DNA of 64,000 nucleotides from Octopus vulgaris. Taxonomy: Eukaryota. Location of the stretch: NCBI GenBank assembly GCA_951406725.2, contig OX597826.1:29388001-29452000 (forward strand), given 5' to 3'. Below are positions 1-64,000 of the stretch, one piece after another. The number at the start of each line of letters is the position of its first letter. Positions within the stretch are counted from its first letter, which is position 1. Position numbers and translations under genes: made by a program. The notes under the pieces are model-generated. The model was not told where the DNA came from and ran no database searches. It was given only the letters and a program-made list of their open reading frames with translations.

Positions 1-367
1 CATTTGTTCCAGTGTATTGTGATACAACAGACAACAGTTGTGTAAATGACGATGATAATAATGATGACAGTGATAATGGTCTTTGATATGGGAACAAAAG
101 CAGAAAATTTGAGGAAAGGGGCTTAGCTGATACCATTGAGCCCAGTAATTTATTTTATAGTGGCAAACTGGCAGAATCATTAGAATGTAAAGATGGGCGA
201 ATGCCACCAAGCGTTTTTGTCCAGTATTCTGTGTTCAAATCCTGCTATGGTTGAGTTTTCCTTTCATTCTTATGGGGGTTGATAAAATAAGTACCAGTCA
301 AATACTGGGGTCGATGTAATCGGCTGCTCCTCTCCCCCATAAACTGCTGGCCTTGTACCTAAATTTA

Positions 368-778
368 GGAGCAGCTGTGTGGTAAGTAGCTTGCTTACCA
401 ACCACATGGTTCCGGGTTCAGCCCCACTATGTGGCACCTTGGACAAGTGTCTTCTACTATAGTCTCGGGCCGACCAAAGCCTTGTGAGTGGGTTTGGTAG
501 ATGGAAACTGAAAGAAGCCCATCGTGTGTGTGTGTATATATATATATGTGTGTGTGTATGTGTATATGTTTGTGTGTCTGTTTGTCCCCCACACCAACAT
601 CGCTTAACAACCGATGCTAATGTGTTTACATCCCCGTAACTTAGTGGTTCGGCAAAAGAGATCGATAAAATAAGTACTAGGCTGAAAAAGAATAAGTCCT
701 GGGGTGGATTTGCTCGACTAAAGGTGGTGCTCCAGCATGGCCGCAGTCAAATGACTAAAACAAGTAAAAGATTAAAAA
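368..778 (+). mobile_element. tRNA-derived SINE (Octopus OK-like); many further copies, e.g. 3125-3545, 36620-36800, 53400-53500, 54165-54540
   Basis: Head gctgtgtggtaagtagcttgcttaccaaccacatggttccgggttcag, internal (TG/TA)n, and a 3' tail ending aaacaagtaaaaga; repeated within the window. Confidence 0.8.
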
Positions 779-2071
779 TAAATGTAGGATTTACACGCCG
801 ACCTTGTAAAGCCCTCACCAGCAGCAATTACCCAAATAGACCCCTGGTTTGGAGGGTTGCCTTTTTTGATCCTCCATTGTGGCCCCTTGATTGTCAACCA
901 TTGAACAGAGAGAACTATAGCATTTCATCATGGCACCACCATTGGTGAGCTTACCTTGTTCGTTGTCGTCGTCTGGACGTTACTGTCAAAAGACATAGGA
1001 TTCGCAGGGCCTGTGCCCCAGTTTCCAATGTGTGTAAGTGACAGAGGGATCATAACATCCCCACTGAGTGGACTAAAGCAACATGAATGAAGGGTTTTGC
1101 TTACAAATAATATATACACCACCCTATCCAGGAATTGAAACTGGTTTTGTGGTATTGTGAGCGGAACACCCTAACCTCTAGGCAACACACCAGCACTTGG
1201 CGTGTTACTTACAAATAAATGAATTGTGACTAAAAATGACGACACTGGTTGAAACAGGTGAGGAAATATACTGGATCATTGAAAATATGTTAAATCATTT
1301 GAAAGTGTCATCTTAGTGTGTCCAGGTCAGTCAGTTGTGTAATCACATCGAAACACTTTATTATATTTATCATTTTGAGCTATTGATTTATATCACTCTG
1401 AACAACACTACATACAGCTGGGTGGATTGAATTGATGGCATTATTAAATGCCTGCTCTTCATGGCTGAAATAACAACGATGCTTGCAGAATACAAACTTG
1501 TCGCCTCAATATAGACTGAAATGATATAGCACGACTAAGAGGAAGAACCAGGTATGCGGTTGTCTCCCTTGATAATTATATCTTATACTGATTGATTGAA
1601 CAGCCAAATGATATCAATTTTTTATAAGAAAAACCCCGCAAAACAATGTGAGGTATAAGAAACACTACAAGTCGATGGTTTCTATTTTTTATCTTTTACC
1701 TCATTATTTTGCGGTTAGAATCCCCTTCTTTCGAGAAATCTTTGGAAATACGAGGTTGGAAGCTGACTTTTCTGTTCTGCTATTTATGTATAAAGAGAGC
1801 TATTTTGCATGTGCAAGATAAGATTGTTATTGTAACAAATAAGTAGTAAGCAATTCAGTTCTGTTGTTAATCTGTAATTTGGTCTTGCTAATGATGATGG
1901 CTCTTTTAGTCTCAGATTTCCTCTATTTCATTCTGTGGTGTCAGAAGAAACTTGGATGTCTTGGGTGGTTTTTTTTTTTTTGCTTGTTTGCCATTTATTT
2001 CAGAATAATAGGCATTAATACTTGGTCGGGTTTTTTTGTGTTTATTTAAATTTCTTTTTATTCTCTTCCAG

Positions 2072-2246
2072 GAGTTTTTAGACAGAAGACAAATGACAGA
2101 ATGGGGTAACATTGAACTCATTGATGATGAAGAAGAGGATGGCACACGTAAAAGTATCAGTTTACCTGGTGTTCTCCGAGGAGACATGTCATCCAGACAT
2201 TGGAAGGCAGAAGTTAGAGTTTGCTGTATTCGCTTCTCTCCCACAG
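2072..2246 (+). CDS. PWP2: PWP2 (UTP1, SSU processome WD40 protein) internal exon
   Basis: ttccag|GAG...ACAG|gtaa. Translates EFLDRRQMTEWGNIELIDDEEEDGTRKSISLPGVLRGDMSSRHWKAEVRVCCIRFSPTG, matching the PWP2 C-terminal motifs (MTEFG, LPGV..GDMS.R, FSPTG). Confidence 0.93.
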
Positions 2247-4344
2247 GTAAAACCATTTCCATCATTTCTATTCTGTTATGGATTTCTTTCCATTATTATG
2301 GCTTAAATTAGACAGTTTACAACAGCATTTCTCAACTGGGCTTCCGCAAAAGGTTCCTAGGGCTTCTCCAAGGAGTGAGATTACTATACATGCACATTAT
2401 ATGTGCATGTACATACAATATATATAGGGGAAGAATTCACAAAAAAAAACAACAAAAGATGAAGACAGGTGCTGTAGACATCAGGAAGTGAAAAAGTCTT
2501 TAACGTTTCGAGCCTACGCTCTTCCACAGAAAGGAACCCAGAAAAAAACAAGGAGAGAAAATAATGTGTATTGGCTAGCAATCTATCATGGTGAGTGCTA
2601 GACGGAGGGTTCACACAGGAGAGCTAGGAAGAAGGGGAGACAATAAAGTAGTGGTGATCCCAAAACGAGGGTGTGGGTGTCTGTGGGTGTGGGGCTGGGA
2701 AGTGGTCAGTGGTGGTGTGATGATATATTTTAAAAACTTCCAAATATTTGGGTGGCAACAACCAGCATTTGATGAAAAACAAACCAGCGTTTGATAAATA
2801 GCGGCTCATACCCAGGAAAATACGGTACACATCAGGAGTATTTGTCCTAGGGGGTTGTTGTCTATGGGGGAGTAAACGTCCTAGACTCATTCATGCTCTA
2901 GACTGCATTCCTGCTTTGAAAGGAAAAGGATACACACCAACTCTGAAACAAGTCAAATGTCTTGGTTATCTATTGGGATCCAGTTGTATCATAGTGCCAC
3001 ATGGTTGAGGACCAAACTGTGCAGTGTAACCTGCAGTGAGCGAGTTGTTGTATAGGATGCAGTGTAGTGGTGAAGACATGGTGCAGTTTCTCCCTTGCCC
3101 AGTCTGTTTCTGTTTGCAGAAATAACTCTTTACTCTTTTACTTGTTTCAGTCATTTGACTGTTGCCATGCTGGCCCACCACCTTTAGTCGACCAAATCAA
3201 CCCAGGGACTTATTTTTGTAAGCCTAGTACTTATTCAATCAGTCTCATTTGCTGAACCGCTAAGTTACAGGGATGTAAACACACCTGTATTGGTTGTCAA
3301 GCGATGTTGGGGTGGGGGACAAACACAGACATACAAACATATGCACGCACACACACACACACATGTATATACACACATATATATGACAGGCTTCTTTCAG
3401 TTTCTGTCTACCAAATCCACTCACAAGGCTTTGGTCGGCCTGAGGCTATTGTAGAAGACACTTGCCCAAGATGCCACGCAGTGGGACTGAACCAAGAACC
3501 AAGTGGTTCGTTAGCAAGCTACTTATTACACAGCCACTCCAGCGCCTATAAAGTTTTTTTGTTTTTTTTTTTGTAGTTTTAAGTTCTAGCATTCATTGGG
3601 GGCCAGTTACTTGGCTAATGCATGTGATTGATGTCTGTTTCACCATCATCATTATCTTCACCTGATGTCTCTGTTCCCAGTTGCCATGGGTTGAATTTTC
3701 TGACAAGATCTGATTGATTTGAAGTCTGCTTTGGCATGCTATCTACAGCTGGATGCCTACCTTCCTAGTACCAACAACTCTACAAGTACTAAGCATTTTG
3801 AATGACACCAGCACTAATGAAGTTGCTATTCAGCTTGCAAAACTAAGACCTCTTCAACCAAATGGGGCTGCATTAAAGAAGGTGGCCCCTTTAGCATTCA
3901 GATTATTTTGTCAAAAGAAATGCTTATTTATTCACATTGTTTTGAATTACTTTTGCATTATCTTGTAACTTCAAGATTTCAATGACATGATTGTTTTATT
4001 TTGAGAATGGCATTGTGGGTGAGGTGTGAGAAGCTAGATCCGGCCAGTTTGAACTTAAAACAGTTAAAATATTTGGTCCTGGTTTGATTGGTTTAAATGC
4101 TAAAAGATTAATTCACCAAGATGACAACATTCCCCCTGGATAAGATAGTAGTCCTTCACAGGATTACTCACAGCTGATGGAACTAGAGAAACACGAAATG
4201 AAGTGTTTTATTCAAGAACACATCACACTGCTGGTCTGGGAATTGAAATCACACTCTTGTAATCATGAGTGCAGCTCCTTAACTACTTTGCCACATGCTT
4301 TCACTACTGTTAACATGATTTCTGTTTATTTCTTTATCAACCAG

Positions 4345-4563
4345 GTCGTGCATGGGCAGCAACTTCAACCGAGGGTCTTCTTGTCTATTCACTCGATCAC
4401 AGCCTTACATTTGATCCATTCGAACTTGAAGTAGACATCACTCCTGACAAGATACGGCACACCTTAAAAGAAAAAGATTATTCAGCTGCCCTCATGCTCA
4501 GTTTCCGCCTCAATGAACATCCCATCATTCAGGAAGTATTGGAACAAATCCCACTCAATGATG
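4345..4563 (+). CDS. PWP2: PWP2 internal exon
   Basis: ccag|GT CGT...GAT G|gtaag, phase 1 to phase 1. Translates (G)RAWAATSTEGLLVYSLDHSLTFDPFELEVDITPDKIRHTLKEKDYSAALMLSFRLNEHPIIQEVLEQIPLND. Confidence 0.93.
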
Positions 4564-4610
4564 GTAAGTTTCGATGTCAGCTAATGAAGCCAGCAGAATG
4601 GTATTCTGGT

Positions 4611-5113
4611 TACCGTAAATCCTCGCGTATTGTCTGCCCTTGAGTATAATACACAGGGGATTTGTAGGGGACTGTACCTCTGAAAAACCTAAATCTTGTG
4701 TATAATACGCACCCCTTCTCTAACTTGAGTTGTGCGTAATTAAGCCAGCAGCTCCTAGTCAAACAAACACTTCTGTGCTTGCGTAATACAATAATGGGAA
4801 TGTAAATATGTTTGCAAATTGTTTTTGTTACATGTTATTCTGTGTTCTGAATACTTTTATTTTAATAAATGTTGCTCACTGCAAGTTATGGATGATTCTT
4901 TTATGACTTCATTGCTTTCAGGCTTAGCTTAAGGTATTTTCACGCCTGACATCACAAAATGCGTCTGAATAAACATTGCCGGACAGCAAATAGAGACTCG
5001 GACATTGCTTAGAAAATATTTTTCATTTTTGATCTCGTATATAGTACACACTAGGGATTTTGACCTTTAAATTTTGGGGAAAAAATGCAGATTATACTCA
5101 AGGATTTACGGTA
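4611..5113. mobile_element. MITE (pogo/Tigger-like termini)
   Basis: Inverted termini taccgtaaatcct...aggatttacggta. Confidence 0.7.
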
Positions 5114-5688
5114 ATTAGTTCTTCAAATTGAATTTCTGGGCCACTGCATAACTGTTATCTTATTGTATGGCATTAAACCTTTTGCTCCTTTTTTTGTATG
5201 GCATTAAACCTTTTGCTCCTAATTTTTTTTTTTATTGTAATATACTGCCTTTATTTCATTAAATAATTTTTGAAAATATTGAAGAATTTAATAAAAATGA
5301 CTTTGACAATATTAAACTGGTTTTAAGACTGAATTAAAATGAAAATTTGGTTGAAGATTTTAATTTAGATCACTTCAAAATAGGGAAGTTAGTGTCACAG
5401 AAACAAGGGTTCGTGTCTGGCAGGTTGGTACTAAGAGGGTTAGCTACCAATGCCTTTGGGAGAAACAAAATTAATAACCTTATGACCTCTGAAACCTAGA
5501 GGTCAAAAGGTCATCAGATCAGAAGATATTACTTCTGCCAAAATATCCATAAATAATACCTGCTCGCTTCATAAGTGTATAAAAAATTTCATGGTAACCA
5601 ATACGAAAAAAAACAACTTTATTTTTAAAAATGGGGGAAATATAAATTGTTTTGTGCTAAAATGGATTTTTTCTTTTTTTCTTTGTAG

Positions 5689-5914
5689 TTTTGATTATTT
5701 GCCAGAATCTCCACTCCACCTACGTCGATAAACTTCTGTTCTTCATCAGTGGTCAGATTGAACAGTCAGCTCACATACAATATTATCTCACCTGGCTAGA
5801 ACACCTTCTTGTTTCCCATGGGCCGGCCTTAAAACAACGGTCTGCTTCAATTATGGCCACACTGCGGTCAATACAGAAAGCTACCAAGATCAAGTACGAT
5901 GACATTGGTAAAAT
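5689..5914 (+). CDS. PWP2: PWP2 internal exon (Utp12 domain region)
   Basis: ttgtag|TT TTG...AAA AT|gtgagt. Translates VLIICQNLHSTYVDKLLFFISGQIEQSAHIQYYLTWLEHLLVSHGPALK...YDDIGK. Confidence 0.92.
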
Positions 5915-8677
5915 GTGAGTGGTCATTTTGGTACTTTAGCACCTTTCAATTTAACCATTTTTTTTGTGAAAACAAGGGATTGGCCAGAACATATAAAATT
6001 AACAAAGACAAGTTAATAATTTATTATCCAAAACAGATATAGATAATCCATCATTGCCAGCGACACCTTACTGGCACATGAAAAACAACATTTGAGCGTG
6101 GTCGTTGCCAATGCCATCGGACTGGCTCCCATGCAAGTGGCACGTAAAAAACACCTTTTGAGCATGGTCGTTGCCAGTACCACCTGACTGGCCCTTATGC
6201 CGGTGGCATGTAAAAGCACCCACTACACTCTCAAAGTGGTTGGCGTTAGGAAGAGCATCCAGCTGTAGAAACTTTGCCAGATCAGATCAGATTGGAGCCC
6301 GGTGCAGCCTTCTGGCTTGCCAGTCCTCAGTCAAACCATCCAGCCCATGCTAGCATGGAAAGCTAATGTTACACGACGACAATGATGATGATGATGATGA
6401 TGATGATCCTACACAAAAATGCAAATTTATCACCGAGTGAGTAGCCGGGTACCTCATGATCCCTTCAGCAAATTGGCTTCTTCGAACTTATCTGTCAGCA
6501 CCTTCAGTTTTGGCTGAACATCAAAGTCTTTTCATCACTGATGGAATTCTAGTGTTGTTTTTCTCAAAATCTATCACTTTTGTGTTTGGTAAAATCTTCC
6601 ATTTCTTCCTCCATCAGATCATTTCCTCTTGTTCTCCTTCAGTTCATTACGACACCCATTCTTAGTTTCTCAACACCTGGTTTCTAGTTAAACCAACCTT
6701 CCTGCTACTCACTTCTCTCATTTGAGGAGGTTTTACCTTTTTCTCCGTCCTGTGAGTGCTGGCGCCATGGGAAAGACACCCATTTCTCTCTTTAAAGTGG
6801 TCAGTATTAGGAAAGACATCCAGCCATAGAAGCCATTTCAAAGCTGACATTGTACTCCAGCTTGTCACAGTCTGTTAAGTTTTCTATCCCTTGCCAGCAT
6901 GAAAGATGGACATTAACTCTTTCGTTACCGTATTTCTTTTGAGATGCTCTGTGTTTCTTTCAATTAATTTAAATCTAACAAAGAATTTAGTAAAATAACT
7001 TAGTTATCATTAAGCTAGTGTTAGGAATTTAAATTGTGACTAAAGTTTGGTGGAAGATTTTAATTCAAAACTCATGAAAACAAGACATTTGTACTCAGAG
7101 CCAGAGCCAGTTTCAGCCAGGTTGGTATCAAAAGGGTTAAATGAGGATGATAGTAATATGCGTATGTAGTTATATATCCTGACATGTTTTGTAATTTTCT
7201 TTTCTATGATGGGTTTTATAGCCAATGTGTGAGCCTTTTGTCTCCAATAAAGAAAAGATTAAATGAACTTTAGGCTAATTAAAATATGTTTGTAACATGT
7301 TTCTACTCCTAAAGGCAAATTCACCCAGTTACCATGGGGAAAAGAATTCTCATTTATAGTAAAAAGTGTAATATCTGGTTTGTATCTCCCCTTAGCAGAC
7401 TCCCAGGCCTGTTTCTGGCTCTTTAGCTTTCTTCAGTTGGAGATTCTGAAGAGAGTTAACTCAAGCAGATTCTAAAGCCATAGCTTTATCTTAAAACAGT
7501 CAACATCAGTGACTGAGTTGCTCTTTTTATAGCCAGTTTGGCTACTGTTTGTGTAACACTACTTTTATATGTTTCTTATTTGGAAATAGATAATAAATAT
7601 ATTTTACTTTTGAAGAAGGAATATATATTGATAAACACATCACTTATAACTTACTTATAAGTGTTATCATTATACATAAATCCTGACTCCAGCTACATAA
7701 ACGCCATAGTGAGAAATATATACTCTGAAATGCTAACAGACATTTTATGCGTGCATAAACACTATACAAACGCTGTAAAAAATTCAGTTTCATAATTGCA
7801 GAAATAAATTTCATTAACAAGTTGAAGAAAGAGAAAATAATTACTACTTTAGTTTATTTATGTACATTTAGTATTTATAGTACAATTGGAAAAGTAAAGT
7901 CATTTTGTCGTAGAGAGTTACAACTTACAATTCACACTAGCTAATCCTTCATACTAATTACTAGAGTTCACAATAATTCAAATAAGTCTTGTTGGATTTT
8001 TATCATAGACATAGCATAAAAAATAACCAATATCTCAAGGAGTGAATGTCATGGAGTTTAGTAACATCCTATGATCACTAATTTCCTAAAAATCAGAGTT
8101 TTTGTAACTGCTCATATCCGAATTCTAAGAACCATATTTCGTGAAAGATTTCTTTGATGAAAGTTTAGAATTCGTATATGGGCATTTGCCCGAACAAGCA
8201 TAATTGTTGCCTTTTATGACTTGCTACACTCTCATGGACCATTTGTTTGAAACAAATATAATGGAATCAACACCAAGTTGTGATAAGGAATAAACAAACT
8301 TTAGGATAGGTGAAATATAACTATTTCATGATAAAGCTACAACTCTAGAATTTGCTCAAGTAATCTCTCTTTGGTATCTCCTGCTGAGGAAATATAAAGA
8401 TTCTGAGAGTCTGTTAAGGGAAGATACTAACCAGATATGGTGCTTTTATTACCTTTTACTATAAGTGAAAATTTTTCTCAATGGTAACTACAGTAAAATA
8501 GCCTTTAGAAGTTGAAATATGTCACAAACATATTAACTAACCTTAAGTTTGTTTATTCCTCCTTGTTGTTTCGCGCTAATACCATTGTGAAGAAAGGATT
8601 ATTTGTGTTGTTGTTGTTATTGTTAGTAGTAGTTTCATTGTTATAAATCAAAATATTGTTCCTATCTTCTCCTCCAG

Positions 8678-8888
8678 TTGTGAACACAATGAATTCACCA
8701 TGCAGTACCTGCTAAAACAAAGCCACTTGAAGCGGAAAAGGGCTGAAGAGAACTCTAAATCTAAGGGTTCGTCTGACAATGATGAGAATGATGAAGGCAT
8801 GGAAAGTGAATCAGAAGATGGCAGTGGTGTGACAGACTCTTCAAATATATTTGTAAGCAAATGGTCAGATGATGACAGTGACAGCTAA
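8678..8888 (+). CDS. PWP2: PWP2 terminal coding exon with acidic tail
   Basis: ctccag|T TGT (phase 2 matches the previous donor). Translates CEHNEFTMQYLLKQSHLKRKRAEENSKSKG...DDDSDS*. Confidence 0.9.
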
Positions 8889-8910
8889 CAGAGGGCCTCG
8901 ATATTTTTGT

Positions 8911-8916
8911 AATAAA
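8911..8916 (+). promoter_or_regulatory. Likely PWP2 polyadenylation signal
   Basis: AATAAA about 22 nt after the stop codon, followed by GT-rich sequence (tgttgcaatttgtggatgt). Confidence 0.6.
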
Positions 8917-9495
8917 GTTAAAATGCTATCTTACTGAAGTTGTTGCAATTTGTGGATGTATTTATTTAATTTTTACCTTTTACATGTTTCACTCATTGAT
9001 CTGTGGCCTAGCTGAGGTAATTCCTTGAAGTACCCCAGTACTTGTTTTTGTTTTTTTGTCTTTTTTAAAAATCTTTTGCTTATTCTGTTGATCTCTTGTG
9101 GGGATGTAAACAAACCAACATCAGTTGTCAAACAGTGGGAGTGACACAAATGCAACATAAACACAAGCACATTAACGCACACATGGGCTTCTTTCAGTTT
9201 CCACCTTCCAAATCTGCTCACAAGTCTTTTGTCAGGCAGGGGCTGTAGTAGAAGGCACTTTCCCAAGAAAGCAGCCCCCCCCCCAACATTCACCACCTCC
9301 ACCACCACTACTGATATTGAAGGGGTGAGGCGGAATGAGATGTAAAACTGAAAACCAACAACAGTGAAATGGAGGTCACAGTCTTCAATTTACTGTGAAA
9401 CTAAATTCTAATTAACAGTCCCCATTAACAAGAAATAAATCAATAGAATAATCACCATATTTGTTTTTAAATATTTTATTTTTCTTCTTCAGTAA

Positions 9496-9539
9496 CTATG
9501 AATGGAGCAAAGTAGTGTTTTGTAGGCAAAGAAACCAAT
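9496..9539 (-). CDS. Candidate terminal exon
   Basis: atacag|AT TGG...TAG, phase 1. Translates (Y)[19 protein letters not shown] on the - strand at 9475-9480. Confidence 0.45.
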
Positions 9540-12500
9540 CTGTATGGTTTTCGTTACTCTTTACAATTATCGTTAAAAATTTTTTTCAATGTATCATATA
9601 GATGTCACTTTTGATGCTAGATCTAAATTTCCTATTCGTTTATTCCAGAAAAATTTTGCAAAAACGTTACAGGTGTTCATCGTTTGATAATTTTCAACCA
9701 ATCAGAAAACAGTGCATTCATTGCCTCTTCCATCATTGGGAAGTGGGGGGGGGGGGCATCAGCATGTCAAGACATTCTTACGCACACATACTACTCACAC
9801 AAAGTTGAAAAGCTGTTTTTATTTTCATTTTCAGCATTGAATATTCACCATCCCACTTCCATTGCACACACATCTTCCTTTTACATACGCACACACATAT
9901 ACTCACACAGAGTTGAAACTCTCCCACTACCAGTTTGTCATCACCCCTTCCTTCCTTATTCATCTGTCACCCCTTCCTTTCTCATTCATATGTTATGATG
10001 GAGAAAAAACATTTTTCTAAAAGATTATCTTTGTCTTATCTTCTTCTCTTCCTTGTGTGCATGTGCAGCATCTTTGGTTACTATGGAAATACAGTTTATC
10101 ACCATGGTGATGTGTAAAATACTTGTTTCTGATTGGTTAAAATACCCAAATTTTGCAAATTTTAAAGGCTAATAATTTTTTAATTATGGATTTATAGAAA
10201 AAAAACGAACCTCATTTTCATAATTAGTAGATAACATTTAATCCATATTCCAAATTTGAAAACAATTGGAACAAAATCTTAAACAGTGACGAGAACCACA
10301 AAAATCCAAAGAAACAAACAAACTAGCAAAACAGAAAAATAATCCTTTGATACCAAATTGAGTACTTTGGTTGTTATGGAATAATATCAAAGGTGGTGGT
10401 GGTGGTGGTTGTTGGTTGAGGAGGTGGTGGTGGTATTTCAGTTTTCTGGTTGAAAGCAGGAACTCTGCCTGAAATCAGTTTAGAAATATAAAGGTTGTTA
10501 ATGATCAAATGATGAAAATTAGTTAAATTAGTTAAATATAGAAAACATCCAATATGAAGCTGGTAATTAACTGTATAACTGCATATATGCATCCTTATAC
10601 CCTTGTCTGAGACATTAACCACGCCTACTTATCCATATTCCTTGGCTTAATGAGACACTAACCACAACCCCATTCGTATACATCAGTCTAATGTAACATT
10701 GACCATATCCTCTTGTCCATATGACATTTTAATTATTAACCACACCTCTGGCCATATACATCACTCTAATTTAGCAGTAACCACACCTACTTCTTCATAT
10801 ATTGCATTTTAATTAGGTGTTAGCCACACCCACTTACCCTGTGTAGTGGTGTCGGTTGGTCTTAGACAAATTACCATGCTTAATTAAATTAAGATTATTT
10901 AAAACAGTGTTTGGTAAATTGCAACACACAGACTTTCTGAATGGCACCCCTAACAAAAGATAACCCTTAATTTTATTAGTAGTGCAGTCCACCTGATGAT
11001 GAACCATGTCTTAATGTGGCCCACTTCTCAAAAAAGGTTATCCATTCCCTGCTTTAGAATTTTTAAACTTGTCCGAATAACCATGGCTAAGAAAGAATTA
11101 CATAGATACAAACCCCTGTTTTGTCTTCTCATTAATAAAATGTGGGTGGAAAAGATTTTGGTAATTTTTGATGAAGGGTGTTACTGTATTAATGGTATCA
11201 AGTTTGGAGGGCTTGCAAATGTTATGGGCACTGCCCTGCCCCTGTCTTCAGACTCATCTTTTGTCTTTCCTTTCATTTTTTTTTCCATGTTTCATTCATG
11301 CTTGGGCATTGTCTTGAAGGGTTTTACTCAATCAGGTTGACCCCACTACTTGGTTTAAAGCCTGGTACTTATTATATTGGTCTCTTTTGCCAACCTATTA
11401 AATTACAGGGATATAAACAAACCAGCACTGGTTGTGATGGGGTGGGGAGACTGACATGAATATACACTTTTTTCTAATCTTTCTGTCTTTACACTCACTG
11501 GATTTGACAGGCCATGCAGATCCTTCATCAGGAATCTGCTCTGCACACCTCTTTCTATAATTTTCCCTTGTCCCCTAGCATGAAGATGAACCCCTCCCCC
11601 TCTCTCCAACACATTTCCCCCAGGGCTCGTAGTCCTGTCAACTGCATGGCAGTCTTAATAGTGCAGGTGACGAGAAAAAGTACCCAGTCCATACTGTAGA
11701 GTTATTGGTGTTATGAAGGGCATCCAGCCATAAAAACTATGCCGAAGTAGATATTGGAGCTTGATGCAGTCTTTGGACACAATGCATCCTGTCAAACTAT
11801 CCAACGCATGCCGTCATGGAACATGGACTTCGAATGATGATAATATCAAATAGATGTCTCTGTGTATGTGTGATGGGATTCCACACAATTTCTGTTTAAC
11901 AAATCCATTCACAAGGCTTTGGTAAGCCCGTGGTTGTAGTAGACACTTGTATAAGGTGGCATTCTGTTGGACAGAACCTGAAATTGTGCAGTTGCAAAGC
12001 AAGCTTCTTATCCCCACAGTTCAAGAACCATGGTATTACTCCCCCCGTTTATAGTTTCTGCTGAGAGACCTGAAAGTTCTTACCATTTTTATTTCAAATG
12101 TAAACACAGGGAACTCACTGATATACATGTCTGTAGCAACTGAAAGCATAAACCCTATGAAAATGCATTGGAACTTGAGATTTTGAATACTTACAAGCAA
12201 GGAACTGGTAACCGAGTTTTGTGAGAGATTTCTGGAGTTGTTCTTGATCGTATTTTTGCCAACATTCCAAGACAGAAAAGCACTTTTCTCGAAGAGATAG
12301 ATCGACACGTTTGTCAATGTTTACCTGTGTTTCTTCTGAAATACCCAGGTATGTGGCCAGTTCTTGCCATCTGATTGCCAGAGCTTTAGAACGGCAAAGG
12401 AAATCAAAGAATTTCTTTTTCTCACAATCTGCAAAAAACCATGGAATTTATGCATTCAATTAATTCGAAGTTTTCTATCAAATGTAAAACTTATTTATTC

Positions 12501-15500
12501 ACATTGTTTTAAATCAGTTAGACATTATTTTGTAGTTCTGAGATTTCAATAAGGTGGTTGTTGCATTTTTAGAAGGACATTGTAGGCAAATTTTGCAAGA
12601 AAATATGGCATCTGTGATTCATAGATGCCATACTTTTGTAAAAAGTTGCATACCCAGTGCTCTCCAACTGTCATTTCCACAATGTTCTATGGGGCCAAAG
12701 AGTGGGAGAGACAACAAAATGGTATCTATGTGTGCTTCTGACAACATAAACACCTGTTCTATATTTAAAAGATGAAAAATTATGTACATTATTTACATTT
12801 GATGGATATTTGTCCTCATCTTGTTAGTTGTTAACACAGCGTTTCGGCTGATATACCCTCCAGCCTTCATCAGGTGCCTTGGGGAAATTTCGAACCTGGG
12901 TTCTCATTCCGATGTTTTTATTATTATTCAGGTGACCTGAAAAATACCTTAGGAATGAGAACCCATGTTCAAAATTTCCCCAAGACACCTGATGAAGGCT
13001 GGAGGGTATATCAGCCAAAATGTGTTAACAACAAAAAAGATGAGGACAAATATCCATTGAATGTACATAAACACTGGTGTTTTAGCAAGACTGGTACATG
13101 ATACCATGCCACTTTCTCACACAAGTGATGGCTAATCTCTATGCTTAAGCGTGTGATTGATATTTATTCCATCATCATAATCATCATTTGATGTCTATGC
13201 TCCCAGTTGCCATGGGTTCAATTTTCTGACAGGTTCTGATTAGTTTAAAGTCTGCTTTGGTATGTTTTCTACAGCTGGGTGCCTGCCCTTCTTAGCACCA
13301 ACCACTTTACAACAAGTACTGAGCATTTTTCATGGCACCAGCACCAGTGAGGTTGCTATGCAGCTTGCAAAACTAAGATCCCTTTAACTGAATGAGGTTA
13401 CATTAAAGAAGATGGCAACTTTATGCAATGGAATGAAGGGTTAAAGTGTGAGAGAAACAAAGCAAGGCCCTGTATAGATAGCTGCTAATTAACAAAATAT
13501 AATTAATTATAAATATTTAAAAAAATTTCCTGAATATTTACCAGAGAGAGTTGTTTGACACTTGTAACTGTACTCTTCTTCTCTTGTGTTTAATTGTTCT
13601 GCAAGTTGTTGGTAGCCAAGGACTGAGAGAGCTGAAGCAAGGGGTTTTACCTGAAATGTTGGAATTTTGTTTTTATCAAACAGTTTCAGTGTACAAGGAG
13701 GCACACAAAAGTAACTGTAAATGTTTTCTGAGGGACAAGCCTGTTGTAGTTCAGGTTTCTGCCTTTAGAAGCAAGTTGATGTGACCCTCTGGCAGCATCG
13801 GGTGTAGTCCTACTGCCACGTTGTGCAATCTTTGTTTAGCGGTGCTTCTACTTTGTTCACTGATTTTTGCGATGGCTGAAATGATGGAACAGCCTGTTTC
13901 CGTGAAATTCTGTTTTCTGCTGGGGAAAACAGTGGCTGAAACAGCCTGTCATGCTTCAGACAGCTTATAACATTGCTGCCATGAGCAAAACATAAGTTCA
14001 CAAGCGGTTTTCATACTTTAGGAATGGTCACTTGTTGCTTGAAGACCAACCTCATTCAGGACAACTGTCCACCTCCCGAACAAATAAAAATATCACAAAA
14101 ATGCATGAACCAATCTTGAAGGACCGTCACTGAACAGTTGACGAAATTGATATGATTGGGCTGTCCTGGAGCTCCTGCCAATGAATTTCCTAAGCTGTTG
14201 ATGTTTATGTCCACGAATATATTTTACACCACACTAATTTGTAGCCTTTTCATACACATTCATATATGCATAAAAATATACATACAAATAGACACATGCA
14301 TATACACATAAACTTACAGACGGATATACACATGGACATATACAGAGTTCAAATCCTGCATGTATACATGTGTTAGTGGTGAGGTGAGAAACATTGTGAG
14401 GATGGTTGGTGAAATATAGACAAACAACAACTGGTGAATGTGTTTATAGGCTTTGCCAAATGTGATTTTTCCCAAATATTACAATATTGGTTTCAAAACG
14501 GTTTTATTCCTGCAAAAACAAATCCAAACTTATATATAAGAGATAAATATATTAGGTTGTTTCACATGAAATTTATTTTAAATGGGTTTCTTACGAGTCA
14601 TCTATAAATGGATATATAATGAGTTCCTAGGTATATGCTTGTGTTAAGTCTTAACTCTTTTTCTTTCAAGACAATTCTATTGTTCAAAATTGCTACCCAC
14701 AGCTCTTATAACAATGTTGACAACTGAACAATAACCGATTGATTTTCTTGTATGAATACAAGTTGGGTCACTCTGCCACTGAAGCTTTACAAAACATCAA
14801 GTGGGATTTTGGTAACGATTCTGTTGACATAATAACTGTTCAGAGATGGTTCCAAAGATTTCGTTCAGGAAATGAAAGCCTTTAAAATGAACCAAGAGGG
14901 AGACCAAAATCAGTTATTCGGCATGATGAATTAAATGTTTTGGTTGAATGGAATCTGAGAACAACGGTCCAAAAGATCGGATCAGAGCTCCAGATATCTC
15001 CCACAACTGCTTCTTGGCAGTTAAAGAAAATTGGAAAAGTCAAAAATATGGATAGGTTTGTTCCCCATCAACTTAATGAGATTCAAAGAAACAGATGCCT
15101 TACAGTGTGTTCCATGTTGATTTCTCGGTTGGAAAGAGAACCATTTTTGTATCAACTCATTATGTATGATAAGTGGATTCTCTTTGATAACAGCAGGAGG
15201 ACAGGACAGTGGTTAGATGCAGGAGAATCACTAAAACACTACCCAAAACCGCCATTGCAACCTTAAAAAGTTGATGGTCACTGTATGGTGATCAACAAAG
15301 GGGGTTATTCATTATTTATTTTTGCAACAAGAGAAAACTGTAACAGCAACATCCTATTGTCAGGAAATTAATTGTATGCATGAAAACTTAAAAAAGAAGC
15401 AACACGTGAATAGAGATGGCCCAATTTTGCTTCATTGTAATGCACGGCCTCACACTTCTCAAGCTACATTATGAAATTTTGGCACATCCTCCTTAATTCT

Positions 15501-18500
15501 CCTGATATCTCTCCAACTTATTATCGCGTATTTAAACACTTTGAGCTTGCTATACGCAATAAAACATTCTTAAATAAAGAAGAGGTAATTGAAGCATTCA
15601 AACAGTTTATCAGTGTAAAAGATAACAAATTCTTTGAAGATGGAATATATGCCTTAGAGGAATGTTGGATGAAGGTCGTAAATGAACAAGGATCATATTT
15701 TGATTAAATAAATGAATATTCTAAAACTTTAAAAACAATTTTAATGTTTCTTTTTTCAAATGCAACATTTCATGTGAGACAACCTAATATTTTAAGGAAC
15801 TCAAATATATATAAATAAATACTGAGTTGTGTGTTGTTGTTGTTGCGGTTATTGTAGTTGTTTAACTCCAGATCAACCTATATTAGCCTGTGGCCAAAGC
15901 TGTTCCAAGCATGACCATTCTGTCTCATATCTTTTTGTATATCCAGGACTACATTTTTTAATAAACCCTTCCTGTCATCAGAAATGGAAACTGTATGGAA
16001 GCCCTTATTGTGCATGCATATGTATGTGTTTGTCTCCATATGTCCACACATTGGCAGTGCTTGGGTAGTAGTGATGATGCTTTTCCGTTTCCTTCATAAA
16101 CTAATTGTCTGATAGTTTGGTACTTCAGTGTCCTGTGAAATAAGGTACCTTACACACAAATGAAGTTTGGTGGCTGACCATAGCATACCACTACAAGAAT
16201 TCCTCATTTCATCCATGCTAACTTTTAAAAAATGTGGATCTGAAAACTTTTTTAAAATGAGAGATTTTATATAAGAACCAGAGGCCATCTCAGACATATT
16301 GGTACAAAAAGAGTTAAAAGTGGCTTTGACCTTTAGCATACTATAGATGCATTATGTTACTGTATGAGTAATGTCCCCTTTCATTGCGATCCAGTGCACC
16401 TGCACTTATAGAGAAAGTGCGTATGGGACCATTATGCACCTATATGTGCCAAAGGTTTAAGTTATGCACGTGTGAGTGTGTATGCACTTATGTGCGCGTG
16501 TTTATGCATGTATATGTGTGTAGCAGAATGCTTTTGACGAAATATATACTGAAGGGAAGCTAGCCCATGGTTAAACAATAATAGCTACAATAACTGACCT
16601 TATCGCTTGTAACAGGTAGAGAGTTATGCCATGCCATTAACATGTTGAAACAGGCCACATGAGGAACTTTATCACTGGCAGTTGTCTTTATCCGTTTCAT
16701 AACCAGCCCTGAGACTTTCAGTTCTTGTGCCAGAAGTTGCCATTTGTTTCCAATAGCAGTTGATACTTGCAGAAGGAAATCTTTGTTAACAGGATCTTGG
16801 AAAGTAGAAAACGGTACAAATTTATGCATATACATTCAGGTATTCTTCTCCCATGTACATCTTTATACACACAAAAATGTACATGCACACATGCTTGTCC
16901 ACTCACAAAAACACATACATATATCCACATGTGTGTGAATATATATATATATATATATATGTATGTCTGTATGTACATATAAATCAAAATATACTATATT
17001 ATAGATCCATTTCAGTTAAAGTTACCAATAGGTTTCACACTAGATATTAGGTTACAGGGCAGTTAACTAATACACATGATGCTCTTCAGAGGTGGCAGGA
17101 AATAAATATATGTGCATCTGACTGGCACTCTGTTGGTTATGACAAGTGTTCCAGTTGATCCGATCAATGGAAAAGACTGTTTGTGGAGCATTCCACACAC
17201 ACGTGTACCCTCAGCACAGTTCTTAGGGGGATTCAATGTGATACAAGATGTGACATGGCTGGCCCTTTGAAACACAGGGCAGAGGACTACACATTTTTGC
17301 CAGATGAGTGGAGTAAAGCAATGTGAAATAAAGTGCCTTGCTCAAGGACACAATGTGTCCCCAGGAATCAAACTCATAACCTTATTATCTTGAGCCGACT
17401 ACTCAAATCCCTAGGCCACATGCTTTCATACACACATGCACATACATGTGCGCACACACATGCGTGCACACACACACGCACACATATATTATTGGATGAC
17501 CAATCCACCCTTTGCCGGGTTTTGTTTCTCATCCTGCAAACTGACCCCGAAACCAGCTTCTCATCAAGCAGACTTTGTAGGGTTTTAGGGTTTACTCACC
17601 AATAGCCCAGCCATGAGAAGATTGTTCTAGTTCACCTGATTACTAGTTGTAGGCCCCTGGTTATCAGATCTTTACCCTAATACACACACATTCATACACA
17701 ATCTCTTTATCACACACACACACATACACTCATACACTAGAGAGGGCGATAGAGGAAGAATAATGTCTGGAGTCTTGTGTATCTGATAAATTCTAATAAT
17801 AGAATCAATGCCATCCTACCTTTGATACATTGCAGCTGTTTCTGCCAGTCCTGGAAATGAAATAATAATAATAATAATAATAATAATCCTTTCTACTAAA
17901 TGCACAAGGCCTGAAATTTGTGGGGAGGGGACTAGACAATAACATCAGCCCCAGTGTTTCACTGGTACTTAATTTATAGACCTTGAAAGTATGAAAGGCA
18001 AAGTCAACTTTAGAGGAATTTTAGCTTAAAATGTCAATAATAATAATAATAATAGCTGATGTAGTACCAGGCACTGACTCTCGTGGCTTCTGATCTTAAC
18101 TGATTGGAAGTGTTTTGTACCTTGTTTTGTCTTGGTATTAAAGATGGGCTACAGCAAATATTCTGCTCAATACCACAGGTTTGCTTGTCAGTTGTTTGAC
18201 CTTAACCAGTTGAGCATGTCCTTTAGTGGCTGACGAAAACTGCACCTCTGATCACAAGTAGAAGTAGTGGGGGAGCATCATAGCCATGTGTTGAGAGGAG
18301 TTCTTTGGGATTTGGATAATTCACATCTGAGAACATGGGTGTTTCGTTTAACATCCTTAAACAATCTTATTCAGGGACTATTTGAGCAGGATGGACGACT
18401 CAACCAAGAGAAAATTCTAACTGGGCACCATCTACAAGGTCATGTGCTGTTTATCTTGATATGAGATCACCATGTTGCACAAATATGGTTGTGATGCATG

Positions 18501-21500
18501 TGCCTGGTGTACCCTTATCAGACGGGTAGTTATGATGGGTACACTGGGCTTCGTATATTCTACCCCAGTGTCACTTTGAGAGTATGCACTGCTCTCTCAC
18601 TCAATAATAATAATATTGGTTTCAAATTTTATTACTTTGCCAGCAATTTCTGTGAAGGGGATAAGTCAACTACATCGACCCCAGTATGCAACTGGTACTT
18701 AATTTATTGACCCTGAAAGGATGGAAGGCAAAGTTGATCTCAGTGGAATTTGAACTCAGAACATAGCGACGAGTGAGATACTGCTGAGCATTTCGTCCAG
18801 CACACTAACGATTTTTCTAGCTCACCACCTTAACAACAACTGTAATAATAATAATAATAATCCATTCTACTGTAGGCACAAGTCCTGAAATTTTGGGGGA
18901 GAGGCTAATCGATTATATCGACCCCAGTGCATAACTGGTACTTATTTCATTGCCTCCGAAAGGATGAAAGGCAAAGTCAACCTCGGTGGAATTTGAACTC
19001 AGAGAGTAAGTACGGACGAAATGCTCACTGCCTTAACAATAATAATAATAATGATAACAAGAAATATTGTTTCTCTCATTACATGTGTATGTTTGTGTGT
19101 GTGTGTGTGTGTGTAAATATATGCATACTCACCCACAGTATGTGTGGTGGCTTCAACATATACACAGTTTCACATCTGGATTGAAATGAAATAAAATGAT
19201 AATTGAAAGCATGCATGCATCAGATATAAGTATTGTATTCATAAATATTATACATACAAGCATCTGTGAAAATGTGAGCATACGCACATGTGAGCGTTGG
19301 TGCACTCATGATCACAAAGCGAGTTAACTATCTACTTGGTGTTTGTAAGAATCGTTATCGTAACTATGTCACCAGCTTTAAGACAAATCAATAAGAGACA
19401 GTCAACATCTTTGGCCGATTTTGTAGGGCAACTGAAGGAGAATAAAATGAAGTACAGCATAACTTGGTCCATAGTAAGGTACACGAAACCATACAATATA
19501 ATTTCCAGGAGATGCTGTCTCTGCTCCGAGGAATCCCTGTCTATTCTGTGGACCAATGAGAAGATCATTAATAGACTCTCCATCCATTAGGATGTGAACG
19601 AATATTTGTCAATTTTTTACCCTGAAGAGATTTTTTACCATTAAAATGCATAATGCAATCCGAATTGCATAATATGAATCAAGGTAAGAAACTGAAATGT
19701 ACGTAGGTGATATGAAATTGACTATTATATAAATAAATTGATTTTTTTCTGTGTTCAAATGCTTCATTTTCCTTATATTGTATATATATATATGCATCAT
19801 ATACATACATCACACATAGACACACAGTAATATTGAGTTCAGACTTTGGTACAAGTCAATCAATTTTGTGGGAGAGGGCCAAGTTGATTACATCCACCCC
19901 AGTGTTCAACTGGTACTTATTTTATTGATTCCAAAAGGATGAAAGGCAAAGTTGACCTTGACGGAATTTGAACTCAGAATGTAAAGATCAATTAAATACT
20001 GCTAAGCATTTTGCCTGGCATGCTACTGATTCTGCCAGCTTGCTGCCATTAGACACAGAGTAATATCAAGTTGAAGAATCATCATAAACGGGCATACTAC
20101 CACCACACGCACACAGGGTAAATATTGGGTTGGTGCATAATTATTGAAGACTTTTTCTTCAACAAATTTTATTCAACAAAAAATAATAATAATATTTAAC
20201 AAAAAACATCTTTAAATGACGGTCTGACGGTCTGACTGTCTGCCAAGCAAATGGGAAGCAGTAATTGAAGTAGATGGTGAATATGCTCCGGAATAATCAT
20301 TTAAAGATGTTTTTGTTACATGTTGTTATTGTTTTTGTAGAATAAAATTAGTTGAAAAAAAGCCGCAATAATTAAGCACCAACCCAGTAATAACAACAGT
20401 GAAGAATATACATTATACACACACATACATATACCATATGGATACACAGATATTTGTCATTATCATCATTGCTTTAACATCTACTTTTTCTTGTTTGCAT
20501 GGGTTAGATGAAATCCACTGATACAGATTTCCAATGGCCATATGCTCTCCCCATCAATACAAACATGCAAATACAACTGGTGCTCCATCGGTTGTGATGA
20601 TGAGCATTCCAGTTGATCCCTGCCCGGGAAGGTAATGTGCAAGGGAGATTCAGCATGACACAGAATGTGACAAGGCTGGCCCCTTTTAAACTGGGGTAAC
20701 GTGAAATAAAGTGTCTCGTCCAAGGACACAATGTGTCATTGGGAATTGTCCTCTCAACCTTACAATCATGAGCCGAATACCTTAAGCACTGAGCCAAGCG
20801 CCTTCACATGCATATACACTCCATATGCATAAACACACACACACACACACAGACACACACACACACTTACACACACACATACATACACAAAATCACACAC
20901 ACACAGATAAAGACACACAGACACACACATACAGACACATGCGCACACAAACACATGCACACACACAAATACACAGACACACACAAAAGCACACACACAG
21001 ACGCACAAAATCACACACACACAGACACAGACACACACAAGCACACACACACACACACAATTGCACGATGAGCCCTTTTTCAATTTCCACCACATTATGT
21101 CAGGTGTTGAGAGGCTGAAGAATGACAGAGGAACAGGCGCAGTTAATTTACCAAAGAGAAAACAAATGGCTACCCTCTATTATATGACTGATGCATCAAT
21201 AATTATTTTTTGTGTGATCTCCAGTGCATCACAAAGTTTAAAACATTAAGAACCACTGCACAAGTTATAGCAGCCAAGCCTCCCTCATATTACTCTGCTG
21301 ACACAGAAAAAGGAAGGACACATTAGACAATGCATGTCAAGATACACCAAGCCTGAAAAAATGTAGTCTGGAATGATTACAGCCAAGACTGTCCCATCTT
21401 TTATTTTTGATTTCTAATTACATAAATCGGCTCTTTTAGGATTAACACTCACAGTGATAATTCCTTTTTATTTTTGGTCAAAGGCCAACAAATTTTGAGG

Positions 21501-22328
21501 GGAAGGGGAAGTTGATTACATATAGTCCCCCAAAACTGAACTGGTTCTTATTTCACCAGCTCTGGAAGAATGAAGGGCAGAGATGACGTCAGTGGAATTT
21601 GAGTTTAGGATATAAAGAACCAGATGAAATGGTGCAAAACATTTTCTCTGGTGCAGTATTTATTCTGCCAGCTTGCCTTAACAATAAACACAATAATAAT
21701 AATAAGAGACAAACAAGATCTTACTTTGAGGGTGGCTTTATCTTAAAGCTAATTCCTTGGTTTTGGGATATCTGAATGGCTTCCTCAGTCCATTGTGAGG
21801 AACGGTTCTTGGAATACAGCTGCAAATCTAGAAACAGAAGTTTAGTTTATAATATCAAGATTTTATACAGACGTGGGGTGCAAGGTTCCATGCAGATAAA
21901 GCTTTTTACTGATACCAGCCCCTTATTAAGACACATGACAACTTGTCTTAACTGTAAGAGATTTTGTTTTCACTCGCACACACACCACCACCACTATCAC
22001 TACCACACATACTGCACACATATGTTTAAGGCACAGGAAAGGAAAGAAGGAATATATATAATCATCATCACACCTCTTCACTGTTAAGGGAGAAAGGAAG
22101 AAAGAAACCCAATCGTGTTTAGTTCCTAAATGTTTTTAATGATCTTGACTTTCATTGTATTGATGAGCTCCAATGAGAGCCAACAGTTGCCAGTCAAAAT
22201 TCCACGTGTGTGTGTGTGTGTATGTGTGTGTGCGTGCGTGTGTGTGCATGTGCACGCAGATGCATATATATATATATGTGTGTGTTTGTATGTATATATG
22301 TAATATAAATATACATATGTGTGTATGA

Positions 22329-22367
<39 letters not shown>

Positions 22368-22556
22368 GAAATAAATGCTAATGTCTTTTCTACTACTGTA
22401 AAATCTCTGAGACAATAATAATAGGAAAAGAAAGATGGACGATGGTCACACACATACATACACACAGACACTGATGCTGGCACACACACAAACACACATA
22501 TATACATGCATATATATATATATATATACATACATACACACACACGCATATATATA

Positions 22557-22602
<46 letters not shown>

Positions 22603-23368
22603 GAATTAATAAATAAAACATATGCATATATACATACATATATGTATGTACCTACCTCTACATGTATATATACATGCATATATGGGTACAGGACACCAAA
22701 AAAATGTCGAACACAATGAGAAACAAAAAAACATAAACACAAAACCAAGGAACTGGACATTTTTCTTAAACAACGAAAAAATAGAGTACAGGACAAATAA
22801 CACAAGGAAAATTCCCCTTCTTCACTCGCCATGGTTTCATCTACTCTGCGTTTCAAAGGTTCGCCACTCTCAAAAATAGCGTTCGTAACACTATCTCGTT
22901 CGGCTTAACAGCCCTTCTTGTCTTGTTATTCTCCTGTTTTATTTTGTACTGTAGTAACTGTCCTGTTTTTGTTACCATTTGTACCCCTCCACAAAAAGAT
23001 CTCAAATTTTATTTAATTTGCTTTTCACGGGAAGGAAAGTTTCTATCGAAGATGCATATCGCCTTCACCTTCGAAACGCAGAGTAGATGAAACCATGGCG
23101 ACTGAAGAAGGGGAATTTTCCTTGTGTTATTTGTCCTGTACTCTATTTTTTCGTTGTTTAAGAAAAATGTCCAGTTCCTTGGTTTTGTGTTTATGTTTTC
23201 GTTTCTCAATGTGTTCGACGTTTTTTTGGTGTCCTGTATCCATATATGCATGTATATATACATGTAGGGGTAGGTACGTACATATATGTATGTATATATG
23301 CATATGTTTTATTTATTAATTCATTATGTGACGGAACGCACGCATCCATTTCTAAGTAAGATTGTTCT

Positions 23369-23449
<81 letters not shown>

Positions 23450-23907
23450 TGTATATATACATGCATACATATATATACATTCATACAAGCATGTGTGCAC
23501 ACACACAACACACACACACACACACAGATCTTGAGAAAAGGTGAATGAATGACATAACCAATGTTTTTTGTAAGCACCCGGCAAACCCACAAGACAACAA
23601 GTTGATGTTGGTAAGAACAACAGCAACGACAACAATAATATGAGAGCTGCAGCAGTAATGGGAAAAACACTTCTATGGCTTTGGTTGAAGAGATGCATTT
23701 CTGTGTGTTACCTGGAAATGTATTATTGCTTGTAGTAGAAAAATGGACTGTGATTGGTTGCTGCAAATCTATGTTGAAGGTGAGGAACAACTGAGGTATC
23801 GGTTGGTAAGGGTTTAACTAGAAGAAAACATGGTCACAGTATCAACTATGCAACTAATAATAATCATAACAACGACAAAAATAATGACAACAACAACAAC
23901 AATAATT

Positions 23908-23960
<53 letters not shown>

Positions 23961-24520
23961 AATAATAATAATAAGTATGGTAAGAAAGGGATATCAGAAA
24001 CATGTAGATTATATCCCAGGAGAACCATGCCTCAGAGAAATCCAAAAGATTGTGCTGACAAGTACTGCCCACGTCTTTAGAAAAACCTGTATTGTATTAC
24101 ATGAAAATATTTTGCTACTGCTCCTGCCACTTCCCCTCCCCAATTTTTCAGTCATACTGTAACATCTATCCTTCATTCACCCTAGGATGCTGAGTGTGTC
24201 TCAGCGATTAAAAGTAAATAGAAATAATAATAATAATAATAATACCAAGCACTGGCTGTCATGGCTTTTGATCTTAAATGATTGGAAGTGTTATCATGTA
24301 CTTTGTTTTGTCTTGGATGGCCTACTCAACCAGAAGAAAATTGTAACTGGGCCCCACCTGCAAGGTCATGTGCTGTTTATTTTGATATGAGATCATCATG
24401 TCATGCACATATGGTTGTGATGCATGTGCCTGATATATTCTTATCAAACGGGTAGTCATGATGGGTATACTGGGCCTCATTTTACCCCAATGTCACTTTG
24501 ATGGCGTACACTGCTCTCTC

Positions 24521-24554
<34 letters not shown>

Positions 24555-26411
24555 GTAATAATAATAATAATAATAATAATGATAATGGATGTATAAATAT
24601 TCGTATGCACACGTGCATACACATTTAAATATATTCACGCTTACTCACTAATGGATGGAAGCACTCCGTCGGTTACGACGACGAGGGTTCCAGTTGATCC
24701 GATCAACGGAACAGCCTGCTCATGAAATTAACGTGTAAGTGGCTGAGCACTCCACAGACACGTGTACCCTTAACGTAGTTCTCAGGGATATTCAGCGTGA
24801 CACAGAGAGTGACAAGGCCAGCCCTTTGAAATACAGGTACAACAGAAACAAGAAGTAAGAGTGAGAGAAAGTTGTGATGAAAGAGTACAGCAGGGATCAC
24901 CACAATCCCTGCCAGAGACTCGTGGAGCTTTTAGGTGTTTTCACTCAATAAACACTCACAACGCCCGGTCTGGGAATCGAAACTGCGATCCTATGACCGC
25001 GAGTCCACTGCCCTAACCACTGGGCCATTGCGCCTCCACACTCACTAATACACACTCACATACATACATACATACATACATATATACATATATATGTGTG
25101 TGTGTAAATACATATATGCAAATGTGAGTGTGTGTGTGGTGTATATATGGATTTACACATAAGCACTCAGACATATGCAAATACATATTACTTCACAAAT
25201 AACACAAAAACACCTACATTTATGCACACACACACACACATACGCAAAAATATACATACATACACTTATGTATACATAGAAATATACATGCATGCACACG
25301 TGCTTACACACACACACACAAAATTCATGCTAACAAATATTCATGCATACACACATACATACATATCTAAGTCTAAGAGATGAAGATATGACTTACTTTA
25401 AGTCTTATGACGATCTTCTGAGAGAGACTTGCTTCTCGTGGGATCATAATGGACAGGTTTGGTTCCAAAGATGAGACCAGCTTTGTGCCATGAAACAGCC
25501 AGGTTTCTGCTCTCATCCGTTTGGTGAGAGCAATATAACAGGGTAGCTGTCTTATCAACTTCTCATCCTGGTAACTATGCTATTGTTGGTGTTGTTGTTG
25601 AGGATGTTGATGTTCGCCATAAAAACCATGGTGGTGGTGGTGGTGGTGGTGGTGGCCCAAGTGTTAGAAGTATCAGAGGTGGTGCAATATGGAACAGAAA
25701 AACAAGAGATTTGAGGTTACAGCATAGATATGTAAGAAGTTTGTATGAGATGTATGTGATGTATAGGTTGGGCAGAGGGCTATTTCAGTTACTGGCCAGG
25801 AAGGAATTGTGTGTGTGTGTGTGTTGTGGAATGAGTGTCAACAAGCAAGGGTTGAATAAAAGCTGAATTATTAGATTATTAAATGCTATTATTAAACATT
25901 TGAATGGGATTTATAACAGTTGAGTACAAGGAATATACAAATATGAATAGAAAAACAAATAGAATCTCATTTACTGCATCATACACCTACAATGTGATGA
26001 GAATTAAATCTGCCAAACAGGATCACAGTTATTAAACTGGATTAGGGTACATAAGCAACAAATCAAAGCTTAATCTCTTAGAAATGTTTCATGCAGTGAA
26101 ATAGATTGGTGGAAAAGAAAAATTGAAAATATTCTCTTCTTTTTCTAAATAAAGGAAAAGAATGAGCAACTACAAAAGGCAAAAGAAGAATACTTTATAA
26201 GAATTCTAAATCTGAAACTAAACCACAAATAGTCTGCAACACCACTAAAAACAATATTCCTGACACGGTATACCTCATAAAACAAGTGTTTTAAAAACTG
26301 AAAATAGTGTAAATGCCTATACAATACTAAAACTAACAACATGCTGTATCAAAAGTGGTGAACAACAAAGTTTCTTGTATATTCCATATTCCGTCTCTGT
26401 CATTTGTTACA

Positions 26412-26452
<41 letters not shown>

Positions 26453-26685
26453 ACACACAATCAGGCTCAAACTTCGATCATGTGACCACAATAGTACCAA
26501 CTATAAGTACACATGTGCAAAAGGCAAGATATGTATTGATGAAAGTGTGGATAACTTTTGACTTCCCTTTGTATGTGTGTGTGTGTGTATGTATACATGC
26601 ATGCATATATTATATCTATATCTATCAATCATCTATCTATTTATCTATCTATCTATCTATCTATCTATATCTATATATATATCTA

Positions 26686-26766
<81 letters not shown>

Positions 26767-27169
26767 TCAGAGAGAGAAATACATATGCTTATATATACAC
26801 AAGTGTGTATATAAACACATATCTACTAAACAAAGATCATTAACTGTTTCTCTTACCTCTTCTAGATGAGGAGACTCCACTTCATTGCAGTCAATCATGT
26901 CATCATCATCATCATCATAAGAATTTGACCAATTAATTCCATCACTGCTTTCGATGAGTTCACAACTGTGATATTGGTGAAGGGTTTCATGACAAAATGA
27001 TGTAATCTCTAAGGTTGACTGTGAAGTATACAAGCATAAAAGACTATATATACATACATACATTTGTACACATATATGTATATACCAACATCAAAATATG
27101 ATACCACGTGACCTTCCTCGACCAATTGCAGCCCACTTTATGGTAATAACTGCTGTCATTCAAATTATG

Positions 27170-27204
<35 letters not shown>

Positions 27205-28319
27205 CATTATTATTATTCAGGTCACTGCCTGGAATTGAACTTGGAATCTTGGAGTTAGTAGCCCGCGCTCTTAACCACTACACAAAATGAGGACAAATAT
27301 CCATTAAATGTAAATAATGTAAGAAATATTTCCTCAGAAGCCATATGTAGTACAAACTTTCAACCTCCATAATGTCGAGGTGAGCTTAGACAACATTGCA
27401 TCTAACACTGGACGCCTCAGCAGATGTAAAAATGCACCTTCACAATGCCCAATCCAAACCTGCAACTTCCGAAACCCAACCACCTGTCCTTTAAAAGGAT
27501 CCTGCCGCTCAAGGACCGTAGTATAGAGAGCTACTATTACACCATCTGACAGTACTACTAGGCATTATATGGGTATGACAGCCAATGACATCAAGGGAAG
27601 ATACTCCTAGCACATGCAGTCATTCAGATCCAGTGATAGAGAGAAGTCTACTTCCCTGTCTCATTTTCTCTGGAGACTCTGTGACTCTGAGGTGAAACAC
27701 CCAGCATTAAGTCGACTATTGTTGGCAGGGCACCACCATATTTACCTAATTGCCAGCTCTGCCTCCATGAAAAACAGCATATCGTCTACCAACAAGAAGT
27801 ACAATCTATTCTATTGCTGTCACCAGAAGTATGTCTTACTGGTACATTTCAAGTCACTGTCCACCAACAACCCATGTATACCACCTTAGTACCATCTGCT
27901 CCCCTGTGCCGCCTGCACCAAGGTCACTATCACCGTCCAAATCCCGTGAGCAGGACTGCCAATCACGAATCCCCAATGCTTGTTCATGCTTGTATACCTG
28001 CATACTCTCATCCCATGTACATACCCACATGATTATATATGCACGTGCACATGCATGAACATATGCACACGTGTTTGAGTTGAGGTGCAAGTGCACCCTG
28101 TGTGTGTCTGTATGTATATGTGTATGCCTCTTTATACAAACACGCACACTAATAAATACAAGTGAACACCAGTGTGTATACATGGGTGTGCATATTAATA
28201 TACACACCGGTGAGCATACACTCGGACATACACACTGATGTGCATACATGTCCATATGCACATCCACACGTGTGTGCATGCATCTATGCATACTCACATA
28301 TATATGCGCGCACACTCAT

Positions 28320-28353
<34 letters not shown>

Positions 28354-29664
28354 ATTGTTATATTTCGGAATGGTCATATTGCCAGTTTAGCCAATAAAAA
28401 CACACGCACTATATATTTGGTGTTATTTTGCTTCAGTGCTATTTATTTTTTACATTAATCTTAATCTTATTTCGGCCAAAGTTCTTTCGTCACACTCCTG
28501 TGACCGCATCAGTGGTCCTTTGTTTTCTTCTCACTTACTTGTGTCTCTCCTTACTAACCGTCAGCCATTTTGTATTTCTATTGTATGTCTTCATTTGCGC
28601 ATGCTTATATCTCTATGTGCGTCTATGTTTATTTAGTGATGCCTGTAATATTTGTATCTTCTGGTTATATACATTCTTGTAATTTGTATTGGCTAAACTG
28701 GCAATATGACCATTCCGAAATATAACAATATCTGTTTCAACACACGACTTCACATAAAAAATCTTGCACAACAAATATTTAAACGTATATATATATATAT
28801 ATATGAATTAAAATCAAAATGAGGGTGAAAAATTGTATATCAATTTAATAATATCAGTTTATATGCTATATATGTATGTCGGCCTCGCCTGGCCCTGTGC
28901 CGGTGGCATGTAAAAGCACCATCCATTCACGGCCGTTTGCCAGCTCCATCTGGCACCTGTGTGGGTGGCACGTAAAAAGCACCCACTACACTCACGGAGT
29001 GGTTGGCGTTAGGAAGGCCATCCAGCCGTAGAAACACTGCCAGATCAGACTGGGCCTGATGCAGCCTTCTGGCTTCACAGACCCCAGTTGAACTGTCCAA
29101 CCCATGCTAGCATGGAATGCAGATGCTAAATGATGATGATGATGATGATATATATAGGAAAAAAGCAACAAGAATGGATCAATATATCGGTACAATTGTT
29201 TCGTACGAGGACATCTTTAATAAAGCTACAAAAATTGCAGTAAATATAGGTGGCTCATACTCATCAGCCGAAAAAACATCAGAGATTCCCAAACATCAAA
29301 AGGGGTAATGTTACACTTATGAAACATCATGGAAAATTCTATAAAAGGTGCAGGTTGTCATACAACGTAAACGTAGCGCATTGAACAGATACAGTCGATG
29401 CTCATACAATGAAATGCTCTTAAACAAGCGTATAGACATGGTTTCAAACAAAAGCGAGCGTGCGCGTGCACACATACACTCACATGCACACACACCACGC
29501 ATACACTGCAGGCATGTAAAATATACACTTGTACATGGGTACACCACCGGTGTAATTTCAAATGGACAATCACAACGGTGTGTATAGAGACAGGTGGAGG
29601 ACTATGTATGTTCGTATATATATATATACACACACATACACACACACACACACATATATATATA

Positions 29665-29759
<95 letters not shown>

Positions 29760-29810
29760 CGTCTATATCTAGCATGTTGACTGTCCACTTTTCGTGTTCA
29801 GTCCTTAATT

Positions 29811-29870
<60 letters not shown>

Positions 29871-30446
29871 TATATATATATTTATATATATATACATATA
29901 TATGTATATATATATATATATAAACATATACACACACACATATATATACATATACACATGCACAAACACACATACATATGTACACATTTACATATATATA
30001 TACATATATGTCTATTTGTATATACCCATATATAATACATACACCTACATGCATGCGTATATATGTGCGAGTGTGTGTGTGTGTGAGTTTATGTGTATGT
30101 GTATGAGCATACACATATCCATACATGCATACACCATTTTATAGAATTTTCCATGATGTTTCATAAGTGTAACATTACCCCTTTTGATGTTTGGGAATCT
30201 CTGATGTTTTTTCGGCTGATGAGTACGAGCCACCTATATTTACTGCAATTTTTGTAGCTTTATTAAAGATGTCCTCGTATGAAACAATTGTACCGATATA
30301 TTGATCCATTCTTGTTGCTTTTTCCTATTTGTAATCACCCCACTTTGTCGTATGGCTAACACCATATAGATTTCCGGTGCATCCTAGTTAAGGACCATAT
30401 TCATGTGAATTCATTAGAACTCACTTGAATCTCAATTACTTAAACC

Positions 30447-30519
<73 letters not shown>

Positions 30520-33500
30520 CGTGTGTGGATGTGCTCATGTACACCTACACATACATGTACTCATACACATAAATAAAGACACACACACAGGGGCATATAA
30601 GCACATATACACACATATCCACACAAACACATCACACCACCCATTCCTACTTCTCCTCCAAGTGCATAACTGATTTTCTGTCTAGCACACAGTCGATTTC
30701 CTGTTCATCATGCAGTATTTTCCAAGTAATTGTTATCGCTGAAATACCAACATCAAAATGTGACACTATGTGATCTTTCTCAACCAATCGCAGCTTATCT
30801 ACTGATAATAACATCTGACTCTCTCCAGCTGATCTCTCATTCAAATTTCCAATGGCTGAGGATTAGCGTCACACCTTGAAACTTAAAGTACCAAGGAATT
30901 TGAATCAAACTGATTTGATCAATACATGTAACTCTCAATAAATATGTTGAGTGCCCTTTCTTTCATTTGTCCACTCAATTACCCAAAGTGCCATACATTG
31001 GGACTGAACTCAATGCCACGTGGTTACAAAGCAAATTTCTTAACCACACAGCTATGACCACACCTATATAATCATACTAGTGTTTTAATCACTGGTCTCT
31101 GACCAAGTAAATATAACTGGACCAAATTAATAACCCCATTCTGTACAAGCTTAACTGATGACTCCCGCAGAGTGAGAATAACTTACTGATCCTTACCTGG
31201 TCTACATTACAGGTTGTTGGTTGACAAACCCAGACGACAGGACCCACAAACTGGGATTGTTGCATTTGTGGTAACATCTGATATTTTTTATCAGTCACAT
31301 CATAGCATAATATTTCAGGAACATCTCCATTATGGCATTTACAACATATTTTCAGAACAGGGTCCTTATATTTCCAATAATACCTGTTTTTTTCATTTTT
31401 TGTGTGTTATTTTGGTATATGTTTGTTTGTTTATTTTATGTATTGTTTAATTAGTTATGTTTATTTTTCGTTTGTTGTTTTGGAATTTAAAAAAGAATTA
31501 AAAAAAAATTTTAATTAGTAACATTAGGAATTGTATAAAATAGATAATAAAAAAAATTATATATAATTTATGGATGTAAAAATAAAAACTTTCTGTATAC
31601 TGTTTCAAGACTACTAACTGGAACAGATTCCTTCCTTCTCTGACATAATTGTTAGTCATTGTATCAGCCCCAGAGAGACAAAAAGCAGAACTGTTGCTGG
31701 TATGGAAATTGAACATAGAAAAATGGAAAATTAAACTCCCATATCTGAAGGCATATAAAATGCAATTTTTGCCCCAAAAATGTTTTTAAAAAATCATCCT
31801 GGATCCTATATGCAAAGTTGGGCCTATATCATTGTGTTGAGTGAAATATTTTGCCACGTTAAGGAGGTGAGTTGGCAGAATCATTTTGCACACCAGGCAA
31901 AATGTTTTGCGGCATTTCATCCGTCCTTACTTTCTGAGTTCAAATTCCATCGAGGTCAACTTTACCTTTCATCTTTTTGGAGTCGATGAAAAAAGTACCA
32001 GTTAAACACTGGGGTCGATATAATCAACTTACTCCCTCCCCACAAAATGCTGGCCTTATACTAAAATTTGAAATCAATATTTTGGTAACTTATTTGCCTT
32101 ATTTATCAAGTTACAATAAACTCAGCCTTGCATTCAGCAAAGAGGCCATCGTTTTGCACCATGTGAAGCCAATTTTCTACCAGTTCTTTGTTCCCACCAG
32201 TTCTTGTTCTTCGAAGTGAAGAACTTCTTCCCTGAAGCTTCTGCCTCCTCTTGGTTGATGAAGTATTGCAGAGTGCAGGAAGTGAACCATGGATCAGAAC
32301 ATGTAACAAGGCATACTTTAATACATTACAAACTGTTTTTCCCTGAATACACATTGCTGAAAAGGAGGTTGCATCTAATATGCCACTCTTTTATGCGATT
32401 AAATATAGTAAATATAATAAGGTGTTTCATGGGCCAGTTTACCATATTTGCTTCTTCACTGCTTTTATATGCTTATGATGCTTAGATATACAAAACACTG
32501 TGGGGTGGTCACAGCTGAACTCTTCTTGTCAAAGTCTGCTTAGTCAAGCCTGAACTGGAGTTAAAACTTCAGCTTTTAAATTGGCGAAAATTGCTTTGGT
32601 TCAATGGTAGAACATCTATCATGTTTACAGATGTAGATTCATATGCCATGGACAGCCTTCAACTTCTTCTAAACAAGTGTCTTATTAACTTAATATTTAC
32701 ATGCTATTATTTATAGCTGTAAATGCTTCAAGACCCACTGTTTCAAAACTGAATTATTTAACATTCTCTTGAAGATTATAAATTTTTATGATGTCTAAGT
32801 CAAAAATAAATTTAAGCAAACACAAAAACGCCATGCCGTACCTTACTCTCATGGTTTATGTAGCACGCAAAGAAACAAATTCACAATATAATACTTGATT
32901 TAGCAATGGTTTCTATTGCAAGATCTGAACTAATAAATGAGTGAAGTAGCCCAACAACTTGTGACTTAGTTATTGTTTGTTTATCTATTACTGTCTCAAC
33001 CATAACTGGTTCAACTATTATTTGTTTGACTATTGCTAGTTCAACTACTATTGCTAGTTCAACTCAGTTGCAGCTGGGCCACCTGTTACTCGTTCAACCA
33101 CTGTTGGTACATCCATTCGTGGCTCAACTTTTGCTAGATCAGCTATTGCTAGCTCAACGATCATTAGTTCAATTATTGCTAGCTCAACAGCCAGTTTAAT
33201 CATTACTAGCTCAACAGCCAGTTTAATCATTATTAGCTCAACAATTACTAGTTTAATAATTGCTAGCTTAACCATTACTAGTTCAACCATTGCTAGTTCA
33301 ACCATTGCTGGTTCAAATATTGATGCCTCAACTGTTGCTGAGTCACCTATTGCTAGCTCAGTTATTGCTGGTTCAAATATTGCAAGCTCATTCATTACTG
33401 GCTCAACTATTGGTAGTTCGACTATAGTTGGCTCGACAATTGTTAGCTCAACTATTCCTGGCCCAAACATTGCTGGTTCACCAACTGCCAGCTCAATTAT

Positions 33501-34351
33501 TGCTAGTTAAATATGTATTTGGTTTTACTTATCAATTCGACGTCTAAGCAATCCCGCCAAACTGATTATTTAAAATGTATTTTTCATGACGTCTATAGAG
33601 TTCAGGAAAAATGAGTAAGATCCCTGTCTCATCATGGAACTTTCAAAATATTTAGATTGGCAGAAAACAACAACAACAATAATTACAACAACACTAACTA
33701 AAATATTATATTAAATAGTATAGTTTGCCTGAGCTATTGTCTGATATATATAAATGTTTTAATCTTTTTTAAAGCCAAAACAATGCAACTTAAAAGAAAT
33801 TGTACAAGTCAAGGATTTGTACTTTTACTTTGTGTATAAAAATTTTGGGGTTAGGACTCCTTCTTCAAGAAATCTTCAGAGAATTGTTATTGTGATCTCA
33901 CAACAACATATCTCTGAAGAGTTCTTATAACTTGAATTGTTTTGGCTTCATAAAAGAAGAAAAATTATGAAATTTATTATTAAAAAATTTTTTAAAAATC
34001 TATATCATATTAAATGTTCCTGTTATTACCAAAGTGTCCATGATGCTCCTCCATTGTTGATCTTTTTAACTTCCAACTGATTTCCAATCTGGCACATATC
34101 TGTGAAAACTGGCTGAAAAAGCTTCATAGCATCACCGGCACCGTGTAATTTGGTCTGGAAGCTTTCAAAGCCAGGTTTCCTGAGATGCATATTCAGATAA
34201 CAATTTATGTATTTCGTCAGCAACATCCAACTTATTTCTTCAAAGTCACTGATGGACTCACAGACAAGAAGATCGAACTGAAAGTTTGTGAAAAAGGAAG
34301 CAATATAAGTCAAATCAGGAGAACATATGGTGGCATTGGCATCACCGATAT
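9496..34351 (-). CDS. ZU5-ZU5-death-death module (ankyrin/DTHD1-like), 12 exons; probably the C-terminal tail of the PKD1-like gene
   Basis: Phase-consistent exons: 34030-34351, 31197-31383, 26857-27018, 25397-25567, 23712-23817, 21725-21827, 19133-19175, 17820-17850, 16599-16795, 13542-13650, 12195-12428, 9496-9539. Confidence 0.8.
12195..12428 (-). CDS. Death domain 2
   Basis: ttgcag|(D)[77 protein letters not shown]|gtaagt. This frame is not in the ORF track. Confidence 0.85.
12781..13069. repeat. Foldback repeat (Penelope-like); related copy at 34775-35200
   Basis: Arms atatttgtcctcatc...ctgatataccctccagccttcatcagg...ttctcattcc and their reverse complement. Confidence 0.8.
13542..13650 (-). 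CDS. Death domain 1 (helices 5-6)
   Basis: tttcag|[36 protein letters not shown]|gtaaat; matches L..AL...G...LAE.L. Confidence 0.85.
13870..14190 (+). mobile_element. Mariner transposase N-terminal (HTH) remnant
   Basis: Degenerate [19 protein letters not shown]...F..FRNG...[10 protein letters not shown]. Confidence 0.65.
14552..15787 (+). mobile_element. Full-length mariner transposon, inactive transposase
   Basis: TIRs ttaggttgtttcacatgaaat / atttcatgtgagacaacctaa with TA flanks. Motifs [19 protein letters not shown] and SPDISP; several stops and frameshifts. Confidence 0.92.
16599..16795 (-). CDS. Death domain 1 (helices 1-4)
   Basis: [66 protein letters not shown]|gtcag. Fits the death-domain pattern IG..W..LA..L...I..I......ML..W. 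Confidence 0.88.
17820..17850 (-). CDS. 31-nt microexon
   Basis: tttccag|GAC...AAA G|gtagga. Translates [10 protein letters not shown] and supplies the phase 1 needed by the death-domain exon. Confidence 0.62.
19133..19175 (-). CDS. 43-nt microexon
   Basis: aatccag|A TGT...TGG|gtgagt. Translates [14 protein letters not shown]. Only the required phase 2 frame is open. Confidence 0.65.
19336..19590 (+). mobile_element. Penelope-like endonuclease C-terminal remnant
   Basis: [49 protein letters not shown]. Confidence 0.7.
20123..20389. mobile_element. Mariner-type MITE
   Basis: Inverted termini tattgggttggtgcataattattg / caataattaagcaccaacccagta, with internally symmetric arms. Confidence 0.7.
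21725..21827 (-). CDS. ZU5-2 C-part exon
   Basis: ttctag|(D)[33 protein letters not shown](K)|gtaag; compare ankyrin LRLLCS...AQWED...VSFT. Confidence 0.78.
22600..23324. repeat. Inverted repeat with arms of about 260 bp (probably Penelope-derived)
   Basis: 22600-22860 is the near-perfect reverse complement of 23067-23324. Confidence 0.85.
23712..23817 (-). CDS. ZU5-2 exon
   Basis: ttctag|[35 protein letters not shown]|gtaaca; compare ankyrin FHKPITMTIP. Confidence 0.75.
24650..25040 (-). mobile_element. tRNA-derived SINE (Octopus OR-like); partial copy at 50631-50820 (+)
   Basis: Reverse complement head tggaggcgcaatggcccagtggttagggcagtggactcgcggtcataggatcgcagtttcgattcccagacc, with Pol III A and B boxes. 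Confidence 0.8.
25397..25567 (-). CDS. ZU5-1 end / ZU5-2 start exon
   Basis: [57 protein letters not shown]|gtaagt. Parallels ankyrin DFPQYFAVVSR..QE...GG.LSS..VP.VQA.FPEGALTKKIRVGLQ. Confidence 0.85.
26857..27018 (-). CDS. ZU5-1 exon
   Basis: [54 protein letters not shown]|gtaag. Resembles ankyrin ELVVLRSENG.TW plus the acidic loop. Confidence 0.8.
27400..27830 (+). mobile_element. Penelope-like GIY-YIG endonuclease remnant
   Basis: [15 protein letters not shown]...VV*RATI...[19 protein letters not shown]...[11 protein letters not shown]. Confidence 0.75.
29187..29271 (-). ncRNA. Inverted copy of the same hammerhead motif
   Basis: Reverse complement reads TCGG-CTGATGA-GTATGAG...CTCGTAC-GAAACAATTGTA-CCGA. 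Confidence 0.75.
30212..30296 (+). ncRNA. Type I minimal hammerhead ribozyme motif (Penelope-type)
   Basis: TCGG-CTGATGA-GTACGAG..loop..CTCGTAT-GAAAC-AATT-GTA-CCGA: intact core, stem I, stem II, palindromic stem III and a GUA triplet. Confidence 0.75.
31197..31383 (-). CDS. ZU5-1 N-part exon
   Basis: aaacag|G TAT...CAG|gtaagg. Translates [62 protein letters not shown]. Confidence 0.78.
32110..32320 (-). mobile_element. Mariner transposase C-terminal remnant
   Basis: Frameshifted [22 protein letters not shown] / [17 protein letters not shown]. Confidence 0.55.
32960..33510. repeat. Degenerate 15-bp minisatellite (attgctagctcaact)n
   Basis: More than 30 units; reads as an (ELAIV)-like pentapeptide repeat on the - strand. 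Confidence 0.85.
34030..34351 (-). CDS. Linker exon between the channel and the ZU5 module
   Basis: cacaag|AT ATC GGT (an in-phase tttag acceptor at 34369 is also possible)...CTT TG|gtaata. Translates [60 protein letters not shown]...GGASWTL(W). Confidence 0.7.
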
Positions 34352-35763
34352 CTTGTGAGTGAAGGAAAACTAAACATCAAGCTCCCAAAAATAACCAATT
34401 GGTGGTGCTGGTAGTAATGGTGATGATGATGATGATGATGAGGAGGAGGAGGAGGAGGGGAGGGGAGGGGAGGATAATGATGATGATGGTGTAATACAAG
34501 ATGGTGATGATGTAACGCAGGATGGCGATGATGATATAATACAGGATAACAATATTTGTACCTCAATCAAAATATTCTGGTGCGAATTTATTTTATTCCA
34601 AGATGATAAATAAAATATTTTGGTAAGGGCTTAACTCTTTAGCATTCAGATTAATTTATCAAGTGTAATGTTTTCTTAGCAGCAGTTTAAAAAATTAATC
34701 ATGAAGTATCTTGTACTTTCAACATTTTGAAGCTGTGATTGTCTTATTTTTAGAATGACAGACATTGTAGGTTATAGTTCTATATTTAAGAGATGAGGAA
34801 TTATGTACATTGTTTACATTATTTACATTTGACAGATATTTGTCCTCATCTTGTTTGTTGTTAACACAACGTTTCGGCTGATATACCCTCCAGCCTTCAT
34901 CGGGTGTCTTGGGGAAATTTCAAACCTGGGTTCTCATTCTTAAGGTATTTTGTTTTTGTTCAGGTCACTGCCTGGAATCGAACTTAGGAATCTTGGGGTT
35001 AGTAGCCTGCACTTTTAACCACTACGCCATATGCCCGTGGGCAATTATGGAGTGAATTTTAGGGCTTATAAATCTAATATTTTCCTATCCTTCCTTAATA
35101 CCAGTTCCCATATGCTACTCCTATCTGTACTCAGTCTGCTTAAGAGGTTGTTGTGTCCTAGTATATGAGGACAAATATCCATCAAATGTAAATTATGTAA
35201 ATATTGTAGGTTATGTGTGACAGGTTGGATTTGGCCAGCTTCAACATAAAACATGTAGAATATTTGGGTTGGATATGGTTAGTTTAAATATAAAGAATTA
35301 ATTCTACTATTGTAAGAGACCAGATGAAACACTTTGGAAAGAATTAATTCCAGTTTGTGAAAAGAAAATATAAAACATCGGATTAAAATCAGGGAAAAAG
35401 TTAACTTACTTTTTGAAATACTTTCTTTGTTATCTGAGAATTCATTCTCATTGGTAAATATCTCTCTTGAAACAGACAAAAAGAAAATGAAGTTTTAGGA
35501 AAATGTATTTCCAGAACAATATTATTCCATTATAATGGAAACATATACACATATACTAACACAATATATTTGCTGGATTCTCTTGTTGTGAATGACAAAT
35601 GAGGGTTCAGTAAAATAAAGCATTAATCATGTTCTGTGGACACAAATGTGTCCATAAAACATGTGACCATCTCTTGAGGCCTGTCGGTACTTTGCAAACC
35701 TTATGGCAAATGGAACAAGTTAAGGAATCTGTTTGCTTGACTGCATGTGCATCATTCACTATA

Positions 35764-36136
35764 CAGGGTGATTCAAAAGTCGCCATACATAGGAACAACT
35801 TATCTTTTTATAAGAAACAGTTTATAAGAACAGTTTCTTTTTTTATTTAACAGGTTCTATATGGTTACCATTGTTTTGAATACACATTGCAATACATTTA
35901 CCCCACTCATTGTGAACTCGTAATTGCACATCTGGTGATACGTGTGCAAATGAGCTGGTGATACATTCCTTCAAATCATTTATGTCTTTTATCTTTCCAC
36001 GATACACAATGCCTTTCAAATGCCCCCAGAGATAGAAACCAAGAGGGGTCAGGTCAAGGAATCTAAGGGTTCTTATTAACTGTTTCTTATAAAAATATAA
36101 ATTTTTCCTATGTATGGAGACTTTTGAATCACCCTG
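35764..36136 (-). mobile_element. Tc1/mariner-family deletion derivative (MITE-like)
   Basis: TIRs cagggtgattcaaaagtc / gacttttgaatcaccctg with TA flanks. Retains DLTPLGFYLWGHLKGIVY...NGNHIE. Confidence 0.85.
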
Positions 36137-36373
36137 TATATTTTCTAGAGTGGAAGGCAAGGACTGATTTGCTTTGTGCTACAAAACCACAACAACAGGA
36201 AGGTTTCCATTTAGAGGAGCAACGTTTTGTCAGCTTGTCTTTATGCCTGCACGAAGTTGGTCCTGATCTTGGAGTCAACTTAGCTCAAATATTTGAACTG
36301 AGGAGAAGCAGGACTGACATCAGGTCATGCATTCTGATGCTTCGTTTATATATATATCATCATCATATATATC

Positions 36374-36417
<44 letters not shown>

Positions 36418-36845
36418 TGTAGGAAGTTAAAATGTTATGGCCAATCATTGAGTGACCATTGGTTTTGCACATAGAAAGCATCAGACTCATCAGACTCAAA
36501 TGCTTGAAGACACATGACCTCTCTACAACTAGAGGAAGAAATACGTAATGGTGAGTTGGTTTTGTACTTCTTCTTCCAGTTGTAGAGAGGCTGTGTGCCT
36601 TCAGCCATTTGAGTCTGACAAGTCGCCTATACATCGCTTGACAACCAGTGCTGGTGTGTTTACATCCCCGTAACTTAGCGGTTTGGCAAGAGAGACTGAT
36701 AGAATAAGTACTAAGCTCACAAAGAATAAGTCCTGGGGACGATTTGCTCAACTAAAGGCAGTGCTCCAGCACGGCTGCAATCAAATGACTGAAACAAATA
36801 AAAGAATAAAAGAATAAAAGAAAAGAAAAGAATAATGATAATAAC

Positions 36846-37391
36846 CTTCGCTGGATATTTTCTTCTTGTGAAAGAGAGTGGTCATTCTGTACCAGAAATG
36901 TTCATTGAGTTTGGAATCAAAACAGTATTCAAATCCAAGGCAATTAATGCTGTTTTTGACAAAGCTAAACGTATCGTTGATAATACTAATGCATACATTT
37001 AACAGAATGATGGACACGAGCAAGGCGTAGACGAAGAAAACCATGTTCGACATGATGTTATCTAATCCGAAAGTCTCTTTGAATTTGCCCATGGCAAGGA
37101 AAATGCGGAAGAGAGCCAGGTAGGTGGATTTCAAATCGATGAAATATATTGATACGTTATTGAAAGTTATGTGAATGGCGATTGCAAAAGCTGTCATCAG
37201 GAAGAAAAGGACGACACTGAATGATGCAATCGATGGCAATGATAACACGATACTGGCCTTCATCAGGAACAGGTGGTAATTCAAGGCAAGTGGCTGTAGT
37301 AGTTTGATGGCGAATACTATCACACAGGCACAGAGACCAGCAAAATACACCGTCACTCTGGATGCCATTAAGTTCCCTGATGCATATGCAT
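36846..37391 (-). CDS. PKD1-like exon: S4-pore-S6
   Basis: [13 protein letters not shown]...[13 protein letters not shown]...[14 protein letters not shown]...KKISSE(G)|gttatt. Unspliced read-through runs into SINE tail sequence, so a donor at 36846 is inferred. Confidence 0.88.
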
Positions 37392-37425
37392 CTGAAACAA
37401 TAAATTCATATAAAAACTATACAGA

Positions 37426-37456
<31 letters not shown>

Positions 37457-37497
37457 CTTACATACACACACACACACACATATATCTATATTTATAT

Positions 37498-37561
<64 letters not shown>

Positions 37562-37669
37562 TTATATATACATTTACATTTATATATATACACATGTATA
37601 TTTACACAAACACATATATATTTATATATAAATATATATATTTATATATATTTGTATATATATATTTAC

Positions 37670-37700
<31 letters not shown>

Positions 37701-40700
37701 TACACACACACAGACATATAGATAGATAAATAGATAGATAGATAGATAGATTAGAGACAGGTATTCTCTGAGCAGAATACACTTCTTAGTGCTCAAGAGA
37801 TTTGAACTTGAACAGATAGAGGAGTAAATTGCAAGGAGAAGCAAGTTAGGCAATTCTATGTACAAAAAATATTAAATACATTTGATACAAAAACTGTATT
37901 TATGTTTACGTATCAAAATGCCCGACTTACACAGAATAAGAATGGTATCCCTTGACGCTGAGCTCAATATACGCATTGGCAAGGCAGCTGCTGCGATGGC
38001 CCAACTCTCCAAACGGGCTTGGGACAACAATAAGCTGACCAAGACCATGAAAATGAAGATCTACCAGGCATGTGTACTCAGCACTCTACTGTATGGAAGT
38101 GAGACCTGGACGCTATACACACGCCAAGAGTGTCGCCTAAACATCTTTCACCTGCGCTGCCTCCGAAAAATCCTCCGCATCAAATGGCAGAATCATATCC
38201 CCAACAAAGATGTCCTCAGGCAAGCAGGAATACCAAGCATGTTTGCACTCCTCACACAAAGACGTATGAGATGGCTTGGGCATGTTAGCCGTATGAAAGA
38301 TGGCAGAATCCCCAAGGACATACTCTACGGAGAGCTTGCTAGGGGTACTAGGTCTGTGGGTAGACTGATCTTACGTTACAAGGATGTTTGCAAAAGGGAC
38401 ATGAAGGCCTGCAACATCAATATTAGCGGTTGGGAGGCAGTTGCCGGCAACCGTGGAGAATGGCGACGTACCGTAAAAGAGGGAATACAAAGGAGTGACA
38501 GAGAGAGAGAGAGAGAGGAGAAATGGAAAGAAAGGAAGAGACGTAAACAAGAGACTATGGCACTACAACCAGCCAGGAACAGTCTTCGCTACATTTGCGA
38601 TACCTGCCAGAGGGAGTGTTTGTCCAGGATAGGACTACACAGCCACAGCAGGAAATGTATCAGGACATGAAATATAAAAGCCGGACTTGACTACTTCATG
38701 CGCAACTCCATTGTCTCCCGAGACAGAAAGGATGCCAATGCAACACAGAATAAGAATGGTATCAGGAATTAAAGGGGTTGAAGAAGAGTTTTACGAGTCC
38801 AAAAGCTGTTTCCGGGATGTTGGTGGGCCAAAATAATTATTGGAATCAAGTTACAATCAATATTTTGGACCATCAAGCTCCCAGAAACAGCTGTTGGACT
38901 CACAAACCTCTTACTTAACCCCTTTAATTCTTGATATCAAGCTGAATTTTTAGAATACAATTTTAACCAATCTGCATGCAGCTTAAAGATCATGGTTTGC
39001 CAGGTGTACCGATATTCTGGAATTTGTTTATTTTTATATGCTAGAGATACTTTTTAATCCACATCATTAACTGGTCGTTATATTATTGCTGTTATTTCCA
39101 TTCAGAACAGGTTGGAACATTTTAATAAACCATTTTTCTTTTATTTTTCTTTCAGTCTCACTTGTGTCATGTAGTTTGTGGAAAAGAAATATTAGAAACA
39201 ATTTCTGACCACATGTCTTAAGATGAGTGTTTAATGATTAGCAAATTTCAGATGTGTGTGTGCATGTGTGTGTGTGTGTGTGTGTGTAAGGTTCAAAATG
39301 TACAAAAACTAAATACAAAAAAAAAAACAGAGCCAGGTAAGGGAACAAAAACAAGATACATTAGTTTGTCGCTCTGAAAAAATGTAAGAAGTTTTGACGT
39401 TTCAAGCCTACACTCTTTCACAAAAAGGAATGCCTTGATTTCAAATTTTCGCACAAGGCCTGCAATTTCGGGTGAGGGGAAAAGTCATTCACATCAACTC
39501 CAGTGTTCAACTGGTACTTATTTGATCAACCCTGAAAGGATGAAAAGCAAAGTTGACCTTGGCGGAATTTGAAATAAAAATGTGAAATCAGACAAAATGT
39601 CGCTAAGCATTTTGCCTGGTGTGCTAATGATTCTGTCACCACTTTGCACTAAAATATATTTATTAAAATTAAAACTGTTTACCTGGATTCTTGACCAATT
39701 TACCCTGAATTTGAAGAAGAGCATCAATTCTCAAGCCGAAGCCAATCTGGATGACTACGATGGAGATTACAGTTGCCATATTCATCAGGGTGTGATATTC
39801 ACGCAGGGCTTGCATACGCCGTTTCTTAATGGCTATCACAACTCCTACCAAAGTTATCAAACATAAAATTCCAACAATGATGATTATCAGAAACACCAAG
39901 TAATCAAGAGGATCAACAAATGGATGGAACTTGAAGCTGAGTGAACGAATAGATGGCTCCATTCTACCACAGGACAATCTCTCAATCATAATTTTAGTTG
40001 ATGTGAAAAGTCCAGAATTAGCATTGTATGTGCTAATGTCAATGATTACCGCTCGGGTACGCTCGTCTATCCAGGTGTTTGAACGAAGTGTCTTGAACAA
40101 AGATTTTGCTTTCTTGTGTCTCTCGTTTATATCAATCATATAACCAGCACTTTCATAATTTCCTTGTACTCCATAATTAGTGAAGCTATATCCAGCTTTC
40201 TCTTCAGAAGTATATTTGAATGCAGCAGTTATATATTTCTCATCTTCTTTCTGCTTAGCACCAATTTTCCAGCCTGCATTAAAGAAGAGTAATTATAACA
40301 AAAGTGATTAAATCATTTAATTATTTCTTGAAATGCACATGTAAAGGCACATGGTCTAGCAGTAACGGTCTTCCAGTCAAGACCATGTATCTATGGTTTC
40401 AAATTCTGGACAATTTATACATATTTTTAAGACCACATTGCATAACACAACAAGATTTGGTAGAGAAAAACTGAAAGAACCCTAGCATATGTGGGTGTGT
40501 ATATATCTTTGTATTTATGTGTATGTGTATCTGTCTGTCTGTCTGTGAGTCTGTGTTATTGTCTTATCATTGCATGATAGTTGTAAACAACCAATGTCCT
40601 TAATTTGTAAACTTCTATGAAAATATGTGTGGTGACAAGGAAAAGTTAACTTGCTTGGAAACAGATGAGGGTCGGTGACAGAAAGGGTACCCCGAGTATA

Positions 40701-41693
40701 GTAAATCCCCTTCTACAAATTCCATCCAACTCATGTGAGCATGCGAAAGTGAACGTTAAAACAAAAATGATGGTGATGATGATGATGGTGATGGTGATGG
40801 TGAGGGTGGTGGTGGTGGTGGTGGTGGTGGTGGTGGTGATGGTGATGGTGGTGATGATGGTGGTGGTGGTGATGGTTGTGGTGGTGGTGGTAGTGGTGGT
40901 GATGGTGATGGTGATGGTGGTGATGATGGTGGTGGTGGTGATGGTTGTGGTGGTGGTGGTGGTGGTGGTGGTGATGAGGATAAGGATGACAGTGATGACA
41001 ATAATTATGGATGCTTACCTGGTAGATAATCCTTTGTATCTTCATGTTCTGCAGAATAGTTTGGAATGCACATTTTGACTAGTTTCGACATGTGGCATGG
41101 AACTGAAAACAACACAAAGTAATTAAGTGATAATTGCATTCTTCTTTGAATTGATTGCTTTTTCAAAAACTTAATACCCAGATCAATATAACCCCCTACG
41201 ATCAATAAAGGACCAACTGTACATGCTTTTCCTTAAGTATATTTTATGTGTATTTAACATCAATAGAAATGATGAGAACATACCTTAGAAACATAAGAAT
41301 GAGACAAACAAGCCCTGTTTCATCTTCTGTTGATTGCAAAACTTGTTAATCATATTAATTTTGATTATATTTAGATTATAATATTTAGATTATTTATGTG
41401 CAATTTGAATTTCTGTTGGAGAGTGTTGAGTGCATGTCAGGATAAATCTTATCCTTTTGGTATTATCCTAAAGTAGGTATAATTATTTTTCAGTAGTCTT
41501 ACATGAATTTGTCAGCGCATGGGCATCTCATAAATAAATTTCTCTTGATACTTAGGCAGCCGCCACAACTTTTTAATTTTTCCAATATATGCACCTCCCA
41601 CACTACGCTAAGCTGATATTTTTTGTCCTCTTGGTGTATGGTCTGGATCTGTTTTGATATCATCATATTATACAGAGACTTTCTCTTTCGCTT

Positions 41694-41736
<43 letters not shown>

Positions 41737-43400
41737 TTCTCCTCTCTCTTCCTCCTCTCTCTATCTGGGTAGTATATATTTTTGTGACATTCTATCTTTC
41801 TTTTTCCATCACTTTTTAAGATTTATTTTTCTCAGCTCACTGAGTGGCGCCAACTGTCCTCGCTGTCTCTTATTTCTCCTTCTCTGTTTGTTACTTTAAC
41901 AATGCAAGTTCTGCTCTTACTCTTCCACTCTGTCTTTATACTTCTCACCTCTTTTCTCAAAGCCTCAAATGTGAGGGAGAGGCATAATCCCTTATACAGA
42001 ACCCAAGTACTTACTGGTATTTTATTGAGATCTCATCACTACTTGGACACCTCATATTTTTATTTATTTCCATATCCACCTGATCACTCCCAACCTTTTT
42101 TCTGAAATGTCAGTAGTCGTGTAGCTCCACTACAGCAAGAAACCTATCCTATTCTCCTTTGGTCATTTTCTCTCATATTTTGGCCCTCTTCCAGGCGATA
42201 ACATCTCCCTAACCACAGAAATGTCTGATGTTGTTGATACCAATCCTTATTCTTCTTGACATATTATTCAGAAAGTGGTGGGGCGAGTGTTGGGGTGGGG
42301 AGAGAGAAAAATGCACGAGGGACAAAATAGCTTATGGTATGGGGGAAAAAGGTATAATTCACCTAGCAGGTCCTCTCGTAATGTTGATCCTTTCCAACTG
42401 GGATATATCCATTGGAGCCCTGCTCACCTAACCTCTGAGCAGAACCTTATTACCAACTCACTCGACTCACACAGCCATTGCATTCATCCTGAGCAACAGC
42501 CCCAAAGCAAAAGAGGCTCATGTTTGTCATGCTTCTGCTTACATGACCTGCCTCATTTCTCTTCCGGCAAGGCCCCTCGGCCATTCATGTGACATCACTG
42601 ACCCTATACTTCCGGTCCACCTCAACTGTATAGTTCCTTATCTCCTAGCATAAAGTTGGCTTCCTTGGTGTTCATAGCCTTACAAGCTACATAGCAATCT
42701 CCCTAGTGCTTGTGGCATCAAAAAACAGCACCCAGTCCATGCTGTGAAGTGGTTGTGACTAAGAAAGGTATCCAATCCATAGAAGACATACTAAGGCGGA
42801 CATTGGAGAATGTTGTACTCTTTGGTTCCATAGGATTCCCTCAAAACTATTCACTCCATGCCAGTATGGAACAGAATGTTAAATGATGATGAAACCAAGA
42901 GGATAAAGATCAAAGTCAACTTTGGAAGGATTTGAACTCAGAATGTAAAGAGCTGTAGTCGAATGCTACAGGGCATAATCGAAACAGGTTCTCGGGCAAA
43001 ATGGTAAGAAACAAAATGGAATAATCACTGTTTGTAAATTATATTTACCTTTTACCATTCTTATCTGTCTCAGACGAATGCCTCCAAGACGCCTGTTGGT
43101 TTTGTCTGGCAGGAAATATTGGTCGTACAGTTTCAGTTCCTTACCATTACTGTCTGTGAGTGGGAAGATTCCTGGAACAGCATACTTTTCTATCCAATCC
43201 CACATCGATTCAATGCCATCTTTCTAATAATAAAAAATGGTTAAGAATATAATGGAAGAGTGTATAAGACAAGAAGAAAAAAAACAAAGAAGCAATCTAA
43301 TGAGACATCTTGTCTGTGATCTCCTTATCTGCTTGACCTGATGGAAATGACAGTCTAATATCCCTTGTGTTGGTGGTGGTGGTGGTGGTGGTGGTGGTGG

Positions 43401-43455
<55 letters not shown>

Positions 43456-45900
43456 GGTATTTATTTAATTATATATATATATTTACCTGTGAGAATTTTT
43501 CGATGTGGAAAATATTTTCAATAGAATTATTCTGCTGAAAACATTTGTTTACCGATTCATTAGCAATAAGAATGACCAAAAGTACAATATATAAACAACG
43601 GAAGAAAAGAGACTGGAACATATTGAAGAGTTTATAATCGAGTTGCAGGATTTCTTTCTTCTTCTGCCAATCTTCAGATGCCAAATTTGGCATGGGACAG
43701 ATTTTCAAAGATTCCTTTGGAACAACTGAAAAAGAAGTAAAATAAAATAATGGTTTTTTTTTATTTAGTAATTTCAAGGGGAGGGGGTTAACTGGTAGCA
43801 TTCTCCCTAGTATATGACTGGTAATCTATTTTATTGAGCTGCTGATCTCTCAAAGGTTATGGAACCTGTGGATGAGGGAGACCCACGAAGACATGGGACA
43901 AAGTACTGAAGGATGACCTCCAGATGCTGAACCTATCAGATGAGATGACAAAGGGCTGCAATACTTGGTGCCTTGCTGTACTCAAGAAGACCTGTACTCC
44001 ACAGTAGAAGTACTAAGGCTGCTCCTACAGGCAAAGATTATTGGCCTGAAAGAGTATCGTGCCAGTGCCACGTAAAAAGCACTTCCCTGAAAGGATGAAT
44101 GGCAAAGTCGACCTCAGCAGAATTTGAACTCAGAACATAAGGACGAATGAAATACTGCTAACCATTTTGCCAGCTTGCTGCTTTATCATCAATAATAGTT
44201 ATTGATAATTCTTCTTGTCATTACGTTACTTAGCCTGTCGGTAATGCTTTCATGTGATTAGAGATAAAAAGGGAGAAAGATAAGAGAGAGAGACGGAAAG
44301 AGGATAAGGCAAAGAGTGAGGCAGAAAGAGAGAGAAAGAGAAAGAGTGAGAGAGAAAAGCGTTCATGATGTGAGGTAGGGGGAATGTAATATTTATTACA
44401 TGGTTAAAAAAGTTAGTTAAAGGTAATGATATAAGGGAGAGTTAGGAATATAATTTTAGCAGAGGGGTGATGTTCTGATGGTGAGATTTAGGAAAGGCAG
44501 AGAAATAGAGACAGAAAAAGAGAGAGAAATAGAAACAGAAAGGGAGAGAGAGATGGAGGTGGTGGTGGTGGAGGTGGCGATGGTGAATGCATAGTGAAAA
44601 GTAATTTTTTTTAAAAAATAGAACTGAGTTTTTTTTATCACCTATCACTTAACACATGTGCATCCCAGACTTGCTATTCACTTTAGAAAGAAGCCAGTTT
44701 CCCTGTTTACCTGTCACATGCAATGATTATGAATAAATTACATATGATAAAGTGGGGCTGTTCCTGCCTGAACCAGTATTCAGCCATGCTCAGCTATATG
44801 TTGCTTTCTCAAGGGCTCACAAATTATCTGATGTGAGAGTTAAAGTTATCAACACTGACAAACAAAGGAAAAGAAGAACTTACACGAAGAACATAATCTG
44901 CAAAGTAGTATAAGATTGAAAGGTGTACACAAATTGAAATGTATTGGCTCTGATCCATCACCTTGGCTTATAAGTTACCAACGATGTGGTTTTCAGAATA
45001 TGCCATGCTGAATTAAACTTTTACCCCTGTGGAATTGTGACCCCTATATTTTATAAAATTTTTGTTTTCTAAATATGAAATTGTGACCATGTAAATTTTA
45101 AAATGTAATTTTTTCTGTTCATGGGGAAAATGGAAAAATAAGAGTTAATTTTTATTTTATGAGTGTATTAAGTCTATAAAATTGTGCATAAAGTGTATAA
45201 AGTATATATATAAAGAGCATTAATTAATATAACAATTATATAACAATTTCCTTCACTTTTCAATGAGTAGCAGATGAGCAACTATCTTTTGATACAGACA
45301 CAACACAGGCTATGCTTTCAGGCTTTTTTGGATAAAGTTTTCAGGAATAACCCAACAGGCTTACTCTTGATTCAATGAAATATTCACGGGTCCCGTTAGT
45401 AATTAATAATTGTTTCTAATTAAAGTATAAGGTCAACTATTTTGGGAAATAAGTTCAATGGTCACTGGAGTAACCGTAATTTTTTTTGATATTCATGTTG
45501 TTGTTGTTGTTATCGTATCTATATGTCTATGTGTGTTTGTGCACTTATATGTACATAGGATAAGCAAATAGTAGGTATCAGTAAGTTTATGTACTTGAAT
45601 CTATCTGTCTGACTACATCTCTATCATTCTGTCTCTCTCTCTCTCTCTTCATGTTTTGAATTTTCTATCAGTGAACAGTACATTATATATTTATAAGATG
45701 TTTTAAAAAGAAACTTTTCCATATTTACCAGGAAACTGTGACAAATCCTTAAACCGATCACTGCTGAGGGCAGCTGCATATTTGTCTTCCTCTGTTGCTG
45801 GTGACTTAAAGATAAATGATAGTAACATGGCCGTGAAGACAACCTAGAAAGAAATAAGGAAAAGAAGGGTTCTCAGATGATTGATAATTATACCCACAGT

Positions 45901-45936
<36 letters not shown>

Positions 45937-46455
45937 TAGATTAGAGACAGGAATTCTCTGTATAGAATACACTTCGTAGTACTCAAGAGATTTGAACTTG
46001 AGCAGATAGAGGAGTAAATTGTAAGGAGAAGCGAGTTAGGCAATTCTATGTACAAAAAATATTCAAAACATTTGATACGAAAACTAATTATGTTTACATA
46101 TAAAAATGTCCGACTTACACAGAATAAGAATGATATCGGGAATTAAAGGGGTTGAAGAAGAGTTTTATGAGTCCGACAGCTGTTTCTGGGAGGTTGGTGG
46201 TCCAAAATAATTATTGCAACTTGATTCTATCATCGGATGCCATCAGCCTTCGTCTAACATTTGAAGAGTTGACAGCATGGAGTTTAAAGAAGGAGCTTCA
46301 TCTTTAAACTCCATTCTGTCAACACTTCAAATGTAAAATTCTTCCCTGAAGATGGAGGCTGGTGTTATCTGATGATGGAATTAAGTTACAATGATTGTAT
46401 TAAATTTATTTAATATTTTTTGTATATCGACTTGCCTAACTAGCTTGTTCTTATA

Positions 46456-46489
<34 letters not shown>

Positions 46490-46620
46490 TGTGAATGTGT
46501 ATGTGTGCGTGTGAGTGTGTATGTGTGTGTGAGTGTATGTATATGTGTGTATGTATGCATATATATATATTGTGTGCACACACACACATATATATATGCA
46601 TACATATATATGTATATGTA

Positions 46621-46651
<31 letters not shown>

Positions 46652-46670
46652 GCATACATACATATATATG

Positions 46671-46762
<92 letters not shown>

Positions 46763-49160
46763 TATATATTATACGTGAATGATAACAAGCATTGCCACAT
46801 AAAATGCCTTGTGCTGGTGCTATGTAAAAGTACTCAGTACATTCAACAAAGTGGTTGGTATGAGGAAGGGCATCCAGCTGTAGAAACCAAACCAAAACAG
46901 ATGACTGGAGGTTGAACAGCCCTTCTGCTAGTCAGCTCCTGTCAAATGTCAAACCACCTAACCCATGTCTGCATGGAACGCAGACGTAAAATGCTGATGC
47001 TGATGATATATATATATGCGCACACGCACACATATACATCCATCATATACATACAAATACATGTACATATATATACATACACACACTTATATATTATATA
47101 TATATGAATATATACACAGACATGACAGAAGTAAATAGACAAACTTATAATCATTAGAATTTCTTTAAATCTGAAATTATACATTCAGATTATTTATTAA
47201 TTGCTATAATGTGAATATTTAATATCTAGTAGACAAGCCCTTTGCCTTTTAAAATGCAAGGACCCTTTTAGGCATGTTACTGATCAGATGGCAAATATTC
47301 TCTTGCGGAATTTCTTGCCAAGTTTCATGCTGTAATCTCAAAAGATCTGGCTTTGACAATGCATTCTTGTTCTTTTTATGAAGTGCCCTGTCCATTATGT
47401 CCCAGAGGTGTTCAATAGGGTCCATATCTGGTGACTGGCTTGGCCATGGAAGCTTTTTAATGCCATTCTCATCCAACAAGTCTTGGGTTATTTTTGCCAT
47501 GTGACAAGGAGATCTCATCTTCCATAAATAGTCTTCTTTAATCATTTCACCACCAGAGAAGAATGGAAAGAGTCTTTTCTGCAATATGGATACATATTTA
47601 TCTGAGTTTATGTTTCCCTCACACTCCACCAGCTCTGATCAACCATTGCTCCAAATTGCTACCCAGACCATCACAGAATAGCTTCCATGTTTCATTGTTG
47701 GCTGCAATCTTTTCACATCAAATTCTTGGTCACAGAGTTTCCAGACTCACACTTGACCGCTATCAGGAAATACAGCAAATCTAAACTTATCAGAGAATTT
47801 GACTGTGTCCCAAAATGCTAGTAGCCTCTCCACCATCTCACTGGCCCAAATTTTTCTCCGCTTGATGTTGGCTGGTCAAAGAAGTGGCTTCATTCTTGCT
47901 GCTGCTCTGCCATAGTAACCAAGTTTGTGGAGATACCTGACAGCTGTTCCGAGAGTGACATCAACTTGTCCTGCTATGCCAGAGGCCTTCCAATGAGGAT
48001 TATCGTCCTCACTTCTCTTAACAAAGAAATGGGTTCTGGTAGAGGGCCCTGATTGATCTGGGTGAGGTGATGTGGACTCATTCCCCCTCTCTGGTGAATT
48101 TCACAATCACTCTATTAACTGGAGAAAGAAGGATTCCAAGGTTTACTGCGATTTTACACTGATTATGTCCATCTTCAGAATGACCTACAATATGGCCTCT
48201 TTGAAATTCAGACAGTTCCAGGGTTTCTTTTGTATGTGGCATGACTAAACAGTCACACATAGAAACTGAAACATAAAAATGTCAATAAAAAAATATAAAC
48301 CTTTAGAAGCTAGAATAAACATAAAACGATATTTGATGGTGTTTCTATTTACTTCTGTCCTATGTGCATGTGTGTGTGTGTGTGTGTAGATATTTACATA
48401 TATGTGCACACATACTTACACGCATGCACTGACGTATATGAGTGTTACATGAAATTACATTTCATAGAGAATAAATATTATAAAATTGAAAGGGACAACT
48501 GACCTTTAAAGGTTGCACAAATAATATAGAACCAGACACATTGACAAACACAGATAGCAGCCAACGTAGTGATAGTTCTTTTCCCCATTTCATACTGTAA
48601 GAAAATGTAATAAATGCCGAAACACCTATCGATGAAAACACAATCAGATACGCAATATATACTGTCCACCATGGGAATCGAAACCCTTTCAGCTGCTCTC
48701 TAATTGATGCCTTCTTTTCCTTGTCTTCTCTTGGTTGTTCTCCTCTGCTCTTTCTTGTTTTGAAAAGAAAGATGATCATAGAAGTCGGTACAATCATTAT
48801 TATGGAACCGATTATTCCAACAAAAATCTCCTTTGAAGAAATTGTTAAAATTCCGATGCGGATCACCTTTCCAGAAGGATTTTCATCTGGTTTAAAAAAC
48901 ATGGCACTACTGACAAGTGACAGGTAAAGTATAGCTGTTACAGACGACAGTCTCTGTACACGTGTGAATTTACTGGCATGAGGTCGTTTAACGATCGAGA
49001 AATAGAGATGATCATCAAATAAGGATCTGTAGATTCTGCTTTTGGTCACCTCGAAGAGATCAAACAGCTGTCCAGTTGTTGGTTTTAATTTTCGGATAAT
49101 CAAGCCATCACCTTTGTCAAAGGCTAACCAGTTGTTGCATTCAAAACAATACCTGTAATT

Positions 49161-49195
<35 letters not shown>

Positions 49196-49347
49196 GTTTC
49201 TATTTTCTTTTTGTAACATATTTCTATTACATATTATCATCATCATCATCATCGTTTAGCGTCCGCTTTCCATGCTAGCATGGGTTGGACGGGTCAACTG
49301 GGGTCTGTGAAGCTGGAAGGCTTCGTCAGGCCCAGTCAGATCTGGCA

Positions 49348-49391
<44 letters not shown>

Positions 49392-49971
49392 TCATCACAT
49401 CATCATCAGAAATATGTTACAAAACGAAAATAGAAACTAGACGTGGAAATGTAAAGGGAAAGTAAGAAGAAAAATAAGCGAAAATGCACATTGGAAATCA
49501 AAAAAAGTAAAGGCTTTTTATGAAAAGTAACGATAGATACATATTAGATGAACTGAGGTAGGAATAAAAGTAATAAAAGTCATTATTGTGAATTGTTAAA
49601 GAGATTCTAAAGCATACCGGTTTTGAGAATTTATTAATCAATATATAATCATTTCATGAATTTACTAATCAATATAAATGAGTAACAAAGGTGTATAAGT
49701 CTCAATTCATTCCAGCCATTTCGAGCGTCTCCTTTAATTGATCAATGAAAGCATTACATCATTTCAAAGGGAACCGTCCTCATCAGATGACCGCATCTGC
49801 ATGAATATCAGGTGGGAAAAATTCTATGTAGTTTTATTGTCTGATATTGTCTGAGTGTGCAAATTAGTTCGTCTTAACAAGGTGCCTCATTTTAAGTATC
49901 TAATTCAACTAAATCTAAATTACATTTTATATATATATATATTTATGTGTGTGTGTATATATATATTTATA

Positions 49972-50028
<57 letters not shown>

Positions 50029-52080
50029 ATGCATGTATATGTATATATGCACATATACATATGTACCTGTTTTTTCTATTTACAAACACACACATATATT
50101 ACAGACAAGAAAGTAAATTTTGAATGCAGTAAATCTGTGAGGACTGCAGAGAAATATTGGGTGTTTATCCTTATAAGACAGAAAAAAATTGACAGTCAGC
50201 GGCTATGGGAATTGAACCCTTACTCCCCAGATACTCTCTGATTCCTCGTAAGTGTAAGCTATAATTTTCGTCTGAATGCATGCTGTTCTTAATGATCGGT
50301 GATGGTCTACCTCAGTCACGACTGGACAGCTATCATACAGACAGACACACACACACACACCCATATCTACCGAGTATATTGATCTAAAAATGTCTTACCA
50401 ATTATTTGTAGTCATATCTTTGATTTCAATATTGGTCAAGAACCAATCTGGACTTTTACCTTCACTGTCATGCCAAAGTTTTAGAGACTGCAGTGGCCCA
50501 AGATGGACATTGGTTTGCAAAATAAAATCTGACATTGTTCCACTCCTGAAATTCTGTAATGATCATCACCAGAAGAAAAACAAAAGGAAGAAAATATTAA
50601 TAACATCAGCAACACTAACAACAACAACCACGTGGAGGCGCAATGGCCCAGTGGTTAGGGCAGCGGACTTGCAGTCATAAGAATGCGGTTTCAATTCCCA
50701 GACCGAGCATTGTGAGTGTTTATTGAGCAAAAACACCTAAGCTCCACGAGGCTCCGGCGGGAGTGGTGGTGAACCCCGCTGTACTCTTTCACCACAACTT
50801 TCTCTCACTCTTTCTTCCTACTTCTTCCACAAAGCAGAGGAACCATGGTGTAACCCACTTTGGTGTAATAAACTTTCAGACTCTAGTCTAGATTGCGAAT
50901 CCTCTGTACCCCAGGATGGTTCAGCTCCCCACCTCTTAAATGCCACCATTTACGGAATGAGGATAACAACGTAGCTTTCATGCCCATGCAACTGCCAGTC
51001 TATTGCATGTGGTGGGTGGATCTTCAAGTTGCTACACACATTCTCAGTAGCTTAGAGTAGGCTCGAATTAGAGTTTATTCTTTATGGCTGATGGCGTGAG
51101 ACAACAACCACTGATTCAAAGTGTTATGGTGTACATGTTTTATCTTGGTATAAAAGATGGGATACAGCAAATACTCTGCTCAATACTATAGATTAACTTG
51201 CCAGTAGATTGAGAATTTCTCTTTGTGGCTGACAAGATGTGCATATCTGATTGAAAGCAGAAGTAGTGAGGAAGCATCGTAGCTATGTGTTGAGAGGGAT
51301 TCTTTGGGGCTTGAATACATCACCTCAGGAAACATGGATTTTGTTCACCATTCTTAACCCTTTAGTATTTAAACCGGCCATATCCGGCCAAAATAGTTAA
51401 TCTGTTTTCTGTTCAGACTGACCAAATCCAGGCTCTCACACCTACCCTACAATGTTATTCTACATTAAGTAATTACACTATCAAGATCTTGAAGATATGG
51501 GATAATGCATGATTAATTCAAATCAATGGGAATCAATAGGCATTATGTTTGATAGAATAATCTGAACACTAAAGGGTTAAACAACCCTTATTCAGGGACC
51601 TTTTGAATGGTATGAGGTACTCAACCTGAAGAAAACTCTAATAGGGTCCCACCTGCAAGGTTGTGCACTGTTTATCTCAATAAGCAGTCAGTGTGTCGTG
51701 CACATATGGTTGTGATGCATGTGCCTCGTGTAACCTTATTAGATGGGTAGTCATAGCGGGTATATCGGGCTTTGTATATTTGTACCTCAGTGTCACTTAG
51801 ATGGTGTGTAATGCTCTCTATACAACAACAACAACAGCAATAATAATAATAATAATAATAATAGTAATAATAATAATAATAATAATAATGATCCTTTCTA
51901 CTATAGACCCAAAGTCTGGAATTTGGGGGTGAGGATTAAGTCAATTACATTGACCCCAGTGCGTAACTGGTATTATTTAATCGACCCCAAAAGAATGAAA
52001 GGCAAAGTCGATTTGGTGGAATTTAAAATCAGAATGTTATGACTGGCAAAATACTGCTAAGCCTTTCCTCCAGCATGCTA

Positions 52081-52121
<41 letters not shown>

Positions 52122-52122
52122 C

Positions 52123-52153
<31 letters not shown>

Positions 52154-55100
52154 GTGGTGAATAAATACTGAAGCATAAAAATTTATAAATAAATAAAATG
52201 AAAGAAAAGATAGGTAAATAAAATGAATTTTCTTTCCATTGACTGTACAACTCCTTACATATGTAGAAAACTGAAATGAGATTGTGTGAGCTTCATGCCT
52301 TAGCCAAGAGTATCTATGGTGTAAGTTAAGAAACTTGCCTTCAATTATAACATATAGATATACAAATACAAACTGAACAAGGAACAAAATAGAACTCAAG
52401 ACACTTCAATGTCTGGCCCACAGATATGCTGTGACCCTTCTTTGTCTCTTCCATTTGTACTACAATAATCTCTGCTCTATCAGGGCTGTTGGTCTTGTAC
52501 CAACTCTAATTGAACAGATCCTATTTAATTGTATTTCCTTTCCCATCACCCAAATTGTACCCAGACCCTTAGCTCTTGCACTGACGATTATTCCCAGTCT
52601 TTCTTCCCCAGAACATTGGCTTTTTGGAACTCCCTCACTGTATCAGTCGCATTGGTCTTCGACAATAATAACCGAGAGCCAATAAGGGAAAGGGGAAATT
52701 CTAATGCAGTTACTCAAACTGATAGAAATGTGAGCCAATTCTCAATGAAATTGTACCATACTGTCTCACAGAAAGGAGAGACAGACAGAAAATATACCAT
52801 GTCTGATGCAAAAGCTGTTGGTGACAGCTTTGTACACCTTTGAGCATTTGGAGCTAAGTAAAAACAATTCGTCCTAATTTTAGCACACATTCAGCCGTTT
52901 TGAGGGGAGGGGGAAAGTCAATTACATTGATTCCGGTACTTGACGGGTACTTTATTGTACCGACCCCAAAAAAATGAAAGACAAAGTTGACCTAGGTGGA
53001 ATTTGAATGCCTAATGCAGAGAACTGAATGTAAAACAAAAATCTAAAGATGGTACTGTTTGTTGATTGCATACTTACTTTTCTGACGCCATCTTTGAGAA
53101 TTCGTATGTCGGTCTTCCCTGATTTTCCTTTCAGTAAAAAATATGGAGTGGCCGTAAAGGAGCGTGGTGATTGTATTCCAGTGTATACTCTTAGTAGATA
53201 CAAATATTTATCTTTGGCTACGTTGTCTACCAAAGGTAGGAATTCCCACTACACAAAAATGGAAACAGAAAATTACGAAAAACAGCAGAGACAAACAGTC
53301 GAACGGTTATCAATTGCTTCCAGTTTTTATGCATGACTCTTTGGAAACTGATGGATAAATATTTGGGAGAAGCTAATTTATAAGCTGTATATATGGCAAG
53401 AGGCTATAGTAGAAGACACTTGCCCAAGGTGCCACGCAGTGGGACTGAACCCGGAACCATGTGTTTGGTAAGCAAGCTTCTTACCACACAGCCACTCCTG
53501 TGCCTATTTATAAATATATACATATTTACACACACACACACACACAGATATATATATGATATATATATATATATATATATATATATCCATAAGTGGAACA
53601 ACATCGCAATAGAGTACAATAAAACATTCGGACAGATAGACGATACAAGGTGGACAAGAGAAACAACAATTAGAAGGACAGGCCAAAAAATGACGGTTCA
53701 TTCGTGGCGTTTTTCCTCAGTCAAGTCCCAGAAGACATGACGGTTTCAGGTAGATAAACTAGTTTTGCTGGTAAATTTGAAATGTTTATATTAATTTAGC
53801 ATTAGAATTCTTCAAGTTGTATAAAAATAGTTATTGTCTGCATCATACAAAAGAGAAATAAATTCTGCATAAGGTGTAAAAGATAAAAATAATTTGTATG
53901 GTGTTAGCAACAAAATATTTTGTAAGAAATAGAACTTTTATCGTTGGTCTTAAATTTATTTTCGCCAGTGTATATATATATGTATATACATATTTATTTA
54001 TATATATATACACACACATATGTATATATATATCGCTGCCTAGACTGGCTTCCGTGCCGGTGGCACGTAGATCCCCGGTTGAACCGTCCAACCCATGCTA
54101 GCATGGAGAACGGACGTTAAACAATGATGAACTATATGTATATATATATTTACATATATAAATCTCTTTTACTTGTTTCAGTCATTTGACTGCAACCATG
54201 CTGGAGCATGCTGGAGCACCGCCTTTAGTCAAGCAAATCGACCGCAGGACTTATTCTTTGTAAGCCTAGTACTTATTTTATCAGTGTCTTTTGCCAAACC
54301 GCTAAGCTATGGGGACGTAAACACACCAGCATTGGTTGTCAAGCAATGTTGGGGAAACAAACACAAACACACAAACAAACACACACACATATATATACAT
54401 ATACATATATACAATGGGCTTCTTTCAGTTTCCGTCTACCAAATCCACTCACAAGGCTTTGGTCGGCCTGAGGCTATAGTAGAAGACACTTGCCCAAGGT
54501 GCCATGCAGTGGGATTGAACCCAGAAACACAGCCACTCCTGTGTCTATGTACATATTTATATATATATATATACATGTGCATCCAATAACATTGTAATTA
54601 TTCCACGTCCTTGGGTTGCTGTTTTTTCTTGCTTGTTCATGTTTGGATATATATATATATATATATATGTTGTGTGACGGATGAAGAGGACAACAGAAAA
54701 AGAGAAGGAAATACAACGGGCCTTACCTCAGCGAAGATCAGATCTCTCTCAACAAAGTCAATGCGTCTCGTCGCTTCCTCGTCTCAGCTCCAACTGCCGG
54801 CTTCGTTGATCTCACACGTGCGTGCTGCCTCACCGCTTCCGCTTCCCACCACGCATGTGCCCTGCAAGCCCTACTTCCACCCTCCCTTATCTGTTGTCCT
54901 CTCCACCGACACCCCCCCCCCCCCCTGATCTACAGATCCCTGAACCGGCTTTCTCACTCGCTTCCCGCTCCCGAACTCACACCTTAACTGGTTTCATAAT
55001 CAGCCAACCAGGGAGGAGGGTGCCGTTCCCTCTGTGGTCGCAGTGCGACCCTAGGACTGGTTCCTGGCATGTTGCTGCTGGCCTCATTATCCTGTCTACT

Positions 55101-58100
55101 GGTGTTGTTTTCATCTTGCCCACTGCTGCTGGTTCCATCCTCTGAGGCATGGACAATCCTCCGTATATCCAAAACGTGGCGTGGCATACCATCGACCGAG
55201 ATGCTGTGCCATTATCCAGAAGCAGTTCATCCACGGGGCTTCGTTCCAGGAATATCTCATTTAATACTTTCACAATTTCTTCTGCAGTCCCCATCTTCAT
55301 CTCCCTCCATATGGCCAACCGCCCCGGTCCGCAGTCAACCATTGAGAGGTATGTCCCCTGCCGGTAGTGTGTTATGTCCACCGCCAGTCGTTTCCAGTCA
55401 TGGTCCACTGGAATACTTCCCGCTTCATGTACGCCCGGGTCGATGGACTGGCACCTGTCACAACTGCTAACCACTCTCTGCACGCTCTGTCTTGTTACAT
55501 TGGAGTCAACTTTTCTGGCTAGGAACAATGTCCTGTCCACACCCATGTGATGCATGGTATGCTGTCTCCGCAACTCCGAGTCGCTCAGACGGCATACAGC
55601 AGCTACAGCCTGCTTCGCATCCTCTGGCACCTGCAACCAGGCTCGCTTTACCCTGGTCAGGACATCTGCCCTGTTCTTCTCGGATGGCACAAAGATCACG
55701 CTCAGCTTCAGATTGAACTCAGTGGTTAGTTCATGCAGTATTCCCAATTGACGCTTTACCAGCATCTCTGCAGCCCCTTTGGTCTGCACCCTCCGCTCAT
55801 TGATGATGACTGCTGTCACCCAACCAAGTACAGTGGCCGAATCAGTCCTGATTTCTATGGTGTGCAACCTACACTTCAAGGCTAGGTTCACCCCCTTCAA
55901 CACGGCATCCAACTCCGCCACATTGATGTGATTGCAGTCATCTATCTTCCTGAGCCAGGCTGCATCTTCCACCATGACACCTCCCACTTCTAAGACAACC
56001 CCTGATGCGATGCTACTAGCGTCACACCATACAATTCCGCTCTTTGATTTGGGAACATACCAGCTGCCCCTCACTGGGTCCTCTGCTCCTACTCTGACCA
56101 AGACTTCCTGCATCATGTCGATCGTCCTCTCCCCCACTCTATCATTCCACTTCACTCCTTCGGCTCGTCTCTTGATGAAGCTACATGCTGTCCGGAGCCA
56201 ACTTGCAACCGGGTAGTGTCCCACCAGCTTCCCACACATAGAGAACAGTTCCCGTCTACTCATGCTGGCGCCCAGTTCAGGGACCTCATTCCCTCACCGG
56301 AACACCAACGCGCCGGCCTTGTCTCTCCATAGCTTGAGGCCCAGTGCGGCACCTCTCTCCATTGCCTCTGGTGGTTTGGCGATCAGTCCAAAACTCTTCA
56401 GGTGGCCTACGATCTCCGTTGCTGGCATTACGGTTTCATCCACCAGAATGTCATCGATGTATGAATTGGTGGCCCTTTTTACTCTGTCCACCTTTCCCAG
56501 GATGGCCTTGAGAATTGTTGCCATAATCTTTGGCGCTGAATTCAGCCCGAACCCCAACCTGGTCAGACAGTACATCCGGCCCTTATACATGACAAGCTGG
56601 TACTTCCACAATTTCTCAGCCACATGCACCTGTAGGTATGCCGACTTCAAATCAACAATCGTGGAGGCCCCTGTCATCTGCCTCCACTCTTTCAAGGTGT
56701 CTCCGCAGACATCTGTGGCCTCGCTGCCTGTATGACACGATACGTGGTCATTCAGCTCTCGGAAGTCAAGCACTGGCCTGACCTTATGCTTTGTGGGCTG
56801 TATCACCGCCATCAGTGGCAGGACTACGCTCTCTTCTTTTTCCCAAGGGATCAATATGCCCTCCTTAATCCACTGCTGCACCTCCCCCTCGAACTCACTT
56901 CTGGCATCTCCTTTTAGAGTATGCTGATAGTAGCCCACTTTATTCTTTAACATCGGAGCTCTCCCTTCCAGTGCCACTTCACTGTCCACCTCTTGCCATC
57001 AAAGACAGCCCGAAAATCCTGGTCTTCAATGGTGTGCGCAGCATGCTTTTCCTCACGGTTGTCACTGGTGCATGGTCTCACCCTACATGGTTTCCCCGCT
57101 AACCCAAACGTTACACCAGCCTCGTTAACGGTGACACCTCCCAAGCGGGTGACTGCATCCATCCCCATCACCACGTCAATCTCGTCCACCAAGTGATCAA
57201 CCACAATCGCTCGCAGCGTCAGCTGTAGTCCCTGCACTACAATCCGCGCATCTGTAACCCCTTCGCAGTGTACTTCTCTTCCGTCGAAAGCTCTAACACT
57301 GCTTTCTCCACTCTATGTCTCTGCCACTTCTGTAGTCATCAGGGTTGTCGTACAGCCCGTGTCCACAAGGGCTCGCGACATCTTCCCCTCCACCAGAATG
57401 TCGACCACAGGTAGCGACGATAAACGTGCCTCTACTGATCCGAAGGGACAATACCGGCGCAGTAGTCTCCCTCAGTCCGTTTCCCCACAGGCACTCGCTG
57501 GCTATATGCCCCGGTTCTCGACACCGGTAGCAAATCACCTCAGGCTTGGGTGACTCGCAGTCACGCACATTGTGCGGACCTTGGCACCGGAAACACTGTC
57601 CTTTGAACGGTCGCACACGTTCTTTCTTTGGCCCCTCTCCGTTGCTCCTAGCTCGGCCACTTTTCGAAGTTGCAGTCACTGCTACCGACGTCCTTCTGCT
57701 GCACGAAACTAATACGCGTGCCCGAGATATGATGTCCGCCATCGGCATCGCATGAACATTTGGAAGCTACTGTAGCTCGACCGACATGTTATCAGGAAAG
57801 CCAGTCACGGACGCCAACCTAACCGTCTGGTCCAGCGACTCTCCCTCATAACCTGCCAGTTTAGCCAATCTCCTAAGTTCATTGGCAAACACATCCACCT
57901 GTTCCCCAGTCCATCTTGTTCTACCCAGGTGAGCGTATGCCTCAAACATTCCCTCCGCAAAGGCCTCCATCAACCGGATTTCCACTTTCTCCGTGCTGAG
58001 TTGGTCTGTCTCCTCCATCTCTAGGTACAACACCAATGCCGGACCATCCAAGTACAGTGGCATGAAGCTCGCCAGGTCACTTATATCATGGAGCTTCACC

Positions 58101-61100
58101 ACCAACTTCACTTTCTTCAACCAAGTGACTACATCTGTGTCGCCGCAAAACGGTTGTATCATGTCATGCAAAATACGGGCACTCATCATTCGTTTTTTTT
58201 TTTGTTTATAACGACGAAATAGCTTGTAGTGTGACGGATGAAGAGGACAACAGAAAAAGAGAAGGAAATACAACGGGCCTTACCTCAGTGAAGACCAGAT
58301 CTCTCTCAACAAAGTCAATGCGTCTCATCGCTTCCTTGTCTCAGCTCCAACTGCCGGCTTCGTTGATCCCACACGTGCGTGCTGCCTCACCGCTTCCGCT
58401 TCCCGCCGCGCATGCGCCCTGCAAGCCCTACTTCTGCCCTCCCTTATCTGTCATCCTCTCCACCGACACCACAATATATATATGCACACACATATGCACA
58501 TATTATCTTTATATAACCTCTATCTTCCATGCTGGTATAGGTCGGACATATATCTATGTATGCACATGCATACCCTTACATGCATGTACATACATGCCCA
58601 TACACACATACAACACACACGCAATTTACACATAGAACTGGGGTTTTTTCTGTTTCTGCCTATCAAATCCACTCACAACTCATGCGTTTTCTGCATGGAG
58701 GAAAGTCATATGCCATGGAAAACAAGTAACTGGCCTCACAACTCCTAGGAATTGTTGCATTACTTACTTTATGTTAAAAGAAGAATGTAAAAGAATGTGT
58801 TTGCACTTACATTGACTCTGTCATGCTTGTCTAAATGTCGAACAAAAATAGCCAACACACAGTATATGATAAATATGACCAAAAGTACAGCTAAGATGAA
58901 TGGGTTTTCCAAGATTTTTTCATCCAAGTTGAAGAATATTTCATCAAAGTCAAGTTTGCCGGGTGTAATGATTTCAATAACTGAAGTAAAAGTGCCAAAA
59001 AGGTTGCTTTCTAACACCAAATTATAATTGGTTTCCAAGGCTTTAGTCTAGAAAATAAGTAAAGAAATTGTATACATGCTTGTAATCATACAATGTGTGA
59101 TCAATAAGTATCTGGACTGTTGTTATAATAATGAACCTAAAGCCTACTGAGTGACACTACTTAGCATAGATTGACCTTAAACTCAGCTGTGCATGCGTGC
59201 TAAGTTTTAACATTCTAGTTCACTTCTGTGAAGGTGTGTAGTGTGTGATCGTTGCACGGAGCATAACAGAGATACCTGCTCAGAGGCCTACGCAAAGTTG
59301 CAGAAAGTATGGAGAGGAGTGTATGAGCCGCATTCAAGTGCATGAGTGGTTCAGATGTTTCCAAGATGGCTGGAAAAATGTCAATAGCGATGAAGTTCTG
59401 GGAGACCTGCAACCAGCAGAACTGAGAAGAACATTGCAGCTGTGCGTGGAGCTGTGAGGGCAAATAATCGAAACACCATCCGTCAGTTATCAGAGGATAT
59501 GCATTTTAGTTATGGTTCAGTTCAGCCCATTACCACGGATGATTTGGGTATGAGACGTGTGTCTGCCAAGTTTGTGCCAAAACTGTTTTCGGCTGACCAA
59601 AAAGACACTTGGGTTTCAGTTGCACAAAATCTCTTTGATTCTGTTGAGAACGATGAAAACTTTCTGAAATCTTGTGTAGGCCTCTGAATAGGTATCTCCG
59701 AGCTTTTGGCAAAATTTGATGCCGATTCTCTGCTCAGCTTTCTCTGTCATGGTCAATTCAATGATCACATGCTACACACCTTCCTTCCCAGCACTCTTGT
59801 AAACAGCAGGAAGTGAGCTAGAACGCTAAAACTTAGTGCACATCTACAGCAGAGTTGAAGAACAATCTGTGCCAAGCAGCTTTACTCTGTGTGCCTTAGC
59901 TTCGTCACTATAGCAGCAGTCCAGATACTTATTGATCAGACCACATACATACGAGTGTCCTGAAAAGTTCCTGGCTTTGGGGTAAAGGGAAATACAGAAG
60001 AGTCAGTTAAATATGATTTTATTCAACATATTCCCCTCTCAAATTTACGCATTTATTCCAATAGTCCTTCAGTTTTTTTAAGCCCAGTAAAAGAACTTGG
60101 AAATTTAGGCATTCAGCCTGGCATTTCACTATACCCTTAAAGCCAGGATTTTTTCAGCACCCTTGTCGTACATGTATATGAGGAGAGACAATGCAAATCA
60201 TTGTTTTATACACTAGAAATGACCTTGATATCTGGGATAATAAATATCTGCAAACCTTCTTAAAATTTAATGGACAGTGAACAAAACAAAATGCTTTCTT
60301 TCACAACCTTGCCACCAAATAGGTGATTGGTTAAAATTTACTGTAAATTAAACACAAAAATAGAACATGCATGCATACATACATTCATACATACATATAT
60401 ACATGCATACATACATACATGCATACTTGCATACATATATACATGCATACATATATGCATACATGCATACATAATGCATATGTGCATGCACATATATATG
60501 CATACATACATGCATACATATGTATATGCATATATACATGCATACATACATGCATACATGCATACCTACATTCATGCACACATTCATACATACATGCATA
60601 CATGCAAATATATATACATATATTCATACATACATACATGCAGGTATACATATATACATACATGCATACATACATATATACATGTATGCATGCATACATA
60701 CATATATGATGCATACATGCTTGCACATATACATGCAAATATATATACATTACTGTAAATTAAACCGAAAAATAGAATATGCAGGCATACATACATACAT
60801 ACATACATACATACATACATACATACATACATACATACATGTATGCATACCTACATTCATGCACACATTCATACATACATGCATACATGCAAATATATAT
60901 ACATATATTTATACATACATAATGCATGTAAACATACATAATGCATGTAAACATACATACATATATATACATACATGCATGCATACATACATATATACAT
61001 GTATACATGCATACATACAAACATGATGCATACACACTTGCATTCATACATGCAAATATATATGCATATATTTATACATACATATATACACACATGCATA

Positions 61101-61803
61101 CATACCTGATGCATACATACATACACACATCGATTCATGCATGCATATATATGAAAGATTTGGTTGTTATACTGCTGCTTGACATCTATCACTGAGGAGC
61201 ACATAGCAGGGTGAAATTATGTGATCTGGAAGCACTGGCATTTGTAGCAGATGACCCTCATGTGTTAACGATAATAATACGAGTGCTTTAATGTACCACG
61301 AGTTCATATGAGATGTCCTCTCTGGGTAAATAAGGCAGTATTCTGTGTTTTAACGCAACCTCCATATTATGTTTGAGATCAACATCTTACGTATGAATTT
61401 TCTAATTGTTGTTTTGTTTTCCTTCTATGCAATCTTTGAATCATTACACACATACATACATACATACATAAATACATTCATACACGCATAATACATATGC
61501 ACATACATACAAATACATACACATACACATATATATATATTTATGTATATGTGTGTGTGCACATATCTATATGTATGTGTGTGTATTATGCATGCATGCG
61601 CGTATATATGTTATATATGTATATATCTATCTATATATATATATATATATATATATACTTTATTTAAAAGCAGCAGAAATTCAACAAAACCGAGTAACAT
61701 GTTTTGTTGAATTTCTGCTACTTTTAAATAAAGCATATTACTCTACCCCTGGTATTTGAGTACTCTTTTTTCGACCTTGTTTCACATTTATGCGTTTACT
61801 CCG

Positions 61804-61881
<78 letters not shown>

Positions 61882-63152
61882 GTATATATATATATATATA
61901 TATACATATATACTATATGCGAGTAACAAAGATGTACAAGTGTCAATTCATTATGGCTGTTTCAAGTGGCTCCTTGATAATTGAAAACATTACATCATTG
62001 CAAAGAAACCGTTTTTGTCAGGTTGACTTCAAACACAAAGGACCAACTAACTGCTTTAACATATTCATATCACCAACTGGAGCTCAAATATTTTTCTTTG
62101 ATTTTGCAGTTGTTTCTTTGGCAGAATGAGTTTAGAAATCAGCCTATGTATTGTCAAGGCTACAAGAATTTAGAGGTTAGTAGAGGTTATAGTGAATTTT
62201 ATGGAAAAAGTATAAATTGTCACAAATTTATAAACTACAAAAATGTTAAAAATATATTAGAAAGGATAAAGAAGGCATAAAAATATATAGAAAATATTAA
62301 AATAAAATAGAAGAATTTATAAGATATAATGCATAATTAAAAAATAAATAAACCATGAGAATATGTAAAAAGGTATATAAAGGTAAAGAATATAAAAATA
62401 AAAAATATAATTTTTATAAATATGTGACAATTTATACTTTTTTCATAAAATTCACTATATACTGTAATTTTATATTACTATATTTCTTAATTTCGTAGAC
62501 GTATATTGTCGTTCAATGCTTGAAATGAGGAGTGTATAAACATCTAACAACTGATGAAGGGTCGTTCTTTATGTTACTTGTCCTGTTTTCCATTTGTTTC
62601 TCTCATTGTTTACGTATAGAACTCATTTGTTTTCGCATTTCATATTGTTTACAATTGGTGACGTCCTGTACCCATGTATATATATGGATGGATACCCTTC
62701 CTAACACCAACCACTGCACAGAGTGTATGAAGCATCATCATCAGTGCTTTATGCATGACACAAGCATGAGTGCTTTGTGTGGCGCGAGTGTGGGTGTTTT
62801 ATACATGACACTAGCACAGATACTTTATATGTGTCATCAGCGTGGACACTTTGTTACATGACACCAGCATGAGTGCCTTATAGGTGGTACCAGCATGAAT
62901 CCTTTTTACATGGCACCAGCAGGTTTGCTTCTTATGTGGCAACAGTACTCATGAGCTTTGAAGGAGGAAAATGCAAAATCAAGCATTGGCAGTATTTGAA
63001 CTCTCTCACTTTAGGTTGTCAACATACCTTTATATCATTGTTTGGTTTCTTATTTTTTCTTCCATCATCATAAACATGTGGAGTGAAACTTACAATTTTC
63101 GTCTGTAAATTACGTGGTATACTTCTCTTTTGGATACTTCCATCTGTTGCCT
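36846..63152 (-). CDS. Polycystin-1-like (PKD1L-type) gene, 11 exons: GAIN/GPS end, TM1, PLAT, TM2-5, TOP, TRPP channel domain (5' part outside window)
   Basis: Phase-consistent GT-AG exons: 63028-63152, 58811-59047, 53078-53248, 50399-50553, 48504-49152, 45729-45843, 43487-43725, 43049-43223, 41019-41102, 39683-40273, 36846-37391. Polycystin motifs include [98 protein letters not shown] and [14 protein letters not shown]. Confidence 0.9.
37950..38742 (+). mobile_element. 5'-truncated RTE-clade LINE with 21-bp target-site duplication
   Basis: Open ORF to 38670 ([29 protein letters not shown]-terminal C2H2 CDTC...HSH). TSD acacagaataagaatggtatc at 37929-37949 and 38743-38763. Confidence 0.92.
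39683..40273 (-). CDS. PKD1-like exon: TOP domain and S2-S3
   Basis: GWKIGAKQ...AFKYTSEEK...[12 protein letters not shown]...[24 protein letters not shown]...LVKNP|gtaaac. Confidence 0.92.
40768..41000. repeat. (GGT/GAT)n microsatellite
   Basis: Compound trinucleotide tract. Similar tracts at 23880-23975, 43370-43453 and 52080-52160. Confidence 0.9.
41019..41102 (-). CDS. PKD1-like exon: TOP domain
   Basis: tttcag|[27 protein letters not shown]|gtaag. Contains the C...C..YS...ED...Y.PGW motif. Confidence 0.88.
43049..43223 (-). CDS. PKD1-like exon: TOP/polycystin domain
   Basis: [21 protein letters not shown]...[16 protein letters not shown]|gtaaat. Confidence 0.9.
43487..43725 (-). CDS. 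PKD1-like exon: channel S1 helix
   Basis: [57 protein letters not shown]...EKFSQ|gtaaat. Confidence 0.85.
44640..45400 (+). mobile_element. Helitron 3' remnant (Pif1 helicase C-terminus)
   Basis: Degenerate [16 protein letters not shown] and [21 protein letters not shown]. Possible 3' end cacgggtcccgttagt near 45400. Confidence 0.7.
45729..45843 (-). CDS. PKD1-like exon
   Basis: ttctag|[38 protein letters not shown]|gtaaat. Continues the QPLK motif; phases fit both neighbours. Confidence 0.85.
47249..48242 (-). mobile_element. Tc1-like transposase, frameshifted
   Basis: [20 protein letters not shown] (HTH) ... [17 protein letters not shown] ... [20 protein letters not shown]. Confidence 0.88.
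48504..49152 (-). CDS. PKD1-like exon: PLAT end and TM2-TM5
   Basis: Within ORF 48462..49166. [16 protein letters not shown]...FTRVQRLS...[14 protein letters not shown]...VQPLK|gtcag. Confidence 0.92.
50399..50553 (-). CDS. PKD1-like exon: PLAT domain C-half
   Basis: tacag|[51 protein letters not shown](W)|gtaag. Confidence 0.9.
53078..53248 (-). CDS. PKD1-like exon: PLAT domain N-half
   Basis: Translates [57 protein letters not shown]|gtaagt. Confidence 0.9.
54668..58473 (-). mobile_element. Compact Gypsy/Ty3-like LTR retrotransposon, defective
   Basis: About 249-bp direct LTRs at 54668-54916 and 58225-58473 (TG...CA), ATATA flanks in a TA microsatellite, and a poly-G PPT near 54917-54925. 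Coding content: gag with two CCHC knuckles, protease ALVDTGC, RT YIDD, RNase H ([24 protein letters not shown]) and integrase HHCC plus VDITHY/LLLDNG. Order is PR-RT-RH-IN, with stops/frameshifts and a truncated integrase. Confidence 0.93.
58811..59047 (-). CDS. PKD1-like exon: GPS end plus TM1
   Basis: ttctag|ACT...AAT|gtaagt. Translates [79 protein letters not shown]. Confidence 0.88.
59089..59947 (+). mobile_element. Internally deleted mariner element
   Basis: TIRs (tgatcaataagtatctggactg / cagtccagatacttattgatca). Transposase remnants [16 protein letters not shown] and [16 protein letters not shown]. Confidence 0.8.
59950..60170. mobile_element. Mariner-type MITE
   Basis: Inverted termini gtgtcctgaaaagttcctggcttt / aaagccaggattttttcagcac. 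Confidence 0.6.
60365..61150. repeat. (CATA/TGCA)n low-complexity tract with an internal duplication
   Basis: The segment tactgtaaattaaac..aaaaatagaa occurs at about 60340 and about 60751, each followed by CATA arrays. Confidence 0.8.
63028..63152 (-). CDS. PKD1-like exon (end of GAIN region / first half of GPS position)
   Basis: ttccag|AG GCA...ATA AAG|gtatgt. Translates [41 protein letters not shown]; phase 0 fits the next exon. An alternative donor (gtaagt) would end the exon at 63094. Confidence 0.6.
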
Positions 63153-63912
63153 CTGGAAAGAATTACAGAAAACATTTAGAATTTTAAGTGATGACTTTCA
63201 TATAAATGCATTAGTATTGGTTTTCAATGTGTTTTCGTTCTTTATTCCTTGTTAAATTCTTTACTGCACCCTATCAGTTAGTTTGGTTATGACCATAATG
63301 GAGAGTTGGTAGTTTACTGTTTCAAGAACTCTTGTCTTTATCAGAAAAGAAAAAGACAAGTGCTGTTGGCTTATTTGTAGGCAGTGAATGAATAAAAGAA
63401 TTGCAGTGAAAGAGAGAAGTGGTAGATGTGATGTGTACAGACAGTTAGTACCATCTTAAGTAAAGTAAAGTAAAGTAAAATATGTAGTAATGTATAAAGT
63501 ATAAAGTAAAGTATAAAGTAAAGTAACCTTCTCGAGTCGTGTCAACTCATAATGGCCGTTTCCCCATCTGGACAGGACACCAGTCCTTCATAGAATTACT
63601 CACTTTTGCCAGCTGAGTGGACTGGAGTAATATGGAATGAAATGTTTTGCTCAAGAACACATGTCATTCGGCTCTGCAATCAAAAATACGATCATGAGTC
63701 CAACAGCCTAACCAATAAGCCATGTGCTTCCACTTTTAGGTAAGTGATACTCAAGAGTTGGTTGGTCTCCTCACTGTTTAGGAGACCAATTTGATCTGTC
63801 CATACTTTTACTTACTGAAACTAAAGGGCCCAGTGCATTGATTTGTTAAGGGGCCTCATGAGCATAGGGGCCCAACCTGATCTATCTCTACTGTAGCTTG
63901 CTCTTAATAGAT

Positions 63913-64000
63913 ACTAGCAGTATCGCCCGGCGTTGCTCGGGTTTGTAAGGGAAATAACTATATAAGCATTTTTAGAGAGTTATAGCCAAAAAATAGCAAA
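63913..64000 (+). mobile_element. Probable non-autonomous Helitron-like element terminus
   Basis: tactagcagtatcgcccggcgttgctcggg, with a short GC hairpin near the end. Truncated by the window edge. Confidence 0.45.

Follow-up and report, generated by a model that had tools for sequence, protein, structure and literature searches.

A polycystin-1-like receptor/channel subunit apparently fused to a DTHD1-like death-domain tail in octopods and abalones

Introduction

Does a single gene at this Octopus vulgaris locus encode a polycystin-1-like membrane protein with a death-domain output of its own, and from where would such a tail have come? The signalling of PKD1-type tails is an unsettled question. 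An earlier note on the 64,000-nucleotide stretch of DNA analysed here (the window) had proposed a PKD1-like protein fused to a ZU5-ZU5-death-death module. That architecture is supported by fused models from two abalones and three octopods, which have a UPA-sized deletion in common, while the proposed splice path and tail kinship did not hold. From sequence comparison we consider it very probable that in O. vulgaris the polycystin-1-like membrane protein and a DTHD1-like death-domain tail are one fused gene product.

Results

Gene model and junction

Within the window, 24 minus-strand GT-AG exons running from 63152 to 10374 form a frame of 1,612 codons that stays open up to one terminal stop, and the gene extends ~ 82 kb past the right edge. 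The open, in-phase chain of about 1,600 codons described earlier is thereby retained, but not its count of 23 exons. Given that 1,608 of the 1,612 residues (99.8%) of the spliced frame are the same in the fused RefSeq model from Octopus sinensis, an independent species, this exon chain is not due to chance. The exons are listed below in window coordinates, ZU5a and ZU5b being the two putative ZU5 repeats.

Exon 1 in window, 63028..63152, minus: aa 693-734 in O. sinensis numbering; ectodomain end; earlier exons beyond right edge
Exon 2, 58811..59047, minus: GPS strand, degenerate (lacking Cys, His and HL-T/S), plus TM1
Exon 3, 53078..53248, minus: first part of PLAT domain
Exon 4, 50399..50553, minus: PLAT; Pfam PLAT E 1.9e-7
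Exon 5, 48504..49152, minus: PLAT end, TM2-TM5
Exon 6, 45729..45843, minus: post-TM5 loop
Exon 7, 43487..43725, minus: TM6 (S1)
Exon 8, 43049..43223, minus: polycystin (TOP) domain
Exon 9, 41019..41102, minus: TOP domain
Exon 10, 39683..40273, minus: TOP end, S2, S3; Pfam Polycystin_dom E 5.6e-21
Exon 11, 36846..37391, minus: channel S4-S6; weak phase-1 donor; Pfam PKD_channel E 4.2e-12
Exon 12, 35410..35465, minus: 56 nt, missed in the earlier note; start of cytoplasmic helical linker
Exon 13, 34030..34277, minus: helical linker and first ZU5a strand; conserved Trp common to DTHD1-like proteins
Exon 14, 31197..31383, minus: ZU5a; A-rich weak acceptor; O. vulgaris annotation breaks here
Exon 15, 26857..27018, minus: ZU5a with acidic insert
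Exon 16, 25397..25579, minus: last ZU5a strand, ZU5b start
Exon 17, 23712..23817, minus: ZU5b
Exon 18, 21725..21827, minus: ZU5b
Exon 19, 19133..19175, minus: ZU5b end; no UPA after it
Exon 20, 17820..17850, minus: short linker toward death domain 1
Exon 21, 16599..16795, minus: death domain 1; Pfam Death E 1.5e-4; Z 13.1 (rmsd 2.7, 98 aligned) to FADD death domain
Exon 22, 13542..13650, minus: death domain 1 end and connecting helix
Exon 23, 12195..12428, minus: death domain 2; Pfam Death E 8.1e-5
Exon 24, 10374..10468, minus: Pro/Thr-rich end, stop codon

The last channel exon does end in phase 1 at 36846, as had been read, with a donor score of 3.0 that is the second lowest of the 23 donors. 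Joining it directly to 34351 or 34369 keeps the frame, as proposed, but the orthologue models instead run from 36846 through 35465-35410 to 34277. The 2.5-kb gap, in which no start exon of a second gene had been noticed, thus contains a 56-nt coding exon (acceptor score 9.6), whose peptide is partially conserved in Argonauta. The models of O. sinensis, O. bimaculoides and O. vulgaris all use it and enter the linker exon at 34277. The acceptor at 34351 scores -1.4, and a 54-nt form of exon 12 leading into it keeps the frame yet is unsupported. Unspliced read-through of the channel exon is a dead end to the extent that a stop follows after 22 codons. At the other end, the chain had been taken to finish near 9496; the orthologue models terminate in exon 10468-10374, and the site near 9495 offers no more than a short alternative end that stays in frame. 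A candidate exon at 19545-19335, absent from every orthologue model, was dropped.

The polycystin half

On Pfam, PLAT, Polycystin_dom, PKD_channel and Death are each matched on single window exons. The earlier expectation of PLAT, PKD_channel, ZU5 and two Death matches was borne out for all but ZU5, for which no fused protein was matched. In the complete fused protein PLAT follows TM1 (E 6.9e-15 at 830-934), the TOP and channel domains occupy the last six TM (Polycystin_dom E 3.9e-35, PKD_channel E 6.4e-16), and the best PDB match is polycystin-1 (E 9.6e-51). Fused protein P0007 displays 11 hydrophobic segments and the abalone protein 11 plus a signal peptide, while Argonauta has 12 calls, of which two are adjacent. 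The former label of TRPP subunit is consequently replaced, as this is an 11-TM PKD1-type subunit and not a 6-TM TRPP2 channel, the TRPP2/PKD2 type being PLAT-free with six TM only. A PKD2-type gene is present in the octopus genome (G000:C9).

The GPS position has the same degenerate form, with neither Cys nor His, in all five fused proteins, and the GPS of the octopus C4 paralogue has both residues. The HL-T/S cleavage motif is absent from the GPS of the fused proteins, as it is from PKD1L1 and PKDREJ (PMC9672506), and the fused protein is probably uncleaved there. No REJ, PKD-repeat or GPS match was obtained with Pfam (REJ and PKD repeats at E up to 10); REJ or PKD repeats are typical of PKD1-like ectodomains without being universal (PMC5318412). 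Furthermore, PKD1-like polycystins have a short cytoplasmic C-tail (PMC5318412), so that a cytoplasmic tail of ~ 600 residues with four folded domains makes the protein a variant and not a plain PKD1-like member. When the post-S6 linker was compared by BLAST with the C4 paralogue tail, the octopod alignments stopped at S6, and its heptad score is high in abalone only; for these reasons we call it a helical linker and not a proven coiled coil.

The tail and its missing UPA domain

The tail had been described as ankyrin-like, but its nearest relatives are lophotrochozoan DTHD1-like proteins with two death domains; one of these proteins bears the name death domain-containing protein 1. The death domains are solid: the pair aligns with DTHD1-like proteins at 99.2% probability and matches the PIDD and FADD folds. 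The case for tandem ZU5, drawn from profile and structure comparison, is moderate. Indeed, hhalign of the ZU5 region with DTHD1-like proteins gives 77% with a score of 43.6 versus at most 22.8 in 40 column shuffles. An HMM built from the fused tails alone scored 5.7-23.9 bits in the 22 best of 54 other proteins versus at most 4.6 in 1,080 shuffles, mostly over the same ZU5a/b boundary region, and HMMs from the DTHD1-like ZU5 region did not match the fused tails. AlphaFold on three octopod tails gave a mean pLDDT of 39, and Foldseek matched nothing to the model within E 0.001; with 17 DTHD1-like rows (pLDDT 63) the model matched ankyrin ZU5-ZU5 at E 7e-10, a partly circular result to be read only as compatible. 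The DTHD1-like ZU5-ZU5 region matches the ankyrin-2 structure 4D8O. In the atlas comparison ZU5 clusters at 0.75-0.76 provide no more than a lead, and channel plus tail gave no usable match. No Ank match was found in the fused protein.

The spacing between ZU5b and death domain 1 is 65-67 residues in all four fused tails versus 226-307 in all 17 free-standing relatives. Octopods and abalone alike lack about 180 residues that correspond to the UPA domain, and hhalign of the UPA region with the fused tail gives 0.18%. The tail domains are 93-97% identical to those of O. bimaculoides, similar to the channel. Compared with Argonauta, ZU5a has the lowest conservation of the tail domains (50%), and between O. 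vulgaris and abalone identity is 19% for both ZU5 and 26-29% for the death domains.

Orthologues and origin

The mollusc search suggested earlier, for PKD_channel plus Death architectures, was fruitful, with fused models in O. bimaculoides (UniRef A0A0L8HQF0, RefSeq XP_014770430.1), O. sinensis (XP_036364125.1), Argonauta (GAB1601804.1, lacking most of death domain 2) and the abalones Haliotis cracherodii (XP_071110902.1) and H. rufescens (XP_046351489.2). Of 50 new matches, 33 went through Pfam, and one of these 33 has PKD domains. The summed tblastn score of the abalone protein is 515 at this locus versus 158-252 at the paralogues, whose stretches were partial. In the channel-region tree the five fused proteins split from three octopus paralogues with support 100/99, and in the PLAT-TM5 tree from two paralogues with 89/93, both trees being unrooted with few paralogues and none from abalone. 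Taken with the GPS and spacing evidence, they point to a single origin. In the death-domain tree, which has long branches, the fused tails form one group in just 6% of bootstrap trees.

The fusion in octopods and abalones looks genuine and ancient. The open frame, the domain order, the conservation between octopods and abalone, the UPA-sized deletion and the descent of the death pair from DTHD1-like proteins are directly supported. We read the tail as a DTHD1-like gene that was captured long ago and has since lost its UPA domain; a free DTHD1-like gene is found in the octopus genome at C8. The earlier note knew of no description of this architecture, and our literature searches returned none either, nor any of a channel subunit that has a death-domain output built in. 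The architecture itself was already present, unnoticed, in public annotations, so that its recognition, its DTHD1 origin and its age are what is new.

Discussion

The gene would encode a PKD1-type polycystin of ~ 2,300 residues, with a predicted ectodomain in which PAN-like and Cys-rich modules are joined by a stalk rich in Thr and by a GAIN-like region, then 11 TM with PLAT, TOP and channel domains, and a cytoplasmic tail in the order helical linker, ZU5, ZU5, death, death. It would not self-cleave at the GPS, and it would assemble with the octopus PKD2-type subunit into a receptor-channel by analogy with other PKD1-like proteins. The two ZU5 could act as a rigid stalk that offers both death domains to MyD88-type death-domain adaptors for docking, and an outside mechanical or chemical cue would be coupled to, or would damp, a death-fold pathway, probably in ciliated cells. 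This mechanism, in which the PKD1-type subunit of a PKD1/PKD2 channel has a DTHD1 module tethered to it, might equally hold or fail as a whole. The human DTHD1 death domain binds MYD88 with reduced NF-kB activation (PMC10011749), human DTHD1 is found in motile cilia (PMC12310455) and polycystins are ciliary (PMC7615029), the MyD88 and cilia links each coming from one human paper on a distant relative.

Adjacent PKD1-like and derived DTHD1-like genes might have been merged wrongly by predictors, or the fused transcript might be minor. In O. vulgaris the annotation does divide the locus among three proteins, Sepia pharaonis has an annotated piece consisting of the tail only (P0014), splice sites are weak (donor 36846, acceptors 31383 and 25579), and the evidence for the fused junction consists of gene models throughout, four of them from RefSeq and hence not necessarily independent. 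However, even the split O. vulgaris model links channel exon 10 to exons 12-13, and its break falls within the first ZU5a strand, at the exon 14 acceptor. Moreover, AATAAA occurs twice in the 2.5-kb gap, which is intron background (1.06 per kb), and the search of shorter proteins, covering 6,359 candidates, gave 3 matches, each of them a piece from O. vulgaris, with no complete stand-alone tail. Two separate genes would also require octopods and abalone to agree in adjacency and frame and to have lost UPA alike, and we find this explanation distinctly improbable.

If the fusion is real, its tail could be structural, anchoring or trafficking the channel at axoneme, cortex or spectrin, with death domains serving self-assembly and not signalling. 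We know of no established death-signalling role for ankyrin death domains, which counts in favour of such a tail together with the ankyrin-2 match. DTHD1 is also tied to an axonemal component in motile-cilia preparations (PMC12310455). Against it, the UPA of ankyrin touches spectrin directly according to a preprint (bioRxiv 10.1101/2020.03.04.976142) and is deleted here, and the ZU5 are the less conserved part in the comparisons with Argonauta (ZU5a) and abalone; a structural tail seems somewhat unlikely. Alternatively, as in a dependence receptor or PIDD, the ZU5 might keep the death domains shut, or cleavage might free them for caspase activation. UNC5B, PIDD, CARD8 and NLRP1 are described as using ZU5 plus death fold in this way (PMC3210808), and the death domains match the PIDD fold as well as FADD, but UPA is present in all those systems. 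PIDD, in the same source, cuts at HF/S right after each ZU5, whereas the sole HFS of octopods lies mid-ZU5b and abalone has none. Such a switch is improbable. Because UPA is missing and no HF/S motif lies at the ZU5 ends, both the ankyrin-type spectrin anchor and the UNC5- or PIDD-type dependence-receptor reading put forward earlier are weakened.

To return to a channel tethered to a DTHD1 module, the retention of the fusion in octopods and abalone suggests that PKD1-type and DTHD1-type proteins share one pathway, an idea testable in mollusc tissue and, for the unfused proteins, in human cells. Little is understood of DTHD1, a gene for which links to retinal dystrophy, to cilia and to MYD88 are described (PMC12310455, PMC10011749, PMC7615029). 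Tentatively, a polycystin subfamily older than the cephalopod-gastropod split may wire an ion-channel receptor to a death-fold platform, DTHD1-type proteins being natural effectors of PKD1-type ones in cilia, a joint proposal we regard as rather unlikely. If true, a channel subunit would carry its own death-domain output and the link could hold for the unfused human proteins too.

Comparison with known systems

PKD1, PKD1L1-3, PKDREJ and C. elegans LOV-1 share with the fused protein 11 TM, PLAT after TM1, TOP and channel domains and a large ectodomain; they differ by their short tail, compared with ~ 600 folded residues here, and the fused protein by its lack of Pfam REJ, PKD-repeat and GPS matches and of GPS Cys or His. 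The DTHD1-like proteins (Lingula XP_013383289.1, Haliotis XP_071113807.1) are colinear with the tail, showing ZU5-ZU5 and a death pair with the same connecting helix. In lophotrochozoans they stand alone and have a UPA region as well as a long N-terminus of acidic/coiled character, whereas the fused copy is UPA-less and tied to an 11-TM protein. The ankyrin module (PDB 4D8O) likewise combines tandem ZU5 and death folds; unlike ankyrin, the fused protein has no ankyrin repeats or UPA, carries two death domains and is joined covalently to a channel subunit. Finally, UNC5 receptors and PIDD resemble it in using a ZU5 plus death-fold module as receptor or sensor output, but UNC5, a single-pass receptor, has one ZU5 and a UPA and no channel domain, and PIDD has LRRs, UPA and HF/S self-cleavage and no channel domain.

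Gene model and domain content

Guided by the orthologues, 24 GT-AG exons on the minus strand (63152 to 10374) were joined into 1,612 codons with a single terminal stop, one window exon being matched at 99% by an O. vulgaris protein model. O. sinensis XP_036364125.1 agrees with the exon-chain product at 1,608 of its 1,612 residues, and identity is 91% in O. bimaculoides and 65% in Argonauta; the first 692 residues of the fused protein lie in exons up to ~ 82 kb outside the window. Pfam matches PLAT, Polycystin_dom, PKD_channel and two Death domains in the window exons and also in the full proteins, in agreement with the PLAT, PKD_channel and paired Death domains predicted in the earlier note, while the ZU5 match it expected was not returned for the fused proteins.

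Repeats and open frames within the introns are:

59242-59454: HTH fragment of a mariner-type transposase (matched by Pfam HTH_48, E 2e-4)
54668-58470, intron 2: LTR retrotransposon having direct repeats of 246 nt at 95% identity; fragments of a zinc knuckle, of reverse transcriptase and of RNase H each lie in their own broken frame
37876-38667, intron 10, plus strand: open frame of 264 codons with no Pfam match, resembling a LINE reverse-transcriptase C-terminus
33057-33506, intron 13, both strands: degenerate 15-nt tandem repeat, 150 codons stop-free, with no Pfam match and absent from every orthologue model

At least four further octopus polycystin loci (L018-L031; three PKD1-like, one PKD2-like) were observed on sequences C2, C3, C4 and C9 of the same assembly, in which the window occupies C13:29388001-29452000, although a 2026 survey lists, in its available text, one TRPP per cephalopod species (PMC13402157).

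Junction between channel and tail

The channel-tail junction is predicted from comparative gene models. Joining 36846 directly to 34351, as first proposed, keeps the reading frame, but models of O. sinensis, O. bimaculoides and O. vulgaris insert a 56-nt exon (35465-35410), whose peptide is partially conserved in Argonauta, and enter at 34277. With a splice-site matrix derived from the fused gene's own sites, acceptor 35465 scored 9.6 versus -1.4 for 34351, and donor 36846 and acceptors 31383 and 25579 were weak. The O. vulgaris annotation divides the locus into three proteins, with a break within the first predicted ZU5 strand, the Trp of which is near-invariant in fused proteins and free relatives; despite this split, the first piece still links channel exon 10 with exons 12-13. 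Poly(A) hexamers in the channel-tail gap show no excess, being equal to the intron background. That two separate genes are present instead of a fusion seems to us improbable.

The exon 14 acceptor (score -2.7), at which the O. vulgaris annotation breaks, follows an A-rich, pyrimidine-poor stretch (31384-31480); the assembly could be locally wrong, or splicing could be regulated at this site.

Identity of the tail

Of 1.84 billion representatives searched with a profile, 54 matched, many of them free-standing proteins of molluscs, annelids and one brachiopod with one or two C-terminal death domains, one being named death domain-containing protein 1. A profile dominated by these free relatives matched ankyrin-2 ZU5-ZU5-UPA-death at E 7e-32, and a profile built on four fused proteins matched 4D8O weakly (E 0.001). 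The death pairs of fused and free proteins align with 99.2% probability, and the fused beta region is colinear with the free ZU5-ZU5 (77% probability; score 43.6 versus at most 22.8 in 40 shuffles). Furthermore, an HMM of fused tails only selects the ZU5a/b boundary of free relatives (the 22 top-scoring of 54 proteins reach 5.7-23.9 bits; top of 1,080 shuffles, 4.6 bits), while the reverse test, DTHD1-like ZU5 HMMs against fused tails, was negative. On these scores, and with Pfam ZU5 and the reverse test negative, the sequence-based assignment is solid for the death domains and probable for a tandem ZU5. Since octopus (C8) and abalone retain a free DTHD1-like gene, the fused copy is a duplicate.

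Two lophotrochozoan DTHD1-like subfamilies, with one versus two death domains, were seen (proteins P0029, P0030, P0043, P0057 against P0009-P0013, P0015-P0019). The fused tail has the two-death-domain arrangement; the death-domain exon of the free-standing octopus gene (L033, G000:C8:6772536-6772736) is nearest the one-death-domain type.

Fused relatives and their origin

Fused proteins are recorded in O. bimaculoides, O. sinensis and Argonauta hians, the last model being devoid of most of death domain 2. One of 33 new matches scanned with Pfam, Haliotis cracherodii XP_071110902.1 (cluster member H. rufescens XP_046351489.2), has PLAT, Polycystin_dom, PKD_channel and Death; the architecture which the earlier note proposed to seek in cephalopods and other molluscs is recorded in octopods and Haliotis. 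In unrooted trees with long branches, the PKD halves of the five fused proteins separate from octopus paralogues (support 100/99 in the channel region and 89/93 in PLAT-TM5). Cys and His are missing from the GPS in each of the five, from which the C4 paralogue differs. Between ZU5b and death domain 1 there are 65-67 residues in 4/4 fused tails versus 226-307 in 17/17 free relatives, indicating loss of UPA from the former. These three features argue for one origin; against it, fused tails do not form one group in the death-domain tree. The cephalopod/gastropod split is Cambrian. Judged from sequence comparison, the protein is probably both genuine and ancient, a molluscan PKD1-like polycystin variant whose tail derives from DTHD1.

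No account of a polycystin-ZU5-death/DTHD1 architecture emerged from full-text searches, which covered few subscription papers and neither figures nor supplements of bioRxiv papers; supplementary domain figures of cephalopod and abalone TRP surveys could bear on novelty. In the available text of the 2026 cephalopod survey neither death nor ZU5 domains appear, and the TRPP accessions it gives belong to other genes (PMC13402157). An abalone survey gives eight TRPP1-like genes, possibly including the orthologue, with no death domain in the accessible text or legend (PMC12980990). The available portions of PMC8260672, PMC12677090, PMC12919962 and bioRxiv 10.1101/2021.11.14.466824 add nothing on the architecture. 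One UniRef record already bears the name 'Death domain-containing protein'.

Possible function and comparison with known polycystins

There is perhaps an even chance that the fused protein acts as a receptor-channel subunit that stays uncleaved and docks death-domain adaptors through its tethered DTHD1 module. No HL-T/S motif occurs at the GPS of fused proteins; PKD1L1 and PKDREJ also lack this cleavage motif, and channel activity does not need GPS cleavage (PMC9672506, in part). Human DTHD1 is described, in the sections available, as binding MYD88 via its death domain and reducing NF-kB activation (PMC10011749), as present in motile cilia (PMC12310455) and as a listed Leber amaurosis gene (PMC7615029). 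A tail serving as structural anchor only is possible, if rather unlikely, and is weakened because the missing UPA is the part of ankyrin that contacts spectrin (bioRxiv 10.1101/2020.03.04.976142, available text). A switch of UNC5 or PIDD type, also built on ZU5 and death modules, is improbable: it requires UPA or HF/S (PMC3210808, in part), and no HF/S motif occurs at the ZU5 ends of fused tails.

An uncleaved subunit docking adaptors would have a candidate partner class in octopus, where a PKD2-type gene lies on C9. PKD1-like proteins, as far as the consulted text describes them, have 11 TM, short tails and PKD2-like subunit partners (PMC5318412); the fused protein differs from them in its predicted ZU5-ZU5-death-death tail.
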